A stretch of DNA of 64,000 bases from Corallococcus sp. AB018 (GTDB taxonomy: Bacteria > Myxococcota > Myxococcia > Myxococcales > Myxococcaceae). Under the pieces are notes generated by a model, which was not told the origin of the DNA, made no database searches, and saw only the letters and a list, made by a program, of their open reading frames with translations. Position 1 is the stretch's first letter. Each line of letters opens with the position of its first letter. Below, in pieces: positions 1-64,000 of the stretch. The position numbers were made by a program, and so were the translations under genes. Location: positions 1 to 64,000 of the forward strand of contig NZ_RAWR01000021.1 of NCBI RefSeq assembly GCF_003986945.1, written 5' to 3'.

Positions 1-10110: not shown

Positions 10111-10338
10111 ATGAAGGCATCGCGACTGAAGCAGACGATTCCTGGATTCGCGCTGATCATCGGCATCATGGCGGGTACGGCCCTGGCCATGGTTCCCGGC
10201 TCCACGGCGGAGACGACCGATAACCAGACGTCCGCGGTCCAGATGATCTGTTCGCGCACCTGCAAGCCGTGCTCGACCCAGATGGAGTGCGGCACGAGCG
10301 GCGGTTCCTGCGGGGTCTGGCGCTGCACCCAGCCGTAA
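10111..10338 (+). CDS. Small secreted cysteine-rich peptide (75 aa precursor; about 45-aa mature region with 6 Cys)
   Basis: GGAGGA ribosome-binding site 6 nt upstream of the ATG. Signal peptide MKASRLKQTIPGFALIIGIMAGTALAMVPGSTA. Mature part ICSRTCKPCSTQMECGTSGGSCGVWRCTQP. Followed by a strong hairpin terminator. Confidence 0.5.
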   Translation: MKASRLKQTIPGFALIIGIMAGTALAMVPGSTAETTDNQTSAVQMICSRTCKPCSTQMECGTSGGSCGVWRCTQP

Positions 10339-10359
10339 ACACCGAAGCTGGCAAAACAA

Positions 10360-10391
10360 AGAGCCTCCGAGTCCCTGGACTCGGAGGCTCT
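10360..10391. terminator. Bidirectional rho-independent terminator (13-bp perfect stem GAGCCTCCGAGTC / GACTCGGAGGCTC)
   Basis: Perfect inverted repeat with 4-nt loop. TCTTCT follows on the + strand and TTTGTTTTG on the - strand. Sits between the convergent small-peptide gene and nadC. Confidence 0.65.
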
Positions 10392-10423
10392 CTTCTACGG
10401 ATTCGTGAAGACCGCTGAACGCT

Positions 10424-11302
10424 TCAGCCCTGCGCGGAGCGGGGCTTGCGCGTGGACTTCTTCGTCGTCGCGATCTCCAGCGACAGGTCCATGGCCCGCG
10501 CAGAGTGCGTCAGCGCGCCCATCGACACGAAGTCCACGCCCAGCTTCGCCAGCCGGGGCAGCCGGTCCAACGTGACGCCGCCCGACACTTCGATGGGCAC
10601 GCGGCTCGCCGTCAGCTTCACCGCTTCGCGGATCTGCGCGTCGTCCATGTTGTCCAACATGATGACGTCCGCGCCCGCGGCGATGGCCTCCTCCAGCTGC
10701 TTGAAGTTGGTGACCTCCACTTCAATCTTCACCAGCCGGGGACCGTTCAGCTTCGCGCGGCGCACCGCTTCGGTGATGTCGCCACCTACCGCCGCGATGT
10801 GGTTGTCCTTGATGAGGATGCCGTCGAAGAGGCCGAACCGGTGGTTGGACGCACCGCCCATGCGCACCGCGTGCTTCGCGAGGCCCCGCATTCCCGGCGG
10901 CGTCTTGCGCGTGTCCAGCACCCGCAGCTTCGAGCCTCGCACGGAGGTCATCGCCTGCTGGGCCAGCGTCGCGATGCCGGCGGCGCGCTGCACCAGGTTG
11001 AGCGCCGTGCGCTCCGCGGCCAGCAGCGAACGCAGCTTGCCGTGGACGCGCGCGGCGACCACCTTCGGTTTGATCTCCTCGCCGTCGCGCTTGAGGACCT
11101 CCACCTCCACCTCCGCGTCCACCATGTGGAAGACGCGGACGAAGGCGTCCAGGCCGGCGACGATCATCTGCTCCTTCGCGACCAGCTCACCGCTGCCCTC
11201 CGCTTCGGCGGGGACCACCGCCAGCGAGGTGACGTCCCCCGCAGCACCCAGGTCCTCGTCGAGGGACAGCGCGATGAGCCGATCGAGATAATCCTGCTGC
11301 AC
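10424..11302 (-). CDS. nadC: Nicotinate-nucleotide pyrophosphorylase (quinolinate phosphoribosyltransferase)
   Basis: Full-length similarity to QPRTase (RKTPPGMRGLAKHAVRMGGASNHRFGLFDGILIKDNH, VSGGVTLD). Confidence 0.9.
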   Translation of the reverse strand: MQQDYLDRLIALSLDEDLGAAGDVTSLAVVPAEAEGSGELVAKEQMIVAGLDAFVRVFHMVDAEVEVEVLKRDGEEIKPKVVAARVHGKLRSLLAAERTALNLVQRAAGIATLAQQAMTSVRGSKLRVLDTRKTPPGMRGLAKHAVRMGGASNHRFGLFDGILIKDNHIAAVGGDITEAVRRAKLNGPRLVKIEVEVTNFKQLEEAIAAGADVIMLDNMDDAQIREAVKLTASRVPIEVSGGVTLDRLPRLAKLGVDFVSMGALTHSARAMDLSLEIATTKKSTRKPRSAQG

Positions 11303-11311
11303 TTCCGCCTC

Positions 11312-14300
11312 CTACCGGCGCGCCTTGCGAGCCGGCTTGCCCCGAGTGGTCTTCTTCGCCGCGGCCTTCTTCGCGGCGGTCTTCTTCCCCGCCGCCTTCT
11401 TCGCCGAAGCCTTCTTCGCAGGAGCCTTCTTCACCGCCGCCTTCTTCGCGGCCGTCTTCTTGCCCGCTGCCTTCTTCGAGGAAGCCTTCTTCGCGGAAGC
11501 CTTCTTCGCAGGGGCCTTCTTCGCGGCGGACTTCTTGCTCGCCGCCTTCTTCGCGGAGGCCTTCTTCACCGCCGCCTTCTTCGCGGAGGCCTTCTTCGCA
11601 GGGGCCTTCTTCACCGCCGCCTTCTTCGCGGAGGCCTTCTTCGTCGGAGCCTTCTTCACTGGCTTCGCCGAACCCTCCGGCGCCTCGCGGGCGTCGCCGC
11701 CCTCCTTGGCCCGGTCGAACTCGCGCATCGCGTCGTCCACGAGGCCCATGCTCATGTACGCGACGCCCAGGTCGTGGTGGTCCGCCGGGGACAGCCCTTC
11801 CTTGGTGCCCTCGCGCAGCTTGTTGAGGGCCTCCTCCACCACCGGATCCGCGGCCTGGGGCGCCTGCGAAGCCTCTTCGGCTTCAATCTCGCCCTTCAGC
11901 TCCTGGCCCAGGTTCACCGCATCGTCCTTCGGTGCCTGCGGCTCGGTGGCCACCTTCACATGGGCGCTCTCGGGCGCGGGGGACTCGGACGCTTCAGGGG
12001 CTTCGGACTCGGTGCTGCCCGGCAACGGCGACGGCGTCTCGGACATGGGGGGCTCCGGGGCGATGCGCTGGAGGTGATCCTGCAGCTTGACCGTGCGCTC
12101 CTGGAGCTCCGCCACCCGGGCCTTGTCCTTCTCCACCACGTCCGGCGGAGCACGGGCCACGAAGTTCGGGTTGTCCAGCTTGCGCTGCAAACCGGTGAGT
12201 TCCTGCTCGGAGCGGACGATCTCCTTCTTCAGGCGGTCGCGCTCCGCGTCCAGGTCCACCAGGCCCGCCAGGGGCACATAGATTTCCAGGTTGCCGCTCA
12301 CGAACGCCGCCGCCTGCGGAGGCTTGGCGCCCGGGGGGCCCACCACCACCTCGGACAAGCCCGCGAGCGGCATCAGGTACGCGCGCCAACGCTCCAACAG
12401 CTCGCGCGTCGTCGCGTCCGGGCTCTGCACCACCGCCTTCACCTTGGCGGACGGCGGCAGGTTGCTCTCGCCGCGCAGCGTGCGCAGGCCCTCGATGGCC
12501 GCGATGACCGGCGCCATCTCGCCTTCCGCGGCCGCGTCCACCCACGCCGTCTCCGGCGCCGGGTACGCCGCGATGCAGATGCTCTCCGTGGGCCGGGACA
12601 TCGGCAGCTTCTGCCAGATCTCCTCGGTGATGAACGGCATGAACGGGTGCATCAGCCGCAGGATGCGGTCCAGGCACGTCACCAGCACCGCGCGCGTGGT
12701 GTCCTTGGCCTCCGCGTCGTCGCCGTACAGCGAGCCCTTCGCCAGCTCGATGTACCAGTCGCAGAACTCCGCCCACAGGAACTGGTACAGCGTGGATGCC
12801 GCCTCCGCGAAGCCGAACGCCTCCAGCGACGCGCGCGTCTCCTCCGTGGCCTTCTGCAGGCGGGAGAGGATCCACCGGTCCGCCAGCGTCAGCTTGCGGC
12901 CCTCGAGCGGCGTCTTGTCCAGGCTGAAGTCGCCCATGTTCATCAGGGCGAACCGGCTGGCGTTCCACAGCTTGTTGCAGAACGCCTTGTAGCCACCCAG
13001 GCGGTCCATCGACAGCTTGATGTCACGGCCCTGCTGCGTGAGCGACGCCAGCGTGAAGCGCAGCGCGTCCGCGCCGTGCGCCGGCATGCCCTGCGGGAAG
13101 CGGTTGCGCAAGGACGGCTGCAGCGACTCCGCCTTCGCGCCGAGGATGACGTCCAGGGGATCGATGACGTTCCCCTTCGTCTTGGACATCTTCTCGCCCT
13201 TCTCGTCGCGCACCATCGCGTGCAGGTACACGGTGCGGAAGGGCACATCGTTCATGAAGTGCAGGCCCATCATCATCATCCGGGCGACCCAGAAGAAGAT
13301 GATGTCGTGGCCCGTCTCCATCACGGACGTCGGGTAGAAGGTCTGGAGGTCCGCCGTCTGCTTCGGCCAGCCCAGCGTGGAGAACGGCCACAGCGCGGAC
13401 GAGAACCAGGTGTCCAGCACGTCCGGATCCTGCGTCAGCTCCTTGCCGCCGCACTTCGGGCAGGACTCCGGCGCCGTGCGAGACACGATGACGTCCGCCG
13501 TGTCCTTGGAGCGCTCCTCCGCCGGGGTGCACGCCGCGCAGTACCACGCGGGGATCTGGTGGCCCCACCACAGCTGGCGGCTCACGCACCAGTCGTGGAT
13601 GTTGTTCATCCAGTGGAAGTACGTGTTCGTCCACGACTCGGGGACGAACTTCGTGCGGCCCTCCTCCACGGCCTGGATGGCCGGCTTCGCCAGCGGTTCG
13701 ATCTTGATGAACCACTGCGGCGACAGGCGCGGCTCCACCACCGTGGTGCAGCGCTGGCAGGTGCCCACGTTCAGCTTGTGCGGCTCCTCCTTCTCCAGCA
13801 GGCCCAGCTCCGTCAGGTCCGCCAGCACCTGCTTGCGCGCCTCCCGGCTCTCCAGGCCCGCGTACTTGCCGGTGTCCTTCGTCATCCGCGCCGCTTCGTC
13901 CAGGATGGACAGCATCGGCAGCTTGTGGCGCAGGCCCGTCTGGTAGTCGTTGAAGTCGTGCGCGGGCGTGACCTTCACCACGCCGGTGCCGAACTCCATG
14001 TTCACCAGCTCGCCGTCCGCGATGACCGGAATCTCACGGTCGGTGAGCGGCAGCGCCACGCTCTTGCCGATGAGGTCCTGGTAGCGCGGATCCTCCGGGT
14101 GCACGGCGACGGCCGTGTCGCCCAGCAGCGTCTCCGGGCGCGTCGTCGCCACGGTGAGGAAGCGCTCCGTGCCCTTCACCGGATAGCGGATGTGCCAGAG
14201 CGAGCCGTTCTTCTCCTCGTGCTCCACTTCCAGGTCGGAGAGGGCCGTGCGGCAGGACGGGCACCAGTTGATCAGCTTCTGGGCCCGGTACATCAGGCCC

Positions 14301-14806
14301 TCTTCGTACAGCCGGACGAACACCTCGCGCACCGCGGCCGAGGACTGCTCGTCCATGGTGAAGCGCTCACGGCTCCAGTCCAGGGACGCGCCCAGGTAGC
14401 GGTGCTGCTCACCGATGCGCGCGCCGAACTTGCCCTTCCACGTCCAGACGCGCTCGAGGAACGCCTCGCGGCCCAGGTCGTGGCGGCTCTTGCCCTCCGT
14501 CTTCTTCAGCTCCTTCTCCACCACCATCTGCGTGGCGATGCCCGCGTGGTCCGTACCCGGCAGCCAGAGCGCGTTGAAGCCGCTCATCCGCTTCCAGCGC
14601 GTGAGGATGTCCTGGATGGTCGCGGTGAGCGCGTGGCCGATGTGCAGGCTGCCCGTCACGTTGGGCGGCGGCAGCACGATGCTGAACGGCGGCTTGGAGG
14701 AAGGGGCTTCGGCGCGGAAGTAGTCGCGCTCCAGCCAGTGGTTGTACCACCGCGCCTCCACTTCGGAGGGCTCGTAGGCCTTGGACAGTTCAGTCGTGTC
14801 AGTCAT
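11312..14806 (-). CDS. valS: Valine--tRNA ligase with unusual C-terminal extension of about 260 aa (acidic/Ser-rich segment plus Lys/Ala-rich histone H1-like tail)
   Basis: HIGH motif ([14 protein letters not shown]), KMSKT motif (KMSKTKGN), and anticodon-binding and coiled-coil domains typical of ValRS. Tail composed of AKKA/SAKKA repeats. Confidence 0.95.
11325..11660. repeat. Imperfect tandem nucleotide repeats (GCC-TTC-TTC-GCG type) encoding the Lys/Ala-rich ValRS tail
   Basis: Visible periodic gccgccttcttcgc(g/c)ga units over about 330 bp. Confidence 0.6.
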
Positions 14807-14859
14807 TGCAAGCGGCCGGCCCCCGACGGGGCCGGCGGGGAATCAGAGGGGACTGCGAA

Positions 14860-16122
14860 TCAATGCTGGGTCTCGCGGTCCTTGATGAGCCGCTCCAGCT
14901 CTTCCCGGATGATGGTCTCCGCCAGCTGCGGAACGACCTCCCAGGCAATCTTCTCGATGACCTCGCGGGACGCCTTCGACAGCGCCTCGCGCAGCAGCGC
15001 CTCTCCGCCATCCGCGGCCGGACGGGCGCGCGCGGGCGGAGTCGCCGGCGAGGGACCGCCGATGTCCAGGGAGATCTCCTCCGCGCCGCTGGGCTCGGGC
15101 AGCGAGTCCTCGATGCGGATGCTCTCCGTGCGGGCCTGCGCGGCGGGAGGGGCGGCCGGAGCACCCAGCCCGAACGGATCCCGGGCACGGGCGGCCGGAG
15201 GCACCGCGGCGGGCGGGGGCGCGGACGGCAGCGGCGCGGCGCCCGGAGGACGCGGGAAGCCGCCCGGGATGTTCGGGGCGCCAGGGCCCGGAGGACGCGC
15301 GGCCATGCCCGGAGGCGGCGCACCCGGCGGACGCGCGCCCGGAGGCACGGCACCCGGAGGAGGACGCGCACCCGGCGGCATGGCGCCCGGAGGCGGCGCA
15401 CCCGGAGGACGCGCGCCCATGCCCGGAGGCGGCGCACCCGGCGGAGGACGTGCACCCGGCGGCATGGCGCCCGGAGGCGGCGCACCCGGAGGACGCGCGC
15501 CCGGAGGAACAGCGCCCGGCAGCGGACGCGCCGCACCCGGAGGAGGAGGCACACCGGCGCCCGGAGGACGCGCGCCCGGAGGCGGCGCACCCGGCGGAGG
15601 ACGCGCACCCGGCGGCATGGCGCCCGGAGGCGGCGCACCCGCGGGACGCGCACCCGGCGGCACGGCGGCGGCGGGCGGCGCGCTGACCGGAGCGCTCGGG
15701 GCGGAGGTCTGGGGCAGAATGCGCGTCGCGGCGGACGCGGGCATCGTGTTGGACTTCTGGCCCACCAGCGCCTTCACCTTGTCGAGGAGGATCTGGCTCT
15801 CGAAGGGCTTGGTGATGTGGTCATCCGCCCGGGCGGCCTTCGCGCGGTTCTCGTCGAACGCCTCGAAGGTGCCGGCGAGCAGCAGCACCGGGATGGCCTG
15901 CGTGGAGGGGTCGCCCTTGAGCGCCTCGCAGACCTCGTAGCCGCTCTTGCCCGGCATCATCACGTCGGCGAGCACCACGTCCGGACGCAGCTCGCGCGTG
16001 CGGGAGATGGCGTCCAGCCCGTTGTCCACCGCGGTCACCTGGAAGTCTTCCGTCGCGAAGATCATCCCGATCACCTTGCGGATGGTGAGCGAGTCGTCGG
16101 CGATCAGTAGATTCTTGGGCAT
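14860..16122 (-). CDS. romR: Response regulator with receiver domain, long Pro-rich repeat linker and Glu-rich C-terminal helix (RomR-like polarity regulator)
   Basis: REC domain (LLIADDSLTIRKVIG...DVVLADVMMPGKSGYEV...TKPF). About 12 copies of PPGARPPGAPPPGAM. C-terminal EALLREALSKASREVIEKIAWEVVPQLAETIIREELERLIKDRE. This architecture matches M. xanthus RomR. The start was chosen at the Met immediately preceding the REC domain (MPKNLLIADDS). Confidence 0.65.
   Translation of the reverse strand: MPKNLLIADDSLTIRKVIGMIFATEDFQVTAVDNGLDAISRTRELRPDVVLADVMMPGKSGYEVCEALKGDPSTQAIPVLLLAGTFEAFDENRAKAARADDHITKPFESQILLDKVKALVGQKSNTMPASAATRILPQTSAPSAPVSAPPAAAVPPGARPAGAPPPGAMPPGARPPPGAPPPGARPPGAGVPPPPGAARPLPGAVPPGARPPGAPPPGAMPPGARPPPGAPPPGMGARPPGAPPPGAMPPGARPPPGAVPPGARPPGAPPPGMAARPPGPGAPNIPGGFPRPPGAAPLPSAPPPAAVPPAARARDPFGLGAPAAPPAAQARTESIRIEDSLPEPSGAEEISLDIGGPSPATPPARARPAADGGEALLREALSKASREVIEKIAWEVVPQLAETIIREELERLIKDRETQH
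15230..15700. repeat. Tandem about 45-48-bp nucleotide repeats encoding the Pro/Gly/Ala-rich linker
   Basis: Repeated cccggaggcggcgcacccggcggaggacgcgcacccggcggcatggcg units. Confidence 0.7.
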
Positions 16123-16239
16123 CGGCTCCGGCCTCGGGGGGCGCATACCCCCCTGAATTCGTTTGAGATTTCGGGCGAGCAAGCCTGCCTGCACGCCCTG
16201 TGTCAATCGGAGAAGCTTAGGATTCGCGCGTTGGGCCGA

Positions 16240-17148
16240 TCAAGAAAACATGCGCTGCAGGTCCAGTAACATCACCGGATCCGGCAGCCCCGGCGCCCGG
16301 AACGTTCCGGGAAGCTCGGCCGGCTTGAACTTCTGCAGCACACCCAGCACCCGGGTGGCCGCCAGCCCTACGTTCCGCCCCGCCAGTTCCGTGAGGACGA
16401 ACAGCTCCTCCGCCTGGGCCGGCGCACCCAGCAGCGCTGGAATCGAACAGATGGGCCATAGCGCCTGCGCGTGGGGATAGACGCCCGCCACCGGCCCGCT
16501 CTGCACCGGGAGCACGCTGAACGCCTCGCCCCGGGGTACCACCTGGGAGACGCAACCCAGCGGGACGCCGAACAGCACCCCCTGGGACTCCAGCACCAGC
16601 GCCCGCTCCGGGGGCGCGTCCGCATAGTGCACGGGCCGGGGCTCTGGCGGGGTCGCCCGGGGGCCCGCCCGGTGCGGCAGCGCTTCCACGATGAGCTCCA
16701 GGTACAGCCGGTCCTTGTGCAGCACCGCGCCCCGGCTCAGCGGCGCCAGCGAGTCCGCCAGGCCCGGAGGCAGCAGGAAGAACGGGTCCCTCGCGACGTC
16801 CGCGACCTCCACCACGGCGCGCACCCGCACCGCGAGCGTGGGGCTGACGTCCAGGACCACCACCATGCCCGGCACTTCCTCAGGCAGGCCGCCGAGCAGC
16901 GCGGCGAGGTCCTTCACTTCCAGTACGCCGCGCAGACTCGCGCCGCGAGCGCCCGGCATCGCGACCTCGATGACGGAGGTGGCCTCCACCGCGTAGCGCG
17001 TCTCTCCGGCCTCCACCAGCAGGCAGAGCCGCCGTCCGCTTTCAAAGGGCACGGCCCGGGACCCTAGCAGCCTTCCAGCGTTGGGTGCTAAGCCCTGAAC
17101 AGTCATGGCGCGACTGCTCCTCGTCGACGACGAAAAGATCGCCCGCAA
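16240..17148 (-). CDS. CheW-like coupling protein with two CheW-like domains
   Basis: Two segments with CheW-like signatures (RRLCLLVEAGETRYAVEATSVIEV and ALVLESQGVLFGVPLGCVSQVV). The alternative start at 17106 overlaps the start codon of the divergent gene. Confidence 0.65.
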   Translation of the reverse strand: MRAIFSSSTRSSRAMTVQGLAPNAGRLLGSRAVPFESGRRLCLLVEAGETRYAVEATSVIEVAMPGARGASLRGVLEVKDLAALLGGLPEEVPGMVVVLDVSPTLAVRVRAVVEVADVARDPFFLLPPGLADSLAPLSRGAVLHKDRLYLELIVEALPHRAGPRATPPEPRPVHYADAPPERALVLESQGVLFGVPLGCVSQVVPRGEAFSVLPVQSGPVAGVYPHAQALWPICSIPALLGAPAQAEELFVLTELAGRNVGLAATRVLGVLQKFKPAELPGTFRAPGLPDPVMLLDLQRMFS

Positions 17149-18493
17149 TCTCTACGGCGACTACCTCACGGCCGCGGGACACCTGGTCACGGCGGTGCCC
17201 ACCGTGGCGGACGCGAAGGCAGCCCTCTCCGCGGCGCGGTTCGACGCGGTGGTGACGGACCTCATCCTCCCCGGCGGCGACGGCATGGAGGTGCTTCGCC
17301 ACGTGCGCGAGCGCTACCCCGGCGTGGAGGTGCTGGTCATCACCGGCCTGGACAAGGTGGCCCCCGCGGTGCGCGCCATCAAGAGCGGCGCGGCGGAGTA
17401 CCTGGTCAAGCCCGTGGCGCCGGAGGCCCTGGAGCACGCGCTGCGCCGCGCGCTCACCACGCGCGACCTGATGCGTGAGAACGCGTCCCTGCGCCAGCAC
17501 GTCGCGCTGCTGGAGGCGGGCCAGCGCATCGCCACCACGCTCGACCGCGAGCGGCTGTCCACGGCCGCGTCCGACGCGCTGGAGTCCATGGCCAACGCCT
17601 CCGCGGTGATGCTCCTGGAGCGGGACCCCGGCGGCACGGGCTTCCGCTCGCACGGCATGCGCGGGCTGCCGGTGGACCTGCACGAGGCGCTCGTCCCGCT
17701 GCTCATCGAGCGGCTTTCGGGCACGCGCACGCAGGTGGAGCTCGACGGACTTCAAGTTCCCTGGCCGCGCACCCTCTCCTTCCCCGCCGTGGACGGCGAG
17801 CTGGTGCTGGGCCACGCGGTGCTCTTCCACGACAACGCGCCCGCGGAGCACCACGCGGAGACCGTGGGCTTCCTCGTGCGCAACTGGGCGCTGGCCCTGC
17901 GCAACCTGGGCCGCTTCGCCGCCGTGGAGGACCTGGCCTACGTCGATGACCTCACCCGCCTGTTCAACACGCGCTACCTGCACCTGGTGCTGGACCGCGA
18001 GGTGAACGAGGCCCTGCAGACGGAGCGCCCCTTCTCCCTGCTGTTCCTGGACCTGGACCGCTTCAAGGCCATCAACGACACGCACGGGCACCTGGTGGGC
18101 TCGCGGGTGCTGGTGGAGGCCGCGCGCGTGCTCAAGGGCTGCGTGCGCGACCCGGACGTGGTGGCGCGCTTCGGCGGCGACGAGTACGTGGTGCTCCTGC
18201 GCGGCACGGACTCCGGCGGGGCCCTCAAGGTCGCCGAGCGCATCCGCCGCACCATGGAGACCCATCAGTTCCTGGGCCGCGAGGGGCTGGCGCTCAAGCT
18301 CACCACCTGCATCGGCGTGGCCAGCTTCCCGGAGCACGCCCAGGACAAGGACCACCTGCTGGACCTGTCCGACCGGGCCATGTACCGGGGCAAGCGCGGC
18401 ACCCGGAACGTCGTCTACATGGCGGCGCAGGACCTGGAAGCCACCCCGGCCGAGCGCCGTCAGAATCCCCCGCCCCCGCAGGGCCAGGGCTGA
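17105..18493 (+). CDS. Response regulator receiver / GAF-like / GGDEF diguanylate cyclase (GGDEY variant with RxxD I-site)
   Basis: REC (RLLLVDDEKIARNLY...DAVVTDLILPGGDGMEV...KPV). GGDEF domain (LFLDLDRFKAINDTHGH...VRDPDVVARFGGDEYVVLL). Confidence 0.85.
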   Translation: MARLLLVDDEKIARNLYGDYLTAAGHLVTAVPTVADAKAALSAARFDAVVTDLILPGGDGMEVLRHVRERYPGVEVLVITGLDKVAPAVRAIKSGAAEYLVKPVAPEALEHALRRALTTRDLMRENASLRQHVALLEAGQRIATTLDRERLSTAASDALESMANASAVMLLERDPGGTGFRSHGMRGLPVDLHEALVPLLIERLSGTRTQVELDGLQVPWPRTLSFPAVDGELVLGHAVLFHDNAPAEHHAETVGFLVRNWALALRNLGRFAAVEDLAYVDDLTRLFNTRYLHLVLDREVNEALQTERPFSLLFLDLDRFKAINDTHGHLVGSRVLVEAARVLKGCVRDPDVVARFGGDEYVVLLRGTDSGGALKVAERIRRTMETHQFLGREGLALKLTTCIGVASFPEHAQDKDHLLDLSDRAMYRGKRGTRNVVYMAAQDLEATPAERRQNPPPPQGQG

Positions 18494-18507
18494 ACGCCGG
18501 ACGCGCG

Positions 18508-18897
18508 CTACTTGCGCAGGCTGCCCACGGTGAGGTGCTTGGGCAGCTCCACTTCCGCGGGCACGCCGCCGCCGCCCTCGCCCACCGCCTCCACCTCTTC
18601 GTGGGACGCGCCGGTGGTGATGAGGCGGTACTTCTGCGACGCCTCGCGGTCGTGCTGGGCCTGCTCCGGATCCAACCGCGCGATGAGCTGCCAGAAGAGG
18701 GCCGCGTGCTCGCGCTCCTCGTCCATGACGTGCCGCAGGATGGCCTTCGCCTCCTCATTGTCCGTCGCGTCCAGGTGCGCGGCGTAGAGGTTGATGGCGT
18801 CCAGCTCCGCCTCGATGTTGAGCCGGATGGAGCGGGCCAGTTCGGAGTCCGTCAGCTTCCGGGGCACCAGCGAGTGGAACGGGTTCGTCTGCGGCAT
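18508..18897 (-). CDS. encC: Ferritin-like (rubrerythrin-type) encapsulin cargo protein with C-terminal targeting peptide (EncC-like)
   Basis: Four-helix ferritin-like signature (EAELDAINLYAAHLD...AILRHVMDEEREHAALFWQL). C-terminus PAEVELPKHLTVGSLRK contains the GSL-type encapsulin targeting motif. GAGG ribosome-binding site before the ATG at 18897. Confidence 0.7.
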   Translation of the reverse strand: MPQTNPFHSLVPRKLTDSELARSIRLNIEAELDAINLYAAHLDATDNEEAKAILRHVMDEEREHAALFWQLIARLDPEQAQHDREASQKYRLITTGASHEEVEAVGEGGGGVPAEVELPKHLTVGSLRK

Positions 18898-19053
18898 GAG
18901 GACCTCAGCGACAGGGAGAGTCCCCAACAGGCGAGCGGGCAACGACGTTCCGTCAGGCCGGGCTGGAGGACGTGCGCGAGCATCCGTTCGGTCGCGAGCG
19001 CGGTCAACCGAATCCCGCTGGGGGTGCGTTGCGCGTGAACACCTGCCTCCGCC

Positions 19054-20583
19054 ATGCTCCCGCGCATGGAGACCCCCTCGCCGCTCGCGCAGCTGCTCCA
19101 GGCCCTGGACGCGGGGGACCTGGAGAAGGCACGGGTCGCGGCCGTGGCGCTGCAACGCGCCAACGCCCACACCCATCAGGTCGCCGCGGAGGTCCTCCAT
19201 GAGCTGCGTCAGCCCCTCCTGGGCGCGAAGGCCTACGCCCAGCTGCTCGCCGAGGAAGGAGGCTCCAGCGGTCCGCTGAAGCTGCTGCTCGCGCAGGTGG
19301 AGCGGATGGAGCAGATCGTCTCCGACTTCATCCGCCTGGCCAGCGAGCGGCCGGCCCCGCAGCAGCGGCTGTCCCTGGCCGCGCCCATCTGGGCGGCGGC
19401 GAAGGTGTTCAGCGTCAACCCGGACTCGGCGCGCATCTCACTGGAGGTGGAGGCCCCCGAGGACCTCACCATCCAGGGCAACGCGCGGCTGATTGAGCAG
19501 CTCACGCTCAACCTGCTCAACAACGCCCGCGACGCCATGTCCGGCCGGGGCCGCGTGAAGGTGACGCTCACGCGCGATGGCGCCTCCGCGGCCCTCTACG
19601 TTTCCGACTGGGGACCGGGCATCCCGGACGAGCTGAAGACGCGCATCTTCGAGCCCTACGTCTCCGCCAGCAAACGCGGCACGGGCCTGGGGCTCGCCGT
19701 CTGTCGTCGCATCGCGCAGGAGCACCACGCGCAGATTGCCCTGGTGCCGCCCACGACGCTGCGCGAAGTGCCGCCCCCGGCCACCGTGTTCCGCGTGCTC
19801 TTCCCGCCCACGGACGCGCCGCGCCCGCCGCGCAAGCGCCTGCTGGTGGTGGACGACGAGGGCATCATCCGGATGGTCTTCAAGGACCTGATGGACAAGG
19901 AGTGCGAAGTCATTGAAGCGGCCACGGGCGAAGCCGCGCTCGAAATCCTCCGCTCGTCGCGCGTGGATCTCATCGTCACGGACAAGAACCTGCCCGGAAT
20001 CTCCGGCCTGGAGCTGGCCCAGCACGCGAGGAAGCTGGACCCCGCGTCGCGCGTCATCCTGATGACGGGCTACCCCTCGCTGGTGACGACGCAGCAGGCG
20101 CTGCAGCTGGGCCTGGTGGACTACCTGCTCAAGCCCTTCGACGACATCCGCCAGGTGCGCGCGCTGCTGCGGCAGGCGCTGTACACGCCGGCCGCGCCGC
20201 CTGTCCCCGCCCCCAGCGCTGGCGTGCGCCGGGTGGACGTGCTGGAGGACAACCCGGCCACCGCGCGGCTGATTTCAGAGGCGCTGACGCTGTTGGGCCT
20301 GGAGGCGCGCGTCGTCGCGGGCGCGGAGGTGGCCACCATGGAGCCGCCCATGGGCGTGGTGGTGTCTTGGGACTTCGCGCCGGCCTACGGCAAGAAGGCG
20401 CTGGAGCTGGCCCGGGCCCTGAGCCAGGGCGCGCCCTTCGTCGTCCTGGCCGAGCACCTCACCATGGACACGGCGCTGGCGTCGCTGCGCGCCGGGGCCG
20501 CCGCGTGCCTGCCCAAGCTGCTCTCCGACACCACGGCGCTCAGCCGCGAGCTGGGCCTGGCCTTCAAGAAGACCGCTTCCTGA
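19054..20583 (+). CDS. Hybrid sensor histidine kinase (HisKA + HATPase_c + C-terminal receiver)
   Basis: H-box LHELRQPLLG. N/G boxes (LNLLNNARDAM, SDWGPGIPDE, GTGLGLAV). Receiver RLLVVDDEGIIRMV...DLIVTDKNLPGISG...KPF. Confidence 0.85.
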   Translation: MLPRMETPSPLAQLLQALDAGDLEKARVAAVALQRANAHTHQVAAEVLHELRQPLLGAKAYAQLLAEEGGSSGPLKLLLAQVERMEQIVSDFIRLASERPAPQQRLSLAAPIWAAAKVFSVNPDSARISLEVEAPEDLTIQGNARLIEQLTLNLLNNARDAMSGRGRVKVTLTRDGASAALYVSDWGPGIPDELKTRIFEPYVSASKRGTGLGLAVCRRIAQEHHAQIALVPPTTLREVPPPATVFRVLFPPTDAPRPPRKRLLVVDDEGIIRMVFKDLMDKECEVIEAATGEAALEILRSSRVDLIVTDKNLPGISGLELAQHARKLDPASRVILMTGYPSLVTTQQALQLGLVDYLLKPFDDIRQVRALLRQALYTPAAPPVPAPSAGVRRVDVLEDNPATARLISEALTLLGLEARVVAGAEVATMEPPMGVVVSWDFAPAYGKKALELARALSQGAPFVVLAEHLTMDTALASLRAGAAACLPKLLSDTTALSRELGLAFKKTAS

Positions 20584-20590
20584 AAAAGAC

Positions 20591-20635
20591 TCCGGCCCCG
20601 GGCGCCCCGCTTTCGCGGAGCCCACCGGGGCCGGA
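20591..20635 (-). terminator. Putative rho-independent terminator of groEL2
   Basis: Inverted repeat TCCGGCCCCGG ... CCGGGGCCGGA with a structured loop. On the minus strand it is followed by CTTTTTC. Confidence 0.5.
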
Positions 20636-20668
20636 AACCCTACGAAGCTACGGAGCCGTTACGTCGGC

Positions 20669-22360
<1,692 letters not shown>

Positions 22361-22387
22361 TTAGCACTCGGCCATGTCGAGCGCCAA
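22361..22387. promoter_or_regulatory. CIRCE-like HrcA operator upstream of groEL2
   Basis: TTAGCACTC-N9-GAGCGCCAA versus CIRCE consensus TTAGCACTC-N9-GAGTGCTAA. First half perfect, second half 7/9. About 50 bp upstream of the groEL start. Confidence 0.6.
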
Positions 22388-22491
22388 CATAAGGGCCGCA
22401 TCGACGATGTCAACGGAAAGGGGCAGCCGTGTGGGCCTGAGGACGCCTACTGGCCCGCCCGGGTGGGGGGCCGGGCCGCCTTGGGAAGGCC

Positions 22492-22848
22492 CTACTCCGC
22501 GAAGCGCACGAGGTTGAGCAGCTGCCCCATGTCCAGGGGCTTCTGCAGGGTGATGGCGACGCCCTTGCGCAGGCCCCGGTCGGAGATGTTGGCGTCCGTG
22601 CTGGCGGTCATCATCAGGACGGAGATGCGCTGGAAGCGGGGGTCCGCCTTCAGCATCTCCGTGAAGTGGATGCCGTCCAGGTGGGGCATCAGGTAGTCGG
22701 TGATGACCAGCCCCACGGGGTGACGCTCCATGATGTCCAGGGCCTGGAGCGCGTCCGACGCCGAGAACACGGTGTAGCCATGCATCTCCAGGTAGCGAGA
22801 GAGCATGGTGCACAGCTCGTAATCGTCGTCGACGACCAGGATGTTCAC
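22492..22848 (-). CDS. Single-domain response regulator (CheY-like)
   Basis: ILVVDDDYELC...LVITDYLMPHLDG...LQKPL. Confidence 0.85.
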   Translation of the reverse strand: MNILVVDDDYELCTMLSRYLEMHGYTVFSASDALQALDIMERHPVGLVITDYLMPHLDGIHFTEMLKADPRFQRISVLMMTASTDANISDRGLRKGVAITLQKPLDMGQLLNLVRFAE

Positions 22849-22936
22849 GGGGTTCGGGCCGAAACGGGGCGCTGGAAGGTAACAGCGACGCCGGTCGTTG
22901 ACAACGCGAAGGACGGCTTCTTAGCTGCCGGCCCGA

Positions 22937-24010
22937 ATGGCGAAGCGCATGGCGAAGCAAGGGGAGGCGCGGGACATGGACGCGCGGCTGGAGGGAGTCG
23001 CGGACGCCTTCGAGGCGCGGGACTTCGAGGCCGCGCTCACCAGCGCCGACGCCCTGCTCCGGGACGTTCCGGACTCACCAGAAGCCCTGCACTACCGGGC
23101 CGCCGCGCTGGTGGAGGTGGGACGCCTGGAGGACGCGGGCAAGGCCTATGGCGCCGCCCTCAAGATGGCCCCGGAAGACCTGGAGATCCTCTTCGGCGCG
23201 GCGGAATTCCTCGTGTGCCGCACCGGCGAGGACCGCGAGGCGGTGGAGGAAGGGCTGGAGTGGTGCGGCCGCGGGCGGAAGCTGGCGCAGCGGGCCGATG
23301 ACGTGGAGCTCGTCTACGAGTTCCTCCTCCTGGAGGGCATGGGCCTCAACCAGCTGGGGGAATGTGAGTCCGCGCTGAAAATCCTGGACCAGGCGCTGAC
23401 GCACATGCCGCGCTCGACGGACGCGCAGCTGGAGCGGGGCATCGCGCTGTTCGAGTTGTGCCGCTTCGCGCCCGCGCAGGAGGCCTTCGAGCGGGTGTTG
23501 AAGGACGCGCCGGACGAGGCCTGGGCGCACCACTACCTGGGGCTGGTCGCGGAGCGGCGCCAGGATGCGAAGGAGGCGAAGAAGCGCTTCTCCCGGGCGC
23601 AGGCGCTGGCCCCGGAGGAGCTGCCGCCGCCGGTGGCGCTGGAGGAGGCGGCGTTCGACCGCGCGGTGGAGGACGCGATGCGCGCCCTGCCCTCGCAGGT
23701 GAAGCAGTACATGGACAACGTGACGCTGGCGGTGGAGGACCTGCCGTCGGATGAGGACCTGCTGGGTCAGCAGCCGCCACTGTCACCGTGCATCCTGGGG
23801 GTGTTCCGGGGCACGCCCGTGGGCGAGCGCAGCGTGATGGACGCGGCGGATCACTTCCCGCCCTCCATCGTGCTGTACCAGAAGAACCTGGAGCGCTTCG
23901 CGCGGACCCGCGAGGAACTCATCGAACAGATTGGCATCACGGTGATGCACGAAGTCGGTCACTTGATGGGTCTGGATGAAGACGACCTGTGGGAGCGGGG
24001 GCTGGACTAG
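22937..24010 (+). CDS. TPR-repeat protein with C-terminal zincin-like putative metallopeptidase domain (HExxH)
   Basis: Multiple TPR-like helical repeats. C-terminal VMHEVGHLMGLDEDDL resembles the Zincin_1 / DUF1025 minimal metallopeptidase fold. Confidence 0.65.
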   Translation: MAKRMAKQGEARDMDARLEGVADAFEARDFEAALTSADALLRDVPDSPEALHYRAAALVEVGRLEDAGKAYGAALKMAPEDLEILFGAAEFLVCRTGEDREAVEEGLEWCGRGRKLAQRADDVELVYEFLLLEGMGLNQLGECESALKILDQALTHMPRSTDAQLERGIALFELCRFAPAQEAFERVLKDAPDEAWAHHYLGLVAERRQDAKEAKKRFSRAQALAPEELPPPVALEEAAFDRAVEDAMRALPSQVKQYMDNVTLAVEDLPSDEDLLGQQPPLSPCILGVFRGTPVGERSVMDAADHFPPSIVLYQKNLERFARTREELIEQIGITVMHEVGHLMGLDEDDLWERGLD

Positions 24011-24030
24011 CGCCGTTCTCCCCTGCCCTG

Positions 24031-24333
24031 ATGCGCGCCATGCATGCATGGACGAAGCTGGGGCTGATGGCGGTGCTGGGTCTGACGGGCTGTCTGGGCG
24101 ACGACGACGAAGAGCCGCGCACGTGTCCGCAGGTGGTGGTGTTCGCGCGCTCGGACAGCGAGACGTGCCAGTCCTTCCCGACGCCGTGTGACGTGCCGGA
24201 GGGGTACGTCGAGTGCTGCGGCGGCCTCTTCGGGGGCTGCGCGGGGAACGTGTCCGGGAACACCTGCGTGGATGATCCGTCCGACACGTGCCAGCCCGGG
24301 GGCAGCGCGGACTGCCCGGGCATCTGCCAGTAG
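24031..24333 (+). CDS. Small cysteine-rich lipoprotein (about 100 aa, 11 Cys)
   Basis: Lipobox LGLTGC followed by acidic DDDEE and a Cys-rich body (CPQ..CQSFPTPCDVPEGYVECCGGLFGGCAG..C..C..CPGICQ). Confidence 0.45.
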   Translation: MRAMHAWTKLGLMAVLGLTGCLGDDDEEPRTCPQVVVFARSDSETCQSFPTPCDVPEGYVECCGGLFGGCAGNVSGNTCVDDPSDTCQPGGSADCPGICQ

Positions 24334-24336
24334 GCG

Positions 24337-26736
24337 TCAGGCGGCGCGCGAGCCCATGTCCTCGAAGTAGGCGCGGCGGGCTCGGGCGCAGGTGGGGCAC
24401 TGCCACTGCACCAGGGTGAGGTGGCGGTCGCCCAGGACGACGGCCTCGTGGCGGAGCGACTCCCGTGGGGCCTCGCTGGTGGCTCCACAGGCGCAGCGCA
24501 GCCGGCCCAGCGTGGACAGCAGCTCCTGGGGGCTGGTGATGGGGATGGCGGTTCCTGCGCTGTCGCCCCGGTGGTCCGCGTCGAACTTGCGTGCAAAGGC
24601 GCGGCGCCGGCCCCAGGCGCGGCCCTTGCGCCAGAGCGCCACCGGGCCGCCCTGCGCGATGACGAACCACAGCACGAGGCACGTCGCGATGACGCCCAGG
24701 AGGATGGCACCCGCCTCGCCGGACGGAACGGATGAGGCCTGGTCGCGGGCGGCCCGGCTCCTGAGTTGGATGGCGTAGCCGCGCTGGGCCTCGGTGGCGC
24801 GCACGGCCTTCACGTACTCGGCGATGCGCTCGGGCGGGACCGAGTCCGCGGTGCTGCGATAGCTGTAGTCGAGCAGCAGCGTCTTGCCTTCGGCGCGGGT
24901 GTCGGCCACGAAGCGGAAGGCCGGACCGTCCACGACCTCGTACTCCGTTTTGACGGGGGGCAGCTCGCCGGCCTTCAGCGTGATGCGGTGGCGGGCGAAG
25001 ACGGGGTGCTCCACCTCCAGCGGGAAGGCGCGGTGGGAGTAGTTCGGCACGGAGAGGTGCTGGCGCAGGCCATGCGCGCGGAACTCCCGGCGACCGTCCG
25101 AGGTCCAGAAGTCCTCGATGCGGTAGTGCTCTTGCGTGACGAGCACGTTCGTCACGGTGTCGTCGTCCACCGACATGGGCTTCGCGATGGAGATGTCCGC
25201 GTCCGTCTTCGCGTAGTAGTTGAAGTAGAGGCGGGACACCTCGGACAGGGACGTGCCCGCGAGCGCGCGGCGCATGGAGTTGGCGTCCGCCCCCGTGCGC
25301 GTGGTGACGACGTCGAGTGTCGCGGCCCCGTCGCGGCCCATCGCGACGTAGGTCTCGTCCACGAAGAGGGAGGGCTCCGTCAGCGTGGGCGTGGGGATGA
25401 CGGAGAGCGCCGTGGTGGCGGGGGCGACGAGGAGGGCCCGGCCGTAGGAGGGCGGCTCGTAGCTTTCCAGCCCGCCGCGCTCCAGCGTCGCCGTGGGATC
25501 CACCCACAGCTCGCGGCCGGCCACGGTGGCATGGACGATGACGTGGTTGAACGCGGTGGCGGTGGGACGCAATCCGTCCAGAAGCTGCGTGAGGTCCGTG
25601 CTCACGAGCGCCGGCTGCGCGTCGATGCCCAGCCCCTTGAGGAGCGACACCAAGAGGAGCGACTTGTCCTTGCAGTCGCCGAAGCGGCGCTGGAGGACCT
25701 CGTCGGGCGGATGGGGCTGGTGGGAGTTGGGGCCCATCTCGATGCCCAGGTAGCGCACCTCGTCCTGGACGAAGCGAAGCGCGGCGAGGAAGCGAGCCTC
25801 CGGGGTGGGCTCCTTCGACAGCCGGCGGACCTCCTGCTCCAGCGACTTCGAGCGGGCGGGCATCTGGAACAGCGTGGAGGCCCAGCGCGCGACGTCGTTC
25901 CAGTCCTTGTATTCGCTGAACTGGATCCACGGGTAGACGGGCTGCCAGCCGGGGACGTTGTCCTCGTGGCGGACCGCGGGCACGTGGTGGCGCTCCAGGA
26001 TGATTTCACGCTCGCCGTTCAGCATCGACTCCGAGCGCGACAGGCCCGGCGCGGCGAAGTCCCGGATGAAGAGCGTGCGCCCCCGCCCTTCCGGCCACAG
26101 CAGCCGGTAGGCGAAGTGGACCACGGGATAGGAGTGGCCCACGCCGACGACGTCGGAGAAGCGTCCGCCAAAGACGGGGTTGGCGCCTTCGAAGGAGTAC
26201 GCGACCTCCACGGTGTCGCCCACGCGCACGTCGCGGAGGAAGGGCACCACGGAGAGGTTGCCGTTGTAGAGCCGGTTCTGGAGCTCGGTCTCCTGCTGGA
26301 TGACGCGGGCCTCGGCGGGCTGGAAGACGTCCTCGCGGCGGCCATCGCGGATGCGCCAGATGCCGTGGACGGTGAGCTTCTGGTACGTCGGATCGAAGCG
26401 GAACTGGATGTCCGTGACGCGGTCGATGCCCCGCGGCGAGAGGACCTTCTGGGCCGAGTGCAGGTAGTGCACGCGCGACGGGCCGGACACGCGCACCTGT
26501 TCCTCGATCAGCAGCCGGGAGACGCTGGTCTCCTCCTCGCCCTCGGGCGTCGGGCCGGGGTCTGGAGGAATGGGAAGCGGCTTCACCCACGCGGCGGGAG
26601 GCCCAACGCGGAACGGCCTGGCGTTCGTCGCCGCCGGTGCTGCCCCCGCGCTCAAGGACAGACACAGACACAGCAGCAGGATGGACACCGGAAGGAAGCC
26701 CGGTGCCAGGAGGACGGAACGGAAGGTTCGGCGCAT
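24337..26736 (-). CDS. DUF3857 / transglutaminase-like domain protein with C-terminal TM helix and cytoplasmic Cys4 zinc-ribbon
   Basis: Signal peptide. Transglutaminase core motif RRFGDCKDKSLLLVSLLKGLGI. TM segment AILLGVIATCLVLWFVIA. C-terminal CACG...CPTC. Confidence 0.7.
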   Translation of the reverse strand: MRRTFRSVLLAPGFLPVSILLLCLCLSLSAGAAPAATNARPFRVGPPAAWVKPLPIPPDPGPTPEGEEETSVSRLLIEEQVRVSGPSRVHYLHSAQKVLSPRGIDRVTDIQFRFDPTYQKLTVHGIWRIRDGRREDVFQPAEARVIQQETELQNRLYNGNLSVVPFLRDVRVGDTVEVAYSFEGANPVFGGRFSDVVGVGHSYPVVHFAYRLLWPEGRGRTLFIRDFAAPGLSRSESMLNGEREIILERHHVPAVRHEDNVPGWQPVYPWIQFSEYKDWNDVARWASTLFQMPARSKSLEQEVRRLSKEPTPEARFLAALRFVQDEVRYLGIEMGPNSHQPHPPDEVLQRRFGDCKDKSLLLVSLLKGLGIDAQPALVSTDLTQLLDGLRPTATAFNHVIVHATVAGRELWVDPTATLERGGLESYEPPSYGRALLVAPATTALSVIPTPTLTEPSLFVDETYVAMGRDGAATLDVVTTRTGADANSMRRALAGTSLSEVSRLYFNYYAKTDADISIAKPMSVDDDTVTNVLVTQEHYRIEDFWTSDGRREFRAHGLRQHLSVPNYSHRAFPLEVEHPVFARHRITLKAGELPPVKTEYEVVDGPAFRFVADTRAEGKTLLLDYSYRSTADSVPPERIAEYVKAVRATEAQRGYAIQLRSRAARDQASSVPSGEAGAILLGVIATCLVLWFVIAQGGPVALWRKGRAWGRRRAFARKFDADHRGDSAGTAIPITSPQELLSTLGRLRCACGATSEAPRESLRHEAVVLGDRHLTLVQWQCPTCARARRAYFEDMGSRAA

Positions 26737-26914
26737 GGCGGAAGGGCGCTCATCATGGAGCCCGGATGACGCGCCGGGCAAGGCGCCCCCTGGGACACCG
26801 GGCGAGCGGCCCCGCTTCATTCACCAGTGAAAACCGCCATGCAGGCCAAGCCTGGAATTGCCGTGACACGGGCTAGGGTTCCGGCCATCGGTTGGAAGGC
26901 CCAGGAGGCTGGCG

Positions 26915-27883
26915 ATGGTCAACGTGAGGCAGGTCGCGACGCGGCTGAAGAGTGCGTTCCTGGCGGACCCGGAGCGCTTCTATACGAACGAGACAGGGGC
27001 CTGGGTGGCGGGGATGCCGGCGCCGAGCGACATCCGGGTGACGACGGGCCGGGAGCCCTTCTGGATCAACCTGGGCTACTGGAAGCACGTGGAGAAGGTG
27101 GACGACGCCAACGTGGAGCGCGTGGGGGAGCTGTTCCGGTCCGCGCAGGCGGAGATGGCGCGCCTGTTGGCGAGGACGGCGAAGCTGGGGCCCGGGGATG
27201 CCGTCTTGGACTGCGGCTTCGGGTACGCGGACCAGGACCTGCTGTGGGCGGAGGAGTTCAAGCCCGCGAGCATCGTCGGGGTGAACATCACGCCGAACCA
27301 GGTGAAGGTGGGCCGGGAGCGCGTGAAGCTGACGGGGCTGGAGGGTGTGGTCCGGCTGGAGGTGGGGAGCGCGACGGCGCTGCCGGGGCCGGAGGGAGCG
27401 TTCGACGTGGTGTTCGCGCTGGAGTCCGCGATGCACTTCCGGATGAGGCAGGACTTCCTGCGCGAGGCCTTCCGGGTGCTGAAGCCGGGAGGCCGGCTGG
27501 TGATGGCGGACATGGCGCAGAAGACGGACCGTGAGGCTGGAGCCGGACTCCGAGCACGGCTGCGCTACCGCTACTGGCGGGGGCTGATTGCCTTCCCGGA
27601 GGAGAACGTCTGGTCGACGGAGCGCTACCGGGAGGAGCTGCGGCGGGCGGGGTTCCAGGACGCGAAGGTGGAGTCCATCGCGGACGACGTGTACCCGGCG
27701 GTGAACACGGCGCTGGTGGCGCTGCGGGGCATAACGCAGCTGGAGCGCAATCCGGGGAGCACGTCGCTGCACCAGGTGCGCGCGGACGTGCACAAGGCGA
27801 TGCGGATGACACCGGAGCAGCTCCAGTGGCCCGCGCTGTTCAACTGCGACGAGTACGCCGTGGTGTCCGCGCGCAAGCCGTGA
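26915..27883 (+). CDS. Class I SAM-dependent methyltransferase
   Basis: Motif I VLDCGFGYADQD. Motif post-I/II region DVVFALESAMHF. VLKPGGRLVMAD. Confidence 0.8.
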   Translation: MVNVRQVATRLKSAFLADPERFYTNETGAWVAGMPAPSDIRVTTGREPFWINLGYWKHVEKVDDANVERVGELFRSAQAEMARLLARTAKLGPGDAVLDCGFGYADQDLLWAEEFKPASIVGVNITPNQVKVGRERVKLTGLEGVVRLEVGSATALPGPEGAFDVVFALESAMHFRMRQDFLREAFRVLKPGGRLVMADMAQKTDREAGAGLRARLRYRYWRGLIAFPEENVWSTERYREELRRAGFQDAKVESIADDVYPAVNTALVALRGITQLERNPGSTSLHQVRADVHKAMRMTPEQLQWPALFNCDEYAVVSARKP

Positions 27884-27925
27884 CCGTGGTTGACGGACTG
27901 GGGCGGAGCGGCGGTAATCGGAAGC

Positions 27926-28024
27926 GGTAGGGCCTCCGGACCTGGTGGCCGGCCCGGTCTTCAAAACCGGTGAGGGGCTGCGAGAGCAGTCCCTGGCGAG
28001 TTCGATTCCCGTGCCCTACCGCCA
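27926..28024 (+). tRNA. selC: tRNA-Sec (anticodon UCA), bacterial 8/5-type with long variable arm
   Basis: 8-bp acceptor stem GGTAGGGC/GCCCTACC, discriminator G, encoded CCA. Anticodon stem CCGGT/ACCGG with loop CTTCAAA (U33, UCA, A37). Long extra arm GAGGGGCTGCGAGAGCAGTCCCTG. GTTCGATTCC T-loop. Folded by eye only. Confidence 0.7.
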
Positions 28025-28090
28025 CACCTCTGCAATCCGGTTAGCGATTCATCGTCACCAGCCAGCAGCTACCAAGAGGTCGACGCACAA

Positions 28091-28480
28091 ATGCCACAGG
28101 ATAAGGAAAGTGGCGCAACTGCCGCTCAATGGGGCCGTGATACAGCTCGACAGCTCGCCGAAAAGCTAGGAGCCAAGCCACTCAGCAACATCTCGAATGA
28201 GGCGCTACTCGACGACGAATTGATTGTGATCAAGTGCGCCAAACCTGACACCGACACCGTCGGTGTCACCTTCAAGATGCTTGCACGCGTGTCCCGCGTA
28301 TTCGGTGCTTTCCAACAGAGCGACGGCAGCTTTGACATTTGGTCACTACCGTCCAGCATTTATTCCAAACATACCCGCGAGTCGGCCGGTCGCGGCTCAT
28401 CCGCTGGAAAGTATGGGCTCGTACGACGAGACGCGTTCCTCTCACTTGGAGTTCACATCGGGACAGTCCGGCTCCCCTAG
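28091..28480 (+). CDS. Hypothetical protein in low-GC islet
   Basis: ORF in compositionally atypical region. No recognisable domain. Confidence 0.35.
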   Translation: MPQDKESGATAAQWGRDTARQLAEKLGAKPLSNISNEALLDDELIVIKCAKPDTDTVGVTFKMLARVSRVFGAFQQSDGSFDIWSLPSSIYSKHTRESAGRGSSAGKYGLVRRDAFLSLGVHIGTVRLP

Positions 28481-28839
28481 TATGCCGAACTAGATTTGAA
28501 CGACTGACTTGGGCCTGACGATCAGCATCGCCCCCAGTCACTGTGAACCCATGGCAATGGAGAGTCGCTTGGCTCTCGGGAAAACAGCACGGCGGCTGGT
28601 CCTGTGGGCTATCGTGGGACCTCTGCTGGCAGGCGCGTTTGGACAGACCGGATGCTCCCATGGAAGCAATCTAGTCATTGGGCGCACTGCACCTGAACAC
28701 TTCCGGCACGCCGTCGGCCCGCACGCTCGACGACAGCCGGTGACCACCCGGAGCGCTTGTCAGTTCTACCTGGTATTACCCGACCTTGCGCCACCGATGC
28801 GCTCCCGAGCAAAGAGCGCCAGCGCCAGGAGGGCTCCGC

Positions 28840-30192
28840 ATGCTGCCACGATGGTCGATTCCCCTACTGATCGTGATGCTGGCCGGATGCAGCGGCACCA
28901 CGAAGTCCGTGCGCCTACACACGGGCCACGGCGACCCCATCGTCCTCACCCCACGCAGCGGCGATGCCGCGCCGGTGGAGTTGGACGAAGACGACTTCGT
29001 TGAAGTCGTAGCAGTGCTCGCCCGGAACGTGCGGCCGTCCACTCATCCCCAGGAAACGGCCCGGCGGTTTTTCGAGATGGATCCGCGCAGCGGTTCGTAC
29101 CTGTACGAGCCGCGCAGCCACCGTGTCATCCCGCTGGGACCGGGCGAACACCTGGACGGTGATCTCCCCTCGACAGAGGTGGATCTGACGCGCGCATACC
29201 TGCGCTGGTGCGAGCGAACGAGCAAACCCGGCGATTGCCTGCGCCTCCTGGTGGAGAGCCCTACTGTCACCGGAGATGGCCGTTACGCCCTGGCCATGGC
29301 CTTGGCCCAAGGCGTCGTGCGGGACGAGATGATGGACGCCTTCAAGGAGATGGCTGATCCCCAGGCCATGATGGCTGCGGTTCTTTGGACGTGGACCACG
29401 TACTGCATCTTGCTCGCGGTGCCCGAGCCTTTCTCGAAGGGCGTGGCCGCCGTGATGACCGCCTCCCTCATTGCCTACGTGGGGGTCGATACGTTCTGGA
29501 GCCTCATCTTGGGCTTCAAGCAGCTGGTGGAGGAGGCGGAGCGGGCCACCACGTTTGACGAACTCCGCGAGGCGGGTGAGCGCTACGGCAAGGTCATGGG
29601 CCGCAACGCGGCGCGCGCGTTCGCCATGTTGGCAACGGCCGCCCTTGGGAACACGGCGGCGGGGCTGGGGTCGAAGGTGCCAATGCTCCCAGGCGCCGCG
29701 CAGGCGGCGGTCCAGGCTGAAGCGCAAATGGGCATCAGGCTCGCGGCGGTCGCGGACGTGGGAACGGTGGCCGTGAGCGCCGAGACCGTCACCATCGCCC
29801 TCGCGCCCGGCGCGGTGGCCATGGGGGCCAAAGCCACGGGCGGCAGCGCCTCCGCCAAGGCGCGTCCCTTGGGCTACAGGGCCTGGAGCTCGTTCAGTGG
29901 TTTCAAGAAGGCCATGGGCCCGGCGGGCAAGAACAAGGAGTGGCACCACATCGTCGAGCAAACTCCGGGCAACGTGAAGCGCTTCGGCCCCCAGGCCCTC
30001 CACAACACCGAGAACCTCATCCCACTGGACAAGATCCTGCACACCGACGTCAGCGCGCTCTACTCGTCGATCCGGCGTAGTATCACCGGCTCGCCATTGA
30101 CCGTGAGGCAATGGTTGAGCACGCAGTCCTACGAGGCCCAGCGTGACTTCGGGCTGCTGGCCATGGAGAACGTGGCGAAGGGGGTCTGGTGA
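28840..30192 (+). CDS. Lipoprotein polymorphic toxin with C-terminal WHH (HNH-superfamily) predicted nuclease domain
   Basis: AGGAGGG ribosome-binding site 8 nt upstream. Lipobox IVMLAGCSG. C-terminal KEWHHIVEQTPGNVKRFGPQALHNTENLIPLDKILHTD carries the W-H-H signature and the downstream H/N pattern of WHH toxin domains. Immediately followed by an overlapping small gene (ATGA). Confidence 0.6.
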   Translation: MLPRWSIPLLIVMLAGCSGTTKSVRLHTGHGDPIVLTPRSGDAAPVELDEDDFVEVVAVLARNVRPSTHPQETARRFFEMDPRSGSYLYEPRSHRVIPLGPGEHLDGDLPSTEVDLTRAYLRWCERTSKPGDCLRLLVESPTVTGDGRYALAMALAQGVVRDEMMDAFKEMADPQAMMAAVLWTWTTYCILLAVPEPFSKGVAAVMTASLIAYVGVDTFWSLILGFKQLVEEAERATTFDELREAGERYGKVMGRNAARAFAMLATAALGNTAAGLGSKVPMLPGAAQAAVQAEAQMGIRLAAVADVGTVAVSAETVTIALAPGAVAMGAKATGGSASAKARPLGYRAWSSFSGFKKAMGPAGKNKEWHHIVEQTPGNVKRFGPQALHNTENLIPLDKILHTDVSALYSSIRRSITGSPLTVRQWLSTQSYEAQRDFGLLAMENVAKGVW

Positions 30193-30542
30193 TGACGTTG
30201 GAGAGATTGGTCGAGCAGTTCGCCCTGAACGTGGCGGCACAGACCGAGGCCATCTTCCGGGGAGATGCCAAGACGGGAAACAAGCACGCCAGGAAGTACG
30301 GTGCAGCCGTCGATAAGCTCCTGGCCCATGGAAACGCAGGACGTGATGCCCTCCTCGTCCTGCTCAAGCATGAGCGCATGGATGTGCGTGTCATGGCCGC
30401 CGCCCATCTGCTCCGCTACCGGACGGCCGAAGCGAAGGCGGTTCTGGAGGAAGCCGCCAAGGGCAAGGGGCTCGTTCCCTTTGAAGCCGGGCAGGCATTG
30501 AAGCGCTGGGAAGAAGGAACCTGGGCGCTCGATCCAGAGTAG
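30189..30542 (+). CDS. Putative immunity protein (DUF2019-like, HEAT-like helical repeats)
   Basis: 117-aa helical protein translationally coupled to the toxin gene (MTLERLVEQFALNVAAQTEAIFRGD...). Resemblance to DUF2019 immunity-type proteins is from memory. Confidence 0.5.
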   Translation: MMTLERLVEQFALNVAAQTEAIFRGDAKTGNKHARKYGAAVDKLLAHGNAGRDALLVLLKHERMDVRVMAAAHLLRYRTAEAKAVLEEAAKGKGLVPFEAGQALKRWEEGTWALDPE

Positions 30543-30552
30543 CCCGCCTCGG

Positions 30553-31161
30553 ATGGACGACCTCATGCCGACGCGGTTCTTCAAGTTGACCGATGATGTG
30601 TACCTCTCCGGCCGGTGGGAGCTGGGGCATCCTCTCGATCAGGAAGGGCGCAAGCTCTATGACCCGTGGCAGTTCAGGATCGGGCAGCGGGCTCACTCGG
30701 ACGAGCGCATCAGGATCCCCATCAAGATCTCCGGCAAACCGCTCGACTATTCCCACGCGGCATTCAGCATCCCCGTCGTCCACGCCCGGGCGGCCTCCTT
30801 CTTCACCGAGCTGGCACCCGACGACATGAAGCTCATCCCGGTGGAGATCGACTCCCAGCCCGCTCAGCACTTCATCCTCAACGCCACCCGGCTGGTGAAG
30901 TGCATCGACGATGCAGCGTGCGAGGAGGTGCGTTACTGGACCCCGGAGGACGGGATGCCCGAAAAGGTGGGTACGTACTCCTCCGTGTCCGGGATGCGCA
31001 TCGACCCGGCGAAGGTGGAAGGCGCCAAGGTGTTCCGCACCTGGGGCTGGACCGTGGCCTTGATCGTGTCCGAGGAGATCAAGGAGGCCCTGGAGCGCGC
31101 GGTCATCACCGGCACGAAGTTCACGGACGTGACCGGCCCCGGTGCAGCCAATGCCCCCTAA
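30553..31161 (+). CDS. Hypothetical protein, possible second or orphan immunity protein (Imm11-like?)
   Basis: 202-aa ORF directly downstream in the same islet. Conserved Trp positions (RTWGWTVALIVSEE). Family assignment is tentative. Confidence 0.45.
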   Translation: MDDLMPTRFFKLTDDVYLSGRWELGHPLDQEGRKLYDPWQFRIGQRAHSDERIRIPIKISGKPLDYSHAAFSIPVVHARAASFFTELAPDDMKLIPVEIDSQPAQHFILNATRLVKCIDDAACEEVRYWTPEDGMPEKVGTYSSVSGMRIDPAKVEGAKVFRTWGWTVALIVSEEIKEALERAVITGTKFTDVTGPGAANAP

Positions 31162-31310
31162 CCCCTGCCGTCCCCACCCGCGTACCCAAGCTGTACCCAA
31201 GATGAACGGACGCGGGTGGACCTTTACGGACTCGCGGTCCACCCCGCGCCAGAGGGAAACGGGCCACCCCTCAATCCTCCCGGGCACCTCGCGGATCGGT
31301 GTGGCGGGGC

Positions 31311-31376
31311 TTCAAAACCGGTGAGGGGCTACGAGAGCAGTCCCTGGCGAGTTCGATTCCCGTGCCCTACCGCCAA
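31311..31376 (+). repeat. Partial duplicate of the tRNA-Sec 3' half (att-like direct repeat)
   Basis: cttcaaaaccggtgaggggct(a)cgagagcagtccctggcgagttcgattcccgtgccctaccgcca matches 27959..28024 with one mismatch. Confidence 0.75.
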
Positions 31377-31426
31377 TGCGTTCCAGGGGTTACGCCCCCC
31401 GTACTGCCGCCTTCGCAGCATCTTCG

Positions 31427-32491
31427 TCACCGATGGGCACTGTTCGAGCCGAGCGTCTGCTCGACCCAACGGTGCCAGGCCGCCGGCTCGTCACCCAGGT
31501 CCCGCCCCGCCAGGATGGCGAGCACCTTGCGAGCAGGCTCGGCATCGGTCTTCTGCTGCATTCCAGCCATCTCCACCAGCACCGCGCCCGCCTTGTCGAG
31601 AATCTGCCGCTGATGGGCGGCGCCTTCGGTTTCCACGATGTGCACGAGCGCCCAGGCTGCCTTGTTGCGGTCGGTCTCGAGCGGGTACCAGAGCGCTTCG
31701 AGCACGGGCTCCAGCGGGATGATGACCCGCGGCTGTCCCTCCTGCATCGTTCCCAGCAGGCGCAGCGCCTCGTTGCGCACACCCTCGTAGGGGTCGCGCA
31801 CCGACGGGAGAACGAGCTTCACCAGTTGCTCGCGTGAGTTGATGTAGGGCAGGAGCATGACCGTGGCCATTCGCTTGGAGTCGTTGCGATCCTCACGCAG
31901 CACCCGCACCAGCGTGTCGAGATTGCGGGGAACACCATCCATGAAGCGCTGCTCCAGCGGCGCGAGCTCGGGGTGGTCGAATCCTCCATGGCAGTTGAGG
32001 GCATGGCACTTGCTCTTGCCGTACTCGGGGACAGCCCCTTCCCTGCTCAGCTTCCAGTAGGCCGTCTGGTATTCATCCCAGGCCGTGAGGAGGCCCTCCG
32101 GCTCCGGGATATCGCCCTGCGGCGCGGGTGAAAAGGGCATACGCCACTCATCTCCGGCATCGACCAGATCCACCGTCACCCGGAACGTCCGCGTCGGCGG
32201 GTAGGCCACCATCGAGTACCTGCAGAACGCGAACTTGTAGGCCGCCAGGAGCCGCGGCTTGCTCTCCATGAGGTACGGCGTGAACTCCCCCTTCTCGAGG
32301 TTGAAGCGCGCGCCGGGCGCAGGCATCCCAATGACCTCCAGCAGCTTGCCCTTGGGCACCTTGCGTGAGCCGAACACCTCCACGCCTTCGAACACGTAGA
32401 CCGGGCTGGGCTGGACCGGCGATGCGGCCTGATGGACAGGCGTTGCACAGGCCGTGAGCAGTGCAAGACCCAAGAGGACAAAGCGCTGCAT
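31427..32491 (-). CDS. Lipoprotein with C-terminal HEAT/ARM-like helical repeats
   Basis: Lipobox LALLTAC. No catalytic motifs seen. Confidence 0.6.
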   Translation of the reverse strand: MQRFVLLGLALLTACATPVHQAASPVQPSPVYVFEGVEVFGSRKVPKGKLLEVIGMPAPGARFNLEKGEFTPYLMESKPRLLAAYKFAFCRYSMVAYPPTRTFRVTVDLVDAGDEWRMPFSPAPQGDIPEPEGLLTAWDEYQTAYWKLSREGAVPEYGKSKCHALNCHGGFDHPELAPLEQRFMDGVPRNLDTLVRVLREDRNDSKRMATVMLLPYINSREQLVKLVLPSVRDPYEGVRNEALRLLGTMQEGQPRVIIPLEPVLEALWYPLETDRNKAAWALVHIVETEGAAHQRQILDKAGAVLVEMAGMQQKTDAEPARKVLAILAGRDLGDEPAAWHRWVEQTLGSNSAHR

Positions 32492-32721
32492 GGTTCTCCC
32501 TCTCCGCGCCGAGCAGGCGCAGGGATCTCAACGATGGTTGCGCGGGATGTGGCTGGTAAAGCGAACTCCAGGCTAACGCGCATCCGGGCCACCCTCGCAT
32601 GAAATTCTCCCTGCCCCAGGAAGCGCCCTGGCGCTGCCCACCTGTCACGCGCCCGCGACACCTCTGGGTTCAACGTCATCCCTTCAGGGTGGATGCGTGC
32701 TCCGGACGATCCCGATCACCG

Positions 32722-32789
32722 ATTCCGGAGCAAGCCGAACACCGGCTCCGGGACAAGCCGAACACCAATTCCGGAGCAAGGCGAACACC
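32722..32789. repeat. Three tandem 23-bp direct repeats (ccggagcaagccgaacacc-type) in the upstream region of the lipoprotein gene
   Basis: ttccggagcaagccgaacacc / ggctccgggacaagccgaacacc / aattccggagcaaggcgaacacc at a 23-bp period. Confidence 0.5.
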
Positions 32790-33069
32790 TGTAGCAGGGT
32801 GAGGCACCGGGGCCTGAGCAGCGCGGAGGCCCGCGCGGACTGAAGGTCCGGCCGGAACGTTGACGACGCTGGACAGAGCGCCGACCACGCCGCCACCTTC
32901 CAGCCCTTGACCTACCGCGGCCCGCTCTGGACTTTCCAGAACGGGCCGTGGTGCTTCGACGTCATGTCATGACTCAACAGGAGCAGTCATGGAGCAGCTA
33001 TAGCGATCGCTGGTCATGTGGTGTGGGTGGGAAAGGCGCGTTGAAGACAGCCGGCGTTGAATGCTGGCG

Positions 33070-34878
33070 TCATCCCTCCGCGTGGCGTGAACCCTTCGCG
33101 CCCTCCTGCATGCATGCTCGGTTCACGAAGACGCGGAATCCCCCGCGTGCGCCCTCCGGCAACTCCGCGCTCAAGTCCAAGGCCTGCAGCGCGATGTCCC
33201 GCTCCATTTGCACGAGCCGGGGGTCTTCACGCTCCTCCGGGCCGAAGACGAAGGCGCAGTACTCGCCGGACGCGATGCTCGCCACGAGCGTCTCCGGCCG
33301 GAGTTCCGTGTAGAAGGACTGCCAGTAGCGACCATTGCGAAACAGGTAGAGCTGAAGAACCTTGTACCGGGGCGAGATGAAGCTCTCATGCCCGGGCGGC
33401 AGTGGTTCCAGATAGGGGCGAAGGATCTCCGAGATCTCCTTGTACGGTGGTTGAGGCGCAGTGAGCTCGTACGCCCCGAAACCAGCCAGTGACAGCGAGG
33501 AGAGGCCACCGATGAGCGCCGTCGCTCGCGCGCGCTCGAGGCGAGCCGCCGCATACGCCAGGAGCCAGGCGCCCCCCACCCCGAGCGTGTGCGCGCCAAC
33601 ATAGACAGGCGTGATGTCATCGCGCTTCAGCCCCCGAGCATGAGCCGCCCCGATGAGGAGCACCGCCGCGGCCGAGAAGACGCCCGCGACCCTGAGGGCT
33701 CGACGGCCCGATGCCCCCCGTGGTTCGAGGGTGCCCTCCCCGGCAAGGAGCGCCGAAGCACCAAGCCCGGCCAGCCCATAGAGGAATGGCAAGACTCCCA
33801 GGATGTAGAGCGACTCCTTGATGGCGGGGTGCGAGAGGGGAACCAGGCTTGCGAGCCCGAAGCCGATGGCGCCGAAGAGCCCGGCCGCGGTCGGCGCACG
33901 CCGCTTCAAGGCGGGGAGCGCAGCCAGAAGGAGGGGGCAGAGGAAGAAGTGCTCCCGGTAGAGGATCGCCGGGTAGTACCAGAAGGGATGACTCCATTCC
34001 GTGGGCACGCCCGCCCCAGCCAGCTTCGACCCTCCGATGCTCTGCCCCAGGAAGGGTGCGAAGTAGACCTGGGTGAGCCAGAGGGCGACATCCGTGGGTG
34101 ACCGCAGAGCGACGAAGGCGATGTGAAGGGACGCCGTGGCGAGAAAGCCGGCGGCGATGCAGGCGACAGGAACCAGCGCCCATTGACGCCGCTGGAGACG
34201 CACGCTGGCAAGGAGCCCTAGCGAAGCCAGCACGAAGGGGGTGACGAGCCACAGCTTCGTCAAGAAGCCAAGGCCGAGGCATGCGCCACCCAGCAGGGAG
34301 TGCCAATTCCTCCCGGTGAGCTCTCCTCGCGCAATCCAGTACGTGCCCGCCATGCCCCACGCCACGAGGACAGGCTCGGCCTCCATCAGCCGGAATTGCC
34401 ACAGGACGGCAGGAGAGAGCGCGAGCAGGAGCGTCGTCAGGAGCGCCGCACGACGCTCCCACAGGGCGACGAGCCGGTAGGTGAAGCAGAGGGTGGCGGC
34501 CAGCGCCGCGAATGAGACGAGCCCCATGGCTTCGGGCCGGCCGCCCAGGGGACAGCCTCCGAGTGCGAGGAGCACCGAGTGAAATGGAGTGTTGCCGATG
34601 CCTGGCAGATCGAAGCCAACCCAATCCTCCGAGCCGCCAGGGATGTACGAGGGCCGCACCACGAGCGCCAGCGAACGGCACATGTTGAGGGCCATCGTGC
34701 CATTGACGCCCTCGTCACCTGTTTCGATACGCTTGAAGACGACGCCGCGCGCGAAGGCCAGGGCAAGGGAGGCAATGACCACCACACGGACGACGAAGCG
34801 CAGGCGATTGTCGTCATCACGCCGCGGCCCAAGCGGCTGGACGGGGGGAAACCACGAGCCTGGCCAGAGAAGTCTCAT
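33070..34878 (-). CDS. GT39/GT83-family membrane glycosyltransferase (ArnT / PMT-like)
   Basis: Polytopic membrane protein, more than 10 TM segments, with architecture similar to ArnT/PMT_2. Start chosen at MRLLWPG (34878). Confidence 0.7.
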   Translation of the reverse strand: MRLLWPGSWFPPVQPLGPRRDDDNRLRFVVRVVVIASLALAFARGVVFKRIETGDEGVNGTMALNMCRSLALVVRPSYIPGGSEDWVGFDLPGIGNTPFHSVLLALGGCPLGGRPEAMGLVSFAALAATLCFTYRLVALWERRAALLTTLLLALSPAVLWQFRLMEAEPVLVAWGMAGTYWIARGELTGRNWHSLLGGACLGLGFLTKLWLVTPFVLASLGLLASVRLQRRQWALVPVACIAAGFLATASLHIAFVALRSPTDVALWLTQVYFAPFLGQSIGGSKLAGAGVPTEWSHPFWYYPAILYREHFFLCPLLLAALPALKRRAPTAAGLFGAIGFGLASLVPLSHPAIKESLYILGVLPFLYGLAGLGASALLAGEGTLEPRGASGRRALRVAGVFSAAAVLLIGAAHARGLKRDDITPVYVGAHTLGVGGAWLLAYAAARLERARATALIGGLSSLSLAGFGAYELTAPQPPYKEISEILRPYLEPLPPGHESFISPRYKVLQLYLFRNGRYWQSFYTELRPETLVASIASGEYCAFVFGPEEREDPRLVQMERDIALQALDLSAELPEGARGGFRVFVNRACMQEGAKGSRHAEG

Positions 34879-35505
34879 TTCCGCCAGGCCCGGGGCAGGT
34901 GGGCACGAGAGTGGAGCCAGTCCTTGCCCCCCCCTACCCTCGCGGTCGGACTGAGCTGAGCCTTCAGAATCCTGCCGAGCAGCCTCAGCGTCCGCAGCAG
35001 CGGCTCCTTCGACTCGTCCTGGTGCGTCTTCTGAGCGGGCGTGCACTTCCGGGTCGCGTCAACCGGCTCCTCCAGGCCCACGTAGGCGCACGCGAAGCGC
35101 TCCGGTGAGAGGAACTCGCCCAGCCACCGTCGCTCCTCGCGCGGAAACCAGGCGGCGAAGAGGCCCCGCATCTTCACGGGCTCCCTCGCTCCATCCTTGA
35201 AGGGACTCATGAAAGAAGGCACGAGCCTGACCGAGCAATTGCCGTTCCAGCCAGCGGCAGCTCAATCCGGGCCTTCGAGTTCCGCTCGTCCGTTTCGGGG
35301 ACGGCCCCTCATTTCGACCCTGGACAGCCGAGACGGGCGACCCTCTCGAGGGAGCGAGCCCTCCTCGATGGACTCTCAATCCGAGACAGCCTGACGTCCC
35401 AGCATGAGACAGCAGGGACAATCAGCCGGCGGTGAGGCCGTGAAGCATGGAGCACGATACCTGCATGGAGGCGCAGGCAGCAGGAAGCACGTGGGACACA
35501 TGTGA

Positions 35506-36696
35506 ATGCGCAAGCCGGTGATTCGCAAGACACTCTCCGAGGAACTGTTCTTCGTCCGCGGCATGAGCCTGATGCTCGTGGTGCTGGTCCATGTGATCGG
35601 CGTGGAGCCCTTCCAGGGAGTGCGCAAGCTCTTCTCCCCGGAGCGAGCGGAGCTCCGGTTCGCCTCGGAGTTCATCCACAGCTTCAACATGGCGGTGATG
35701 ATCATCGGTTCGGGCGTGGCTGTGTCACTCTTCGGCGCGCCGGACAGGTCCTTCCGGGAGTTCGCGCACAAGAAGCTGCGCAAGCTCGTCGTCCCGATGT
35801 TGGTGTGGGCGCCCGTCTTCCTCATTGCCCATGAGCTCACCCAGGCGCGCCCGCGAACACCTGGCGGATGGCTGGCGCTGCTGGGCCGGTTCCCCGCCGC
35901 CTGGTTCCCTCCGTACGCCATCTTCTGGTTCATTCACGCCCTGGTGGGCTGTACCTGTCTGGCGTGGGTGTATCAGCGCATCGTGCCCGCCCGGTACAAT
36001 TGGAACGGACTGAGCTACCTGGCACTGTCCTGGGTGTCTTATGCCGCTGTCGAGTTCCTGGAATCTCCGATGTCTGACATTGGGATGAGATACCTCCGCT
36101 TCATCCTCTTCTGGAACTGCCTCTTCGGTCTGGGAATGAGCCTGTCCCCCTGGCTGGCGCTGGCGCGCACCCGGCTGTCCCAGTTGCCTCTGGCGCTCCA
36201 GGGACTGGTGCCCTCGGGGTTCCTGGGGCTGCTGGTCTCTTTCCATGTCTCGGGGCTCGCGGAGGGGCATCTGGATCCGCGCCTGCTCACGGGGCCGCTG
36301 GGCTTCTGCCTGCAATTCACCCTGGCCTTCTTCCTCCTGGGTGTTGCCCGGAGCCTGGGTGCGACGTGGAAGGGGTTGGCGAGGTGGATTGTCTACCTGG
36401 GCTCGATCAGCATGCCGCTCTACCTCTTCCACATCTATTTCGTGTCCGGAGTGAGGTTGGCTTTGGGGAAGGTGCTGCCAGGAGCGCCGCTCGCGCTGCA
36501 CCTGGCGCTGGGCGTGTTCGGAGGGCTGATGGGGCCCCTGGGCCTCTACCTCCTCCTGGAGAGGAATCGGGCCTTCCGCTGGAGCATCGGCCTGCGTGGT
36601 GTCCCTTTGGACACGCCCGAACTCGGCGCGAATGAGTCCCCTGGCACCCGGCCACCTCGGGTGGAGGCATCGACCATGAAAGGGGCCGACGTATGA
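35506..36696 (+). CDS. Acyltransferase family 3 membrane protein (OafA/YrhL-like O-acyltransferase)
   Basis: Ten-plus TM segments. N-terminal FFVRGMSLMLVVLVH motif typical of Acyl_transf_3. Confidence 0.7.
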   Translation: MRKPVIRKTLSEELFFVRGMSLMLVVLVHVIGVEPFQGVRKLFSPERAELRFASEFIHSFNMAVMIIGSGVAVSLFGAPDRSFREFAHKKLRKLVVPMLVWAPVFLIAHELTQARPRTPGGWLALLGRFPAAWFPPYAIFWFIHALVGCTCLAWVYQRIVPARYNWNGLSYLALSWVSYAAVEFLESPMSDIGMRYLRFILFWNCLFGLGMSLSPWLALARTRLSQLPLALQGLVPSGFLGLLVSFHVSGLAEGHLDPRLLTGPLGFCLQFTLAFFLLGVARSLGATWKGLARWIVYLGSISMPLYLFHIYFVSGVRLALGKVLPGAPLALHLALGVFGGLMGPLGLYLLLERNRAFRWSIGLRGVPLDTPELGANESPGTRPPRVEASTMKGADV

Positions 36697-36819
36697 ACCC
36701 AAATGAAGTGTTGACCATTCGCCAAAATGTTTGTGTTTCAGAGCGGGACGGCCATGCTGGCTGGCTACACCAAAGTTCATGGAGGCCCCCTCTGAGCGCC
36801 TCCATTCCCTGGAGTTGTC

Positions 36820-39800
36820 ATGGACGTGATGAGAGCCAGCAGGGTCCTGCTGCTGGGATTGGGCTTTGTCGCAGCAGGCTGTAGCAGCAAGCCACCGGAA
36901 GAGAAGACGCTGGCCCACAGCGCTTCGCCGTTGGTGGTGGAGGGGTGGACCGAGGCCGCGCCCATGGCGGAGGCTCGCAAGTACCACGCGGGCGTGGTGC
37001 TGCCTTCCGGCAAGGTGCTGGTGACGGGCGGCTACAACGCCAGCGGGTATCTGTCCTCCTCCACCCTCTTCGACCCCGCTACTGGCGCGTGGACAGCGGC
37101 CGCCTCCATGCCGGAGGCGCGGCAGATCCACGCCATGACGCCGCTGCCTTCGGGCAAGGTGCTCGTGGTTGGCGGAGAGAACGCGACGGGCCGCCTGGCT
37201 TCCGCGGTGGTGTATTCCCCGGACACCAATACCTGGGCCTCCGCTGGGAGCTTTGCCTCGGGCGTGGCACGGGCTTCCCTGACGGCGACGCTGTTGCCTT
37301 CGGGCAAGGTGCTGGTGGCGGGCGGTGGCAACTCCGGCGGCCCCAAGTTCACTGTGGATGTGTATGAGCCGGTGGCGGGAACCTGGAGTGTCGGTCCGAA
37401 TCTGGGAGCGGCGCGGCGCGACCATACGGCGACGCTGCTGACGACCGGGCAGGTGCTGGTGGCAGGCGGCGTCGGGGGCGCGAGCCTGGCGACGGCGGAG
37501 TTGTACAACCCGTCAAGCAATACGTGGGCTGCGACGGGAAGTCTGGCGACGGCGCGCTACAACCACACGGCGACGCTGCTGCCTTCGGGCAAGGTGCTGG
37601 TGGTGGGTGGCCGCAACAGCACCGGGCTGCTGGCGACAGCGGAGGAATACGACCCGGGCACCGGGCAGTGGAGCGCGACGGGCGCGCTGGGCTCGGCGAG
37701 GGAGCTGCACTCGGCCACCCTGCTGAGCACCGGCAAGGTGCTGGTAACGGGCGGCATGTATGGCAGCGCAGCAACAGCCGCACTGGCGAGCTCGGAGGTG
37801 TACGACCCCGTCACCCGGCAGTGGAGCGCGGCGACGCCGATGACCGGTGCGCGGTATTCGTATGTGGCGGTGTCGCTGGCGACGCAGGCCAAGGTGTTGG
37901 TGGTGGGCGGTATTGGCGCCACCGGCGCGAGCCTGAAGACGGCGGAGGTGTACGGGTACGACGCCTGTGCTGGGGTGACGTGCAACAGCGCCCCGGGGGC
38001 CTGCTACGAGGCGGCGGGGACGTGCAGCAATGGCGTGTGCAGCTACGCGCTGAAGGCAGCTGGGGCCACCTGCGACGACGGGGATGCGTGCACCGGGACG
38101 GACGTATGCAACGGCGCGGGCGTGTGCGCGGGAAGCGCCACCCAGTGCGACAGTCCTCCGGGGCAGTGCTATGCGGCGGCGGGGGCATGCAGCGACGGGA
38201 CGTGCTCCTATTCGTACAAGGAAGCCGGTGACGCGTGTGATGACGGGGATGCGTGCACGGTGGATGAGACGTGCAACGGAGCGGGCGGGTGCGCGGGCAC
38301 GCCGGTGACTTGCAGCAGCCCTCCGAGCCAGTGCTTCGAGGCGGCGGGAACGTGCAGTGAGGGCGCGTGCTCCTATGCGCCGAAGGCGGCGGGCACTGCC
38401 TGTGATGACGGCAATGGCGGCACCATCAACGATGTGTGCAGCGGAGCGGGCGTCTGCGCGGGCGTGCCGGCCTGCACGACGCCGCCGGATGCCTGCCACG
38501 CCTCACCGGGCACCTACTCCAACGGAGCGTGCACCTACCCGCCGAAGGCCGCGGGCACCCTCTGCGATGATGGCAACGCCTGCACGACGGGCGATGTCTG
38601 CAACGGTGCGGGCACGTGCGGTGGTGCGGCCCTGAGCTGCAACAGCCCTCCCAGCCAGTGCCACCAGGCCGCCGGCACCTGCTCCAACGGTGCCTGCAGC
38701 TATGCACCGAAGTCCTCGGGTGCGAGCTGCGATGACGGCAACGCGTGCACGACGGGAGACGTCTGCAACGGTGCCGGCACCTGCGGCGGCTCGGCCCTGA
38801 GCTGTAACAGCCCGCCCAGCCAGTGCTACGAGGCCGCGGGCACCTGCTCCAACGGCACCTGCAGCTACGTGCCGAAAGCCTCGGGGGCCAGCTGCAATGA
38901 CGGCAACGCGTGCACGACCGGTGACGTGTGCAACGGCTCCGGCACTTGCGGTGGCTCGGCGCTGAGCTGCAACAGCCCTCCCAGCCAGTGCTACGAGGCG
39001 GCGGGAACCTGCTCCAACGGCACCTGCAGCTACGTGCCGAAGGCTTCGGGTGCCAGCTGCAATGACGGCAACGCGTGCACGACCGGTGATGTGTGCAATG
39101 GCTCCGGCACCTGCGGTGGCTCGGCGCTGAGCTGCAACAGCCCGCCCAATCAGTGCTACCAGTCCGCCGGCACTTGCTCCAACGGCACCTGTTCCTACGT
39201 GCCGAAGGCTTCGGGTGCCAGCTGCGATGACAGCAACGCGTGCACCACGGGAGACGTCTGCAACGGTGCTGGCGGCTGCGGCGGCACGGCGCTGAGTTGC
39301 AGCACCGCGAGCACCAATTACTGCAGCGGAAATGACGTCCGGAAGACCACCGGCACCGGCACCTGCAGCGGCGGCTCCTGCCAGTCCACCGACGTCCTCG
39401 TGCAGTCGTGCCAGACCGGCACCAGCGGCCCCTTCTGCAGCGGCAATGGTGCCTACGAGACCGTCTATGGCGGCTGCTCCAACGGTGCCTGCACGTCCAC
39501 CCAGCAGCTCATCGAGTCGTGCTCCACCTCCAGCAGCAACTACTGCAGCGGCAACACCGTCCGGAAGCTGACCGGCACCGGTTGCAGCGGCGGCAACTGC
39601 GGCTCCACCGACACCCTCGTCCAGACGTGCTCCACCTCGAGCAGCAACTACTGCAATGGCAATGACGTGCGGAAGACCACCGGCACCGGTTGCAGCGACG
39701 GCTCCTGTGGCTCCACCGACACGCTCGTCCAGACGTGCCCGACGGGCACCAGCAGCCCCTTCTGCAGCGGCAGCAGCGTCTATCGGACCCTCAATGCCGG

Positions 39801-41046
39801 CTGCAGCGGAGGCGCCTGCGCGTCCAGCCAGCAACTCGTCGAGACGTGCTCCACCTCCAGCAGCAACTACTGCAGTGGCAACACCGTCCGGAAGACCACT
39901 GGCACCGGCACTTGCAGCGGCGGCTCCTGCGGCTCCACCGACACCCTGGTCCAGACGTGCTCCACCGCGAGCACCAACTACTGCAGCGGCAATGACTTGC
40001 GGCGCACCAGTGGCACGGGCACCTGCAGCGGCGGTTCCTGCGGCTCCACGGACACCCTCGTGCAGACGTGCCAGACCGGCACCAGTGGCCCCTTCTGCAG
40101 TGGCAACGGTGCCTACCGGACCGTCTATGGCGGCTGCTCCAGCGGTGCCTGCACGTCCTCCCAGCAGCTCATCGAGTCGTGCTCCACCTCCAGCAGCAAC
40201 TACTGCAGCGGCAACACCGTCCGGAAGGTCACCGGCACCGGCTGCAGCGGTGGCTCCTGCGGCTCGACTGATACCGCCGTCCAGACGTGCTCCACCGCGA
40301 GCAGCAACTACTGCAGCGGCAACACCGTTCGCAGGACCACCGGCACCGGATGCAGCGACGGCTCCTGTGGCTCCACCGATACGCTCGTCCAGACGTGCAC
40401 GACCGGCACCAGCAGCCCCTTCTGCAGCGGCAACAGCGTCTACCAGACCGTCAATGGCGGCTGCAGCGGAGGTTCCTGCTCATCCAGCCAGCAGTTCGTC
40501 CAGACGTGCTCCACCGCGAGCACCAACTACTGCAGCGGCAATGATGTGCGGAAGACCACCGGCACCGGTTGCAGCGGCGGCTCCTGTGGCTCCTCCGATT
40601 CCTTCGTCCAGACGTGCTCCACCGCGAGCACGACCTACTGCAGCGGCAACAACGTTCGCAGGACGACCGGCACCGGTTGCAGCAGTGGCAACTGCGGCTC
40701 CACCGATACCCTGGTCCAGACGTGCTCCACCGCGAGCACGACCTACTGCAGCGGCAACACCGTCCGCAGGACGACCGGCACCGGTTGCAGCGGCAGCGGC
40801 ACCTGCGGCTCCACCGACACCCTGGTCCAGACGTGCAACAGCCAATTTGAGATGTGCAGCGATGGCGCCTGCGTCTCCAACGATGGGCTCTGGCAGTTGG
40901 TGGGTTCGTGCAGCACGAGGTGCCCATCCAATGAATGCTGGCCCCCCGTCAACCCGGAAGGTCAGGACTGCAGGCCGGTGGGTTCTACCTGCTTCGCTTA
41001 CGGCGGTCCCACCGGTCGTAACGAATGGAAGTGCGCGCCGTACTGA
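36820..41046 (+). CDS. Giant lipoprotein with Kelch beta-propeller, myxo-type Cys-rich repeats and a 36-aa four-Cys tandem repeat (paralogue 1)
   Basis: Lipobox FVAAGCSS. Seven Kelch motifs (GKVLVTGG/ARxxH). About 10 CNSPPSQCYEAAGTCSNGTCSY...CDDGNACTTGDVCNGAGTCGG repeats (Myxococcus cysteine-rich repeat type). About 20 copies of a four-Cys unit in two alternating subtypes, the most regular being CSTSSSNYCSGNTVRKTTGTGCSGGSCGSTDTLVQT. Confidence 0.8.
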   Translation: MDVMRASRVLLLGLGFVAAGCSSKPPEEKTLAHSASPLVVEGWTEAAPMAEARKYHAGVVLPSGKVLVTGGYNASGYLSSSTLFDPATGAWTAAASMPEARQIHAMTPLPSGKVLVVGGENATGRLASAVVYSPDTNTWASAGSFASGVARASLTATLLPSGKVLVAGGGNSGGPKFTVDVYEPVAGTWSVGPNLGAARRDHTATLLTTGQVLVAGGVGGASLATAELYNPSSNTWAATGSLATARYNHTATLLPSGKVLVVGGRNSTGLLATAEEYDPGTGQWSATGALGSARELHSATLLSTGKVLVTGGMYGSAATAALASSEVYDPVTRQWSAATPMTGARYSYVAVSLATQAKVLVVGGIGATGASLKTAEVYGYDACAGVTCNSAPGACYEAAGTCSNGVCSYALKAAGATCDDGDACTGTDVCNGAGVCAGSATQCDSPPGQCYAAAGACSDGTCSYSYKEAGDACDDGDACTVDETCNGAGGCAGTPVTCSSPPSQCFEAAGTCSEGACSYAPKAAGTACDDGNGGTINDVCSGAGVCAGVPACTTPPDACHASPGTYSNGACTYPPKAAGTLCDDGNACTTGDVCNGAGTCGGAALSCNSPPSQCHQAAGTCSNGACSYAPKSSGASCDDGNACTTGDVCNGAGTCGGSALSCNSPPSQCYEAAGTCSNGTCSYVPKASGASCNDGNACTTGDVCNGSGTCGGSALSCNSPPSQCYEAAGTCSNGTCSYVPKASGASCNDGNACTTGDVCNGSGTCGGSALSCNSPPNQCYQSAGTCSNGTCSYVPKASGASCDDSNACTTGDVCNGAGGCGGTALSCSTASTNYCSGNDVRKTTGTGTCSGGSCQSTDVLVQSCQTGTSGPFCSGNGAYETVYGGCSNGACTSTQQLIESCSTSSSNYCSGNTVRKLTGTGCSGGNCGSTDTLVQTCSTSSSNYCNGNDVRKTTGTGCSDGSCGSTDTLVQTCPTGTSSPFCSGSSVYRTLNAGCSGGACASSQQLVETCSTSSSNYCSGNTVRKTTGTGTCSGGSCGSTDTLVQTCSTASTNYCSGNDLRRTSGTGTCSGGSCGSTDTLVQTCQTGTSGPFCSGNGAYRTVYGGCSSGACTSSQQLIESCSTSSSNYCSGNTVRKVTGTGCSGGSCGSTDTAVQTCSTASSNYCSGNTVRRTTGTGCSDGSCGSTDTLVQTCTTGTSSPFCSGNSVYQTVNGGCSGGSCSSSQQFVQTCSTASTNYCSGNDVRKTTGTGCSGGSCGSSDSFVQTCSTASTTYCSGNNVRRTTGTGCSSGNCGSTDTLVQTCSTASTTYCSGNTVRRTTGTGCSGSGTCGSTDTLVQTCNSQFEMCSDGACVSNDGLWQLVGSCSTRCPSNECWPPVNPEGQDCRPVGSTCFAYGGPTGRNEWKCAPY

Positions 41047-41677
41047 GTCGAAGTGTGAGTAGGAATCAACCCAGTCACACCCGTTGAATTCAGCGTCGAA
41101 GCCTCCGTGCGTCCCAACGCACGGAGGCTTTGGCTCGACGGGGTGTACACCCGGAAAACCCAAGGGCGAAGGCGCCAGCAGGCCGAAGAAGACATCCGTC
41201 AGCCTGTCTCATCGCGTGATGCGTTATCGGTATTGCTCCGCGCGTCATTGATCCAGCAGCCAGCCCAAGCGCATACATTGACGGGGCTCGCTCGTGGGGT
41301 CGGTGGGACCCTCAGGCCGCTATCACCCTCGAAGACATCCAGCCTTCCGATGGAACATGGGTCGATCCGGTGTCCGTATCGACACGCCCAGACCCTCGCC
41401 GGAAACGAATGCTCGGGCACGCCGTCGGCCAGACCGAGTTGCTGGCTCTCGACGCGAATGAGTCAGTCAACACCCCCGGGCGCTCAATGAATACTCACGG
41501 GTAGCTGTCCCACGACCACGAATGGGGCTGCCGTATGCACCCAAACAGAGCGCCATCCCATGAATCATTGATCATGCCCCAGGGGGCATAGGCATGCGGG
41601 TTCTCTGTCTGGCATGCTGGCTGGCCAAAGCAAACCCTTGGAGGCCTCTCTGAGCGCCTCCATTCCCTGGAGTTATC

Positions 41678-44600
41678 ATGAATGTGTTGAGAGCCAGCAG
41701 GGCTCTGCTGTTGGGATTTGTCTGCGTACTCGTAAGCTGTAGCAGCAAACCACCGGAAGAGAAGACACCGGCCCAGAGCGCTTCCCCATTGGTGGTGGAA
41801 GGGTGGACCGAGACCGCGCCGATGGCGGAGGCCCGCAAGTACCACGCGAGCGTGGTGCTGCCTTCCGGCAAGGTGCTGGTGACGGGCGGCTACAACGCCA
41901 GCGGGTATCTGTCCTCCTCCACCCTCTTCGACCCCGCTACTGGCGCGTGGACAGCGGCCGCCTCCATGCCGGAGGCGCGGCAGATCCACGCCATGACGCC
42001 GCTGCCTTCGGGCAAGGTGCTCGTGGTTGGCGGAGAGAACGCGACGGGCCGTCTGGCTTCCACGGCGGTGTATTCCCCGGACACCAATACCTGGGCCTCC
42101 GCGGGGAGCTTCGCGACGGGCGTGGCACGGGCTTCCCTGACGGCGACGCTGTTGCCTTCGGGCAAGGTGCTGGTGGCGGGCGGGGGCAACTCCGGCGGCC
42201 CCAAGCTCAGTGTGGATGTGTATGAGCCAGTGGCGGGAACCTGGAGCGTGGGTCCGAATCTGGGAGCGGCGCGGCGCGACCATACGGCGACGCTGCTGAC
42301 GACCGGGCAGGTGCTGGTGGCGGGCGGCGTCGGGGGCGCGAGCCTGGCGACGGCGGAAGTGTATGACCCGACGAGCAATACCTGGACGGCGACGGGAAGC
42401 CTGGCGGCGGCGCGCTACAACCACACGGCGACGCTGCTGCCTTCGGGCAAGGTGCTGGTGGTGGGTGGCCGTAACAGCAGCGGGCTGCTGGCGACAGCGG
42501 AGGAATACGACCCGGGCACCGGGCAGTGGAGCGCGACGGGCGCGCTGGGCACGGCCAGGGAGCTGCACTCGGCAACCCTGCTGAGCACCGGCAAGGTGCT
42601 GGTGACTGGAGGCATGTATGGCAGCGCAGCGACGGCCGCACTGGCGAGCTCGGAGGTGTACGACCCGGCCACCCGGCAGTGGAGCGCGGCGGGCCCCATG
42701 GCCGGTGCGAGGTATTCGCATGTGGCGGTGTCGCTGGCGACGCAGGCCAAGGTGTTGGTGGCGGGCGGTATTGGCGCCACCGGCGCGAGCCTGAAGACGG
42801 CGGAGGTGTACGGGTACGACGCATGTGCTGGGGTGACGTGCAACAGCGCACCGAGTCAGTGCTACGAGGCGGCGGGGACGTGCAGCAATGGCGTGTGCAG
42901 CTACGCGCTGAAGGCGGCTGGGACCACCTGCGATGACGGGGATGCGTGCACCGAGACGGACGTATGCAACGGCGCGGGCGTGTGCGCGGGAAGAGCCACC
43001 CAGTGCGGCAGTCCTCCGGGGCAGTGCTACGCGGCGGCGGGCACATGCAGCGACGGGACGTGCTCCTATTCGTACAAGGCGGCCGGTGACGCGTGTGATG
43101 ACGGGGATGCGTGCACGGTGGATGAGACGTGCAACGGGGCGGGCGGGTGCGCGGGCACACCGGTGGCTTGCAGCAGCCCTCCGAGCCAGTGCTTCGAGGC
43201 GGCGGGAACGTGCAGCAGTGGGGCGTGCTCCTATGCGCCGAAGGCGGCGGGCACGGCCTGTGATGACGGCAATGGCGGCACCATCAACGACGTGTGCAGC
43301 GGAGCGGGCGTCTGCGCGGGCGTCCCGGCCTGCACAACGCCGCCGGACGCCTGCCATGGCTCCCCGGGCACGTACTCCAACGGAGCGTGCACCTACCCGC
43401 CGAAGGCCGCGGGCACCCTCTGCGATGATGGCAACGCTTGCACGACGGGCGACGTCTGCAACGGTGCTGGCACCTGTGGCGGCTCGGCGCTGAGCTGCAA
43501 CAGCCCGCCCAATCAGTGCTACCAGTCCGCCGGCACTTGCTCCAACGGCACCTGTTCCTACGTGCCGAAGGCCTCGGGCGCCAGCTGCGATGACAGCAAC
43601 ACATGCACCACGGGAGACGTCTGCAACGGTGCTGGCGGCTGCGGCGGCACGGCGCTGAGTTGCAGCACCGCGAGCACCAATTACTGCAGCGGAAATGACG
43701 TCCGGAAGACCACCGGCACCGGCACCTGCAGCGGTGGATCCTGCCAGTCCACTGACGTCCTCGTGCAGTCGTGCCAGACCGGCACCAGCGGCCCCTTCTG
43801 CAGCGGAAATGGTGCCTACGAGACCGTCTACGGCGGCTGCTCCAACGGCGCCTGCACGTCCACCCAGCAGCTCATCGAGTCGTGCTCCACCTCCAGCAGC
43901 AACTACTGCAGCGGCAACACCGTCCGGAAGCTGACCGGCACCGGTTGCAGCGGCGGCAACTGCGGCTCCACCGACACCCTCGTCCAGACGTGCTCCACCT
44001 CGAGCAGCAACTACTGCAACGGCAATGACGTGCGGAAGACCACCGGCACCGGCTGCAGCGACGGCTCCTGTGGCTCCACCGACACGCTCGTCCAGACGTG
44101 CCCGACGGGCACCAGCAGCCCCTTCTGCAGCGGCAGCAGCGTCTACCGGACCCTCAATGCCGGCTGCAGCGGAGGCTCCTGCTCGTCCAGCCAGCAACTC
44201 GTCGAAACGTGCTCCACCTCCAGCAGCAACTACTGCAGTGGCAACACCGTCCGGAAGACCACCGGCACCGGCACTTGCAGCGGCGGCTCCTGTGGCTCCA
44301 CGGACACCCTCGTCCAGACGTGCTCCACCGCGAGCACCAACTACTGCAGCGGCAATGACTTGCGGCGCACCAGTGGCACGGGCACCTGTAGCGGCGGCTC
44401 CTGCGGCTCCACGGACACCCTCGTGCAGACGTGCCAGACCGGCACCAGCGGTCCCTACTGCAGCGGCAACGGTGCCTACCAGACCGTCTACGGCGGCTGC
44501 TCCAACGGCGCCTGCACGTCCACCCCGCAACTCATCGAGTCGTGCTCCACCTCGAGCAGCAACTACTGCAGCGGCAACACCGTCCGGAAGGTCACCGGCA

Positions 44601-45406
44601 CCGGCTGCAGCGGCGGCTCCTGTGGCTCCACCGACACCGCCGTCCAGACCTGCTCTACTTCGAGCAGCGACTCTTGCAGCGGCAACACCGTCCGGAGGAC
44701 CACGGGCACCGGTTGCAGCGGTGGCTCCTGTGGCGTCACCATCACGGATATCATGAATTGCCCGACCGGCACGGGCAGCCCCTTCTGCAGCGGCAACAGC
44801 GTCTACCAGACCGTCAATGGCGGCTGCAGCGGAGGCTCCTGCGCGTCCAGCCAGCAGTTCGTCCAGACGTGCCCGACCAGCACCGGCAGCCCCTACTGCG
44901 TCGGTAACACCGTCTACCAGGTCGTCAATGGCGGCTGCAGCGGAGGCTCCTGCGCGTCCAGCCCGCAGCCCGTCACGACATGCTCCCCGGTGGACAGCTA
45001 CTCCTGCAGCGGAAACACCGTCCAGAGGACCACCAGCGGCTCCTGCAGTGGTGGCAGTTGCGGTGGCAGCACCACCACCAACGTCCAGACGTGCTCCCCG
45101 GTGGACAGCTACTCCTGCAACGGCAACACCGTCCAGAAGACCACCACCGGCCTCTGCAGCGGCAGCGGCTGTACTGGCACCTCCACCACCAACGTCCAGA
45201 CCTGTGGCAGCGGACAGACGTGCAGCAATGGAACGTGCGTCGCCTCCGGCGGGAAATGGACCAACACAGGGACGTGCACCTTTGGGGCCCCGTCCTGCCA
45301 GAACTACAACTGCACCAACTTCTACCCAGATACGGCCTGCTCACCGTTGGGCGCTACTTGCACCATCTCCACAGGCTCCGGAATCTACAGGTGGATCTGC
45401 CTGTAG
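41678..45406 (+). CDS. Giant Kelch/Cys-repeat lipoprotein (paralogue 2, tandem duplicate with diverged C-terminus)
   Basis: Near-identical N-terminal 1000 aa to the preceding gene, including duplicated 5' leader. Lipobox VLVSCSS. Distinct C-terminal CSPVDSYSCSGNTVQRTT repeats. Confidence 0.8.
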   Translation: MNVLRASRALLLGFVCVLVSCSSKPPEEKTPAQSASPLVVEGWTETAPMAEARKYHASVVLPSGKVLVTGGYNASGYLSSSTLFDPATGAWTAAASMPEARQIHAMTPLPSGKVLVVGGENATGRLASTAVYSPDTNTWASAGSFATGVARASLTATLLPSGKVLVAGGGNSGGPKLSVDVYEPVAGTWSVGPNLGAARRDHTATLLTTGQVLVAGGVGGASLATAEVYDPTSNTWTATGSLAAARYNHTATLLPSGKVLVVGGRNSSGLLATAEEYDPGTGQWSATGALGTARELHSATLLSTGKVLVTGGMYGSAATAALASSEVYDPATRQWSAAGPMAGARYSHVAVSLATQAKVLVAGGIGATGASLKTAEVYGYDACAGVTCNSAPSQCYEAAGTCSNGVCSYALKAAGTTCDDGDACTETDVCNGAGVCAGRATQCGSPPGQCYAAAGTCSDGTCSYSYKAAGDACDDGDACTVDETCNGAGGCAGTPVACSSPPSQCFEAAGTCSSGACSYAPKAAGTACDDGNGGTINDVCSGAGVCAGVPACTTPPDACHGSPGTYSNGACTYPPKAAGTLCDDGNACTTGDVCNGAGTCGGSALSCNSPPNQCYQSAGTCSNGTCSYVPKASGASCDDSNTCTTGDVCNGAGGCGGTALSCSTASTNYCSGNDVRKTTGTGTCSGGSCQSTDVLVQSCQTGTSGPFCSGNGAYETVYGGCSNGACTSTQQLIESCSTSSSNYCSGNTVRKLTGTGCSGGNCGSTDTLVQTCSTSSSNYCNGNDVRKTTGTGCSDGSCGSTDTLVQTCPTGTSSPFCSGSSVYRTLNAGCSGGSCSSSQQLVETCSTSSSNYCSGNTVRKTTGTGTCSGGSCGSTDTLVQTCSTASTNYCSGNDLRRTSGTGTCSGGSCGSTDTLVQTCQTGTSGPYCSGNGAYQTVYGGCSNGACTSTPQLIESCSTSSSNYCSGNTVRKVTGTGCSGGSCGSTDTAVQTCSTSSSDSCSGNTVRRTTGTGCSGGSCGVTITDIMNCPTGTGSPFCSGNSVYQTVNGGCSGGSCASSQQFVQTCPTSTGSPYCVGNTVYQVVNGGCSGGSCASSPQPVTTCSPVDSYSCSGNTVQRTTSGSCSGGSCGGSTTTNVQTCSPVDSYSCNGNTVQKTTTGLCSGSGCTGTSTTNVQTCGSGQTCSNGTCVASGGKWTNTGTCTFGAPSCQNYNCTNFYPDTACSPLGATCTISTGSGIYRWICL

Positions 45407-45484
45407 GAGCCGCCCTACTCCTGGCTGCATCCCGCGCTGACGGCTCCGTGCTCCAACACGGAGCCGTCACCCGGACGGGGCGCT

Positions 45485-46924
45485 TCACTCGCGTTTGAGT
45501 GACACCCTCGCCATCCGGGAGAGAGTCTTCGTTGGGAGCGCCGTCACCGACGGACGGGCCGGGTACACGGCCGCCAGTGTTCCCAAGAGGATGTGCAGCA
45601 GGAAGAGCAGTGGCGTCTGCCGGTACTCCCACTCGGAGAAGCTCTGGGCGAAGGCTCCCAGCAGGCCGAAGAAGACTCCGATTCCGAAGCGTGAGCGCAG
45701 CGCGGGCGAACGCTTGAGGAAGAAGCTGGCTCCCATCTTGAACCAGCTCAGCCAGACCGCCGCGAAGAGGATGACCCCGGGCCAGCCTGTCTCTCCCAGC
45801 GTGATGAGATACAGGCTGTGTCCCGGAGGGGCCTGGGCCGCGTCCACGTTCGAGCCCGCCGGGATGGGGCCCTTGGGCGGTGCTTCCTCCGTGCCGGTGT
45901 AGGGGATGTAACCGAAGCCGATCATCCGGCCGTACTGGTTGGACACCGCGTAGGACCAGTTGTTCAGCCCGACTCCGAAGACATGGTCCTCCTGCATCAA
46001 CCGGGCGAGGTGGACGTAGGCGCCGCGCCCTTCGTGCTCCTTGCCCCCGAACTCACTGGAGAGTCCTCCTTCGGAATCGAAGCGGGCCTGGAAGGCCGGT
46101 GCCAGCTTGAGGCCCACGGGAATGGCCGCGAGCAACAGCAGGAACGCCACCCCTGCTGTCTTCGGCGTTGGCTTCAACGCCCCACACGTCAAGGCCACCG
46201 CCACCAGGAGCAGTCCTAGCGAAACCAGTCCCGCTCGCGACACGGTGCACAGCACCGAGATGGAGCCCAGGAAGGTGGCCACGCCGCACAGACGTTTGAG
46301 GCGTGGCCCTACGTCCGAGAGCGCGACCGCGAGCAGCACCGGGACCGCGATGAGGTTGAACATCGACACGGTGTTCGGGTGGAACAGCGTCCCGTCCGCT
46401 CGGCTGTGCCCCAACACGACCCGGGAGTGGATCACCCAGAAGCACTCGTAGATGACCGTGATGGCCAGCGCCGCGACGAGGCGCCGGAGGTCCCGCTCGT
46501 TCTTCACGCAGGCCGCGATCGTCACGTACACCATGACGGCGCGGAACATCTTCGACAGCTCGAACAGGCCGAACAACCGGGGCTCGGAGAGCAGGACGTT
46601 CACCGCGTTGTAGGCGAGGAACACTCCCATGATGGCCAGCCCGTGGGGCCACTCGCGCCGCTGGCCTGGCTTGCGATGCCGCAGCTCGTCCACCCACAGG
46701 AAGATCCACAGGAAGTCGAGCCAGCTGAACTCGAAGCCACGCGTGGTGCCGCGGTACCAGGCTCGGCTGAAGAAGTTGAGGGACACCGCCGAGGCGTGGG
46801 TGGTGCCCCAGACGAGCAGGATGACGCAGAGGTGCTTCAGGCGTTCGGACCTCCCGACGGCGTGAATCCCGGCGGGAATGACGACCGCGCACAGGCCCAG
46901 GAAGAGGAGGAACTTCGTCTCCAT
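45485..46924 (-). CDS. O-antigen ligase / Wzy-type polysaccharide polymerase family membrane protein
   Basis: About 10 TM segments. Wzy_C-like motif TVSRAGLVSLGLL and periplasmic loop. Start at METKFLLFLG (46924). Confidence 0.7.
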   Translation of the reverse strand: METKFLLFLGLCAVVIPAGIHAVGRSERLKHLCVILLVWGTTHASAVSLNFFSRAWYRGTTRGFEFSWLDFLWIFLWVDELRHRKPGQRREWPHGLAIMGVFLAYNAVNVLLSEPRLFGLFELSKMFRAVMVYVTIAACVKNERDLRRLVAALAITVIYECFWVIHSRVVLGHSRADGTLFHPNTVSMFNLIAVPVLLAVALSDVGPRLKRLCGVATFLGSISVLCTVSRAGLVSLGLLLVAVALTCGALKPTPKTAGVAFLLLLAAIPVGLKLAPAFQARFDSEGGLSSEFGGKEHEGRGAYVHLARLMQEDHVFGVGLNNWSYAVSNQYGRMIGFGYIPYTGTEEAPPKGPIPAGSNVDAAQAPPGHSLYLITLGETGWPGVILFAAVWLSWFKMGASFFLKRSPALRSRFGIGVFFGLLGAFAQSFSEWEYRQTPLLFLLHILLGTLAAVYPARPSVTALPTKTLSRMARVSLKRE

Positions 46925-47757
46925 CAGCGCGCCGCGATGTCGATGCGCCGGTAGAGCTCGTCTTCCTCGAAGAAGCACGGGAGGAACTCGCCTCCGTCCA
47001 CGTCGTGCAGCGTGTGCCAGCGCGGCTCCGCGTCTCGGCGCTCCATCTGCGAGGCGTGCAGCGCCAGCGCGGCGCGCTTCTGCTCCACCACGCCCCGGAG
47101 GGACACCTTCGTCCGGAAGTCCTTGAGCATCCGCAGTCCCAGCCTCGTCGACACCGTCCCCGCCAGCACCGACCGCTGCTGCCTTCGTGTCCTTCCGAAG
47201 CCCACCATGGGCCAGTGCCTCCAGGCCCATACCGCGTACTCGAACACCGTGACGGGCCGCCCTACCCTTGCCACTGCCTCATGCACGAGGTGGTTCGTGC
47301 TCACGTGGTCCGCGTGTTCGCCCCGAGCGTACGGGACGAAGAGCTGCTCCGGCCGGTGCCTCCGCAGCAGGTCCTCCACCCTGGCCACGGCCGCCTCCCG
47401 GTTCGCGTCCAGCGCGCCGTCGGGAAAGCCCAGCAGGAAGACCTCCGCCTCCTCCACGCCCAGAACCTTCGCCGCGCCCAGCGCCTCTTGCGCCCTCTGC
47501 GCCTTCAGTTCGTCGCGTGAGATCAGGTGCGCGTGTGAGCTGGCGCCGTCCGTCAGGAGGACGATCCGCACCGCCGCTCCCGCGCGCCGCTTCTGCAGGA
47601 TGGCGCCCCCACACCCCAGCGTCTCGTCATCCGGGTGCGGCGCGAACACCATCGCGGGACACCGGAGCTCGTCCTCGTTGAACGTGCGGGCTCGCCGTCC
47701 CAGCGCCAGCCGCTGCAAGCGACGAAGTCCCCTCCTCACCGGGCTTCCGTCCATCAT
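46924..47757 (-). CDS. PIG-L / LmbE-family N-acetylglucosaminyl deacetylase
   Basis: VFAPHPDDETLGCGG motif and HADH downstream motif. The start at 47757 overlaps the upstream gene stop. Confidence 0.7.
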   Translation of the reverse strand: MMDGSPVRRGLRRLQRLALGRRARTFNEDELRCPAMVFAPHPDDETLGCGGAILQKRRAGAAVRIVLLTDGASSHAHLISRDELKAQRAQEALGAAKVLGVEEAEVFLLGFPDGALDANREAAVARVEDLLRRHRPEQLFVPYARGEHADHVSTNHLVHEAVARVGRPVTVFEYAVWAWRHWPMVGFGRTRRQQRSVLAGTVSTRLGLRMLKDFRTKVSLRGVVEQKRAALALHASQMERRDAEPRWHTLHDVDGGEFLPCFFEEDELYRRIDIAAR

Positions 47758-49007
47758 CGCCGCGCTCCTTCCTCGAGGACCGCCTGGTAGAGCTCCGCGA
47801 CCTTGCTTGCCACCACGTCCCAGCTGAAGCGCTGACGCACCTGCGCGGCACCCGCTCGCGCCGCCACGTCCAGCCGCACGGGGTTGGCGAGTGCCTGCCG
47901 CAGCGCCTGGGCCCAGTCCTCTACCTCCAGGGTCGGCACGCTCAGCCCTTCCGGACCAATGGCTCCGGCGAGATCCGCCAGGCCCGAGTGCACCGCCAGC
48001 AATGCCGGCCTCCCCGCCGCCCACGCCTCCAACACCGCCAGTCCGAAGGCCTCGTGCGCCGAGGGCACCAGCACGAGCCTGGAGAGCGCCAGCAGATCCG
48101 GAACCTCGCGGGCCGCGTCCAGGTTGCCGAGGACATGGACGCGCTCGCCGAGCCCCAGTGCCTGGATCTCTCGCTTCAGCTGTTCACCATAGGCCGCGTC
48201 CACCGTCGCGCCCGCGAGGACCAGGTGATGATCCTCGGGCGCCCCCACGGCGAAGGCCCTCACCGCTAGCACCTGGTTCTTCTGCGGAGAGATGCGCCCC
48301 ACCAGGGTGACCACGCGTGCGCGGGCGAACCGGGGCCAACGCTCTCTCGCCCGCTGCGCGCTTCCCGTGGCCATCCGCTTCAGGTCGACCCCCTGATCCA
48401 ACCTCACGGCCCGGTCCCCGACCACCTCGGACAGGGCGCGACGCTCCTCCTCGTTGAAGGTGATGACTCGCGCGGCGTCGTGGATGACGCGCCGGGCACC
48501 GAAGAGCCACCCGATGGGCCGGCCCATGTCCATGAGCCCCGACAGCCGCCGCGCGGTGTCCTGCTCCAGCCAGGACTTCCGCGCCAGCAGTGGCCCATGC
48601 ACGGAGATGACATAGGGGCGCCTCGTGAGGCGCATGGCCGTCCGCACGGCTCCGCCGATGCGCCCCGCCGTGTGCAGGTGCGCCAGGGCGAGGCCCGCGT
48701 CCTTCGCGAGCCGGAGCGGCTCATCGAAGGTGGCCAGGTTGCCGGCATTGGCGACGAGCGCCCTTCGCTTCTCGGCCGGGCCCAGGAACGGACAGAAGGC
48801 CTGATAGCGCAGCAGCGGCACCTCGGGGCCCAGCGCTCGATCCGGCTCCGAGGGCCCCGCCGGTGCGTGCACCTCTGGCCCCCAGCCCAACGCCGCCAGC
48901 CGCCGCGTTACCTCCACGACGTGCGTCTCCGTCCCGCCCCACTCACGCGGGTCGTACTTGCGAAGGACATGCACCACGCGCCGCCCGGGGCGCTCCACAG
49001 CCGTCAT
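47754..49007 (-). CDS. Glycosyltransferase family 4
   Basis: GT4 C-terminal motif VLVPSAHEAFGLAVLEAWAAGRPAL. N-terminal RVVHVLRKYDPREWGGTETHV. Confidence 0.8.
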   Translation of the reverse strand: MTAVERPGRRVVHVLRKYDPREWGGTETHVVEVTRRLAALGWGPEVHAPAGPSEPDRALGPEVPLLRYQAFCPFLGPAEKRRALVANAGNLATFDEPLRLAKDAGLALAHLHTAGRIGGAVRTAMRLTRRPYVISVHGPLLARKSWLEQDTARRLSGLMDMGRPIGWLFGARRVIHDAARVITFNEEERRALSEVVGDRAVRLDQGVDLKRMATGSAQRARERWPRFARARVVTLVGRISPQKNQVLAVRAFAVGAPEDHHLVLAGATVDAAYGEQLKREIQALGLGERVHVLGNLDAAREVPDLLALSRLVLVPSAHEAFGLAVLEAWAAGRPALLAVHSGLADLAGAIGPEGLSVPTLEVEDWAQALRQALANPVRLDVAARAGAAQVRQRFSWDVVASKVAELYQAVLEEGARR

Positions 49008-49176
49008 ATGCACGGGCAAGACGCAATTCATGGACCAGACACTCCGCGCCCCACCCGCGGCGCCCCTCCTTCCCCATTCCCATTCCGAGACGTCTCAATC
49101 CGAGACATCCGGGCGGTGCATGGGCAAGGAGTCAGCTCGCGGGGAGGCATGTCCCCTGCAAGCTGAAGGGCCTGCC

Positions 49177-50383
49177 CGTGAGAGTCACCGTCCTTACCAA
49201 CCTGTACCCGCCCGACGTCCTCGGCGGCTACGAGCTGCTCGCACGAGATGTGGTGGAGGGGTTGGAGCGGCGTGGCCACGAGGTCGACGTCCTCACCAGC
49301 GGCGATGGCTCCGAGAACGGGCGCGTGCTGCGGTCCCTGTGCCTGGCTCGCCGCTTCGGCCGGCCCGCGGGACGGGATCGCCTCCGTCACTTCGCGGCTG
49401 GTGTGCGGAACACGGCGGCGGTGCGCCGCTACTTGAAGGACCATGGCAGGCCGGATGCGGTGCTGGTCATGAGCCTGCGGAGACTGGGGCTCGCGCCGCT
49501 GCGGGTGCTCCACGAGGCAGGCGTCCCCGCGATCGTCACGGTGAACGACGACTGGCCGGTGGCGTTCAGCGTGGGTCGCGACGCGCGGCCCTGGGCTCGG
49601 CTGGGCAGCGTGCTCGACTCGCTGCTGGTGCCTTCACGAACCTGGACCGGCATCCAGCCCGCCGGGGTCGCGTGGCTTTCGGACGCGGTCCGGCGCACGT
49701 GCCTCACGGCGGGTGTGCCGCTGGACTTCGGTGTCGTGCTGCCGCAGGGCGTGGACCTGTCGCGCTTCACCCCTCGTCCCTTCCGGCCCATGCGCCCGGA
49801 GCCTCGGCTGCTCTTCGTCGGCCGGCTCCATCCGAGCAAGGCCCCCGATGCGGCCATCGACACCCTGGCGGCCTTGGAGAAGCGCGGCGTCAAGGCCACC
49901 CTCACGCTCGCGGGCGCGGCGGACGATCCGGCGTATCTCGCGTCCTTGCGGCAACGGGCGCGGGTGCTGCGGGTAGACGGACGCGTGGCATGGGCCGGGC
50001 AACTTCCCCGCGAGCAGTTGCTTCCGCTGTATCAGGATGCGGATGCGCTCCTGTTCGCGTCGAAGCTGGAGCACGAGGGCCAGGGCCTCACGTATCTGGA
50101 GGCCATGGCCTGTGGCCTGCCGGTGGCGGCGTCCCCCAGCGGCGGTGCCCGTGACTTCCTTGATCGGCACGACGCTTCGCTGCTGGTGAAGGCATGCACG
50201 GGTGAGGCCTTCGCCGAGGCGCTGGCGGCCCTCCACCGGGACGCGGCGGCGCAGGAGGTGCTCGTCCAGCGGGCGCTCGACATCGTGCGAGAACACGCGT
50301 CACTCGACGCCTACGTTCGCGGCATCGAGGAACTGCTACTCGATGCGGCTCAAGCTCACTGCCGCCGCAGCACCACCCGCTGA
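49177..50383 (+). CDS. Glycosyltransferase family 4 (GTG start inferred)
   Basis: VTVLTNLYPPDVLGGYE N-terminus. EX7E-like region LLFASKLEHEGQGLTYLEAMACGLPV. No in-frame ATG before the conserved N-terminus, so the GTG at 49177 was chosen. Confidence 0.7.
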
Positions 50384-51249
50384 CCGACGCTCGCGTCCGC
50401 GTTCCCGCTCCGCAGGCGCTGCTCTCCCCACTGGTGTCCCTTCCAATAAGCCCAGTGGTACACGAGCCTCCGGGGAACGGAGAGCGCCAGGCCCGCGGCG
50501 TCGCGCGCCCGGAGGTGCGCGACCGCATCCCTTGCCCATGACGCGCCCAGCTTCCGGGCCAGTCCCGTCAGCGACGCGGGCTCCTCCCGGATGAAGGCAT
50601 CCGCCTCTCCTTCGATGAAGCGGCGCCCGTACAACTGTTTCAGCGTGTAGTTGTGCGAGTGCATCACCCACGCGTCCGGCACGTAGCGCACCCGGAGCCC
50701 GTCGCCGCGCGCCCGGTGTCCCCACTCCGTGTCCTCGGAACCCCACGCGTCCTCGTAGAAGGGGTGCTTGAGCCATGCATCCCGCGTCATCGCCGCGAAT
50801 GGCAGCGAGTACGTCATCCATGGCGGCGGAGTTCCCTGCTCCGGGAACGCGACCTCGTAATCCCTTCGCACCCACGTGTGCGCTTCGGGCCTGGGCAGCT
50901 GCCGCGCGAAGGTCGCGTCCGCCTCCGCGCGCTCGATGGGCTCCAGCAACCGGTCCAGCGCCTGCGGCGTCAGCGGCACCACGTCGGAGTTCTGGAAGAC
51001 GATGATGTCGCCTTGCGCTTCGCGGATGGCCCGGTTGAGCACCACGCCTGGGAAGTACGCCCCAGCGTCGATGCGGATCAGTTGGCAGGGGAAGCGCGAG
51101 ACGATGTCCAACGTCGCGTCCCTGGAGCCCGAGTCCACCACGAGCAACTCGAAGTCCTTGCGCGCCTGCGAGAACAGGCCGGAGAGCGCCTGGCCTATGA
51201 CCCAGGCCGAGTCCTTCGAGCGCATGATGACGGTGACCTTGCGACTCAT
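50356..51249 (-). CDS. Glycosyltransferase family 2
   Basis: VTVIMRSKD...LLVVDSGSRDATLDIV and DxD-region typical of GT2. The start at 51249 abuts the upstream gene stop. Confidence 0.8.
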   Translation of the reverse strand: MSRKVTVIMRSKDSAWVIGQALSGLFSQARKDFELLVVDSGSRDATLDIVSRFPCQLIRIDAGAYFPGVVLNRAIREAQGDIIVFQNSDVVPLTPQALDRLLEPIERAEADATFARQLPRPEAHTWVRRDYEVAFPEQGTPPPWMTYSLPFAAMTRDAWLKHPFYEDAWGSEDTEWGHRARGDGLRVRYVPDAWVMHSHNYTLKQLYGRRFIEGEADAFIREEPASLTGLARKLGASWARDAVAHLRARDAAGLALSVPRRLVYHWAYWKGHQWGEQRLRSGNADASVGQRVVLRRQ

Positions 51250-52454
51250 GGATGATCCCCCAGGCGCAGGCCGAGCTTCCTCGCCACGTGCGCGAAGTTG
51301 GGGTCGCCCGACTCGCCCCAGTACCTCAGATATGCGCGCCGAAAATCCGCTGGCTCTCGGCTTGCCGCTCCCAGCAGTTGCCGCGCGAACTCGGCGTCCC
51401 GGGGCTCGCCCACCTCGAACGCCACGAATGGGAACGCCGCCGCCAGCACCCCTCGCGGCCCTCCGAGCCTCAGCCCCAATCGCGCTCGGAGCCCCAGCTC
51501 GGGTGAAGCCTTTGGCCGGAACCTCACGCCGTTGCGCACCCGTCGCAGCCAGACCTTCGGTTGGAGGCCGCCCTCCTTGAGGGAGTGCTTCAACGCCCGC
51601 TCCGCGTATCCGGACCACTTCAGCCCGGGCACCGACAGCCTCGCGGCCTCACACGTGAGGTGCACCTCCGCGAGCCTCGCCCTCCCCTCGTCCATCCAGG
51701 GCCCCAGCTCGCTTGGGGCGAAGCGCGCGTAGTCCGGCTCCAGGCGGAAGGCGCTCGCCTCGTCGTACAGCTTCCGGAACCCGGCCGGCACGTCGTGCCG
51801 CAGCGCCATCCGCCGCCGCTTCTCCGCGTAGCTCCAGTCGTATGCACCCAGGAAGTACAGCAGCGCGTCGCCGTAGCCGATGATGGCCTTCGCCGTGTGC
51901 CGGAGGATGGTGCGGCGCGCGTCCTCGTCCAGCGCGCCCTGGTCCCGCAGCACCTGGTTGATGATCAGCAGCGTGCCCCGGTTCACCGCCAGGTTCCGCA
52001 CGTCGTCGGGTGGGATGGCTTCTCGCGTGAAGTGCTCGAGCCCCGGAAGGAACGACGCATCCCCCGCCACCGTCTTGTGGCCGAACCGCACGTCGTACCA
52101 GATGACCTGACACGGGGACCTCCGCAGCGCCCGCACCGTCGTCACGCCCAGGTCCAACCCCAGCCCGTGCCGCTCGCGCAGCGGCTCCAGCACCAGGTCC
52201 AGCCGCGCCTTCAGCCCCTCTCGCGGGGCTCGCTCCAGCACCAGGAGGAAGTCGAGGTTGTTGTGCGGCCGTTCGACGCCGTCCCTCTTCTCCACTCCTC
52301 CCTCACCGCGCCCGTAGCCGCCAATGAGGGCCAGCGTCCGCAGCTCGTCCGGGCGCACGTGCCCGTGGATGACGGCCGCCGCTTCGGACACCACCTGGGA
52401 GATCCTCGCCTCCACCTCGGGCGAGCCCTTCAACGTGAAGCGTCCGTCCCTCAC
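51246..52454 (-). CDS. Hypothetical protein with Pol-beta-like nucleotidyltransferase signature
   Basis: LIGGYGRGEGG...NNLDFLLV resembles the hG[GS]-X9-13-DhD nucleotidyltransferase motif. Confidence 0.55.
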   Translation of the reverse strand: MRDGRFTLKGSPEVEARISQVVSEAAAVIHGHVRPDELRTLALIGGYGRGEGGVEKRDGVERPHNNLDFLLVLERAPREGLKARLDLVLEPLRERHGLGLDLGVTTVRALRRSPCQVIWYDVRFGHKTVAGDASFLPGLEHFTREAIPPDDVRNLAVNRGTLLIINQVLRDQGALDEDARRTILRHTAKAIIGYGDALLYFLGAYDWSYAEKRRRMALRHDVPAGFRKLYDEASAFRLEPDYARFAPSELGPWMDEGRARLAEVHLTCEAARLSVPGLKWSGYAERALKHSLKEGGLQPKVWLRRVRNGVRFRPKASPELGLRARLGLRLGGPRGVLAAAFPFVAFEVGEPRDAEFARQLLGAASREPADFRRAYLRYWGESGDPNFAHVARKLGLRLGDHP

Positions 52455-53638
52455 GCCGCCCTCCCTCCCGCGCCCGCCACCGACTCCAGCAGCGCCAGAA
52501 GCCTCGTCACGTGCCGCTCGGGGACGAAGCGCTCCTCGTAGGTCCTTCGCGCGTGCGCCTCCATCGTCCTCCTCAGGCCCGGCGCCGCCATCAGCCTGTC
52601 GATCGCCTCCGCGAGCGCCTCCGGATCATTTGGCGGCACGCCCAGCCCCGTCTCGCCTTCCGTCAGCCACTCCCCCACTCCGCCCACCTGGCTGGCGATG
52701 ACTGGCGTCCCGTGCGCCAGTGCTTCGATGCCCACCAGTCCGGACGTCTCCGGCGCTCGGCTGGGGAAGACGACACACGCGGCCCGCCGGTACTGCCCGG
52801 AGAGCGCTTCGGGCGCCATCGGGCCCAGGAAGGCCACCCGCTTCGACAACCCCAGCACGTCCACCTTCGCGCGCAGCTCCTCCTCCTGCCGGCCCCTTCC
52901 CACCACCGCCAGGCGGCACGGCTGCGTGGTGCGTGTCAGCGCGTGGAACAGCACATCCAGGCCCTTGCCTGTCGTCAGCTGCCCTACGAACAGGAGCAGG
53001 TCCTCCTCTCGCTCCACCGGCACCCGCGACTGGAGCGGAGCTTGCGCGTACAGCGGGACGACGTGCGTTCGTTCGCGCGGGAAGCCATGCGCCGCCACGT
53101 GGTCCGCCATGTACCGCGAGCCCACCACGAAGGCGTGATGACTCCGGGCCAGCGCCTGCTCCTCCCGCAACCTCCCCAGCGAGGCCCACTTCAGCCCGGG
53201 CCAGTCCTCCGAACGGCCCACGAAGCCGAGACATGGGTAGCAGGCCGCGCCCACCGGCTTCGTGCAGGGCTCCTTTCCCAGCGTCGTGTACTTGTGCTCG
53301 CGCAGGCAGAACAGCCGGTGGTCGTGGAAGAAGCGGATCACCGGCGCTGGCGAATCCAACAGTGCGCGCTGCGCCTTCAGGCTCGCGAGCTGGTGCACGT
53401 AGACGACGTCCGGCGCCAGCTCCCTCAGCTGCCGCGCCAGGTCGACGATGGGGAAGATGCCCTCGAACGGCTCCCGCATCACCGGGTGCGGATCCGGCGA
53501 GACGTTCACGTCGTAGAAGAGCAGCGACGTCACGCCCCGCCCGCCCAGCTCCCGCGCGGTCTCCCGCACGTAGCGCTCGGCGCCGCCCACGGGGGTGGCG
53601 GCGTCGTTGAGCCATGCGACCCTCAAGCCGCGGCCCAT
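52451..53638 (-). CDS. Glycosyltransferase family 4
   Basis: VVFPSRAPETSGLVGIEALAHGTPVIAS GT4 motif. Start at MGRGLRVAWL (53638). Confidence 0.8.
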   Translation of the reverse strand: MGRGLRVAWLNDAATPVGGAERYVRETARELGGRGVTSLLFYDVNVSPDPHPVMREPFEGIFPIVDLARQLRELAPDVVYVHQLASLKAQRALLDSPAPVIRFFHDHRLFCLREHKYTTLGKEPCTKPVGAACYPCLGFVGRSEDWPGLKWASLGRLREEQALARSHHAFVVGSRYMADHVAAHGFPRERTHVVPLYAQAPLQSRVPVEREEDLLLFVGQLTTGKGLDVLFHALTRTTQPCRLAVVGRGRQEEELRAKVDVLGLSKRVAFLGPMAPEALSGQYRRAACVVFPSRAPETSGLVGIEALAHGTPVIASQVGGVGEWLTEGETGLGVPPNDPEALAEAIDRLMAAPGLRRTMEAHARRTYEERFVPERHVTRLLALLESVAGAGGRAA

Positions 53639-54846
53639 GGCGGTCTCCCGTCCGGGTTCGTCTCCCCTTCCAGCCCCAGCATCGCGCACACCCATCCGGC
53701 CACGTCCATCAACGCGCCTCGGTCCCGGGGCAGTGGCGCATCCGAGGCGATGGCGGCGTACGCCGAGGGGCTGTCCACGTCGTAGCCGTGCATGCCTCGC
53801 ACGTTGCCCCCCACGAAGCTGGGGGCGAACAGGGCTCCTTCCCGCAGCACGAAGAGGGCTTGTCCGTAAGGAGCACCCCGCACCGGCGCCTGTCGCTCCA
53901 CCAGCGCCTCCGTGTCCAGCCATCTCCCCGGGAGCCCGTGCGCCACCATCCGCTCGCGGGCCTTCTCGCGCGTCCGCTCATCACCCCAGACCCGCAGCAT
54001 CGTGCTGTCCACGAACAGCCGCGTGCCACGCAGCTCCCCGAGCATCCGCCGTGGATCCACCACGTCGTGGATGTCCGCCATCCCGTGGTCCCCCACCATC
54101 ACCGTCGTCACGTCACCTCCGCCCGCGCGCATCGCATCCACGGCCTGCTCGATCCGCTCGGTGAGCCGCCGGGCTGTCGCGAGCGCGTCCCGGCTGCCAT
54201 TGCCGGTACGGTGCAAGGCGCCGTCCAGGGCGGTGGCGTACGCGAAGGCCAGGTCCGGCTTGCTCGCTCGTAACACCGCGCAGGTATGCGCCCAGCGCTC
54301 CTCCTCCGGCAGCTGCCAGGGCGCCGCGAACACCCGCAGGCCCGCGCGCCTCGCCTTCGTGAGGAACGTCTCCACCCCGCCGATGCGCTCGGCGTTGAAC
54401 AGGTCCTCCCGCTCCGGCAGGTCGAGCCAGCGGAACAGCTCCGGAGGGACGCGGTACAGGTCCACGTACCCGGTCAGCCCCTCCGTCCTCTTCAGCACCC
54501 GCGCCGCGGCACGCCTCAGCATGCCCCGCTCATGCACCTGGCGCGGCAGCAGCCCCAGCCACTTCAGCGGTGACAGCACGCCTTCGTCCTCACGCTCCGC
54601 GTGCGCGAAGAGGCACATCCGCCCGTGTCGCTCCGGTGGCGCGCCGGTGAGGATCGTCGGCAGCGCGCCACATGAATAGCCCAGGATGCCGCGCAGGCGG
54701 CCCCGGTGCGGCAACCCACGCAACCCTTCGAAGGTCTCCAGCTGGGACGGGCCCAGCGCATCGACGAAGACCACGAGCACACGACGCGGCCGGAAGGGCC
54801 GTGCCCCGGCGCTGTCTCCTCCTGGTGTCATCTCTTCCCGGGACAT
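53623..54846 (-). CDS. Alkaline-phosphatase superfamily protein (type I phosphodiesterase / nucleotide pyrophosphatase-like)
   Basis: RVLVVFVDALGPSQL metal-site motif. MVGDHGM downstream motif. Confidence 0.65.
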   Translation of the reverse strand: MSREEMTPGGDSAGARPFRPRRVLVVFVDALGPSQLETFEGLRGLPHRGRLRGILGYSCGALPTILTGAPPERHGRMCLFAHAEREDEGVLSPLKWLGLLPRQVHERGMLRRAAARVLKRTEGLTGYVDLYRVPPELFRWLDLPEREDLFNAERIGGVETFLTKARRAGLRVFAAPWQLPEEERWAHTCAVLRASKPDLAFAYATALDGALHRTGNGSRDALATARRLTERIEQAVDAMRAGGGDVTTVMVGDHGMADIHDVVDPRRMLGELRGTRLFVDSTMLRVWGDERTREKARERMVAHGLPGRWLDTEALVERQAPVRGAPYGQALFVLREGALFAPSFVGGNVRGMHGYDVDSPSAYAAIASDAPLPRDRGALMDVAGWVCAMLGLEGETNPDGRPPWAAA

Positions 54847-54982
54847 GGTTCTGTCTCAATGTGAGACGGCTCCGAGCGCTCCCGCCGTCCGCGACGGTGT
54901 CTGACATTGCAAGAGCTCCGCCACCCGCGCCCATCCAGGCTGGCTGAACGCTGGCATCCACCGTGCAACCCGTCCGCACCGG

Positions 54983-56842
54983 ATGTTCTCGCTGGAAGAG
55001 GGCCCGGAGCCCGAAACGCAGACGGCGCCCGTGCGACAGGAGTCGGTGCGCTCCGGGTATCCCGTTGATCCCCTGCGCATCGCGCGGGTGCTGCGGCGCC
55101 GCTGGCGGATCATCGCCGGGTGCTTCGTCGCGGGCATCGTCCTGGGCGTGCTGCTGGCCAAGACCGTGATGCCCCGCGAGTTCACCGCCCGCACCATTCT
55201 CGTTTGGGAGCCCACGGGCTCGCGCGCGGCGGCGAACCCCGAGCGGGAGATCCAGACGCTGATGGACACGCTCAAGCTCCCCAACAACCTGGAGGCGCTG
55301 CGCACGCGCACGGGCCTGCCGGTGACCCTGGAGGCGCTGGCCCGGCGGGTGGACATCGCCGTGTCCCGCGGCTCCAACATCCTCACCCTCTCCGCGACCG
55401 CGGCGAGCCCCGAGGAGGCCGTCCGGCTCTCCGACGCCATGACCCAGGTGTTCCTGGACCATCAGCGGGACTCGGAGCGGACTCGGGCCGAGGCGCAGCT
55501 GAAGGCGCTGGGCGAGGAGGTGCTCAAGGTCCAGGCGCAGCTGGAGGAGGCCCGGGCGCACTACGACGGCTTCCGCCAGGAGAACGGCATCGCGGAGTTC
55601 ACGCTCGACCGGCAGTCCTCCATCGAGGAGGCGGCGCGGCTGCGCACCGAGAAGAACCGCTTCCGCATCGAAGCGGAGTCCTCGGACGCCAGGGCGCTGT
55701 TGCTGAAGCAGGCGGCCCGTGAGCAGCCCAGCCGGATGGTGCTGTCGGAGACCGAGAGCTACTTCGAGCTGCGCAAGCTGGCCGAGCTGCGCGCGGAGCT
55801 CGCCGCCCGCGGAGCCAATCTCTCCATGGAACATCCCGAGGTGGTGCAGCTCACCGCCGCCGTGCGGGCCCTGGAGTCCCGGCCCGCGGGTGGCACCGTC
55901 TCCGACCGCGTCGTGGGGACCAACCCCTCCTGGACCTTCCTCCAGAACAGCCTGCTGGACGCTGGCTCACAGCGAGAGCTGGCCCAGAAGAAGTGGCGCG
56001 CCTACGCCGAAGCGGAGGAGGCCGCGAAGGAGCGCATCGCACGGCTCTCCGCCCTGGAGGGCCAGGCCAGCGCGCTGCTCGCGCGGATCCACATCACCGA
56101 GACGCGCCTCACCGAGCTCCAGCAGCGTCAGAAGGTGGTGGAGGGCGAGGTGCGCCAGCCAGCGATGGAGCTGCGCGTGCTCACCTCCGCCACCCCGCCG
56201 ACGCGTCCCTCGAAGTCCTATCGCCGCGCGGTGGCCCTGCTGCTGCCTCCCACCTTCGCGCTGCTGGCCGTGGTGGCCCTCACCGCCTCCTCGCTGCGCG
56301 GCTTCAAGCTGTGGACGCCGGCCGAGTTCTCGTTCTGGGGACGCGGCCCGGTGGTGGCCGCCACTCCCTGGCCCGCCACCGCCGAGGGCCTGGAGGAGCT
56401 CGTCGTGGAGCTCCGGGCCGCGCTGGACGAGGCGAGCGGCGTTACGCGGGTGTTGCCGCTCGGGGAATCGCAACAGGAGCGGACCCGGGAGCTGCTGTCC
56501 CGGCTTGGGGCAATGGACGTCCCAGCCCGGGATGACGTCCCGGGGCGAGGCGCGACGCTCGTTTCGTGGGAGGAGGCGCGGCGTCCGCAGGCGCTGCGGC
56601 TCGCGGTCCGCACGGGAGCGCGGGTGCTCGTCCTCGCCAGCTCCGGCGCGCACTCCGTGTTCGAGGTGTGGGCGCTGCGGCGCCTGCTCGGGAGCGAGGC
56701 GTGCGTCGGCTTCGTGGTGGTGGGGCTCGGCACCGACCTTGCTACCCATCCGGATCGCGTGGGCGACGTCATGGGCTTCTGGTCCGGATCCAGAGCGTCG
56801 AGGGGCATGGAAGGGCCCGTCCCGCGAAAGGAGCCGCGCTGA
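54983..56842 (+). CDS. Polysaccharide co-polymerase (Wzz/GumC-like chain-length determinant) without an obvious Walker-A kinase domain
   Basis: N-terminal TM (IIAGCFVAGIVLGVLLA). Long periplasmic coiled coil. Second TM (VALLLPPTFALLAVVALTA). C-terminal domain lacks a GxxGxGK[ST] motif. Confidence 0.7.
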   Translation: MFSLEEGPEPETQTAPVRQESVRSGYPVDPLRIARVLRRRWRIIAGCFVAGIVLGVLLAKTVMPREFTARTILVWEPTGSRAAANPEREIQTLMDTLKLPNNLEALRTRTGLPVTLEALARRVDIAVSRGSNILTLSATAASPEEAVRLSDAMTQVFLDHQRDSERTRAEAQLKALGEEVLKVQAQLEEARAHYDGFRQENGIAEFTLDRQSSIEEAARLRTEKNRFRIEAESSDARALLLKQAAREQPSRMVLSETESYFELRKLAELRAELAARGANLSMEHPEVVQLTAAVRALESRPAGGTVSDRVVGTNPSWTFLQNSLLDAGSQRELAQKKWRAYAEAEEAAKERIARLSALEGQASALLARIHITETRLTELQQRQKVVEGEVRQPAMELRVLTSATPPTRPSKSYRRAVALLLPPTFALLAVVALTASSLRGFKLWTPAEFSFWGRGPVVAATPWPATAEGLEELVVELRAALDEASGVTRVLPLGESQQERTRELLSRLGAMDVPARDDVPGRGATLVSWEEARRPQALRLAVRTGARVLVLASSGAHSVFEVWALRRLLGSEACVGFVVVGLGTDLATHPDRVGDVMGFWSGSRASRGMEGPVPRKEPR

Positions 56843-56921
56843 GAGGAAGACGCCTTCGCGCGCGTCATCACAGGGCAGCCCTCCGTCCGGCGGGCCCCCC
56901 AGGAACGGAACCGACGACACC

Positions 56922-57854
56922 ATGTTCGCCGTCATCCATCGCAGCGCCGCGGCTCCTGGCGCCGGGTTCCTGTCCGTGGCCGGGCCCCCGCTCGTCACCC
57001 GCCAGTTGCAGTGGCTGCGCGCGTCGGGCTTCGAGAAGGTGGCTATCGACATCGGCGCGGACGCCCATGGAGCAGAACTGCGAAGCCTCGTCTCGCAGCA
57101 GGAGGCGCTGGCCCGCAACGTCATCTTCGTCCCCACGGCTTCGCGGTTCCCGCCGGGCGTCATCGCGGATTCGGCGGGCTTTCCCGCCCACGCGCCCTTC
57201 CTCGTGGTGCCGGACACCGTCCTGGGCAACGCGGACCTCGCGGCCTTCTACCGCCGGGCGCCAGAGCGGGGCGTGCGCGTGGGCCGGCTGACGCCACCAC
57301 CGGCCGTGGAGCCCTTCGCGCCAGCCGAGGTGCACCTGATCACCGCGGCCACCGGCCCCGTCACGGAGGAGGAGCTGCCCGGGTGGGGCGCGCGCCTGGA
57401 GACGCCGGGCGCGGCCCTGCGGCTGGCCTGCAAGGCGCTGCTGGGGCGGCTGCCGCGGGCGGAAGGAACCTCGCGGCTCCTCATCCACGCGGCCGAACGG
57501 GCACCAGGGGTCTGGGTGGCGCGCGGCGCCCTCCTCCAGCGCGGCGCCGAGGTGAACCCTCCCGTGCTCATCGGTCCCCAGGCGCTCGTGTGCGCCGGTG
57601 CGCGGATCGGCCCGGGGGCTCTCATTGGAGCGCGCGCCATCATCGAGCGCGGCACCTGTCTGGTGAACGCCGTGGTGGAAGAGGAGACCGTGGTGGGCGA
57701 GGGCCTGGAGGTGCGCGATGCCATCGCCACGCCCGACGGATTGGCCTCGCTGGAGGGCACCGGTCCCCTGCTCCCGCTGGGAGATCCCCTGTTGCTTGCG
57801 CGGCGCCGGCTCCTGTCGCGAGCGGCGTTGCGTCTGCTGGGGCTCTCCCGATGA
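56922..57854 (+). CDS. Nucleotidyltransferase-like / left-handed beta-helix (hexapeptide repeat) protein
   Basis: Hexapeptide-like IGPQALVCAGARIGPGALIGARAIIERG. Degenerate N-terminal NTP-transferase-like region. Confidence 0.5.
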   Translation: MFAVIHRSAAAPGAGFLSVAGPPLVTRQLQWLRASGFEKVAIDIGADAHGAELRSLVSQQEALARNVIFVPTASRFPPGVIADSAGFPAHAPFLVVPDTVLGNADLAAFYRRAPERGVRVGRLTPPPAVEPFAPAEVHLITAATGPVTEEELPGWGARLETPGAALRLACKALLGRLPRAEGTSRLLIHAAERAPGVWVARGALLQRGAEVNPPVLIGPQALVCAGARIGPGALIGARAIIERGTCLVNAVVEEETVVGEGLEVRDAIATPDGLASLEGTGPLLPLGDPLLLARRRLLSRAALRLLGLSR

Positions 57855-57880
57855 CGGCGGCACGCGCACCGGGAAGCGTG

Positions 57881-59296
<1,416 letters not shown>

Positions 59297-59679
59297 GGTT
59301 TCGGGTCTCCTGACAGGGGGATGCGCTTGACGGGAGCACGCCTCCGGTCCCGGTGATGCGCGAGGCCGGGCACTCGCACATCGGAGTACGCGGGACAGCA
59401 AACGCATCCGTTTGCACAGACCATTCCCGCATGTCGAGACATCCCCTCTGGTTGATCCGGATGCGCTCGGCCAACGACTTGTCCTCTGGCCTGTTTGACA
59501 AATCCCGGCGTTGTCTACGTTTGAGACATCCCGGCGTCCCCAGATGAGACATCCCGGTTCGGGACGCAGACAGGCCCGCGGCGACCTGACACGCACCGGC
59601 AGCGCGTGCGACGCCATGGTTCCTGCCTTGCAAGCGGCAGCCGCCCATGCGTGCGTCAGCGAAGTCAATCCATGCCTGC

Positions 59680-60201
59680 ATGGAGCCGTTGCGCGCCCTG
59701 CGTTCGGACAGGGCCCGGGTGGTGGATGCGGTCAGGGACCGGGGGGCGCGCTTTCCCAGAGCCGCGGCCCTGGCGGATCCGTCCCTATGGGCGGTGGGCC
59801 TGCTGCGGTGGGGAGCGGTGCTCCGGCGCGGACTGGGCACGTCACTGGGCCTGTCCACGCTGTTGCGCGTGGGCTTCCACATCGATGTGTGGACGGATGA
59901 TATCGGCCCCGGCTTGAGGCTGCCGCACCCCTTCAACATCGTCATTGGCGATGGGGTGGAGATTGGCCCGGAGTGCACCCTGCTCCACGGCGTCACCATC
60001 CAGCGGGGCGCGGGCACGCGCATTGGCCGGGGCGTGGTGCTGGCCAACGGCACGACGGTGCTGGCGGGCGCGTCCGTGGGCGACGGGAGCCTGGTGGGCG
60101 CGGCCAGCGTGGTGCGCGGCGCCATTCCCCCTGCGTCCGTCGCGGTGGGCGTGCCGGCGCGCGTGGTGCGGGCGTCCCGTCCCGGGGAGGCGGCTCCGTG
60201 A
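59680..60201 (+). CDS. Hexapeptide-repeat acetyltransferase (serine O-acetyltransferase / WcaB-like)
   Basis: LbH repeats IGDGVEIGPECTLLHGVTIQ...IGRGVVLANGTTVLAGASVGDGSLVGAASVV. Confidence 0.7.
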   Translation: MEPLRALRSDRARVVDAVRDRGARFPRAAALADPSLWAVGLLRWGAVLRRGLGTSLGLSTLLRVGFHIDVWTDDIGPGLRLPHPFNIVIGDGVEIGPECTLLHGVTIQRGAGTRIGRGVVLANGTTVLAGASVGDGSLVGAASVVRGAIPPASVAVGVPARVVRASRPGEAAP

Positions 60202-61340
60202 GGCTGGCCGTCGCGTTGGGGGGAACGGACTGGGGGCGCTCGGGCATTGGCACGTACGTGCGCGCGATGCTGCCCCGGCTGACACGAGGGCTTGCGCGAA
60301 CCGGGGGCCGGCTGGTGGCGCTCGGTACGGCGCGGGACTTCGCCGCGTATGACCCGGAGCTCGTGGGCGCGGAGCGAGCCGTGGCACCGGCAGCCGTCGA
60401 CACGCCCGCGCTGGGTGCATCGTGGTACCTCGCCCGCTGCGGAGCGCATGCGCGCGGGGCCGGGGCGGACGTGCTGCTGCTGCCCGCCGCCAACCGCCGC
60501 GTCGCGCTGCGGCCCGGCCTGCCCACGGTGGGCGTGGTGCACGACCTGGCCCAGTTCAACGTGCCGGACAAGTACGACCGGCTGCGCACCACCTACGTGA
60601 GATGGCTTCTGCCCAAGGCGCTGAGGTCCTTCGAGGCGCTGGCCGCCGTCAGCCAGGCCACGCGCGGGGACATGGTGAGCTTCCTCTCCTGCGCGCCCGA
60701 GCGGATCCACGTCATCCCCAACGGCGTGGACGCGGACCGCTTCGCGCTTGGAGACGGCGCTGGTGCCGCGTGGGCCCGTGAGCGGCTGGGCCTGAAGGCG
60801 CCGTATCTGCTGTACCTGTCGCGCCTGGAGCACCCGGGGAAGAACCACCTGCGGCTGCTTCGGGCGTTCGCCGCGTCCCCGGTGAGTCAGGACCATCAGC
60901 TGGTGCTGGCCGGCGCGGATTGGGGCGCCGAGCAGCTCATCCGGGCGGAGCTCCAGCGGCTGGGGCTCCAGGAGCGCGTGAGGATCCTGGGCTACCTGGA
61001 GGACGGCCTCATCCCGGGCCTGGTCGCGGGCGCGGAGGCGCTCATCGCGGTGGGGCTGTGCGAGGGCTTCGGCCTGCCAGCGCTGGAGGCCATCGCGGCG
61101 GGCAAGCCCGTGCTGGCGGCCCGGGCGGGAGCGCTTCCGGAGGTGGTGGGCGAGCTGGGGGTGTTGTGCGATCCGCTCGACGAGCGGGACATGGCGGCGG
61201 CGCTGACGCGGGTGGTGCGGGACGAGCCACTGGCCGCGCGGGTGCGGCGCGAAGGTCCAGGGCACGCCCGCCAGCGCAGCTGGGACCGCACGGGCGACGA
61301 CCTGCTGGCCCTGTGCCGCGCCGTGGGAGGCGTTCGATGA
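60198..61340 (+). CDS. Glycosyltransferase family 4 (GTG start overlapping preceding stop)
   Basis: LIAVGLCEGFGLPALEAIAAGKPVLA GT4 motif. Confidence 0.75.
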   Translation: MRLAVALGGTDWGRSGIGTYVRAMLPRLTRGLARTGGRLVALGTARDFAAYDPELVGAERAVAPAAVDTPALGASWYLARCGAHARGAGADVLLLPAANRRVALRPGLPTVGVVHDLAQFNVPDKYDRLRTTYVRWLLPKALRSFEALAAVSQATRGDMVSFLSCAPERIHVIPNGVDADRFALGDGAGAAWARERLGLKAPYLLYLSRLEHPGKNHLRLLRAFAASPVSQDHQLVLAGADWGAEQLIRAELQRLGLQERVRILGYLEDGLIPGLVAGAEALIAVGLCEGFGLPALEAIAAGKPVLAARAGALPEVVGELGVLCDPLDERDMAAALTRVVRDEPLAARVRREGPGHARQRSWDRTGDDLLALCRAVGGVR

Positions 61341-62329
61341 AGGCACCCCTTCCCCGAGCCTCGCTGCGAGACGTCCTGCGCGGGCGCGCTCCGCTGGTGG
61401 GCGCGCGCTTCAACGAGGTGCTGCCGCGCGGCTACCTGTCGCCGGTGGAGGCGCGCTGGCTGCTCGGGCTGCCCTATGGAGACCTCGCCGCCGAGGAGGC
61501 GCGCTATCTCCAGGGCCGCACCCCCGCGACGGACTTCGGCGTGATGTTGCGCACGTCGGTGGCTCGCGCGTTGGCACCGCCCGAGAGCGCCCAGCCCGAA
61601 GTGCGCCCGTTCATCGTCTCCGCCCGCGTGGACAACCTCACGCTCGAACAGGCGGTGGAGCAGCTCTTCACGCAAGGACAAGGTGGCCGCGCGAAGCTGG
61701 TGTCCATCGTGCACCCGCACGCCTTGAACCTGGCGGCACGCGACGTGGCGCTCGCGCAGGCGCTGGCGGAAGCGGACATGGTGCTTCCGGATGGCATTGG
61801 CATCCGGGTGGGCGCGGCGCTGCTCGGCGTGGCCATGCGCCACAACCTCAACGGCACGGACCTGTTGCCGCTGCTCTGCAAGCACGCGCCCGTGCGAGGC
61901 TGGCCCGTGGTGCTCGTGGGGGCGGCCCCCGGCGTGGCGGAGGCCTGCGCGGAGAACCTGCGAAGGGCCCACCCGGGCCTGGAGCTCCCCATCGTCTCGC
62001 ACGGCTTCCTCACCGCCGCTGGCTCCCGCGCGCTGGCGGAGTCCATCTCGCGGCTGGGCCCCTGCCTGGTGCTGGTGGGCATGGGCAGCCCCCGGCAGGA
62101 GCTGTGGGCGCGCGAGTACCTCTCCGGGGCCGCGCAGGCCGTCATCCTCACGGTGGGAGGGCTGTTCGACTTCTACTCGGGCCGGATCCAACGCGCGCCC
62201 ATCGCCTGGCGTGAGCTGGGCTTGGAGTGGATGTATCGCCTGCTCCAGGAGCCCCGCCGGATGGCCGTCCGCTACCTGCTGGGCAATCCGCTCTTCCTGC
62301 TCCGCATCCTCTGGCAGAAGCTGCGGTAG
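61337..62329 (+). CDS. WecB/TagA/CpsF-family glycosyltransferase (GT26)
   Basis: LPDGIGI..., GTDLL, and VGMGSPRQELW motifs characteristic of GT26. Confidence 0.8.
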   Translation: MKAPLPRASLRDVLRGRAPLVGARFNEVLPRGYLSPVEARWLLGLPYGDLAAEEARYLQGRTPATDFGVMLRTSVARALAPPESAQPEVRPFIVSARVDNLTLEQAVEQLFTQGQGGRAKLVSIVHPHALNLAARDVALAQALAEADMVLPDGIGIRVGAALLGVAMRHNLNGTDLLPLLCKHAPVRGWPVVLVGAAPGVAEACAENLRRAHPGLELPIVSHGFLTAAGSRALAESISRLGPCLVLVGMGSPRQELWAREYLSGAAQAVILTVGGLFDFYSGRIQRAPIAWRELGLEWMYRLLQEPRRMAVRYLLGNPLFLLRILWQKLR

Positions 62330-62332
62330 GCC

Positions 62333-63835
62333 TCAGGGCGCGTACGTCGGCACCGCGCCGCCCACCGGAGTGGATGCCGCCGCCGCGAGGCGTGCATCCC
62401 GCCGCCACCAGACGAGCAGCGCCATCCCGGTCCCCAGCAGCGTGACGAGCGCGCAGACGCAGGCGCTCCCCAGCGGACCCCGCGAGGCGAACGGCGCGAG
62501 CCCCCAGCCCACGACGAGCGACACGAGGCCCGCGGCTCCGACCGGGGCCAGTGCCCAGAGCACCTCCCGGACGGTCCACTGGACCAGGGCGCGGACCTTG
62601 CGCCAGACGAGCACGGCGATGACCCCGTTTCCGAGGACGGTGCCTCCGGCGACGGCCCACGCACCGGCGTACCGCACCCCGGCCATGGAGACGGCGACGT
62701 TCAGCGCGTGGCCGATGAGCACCGGGTGGGTCAGGTGCCACGGCGTCTCACCGCTCACGGCCAGGGCCGAGGAAGCGCTCTCCTCGGCGGCCGCGATGAC
62801 CGCCGCGGTGCCCAGGAGGACGACCGCGAGCATGGTGACGGAGTCGTGCGCGAGCGCGCCCACCCAGGCCTCCAGCAGGGCGGTGCCATCCAGGGCCAGC
62901 GCGATGACACCGCTGGAGGCCAGGCCGCCCAGAAGGGCCGTGCCAAGGCGAAGCGCGCTGGCGCGGTGCCGGGCATCTCCGAGGCGATGGATGAGCCATC
63001 CGCCCGCTTGCTTCGCGAAGGCGAGGATCTGCTCCACGGCGCGGGAGGCCACCTGATACGCGCCCACCGAACTCAGGGACGCGGAGCGGGTCAGGATGAG
63101 GACATCCGCGCGGACCGCCGCCGCGATGCCCACGTTCATGGCCAGGGCCGCGGCGCCCTGCCGGAACGCGCTGCGCACCTGGGCCGGATCCGCCGGCCAT
63201 CCAGGACGCAGCGAGAGGTGCGGGTCGATGCGCCTGGACACCGCCGCGAGGAGCAGGAGCTCCAGCGTGGCTCCCGCGAACAGCCCCAGCGCCGGCCCCA
63301 GCAACGAGCGCGTGGTGCCGAGCACCGCCGCCGTCAACGCAATCTGGCTCGCGGCTCCGATGGCGCGCGCCCAGGCGAGCGAGGTGTTGGCGCCCCGCAT
63401 CAGCAGGAACGCACGCAACGGTGCCGCCAGCGAGCCCGCGAGTCCTGCCGCGAGGACCGGAAGCGCGGCGCGGGCCACGTCCGCCCGCAGCGCTTCGGAC
63501 GCGGACGGGAGGTGGAGGAAGAACACGTACGCACAGACGCAGAGACAGGGACAGACGAGCGTCACCACCAGCAGCGTGAGGCGGATGAGCTGGCGCGTGG
63601 CGGCATCGTCCGTTCTGGCCGCCGTGCGTTGGACGGCGATGCTGAGGCCCAGGTCCGACAACCCGAGGAGGAAGCCCGTCGTGCCAAGGACGCCCCAGGC
63701 GCCGAGGCTCTCCGGACCGAGCAGACGCACCACCAGCGCGACCGTCGCCAGCCCCGTCACGATCTGCACCACGTGCCGAGCGCACGACGCGAGCACGTCG
63801 ACGCTCATCCTCAGGAGCGATCTCTCAGGGGCCAT
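62333..63835 (-). CDS. Polysaccharide biosynthesis / Wzx-type flippase (MOP superfamily) membrane protein
   Basis: 12-14 predicted TM segments with a Wzx-like profile. Start may be the internal Met at about 63808. Confidence 0.7.
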   Translation of the reverse strand: MAPERSLLRMSVDVLASCARHVVQIVTGLATVALVVRLLGPESLGAWGVLGTTGFLLGLSDLGLSIAVQRTAARTDDAATRQLIRLTLLVVTLVCPCLCVCAYVFFLHLPSASEALRADVARAALPVLAAGLAGSLAAPLRAFLLMRGANTSLAWARAIGAASQIALTAAVLGTTRSLLGPALGLFAGATLELLLLAAVSRRIDPHLSLRPGWPADPAQVRSAFRQGAAALAMNVGIAAAVRADVLILTRSASLSSVGAYQVASRAVEQILAFAKQAGGWLIHRLGDARHRASALRLGTALLGGLASSGVIALALDGTALLEAWVGALAHDSVTMLAVVLLGTAAVIAAAEESASSALAVSGETPWHLTHPVLIGHALNVAVSMAGVRYAGAWAVAGGTVLGNGVIAVLVWRKVRALVQWTVREVLWALAPVGAAGLVSLVVGWGLAPFASRGPLGSACVCALVTLLGTGMALLVWWRRDARLAAAASTPVGGAVPTYAP

Positions 63836-63890
63836 GCACCCCTGACCATTGCAGCCCGTATGCCGTAGCGCGTGGGCCGACGCGGTGGCT

Positions 63891-64000
63891 CAGCCCCGGG
63901 ACTTCACGGCGCGGACGCCGATGACGACTTCGTAGTGGGGGTCATGCACGTCGAGGTCGGCGGTTCGCAGGTCCTCCCGAGCCAGGCCGTGCAGGGTCGC
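63891..64000 (-). CDS. 3' end of a truncated CDS (product unknown) running off the window
   Basis: Open frame ...LHGLAREDLRTADLDVHDPHYEVVIGVRAVKSRG followed by a stop. Confidence 0.3.

Follow-up and report, generated by a model that had tools for sequence, protein, structure and literature searches.

The right-hand part of the 64-kb stretch of DNA analysed here (the window) carries genes for polysaccharide assembly on both strands. The host is Corallococcus exiguus, as the Wzy-like protein shares 99% identity with a protein of C. exiguus and the GT26 glycosyltransferase has an exact match in GCA_003668965.1. Gene calls rest on codon-position GC and Pfam/NCBIfam scans.

From the left, the minus strand encodes a 479-residue Wzy_C-family membrane protein, assigned as the polymerase (45485–46924; Pfam Wzy_C, 27.3 bits), a PIG-L/LmbE-family de-N-acetylase (46924–47757; Pfam PIG-L, 107.2 bits) and the 417-residue GT4 glycosyltransferase GT4a (47754–49007). 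The GT4a start was placed at ATG 49007, which is conserved with Pyxidicoccus; a start at 49031 was rejected. GT4b (49178–50383, plus strand) has no counterpart in the Pyxidicoccus locus. Four minus-strand genes follow, for a GT2 glycosyltransferase (50356–51249), a 402-residue protein (51246–52454), GT4c (52451–53638; coupled by GTGA to the 402-residue protein gene) and an AlkP-superfamily Phosphodiest protein (53623–54846; Pfam, 47.2 bits), for which a sequence search returned no solved relative. The plus strand then encodes a 619-residue Wzz-type polysaccharide co-polymerase (PCP; 54983–56842; Pfam Wzz, 26.5 bits) and a 310-residue LbH/GMPPB_C-like protein (56922–57854). A minus-strand open reading frame at 56868–57884 was rejected in favor of the latter, which fits the codon bias and concurs with public gene calls. 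A sigma-54 activator with receiver, AAA+ (with GAFTGA) and HTH_8 domains (57881–59296, minus strand) precedes plus-strand genes for a hexapeptide, serine-O-acetyltransferase-like acetyltransferase (59647–60201), GT4d (60198–61340) and a WecG/TagA-family GT26 (61337–62329; Pfam, 174.7 bits). GT26 scores 139.8 bits against TIGR00696 (cut-off 69) and has an N-terminal extension of ~140 residues. A Wzx-type flippase (Polysacc_synt; 62333–63835, minus strand; Pfam, 40.3 bits) lies downstream of a methyltransferase gene of which the window holds only the 3' end (63890–64000, minus strand). The GT4s, the GT2, the activator and the acetyltransferase were assigned by Pfam/NCBIfam scans.

An earlier note had described a Wzx/Wzy-type locus in this stretch, with a sigma-54 activator of NtrC type embedded in it, and the Pfam/NCBIfam families agree; codon-position GC and family scans also bear out its Wzy-like, Wzx, Wzz-like, GT2, GT26, acetyltransferase, PIG-L and AlkP-family genes. 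The six coupled junctions that it listed (46924, 47754, 51246, 52451, 60198 and 61337) were all read directly in the sequence as stop/start overlaps. It had counted five GT4 genes; only four were detected. At the level of sequence, 45485–63835 is confirmed as a genuine Wzx/Wzy-type sugar-polymer assembly cluster, not previously characterised.

The extent of eighteen kb given in that note proved too narrow. Conserved neighbors and shared regulatory sites reach left to ~33070, and on the right the methyltransferase gene upstream of Wzx continues past the window end, which places the limits at ~33070 and ~64600. The left-hand genes encode a 602-residue PMT_2/PMT-like GT-C membrane glycosyltransferase (33070–34878, minus strand; Pfam PMT_2, 29.1 bits; PMT, 26.8 bits), whose ATG overlaps the stop codon of a 115-residue small ORF (ATGA, read in the sequence), and that small ORF itself, which opens the operon (34875–35222, minus strand) and matched nothing in a family scan. 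The GT-C orthologue near the Pyxidicoccus locus is 86% identical, and the region upstream of the small ORF is ~88% conserved with Pyxidicoccus. On the plus strand lie an Acyl_transf_3 membrane O-acyltransferase (35506–36696; Pfam, 76.3 bits), whose Pyxidicoccus orthologue adjoins a Kelch gene, and two Cys/Ser/Thr-rich Kelch beta-propeller lipoproteins (36820–41046 and 41678–45406; the second 70–76% identical to the first). That the Kelch genes adjoin the locus, as had been noted, stands; that they are mere neighbors does not, as they flank it in three genera (Pyxidicoccus, Archangium and Corallococcus sp.), and upstream of them lie the same palindromic sites as in the locus. In Cystobacter and Sorangium the core is present and the Kelch genes are absent.

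Several proteins have features that bear on the product. The Wzy-like protein falls short of the Pfam Wzy_C cut-off of 31.7; its relatives are spread over Myxococcota and Verrucomicrobia, and the locus has no second polymerase candidate. The PCP matches Escherichia coli Wzc only in the periplasmic part, and a scan detected no tyrosine-kinase domain. No NTP-transferase domain was detected in the N-terminal half of the LbH protein, whose gene adjoins the gene for the Bac_transf priming transferase in relatives. The 402-residue protein, without a Pfam match, has an aminoglycoside-nucleotidyltransferase-like fold and a HEPN-like part. It carries an invariant GGYGRGEGGV...PHNNLDF motif and is frequently fused to a GT4 in glycan loci. 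Compared with the aminoglycoside O-nucleotidyltransferases ANT(3'')(9), ANT(4') and LinB, it is only 12–13% identical in sequence, carries an additional C-terminal helical domain, has an invariant Asn (NNLDF) in place of the first metal-binding Asp of the usual D-x-D, and, unlike them, is found in glycan loci.

The locus contains five −24/−12 promoter-like sites, four of them with conserved GTCTC-N5-GAGAC palindromes at enhancer-like distance. The site upstream of the small ORF, TGGAACGGCAATTGC (35235–35249, minus strand), has one mismatch to TGGCAC-N5-TTGC and reads TGGAACGGCACTTGC in Pyxidicoccus. The GT4a site, TGGTCCATGAATTGC (49023–49037, minus strand; 16 nt from the ATG), is kept in Pyxidicoccus, Archangium and Corallococcus sp. 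with a variable spacer. Between the divergent AlkP-family and PCP genes lie TGGCGGAGCTCTTGC (54909–54923, minus strand), which belongs to the AlkP-family/GT4c/402-residue protein/GT2 operon and falls in a 17-nt block identical in Pyxidicoccus, and TGGCATCCACCGTGC (54952–54966, plus strand; 17 nt from the PCP ATG), kept in Pyxidicoccus, Archangium and Corallococcus sp. The fifth site, TGGTTCCTGCCTTGC (59617–59631, plus strand), 16 nt from the acetyltransferase ATG, reads TGGTTTCCGCATTGC in three other Corallococcus with diverged flanks. Loose sigma-54 consensus matches are not above chance across the window (70 found, 74 expected), so the promoter calls depend on conservation alone: the −24/−12 elements are kept across genera, and spacers and flanks vary. 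Three promoters lie only 16–17 nt from a start codon, which would make their mRNAs nearly leaderless. The acyltransferase/Kelch and methyltransferase/Wzx units showed no canonical −24/−12 site.

Candidate activator sites comprise two GTCTC-N5-GAGAC-type palindromes 23 bp apart at 35373–35410, a pair present with identical spacing in Pyxidicoccus; the exact palindromes GTCTCAATCCGAGAC (49092–49106) and GTCTCAATGTGAGAC (54853–54867, immediately upstream of the AlkP-family ATG); and GTCTACGTTTGAGAC and GTCCCCAGATGAGAC, 23 bp apart (59513–59550), in whose place other Corallococcus have three or four tandem sites. Eight matches were observed where 3.1 are expected, and six of the eight are intergenic, though intergenic DNA makes up ~7% of the region. 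Six other myxobacterial loci carry the palindromes in the corresponding intergenic regions. None was found in the Cystobacter, Pedosphaera and Hydrogenedentes loci, which have no adjacent activator; in a further locus without one (L009), the only match falls outside the gene cluster. Together, the promoters and palindromes point to a local sigma-54 regulon, whose most likely driver is the embedded activator; this activator is predicted to bind the palindromes, as the two occur together in a few loci. The activator has complete domains. It is probably not switched by phosphorylation, because its phospho-acceptor position is Glu instead of Asp (in four Corallococcus species) and the locus has no kinase gene.

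As the earlier note had remarked, the window lacks a priming transferase and an outer-membrane exporter (OPX): when all 64 kb were searched in six frames with a priming-transferase HMM and with OPX and STAS proteins from relatives as queries, no Bac_transf, OPX or STAS gene was found. Its proposal to look for them beyond nt 64000 led elsewhere; on a second C. exiguus contig this region holds a methyltransferase gene (236 residues; an exact palindrome lies upstream) and genes for an aminotransferase, a P450 and an enoyl-CoA hydratase. In congeners the locus itself includes genes for OPX, STAS and a small Bac_transf transferase. All three are present in C. carmarthensis and C. aberystwythensis, Corallococcus sp. 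CP114039 keeps STAS and Bac_transf without OPX, and C. exiguus and Pyxidicoccus xibeiensis have none. In Pyxidicoccus, ~70 nt survive from the 3' end of STAS, which shows deletion, and the comparison shows that the C. exiguus/Pyxidicoccus form lost these genes from the locus.

This stepwise deletion series, the STAS remnant and the absence of all three genes from the window could mean that the locus is decaying and its product no longer made, and a protein search found no close homologue of the lost transferase under the C. exiguus name. We consider decay improbable. Each of the 15 core ORFs has stayed intact in Pyxidicoccus as well as in two C. exiguus strains, and every gene has a dN/dS well under 1 (0.0–0.37 between the C. 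exiguus strains, 0.15–0.51 against Pyxidicoccus), including the LbH protein, the usual partner of the lost transferase (0.12–0.15). Codon bias is strong throughout, and the reduced form still has the conserved promoters and palindromes. These values show, at the sequence level, that the remaining genes are held by purifying selection. A cell-bound glycoconjugate, such as an O-antigen-like chain or a glycan on the Kelch lipoproteins, with the Wzy_C protein or the PMT-like GT-C as ligase or transferase, is possible though rather unlikely. The Wzy_C family takes in WaaL- and PglL-type ligases, and source records name the protein an O-antigen ligase family protein; OPX loss is tolerated in three lineages; and the Ser/Thr/Cys-rich lipoproteins, Acyl_transf_3 and the GT-C are conserved neighbors with the same palindrome pair upstream. 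Against this, the PCP is kept under selection, the same Wzy family (65–82% identical) occurs in OPX-bearing loci, the locus offers no other polymerase candidate, and the Cystobacter and Sorangium cores stand without Kelch genes.

It is very improbable that the locus is the C. exiguus copy of a characterised myxobacterial pathway (EPS, BPS or spore-coat MASC), a reading that is largely refuted. The Myxococcus xanthus eps locus (MXAN_7415–7451) is likewise of Wzx/Wzy type with a receiver-AAA+-HTH NtrC-like activator, EpsI/Nla24, and shares GT26, a serine-acetyltransferase-like enzyme, GT2, GT4s and a PCP without fused kinase (PMC7484181; PMC4877007). It differs in having an EpsZ-type priming transferase and the EpsY exporter. 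Its activator EpsI is shown to bind c-di-GMP. The C. exiguus activator differs in its acceptor-site Glu, and LbH, PIG-L, nucleotidyltransferase-like and AlkP-family proteins are extra, the last three missing from the eps components in PMC7484181. No protein of the locus attains an NCBIfam Eps equivalog cut-off (EpsA, 107.7 against 500; EpsC, 73.5 against 150; EpsD, 42.6 against 370; EpsE, at most 97.8 against 400; EpsH, 34.2 against 800; EpsV, 20.1 against 800), which upholds the earlier description of an analogous but different locus. In M. xanthus BPS (MXAN_1025–1052), Wzc, Wzy and Wzx are also interspersed with glycosyltransferases without a nearby exporter gene (PMC7310880), but WzcB has a fused tyrosine kinase, and the PCP here shows none. 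No named Myxococcus relative of the Wzy-like or 402-residue protein appears among the best 120 matches each, in lists where only some proteins bear names, and Pyxidicoccus, which is closely related to Myxococcus, scores 83–84%. The PCP, the Wzy-like protein and several GT4s have their best, weak NCBIfam matches (TIGR03007 for the PCP, TIGR03097 for the Wzy-like protein) in PEP-CTERM/XrtA exopolysaccharide loci, which also own a dedicated sigma-54 response regulator, PrsR; these matches are far under the cut-offs (59.6 against 278.9, 32.2 against 188.1 and 346 against 502.6), and no exosortase was found among the ORFs scanned. The pathway is not an orthologue of the EPS, BPS or MASC loci but separate from them, as already suspected.

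The cluster type is patchily distributed in Myxococcota. Named matches of the Wzy-like and 402-residue proteins come from Corallococcus, Pyxidicoccus, Archangium, Hyalangium, Cystobacter, Sorangium and Byssovorax, then from other phyla, where a sub-core (GT4, nucleotidyltransferase-like protein, GT2, AlkP-family protein, Wzy, Wzx and GT26) also occurs.

The best explanation overall, which we hold to be reasonably probable, is a ~31-kb C. exiguus glycan-assembly island with a Wzx/Wzy-type core and its own sigma-54 control, present in reduced form. In such an island the conserved sequences suggest that the activator would bind the palindromes in divergent intergenic regions and fire −24/−12 promoters of at least five transcription units: small ORF/GT-C; GT4a/PIG-L/Wzy; AlkP-family/GT4c/nucleotidyltransferase-like/GT2; PCP/LbH; and acetyltransferase/GT4d/GT26. 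Judging from the protein families, a priming enzyme encoded elsewhere would make the lipid-linked sugar, GT26, the four GT4s and GT2 would extend the chain, PIG-L de-N-acetylation (the earlier note had likewise predicted a de-N-acetylated sugar) and acetylation would modify the sugar, the nucleotidyltransferase-like/phosphodiesterase pair may modify the glycan further, and Wzx would flip the unit for polymerisation by Wzy with the PCP. In M. xanthus, wzaB lies 1 Mb away from the BPS cluster, which shows that the OPX of a Wzx/Wzy pathway can be encoded at a distant site (PMC7310880). Since three genes were lost and the rest is under selection, either initiation and export would have to be supplied in trans or the product would remain cell-associated.

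The polysaccharide locus reported at 45485–63835 is real, and the reading given to it in the earlier note is largely right, with corrections to its boundaries, its gene count and the fate of its missing genes. Gene families were assigned by Pfam and NCBIfam scans. The window is ~70% G+C, so codon-position GC tells real genes from shadow ORFs and was used to call them. The segment carries a Wzy_C-type membrane protein, a PIG-L deacetylase, a GT2 and a GT26 (WecG/TagA family) glycosyltransferase, a hexapeptide acetyltransferase, an AlkP-superfamily Phosphodiest protein, a Wzz-type co-polymerase (PCP, 619 residues), a Wzx flippase, a receiver/AAA+/HTH_8 sigma-54 activator and a 402-aa protein without a family match. 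The earlier gene list was borne out by these scans apart from its GT4 count (four genes, GT4a–d, were found where five had been claimed), and its six stop/start overlaps are all present on reading the sequence.

The Wzx flippase matches Polysacc_synt at 40.3 bits (cut-off 28.2), and the PCP matches Wzz at 26.5 bits (cut-off 25.5), with a periplasmic region that matches E. coli Wzc. The Wzy candidate scores 26.7–27.3 bits against Wzy_C, under the 31.7 cut-off, and is the sole Wzy_C protein of the locus; the Wzy_C family takes in ligases too. No solved relative of the AlkP-family protein was found by sequence. A minus-strand ORF at 56868–57884 was rejected, as the codon bias fits instead a plus-strand gene (56922–57854) for a 310-aa LbH/GMPPB_C-like protein, in agreement with public gene calls; the matches of this protein are limited to generic left-handed β-helix enzymes. 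ATG 49007 was taken as the start of GT4a because the alternative, ATG 49031, sits within a conserved promoter-like element.

The Wzy-like protein shares 99% identity with one from Corallococcus exiguus, and C. exiguus contig RAWQ01000165.1, which encodes an identical GT26 protein, runs beyond the window end. Upstream of Wzx this contig has genes for a 236-aa methyltransferase, then an aminotransferase, a P450 and an enoyl-CoA hydratase. Neither the priming transferase nor the exporter, which the earlier note had proposed to seek past nt 64000, therefore lies just beyond that point. On the left are two plus-strand Kelch lipoprotein genes (36820–41046 and 41678–45406) that are conserved neighbours in Pyxidicoccus, Archangium and another Corallococcus. 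An Acyl_transf_3 gene (35506–36696, +), a small ORF (34875–35222, −) and a PMT-like GT-C glycosyltransferase gene (33070–34878, −) are conserved neighbours in Pyxidicoccus. The Kelch paralogues, with a 631-nt spacer between them, share 70–76% identity across most of their length and have long repeat regions rich in Cys, Ser and Thr, in which second codon positions are GC-rich. A strong inverted repeat at 45441–45471 (GACGGCTCCGTG...CACGGAGCCGTC), probably a bidirectional terminator, separates the convergent Kelch2 and Wzy genes. No Rfam families were found in 31000–64000.

Genes in the first 31 kb of the window are unrelated to the locus. The product of one (7444–9777, −) is a bacterial protein homologous to the major vault protein of eukaryotes (Pfam MVP_shoulder, 151.9 bits, plus Vault, Vault_2, Vault_3 and Vault_4 repeats). 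A LysM protein with a T6SS VgrG3-like C-terminal domain (1951–3696, −; 181 bits) and an Imm11-family immunity protein (30502–31158, +) may be parts of toxin/immunity systems. The valyl-tRNA synthetase (11315–14842, −) has a ~115-aa C-terminal tail matching histone H1-like HC2 and extensin-like low-complexity models. Signalling genes ~30 kb from the locus encode a receiver-GGDEF diguanylate cyclase (17099–18490, +), a hybrid histidine kinase (19039–20580, +), a single-domain response regulator (22495–22920, −) and a CheW-like protein (16243–17151, −).

The locus resembles the M. xanthus eps locus in encoding an NtrC-like activator within it, a likeness that is analogy only. NCBIfam has equivalog models for M. 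xanthus Eps proteins with cut-offs of 150–800 bits, and all six of those scored fall well short, at 20–108 bits, in keeping with the earlier view that this is not eps: EpsA (best score 107.7 bits, cut-off 500), EpsC (73.5, cut-off 150), EpsD (42.6, cut-off 370), EpsE (at most 97.8, cut-off 400), EpsH (34.2, cut-off 800) and EpsV (20.1, cut-off 800). The M. xanthus BPS pathway differs in its co-polymerase: WzcB is a PCP with a fused tyrosine kinase (PMC7310880), whereas the 619-aa PCP of the C. exiguus locus lacks such a domain, giving no match to any kinase or P-loop family. Against the PEP-CTERM/XrtA exopolysaccharide system, scores fall short of the equivalog cut-offs for the PCP (TIGR03007, 59.6 vs 278.9), the regulator (TIGR02915, 346 vs 502.6) and the ligase-like protein (TIGR03097, 32.2 vs 188.1). 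Wzy and the 402-aa protein were used as locus markers in searches of ~5.8 billion proteins. Named matches to both came from Corallococcus, Pyxidicoccus, Archangium, Hyalangium, Cystobacter, Sorangium and Byssovorax, then from other phyla; no Myxococcus was named among the best 120 matches of either marker, names being attached to some matches only. Since exactly three Wzx/Wzy pathways are reported for M. xanthus (PMC7310880) and no Myxococcus appears among these best matches, the locus is apparently an additional Wzx/Wzy pathway, one that Myxococcus would lack.

Orthologous loci were compared from C. carmarthensis, C. aberystwythensis, Pyxidicoccus xibeiensis, Archangium gephyra, Sorangium sp., Cystobacter fuscus and Corallococcus sp. 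CP114039; a scan of genome contigs returned only two Corallococcus loci. C. carmarthensis has genes for a Wza-type outer-membrane exporter (OPX; Poly_export plus SLBB) and a STAS protein between its AlkP-family and PCP genes, and a gene for a 251-aa priming transferase (Bac_transf) between its PCP and LbH genes. Corallococcus sp. CP114039 keeps STAS and Bac_transf and has no OPX. The C. exiguus and Pyxidicoccus loci are without all three, and in the window just 136 and 79 nt separate the genes at the matching positions. In Pyxidicoccus, ~70 nt of the STAS 3' end survive upstream of the PCP gene, so the loss of OPX, STAS and Bac_transf was by deletion. A six-frame search of the whole 64 kb, with the C. 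carmarthensis and Archangium proteins as OPX queries, found no trace of Bac_transf, OPX or STAS; the earlier statement that the window has no priming transferase or OPX thus stands, both genes being present in relatives.

Two readings of the missing priming transferase, relocation and survival as a fragment, were weighed. The C. carmarthensis Bac_transf had no close database match named C. exiguus or Pyxidicoccus; because of this and the lack of any trace in the window, the gene seems to have been lost and not moved. The N-terminal extension of GT26 was considered as a vestige of it. This extension aligns with the linker region of a Bac_transf–WecG fusion from Hydrogenedentes (13393–14742 of its locus), whose locus has the same GT4/402-aa/GT2 run together with genes for Wzx, Wzy, an AlkP-family protein and one more GT4; a priming-transferase HMM built from 120 sequences did not match the extension, and the vestige is unsupported. 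A STAS–Bac_transf fusion also occurs elsewhere (protein P0350), and such fusions connect components of the system in other organisms. The remaining locus genes are under purifying selection and are not decaying, as judged from coding-sequence comparisons: dN/dS is 0.0–0.37 between two C. exiguus strains, 0.15–0.51 against Pyxidicoccus and 0.2–0.56 against more distant loci. Of the C. exiguus locus proteins compared with both, most are nearer to Pyxidicoccus xibeiensis than to the congener C. carmarthensis (LbH protein, 91% and 81% identity, respectively); this similarity and the reduced architecture shared with P. xibeiensis hint at horizontal exchange of the reduced form.

The embedded gene at 57881–59296 (−), called an NtrC-type sigma-54 activator in the earlier note, has the expected Response_reg, Sigma54_activat (238.7 bits) and HTH_8 (46.5 bits) domains, with a GAFTGA loop and a Fis-type HTH. 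In four Corallococcus species its phospho-acceptor Asp is replaced by Glu (CLELVLDD, compared with LLDLLLPD of Aquifex NtrC1), and the locus has no kinase genes; control by phosphorylation is therefore unlikely. Control by a ligand is possible by analogy with EpsI/Nla24, on which c-di-GMP acts (PMC4877007). Upstream of the activator start by ~110 nt, at 59400–59425 (plus strand), is a block, GTTTGCACA(G/C)(A/G)CCATTCC(C/T)GCA, common to other Corallococcus; it is unfit for sigma-54 spacing and may be the activator's own promoter or operator.

The inverted repeat GTCTC-N5-GAGAC, with at most one mismatch, occurs eight times in the window (3.1 expected). Six of the eight copies are intergenic (35373, 35396, 49092, 54853, 59513 and 59536), in a region (33–64 kb) where intergenic DNA makes up ~7% (binomial probability ~3e-6 to 7e-5). 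The two pairs, 35373/35396 and 59513/59536, share an exact 23-bp spacing. As a motif, GAGACATCC was not enriched; the palindromic form was. Palindromes also occur in the matching intergenic regions of other Corallococcus, Pyxidicoccus (with the 23-bp pair), Archangium and Sorangium. Where no activator gene is adjacent, the clusters contain no palindrome: none occurs in the Cystobacter, Pedosphaera and Hydrogenedentes loci, and the one match in a further such locus (L009) lies outside its gene cluster. The activator is the obvious candidate to bind these palindromes.

Elements of the −24/−12 type with GG-N10-GC spacing lie 60–160 bp downstream of palindromes in four regions; in the AlkP operon, the sole palindrome follows the promoter-like site and precedes the start codon. 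Loose sigma-54 consensus matches are not enriched across the window (70, with 74 expected); the case for these elements is therefore built on conservation and position, and only sites conserved across genera were kept. Five elements are kept across genera, by sequence comparison, with variable spacers and flanks. The PCP site (TGGCAT-N5-GTGCA) is the same in Pyxidicoccus, Archangium and Corallococcus sp., and in the last of these it heads STAS, PCP, Bac_transf and LbH. The GT4a site (TGGTCC-N5-TTGC) is conserved in three other loci, the acetyltransferase site (TGGTTC-N5-TTGCA) in three other Corallococcus and the small-ORF site (TGGAAC-N5-TTGC) in Pyxidicoccus, where the AlkP-family site (TGGCGG-N5-TTGCA) also has an identical 17-nt block. 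Three elements end 16–17 nt ahead of conserved start codons (54966–54983, 59631–59647 and 49023–49007) with no intervening Shine-Dalgarno sequence, and we infer that these three transcripts would be nearly leaderless, with leaders of ~4–5 nt. No canonical −24/−12 element was found upstream of the acyltransferase/Kelch or methyltransferase/Wzx units; a sigma-70-like consensus was likewise not found, and terminator-like sites were fewer than expected by chance.

The 402-aa protein (51246–52454) is from a family that lacks a Pfam model and retains 45–52% identity over Myxococcota, Planctomycetota, Hydrogenedentes, Armatimonadota and Mariprofundaceae; at 50% identity its relatives form ~183 clusters at E≤1e-30 and 713 at E≤1e-10. 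A nucleotidyltransferase fold (Pol-β-type, ANT-like) is present, and the motif GGYGRGEGGV...PHNNLDF is invariant. Pol-β-type nucleotidyltransferases have a metal-binding G-[GS]...D-x-D triad; the 402-aa family has an invariant GGYGRGE and D68/D101, but its first Asp is an invariant Asn. Many relatives are ~780 aa long with a GT4 domain fused in front (P0377 and ~20 other representatives), paralleling the GTGA-coupled GT4c (52451–53638) and 402-aa genes of the window. The adjacent AlkP-type phosphodiesterase gene belongs to the same conserved core, and we speculate that the 402-aa protein and the phosphodiesterase might add and trim a nucleotide- or phosphate-containing sugar substituent. An extended version is, in our judgement, improbable: that the conserved GT4/ANT-like/AlkP trio, found in several phyla, decorates a lipid-linked sugar with a substituent not described before, possibly by transient O-nucleotidylation trimmed to a phosphate or phosphodiester, and that in the reduced Corallococcus/Pyxidicoccus form, without an exporter or its own primer, the sigma-54 regulon directs the glycan to the cell surface or to the Kelch lipoproteins regulated with it, and not to secretion.

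The gene families, synteny, deletions, purifying selection and conserved regulatory elements, all established at the level of sequence, frame a working model. The activator would bind the palindromes and switch on transcription of the sigma-54 units. An enzyme encoded outside the locus would make a lipid-linked primer, to be extended by GT26, the GT4 enzymes and GT2, and the glycan would be de-N-acetylated, acetylated and possibly modified further. Wzx would flip it, and Wzy and the PCP would polymerise it. For export, an OPX would have to come from elsewhere in the genome; in the M. xanthus BPS pathway, the wzaB gene used lies 1 Mb away (PMC7310880). Alternatively, the product might be cell-bound, perhaps involving the Kelch lipoproteins and the PMT-like GT-C.

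The system is of a well-known type, of which this locus is an uncharacterised example. It is distinguished by a clearly defined predicted regulon, by a deletion series that arose naturally and by a conserved enzyme family without an assigned function. Accounts of social behaviour in myxobacteria draw largely on three Wzx/Wzy polysaccharides known from work on M. xanthus; a further pathway, with a dedicated predicted sigma-54 circuit that yields precise promoter and binding-site predictions, would be present in Corallococcus, Pyxidicoccus, Archangium and others. The deletion series (full; without OPX; without OPX, STAS and primer) bears on the sharing of priming and export in trans, and the 402-aa family, often fused or coupled to GT4, is a concrete target for a new glycan-modifying activity.
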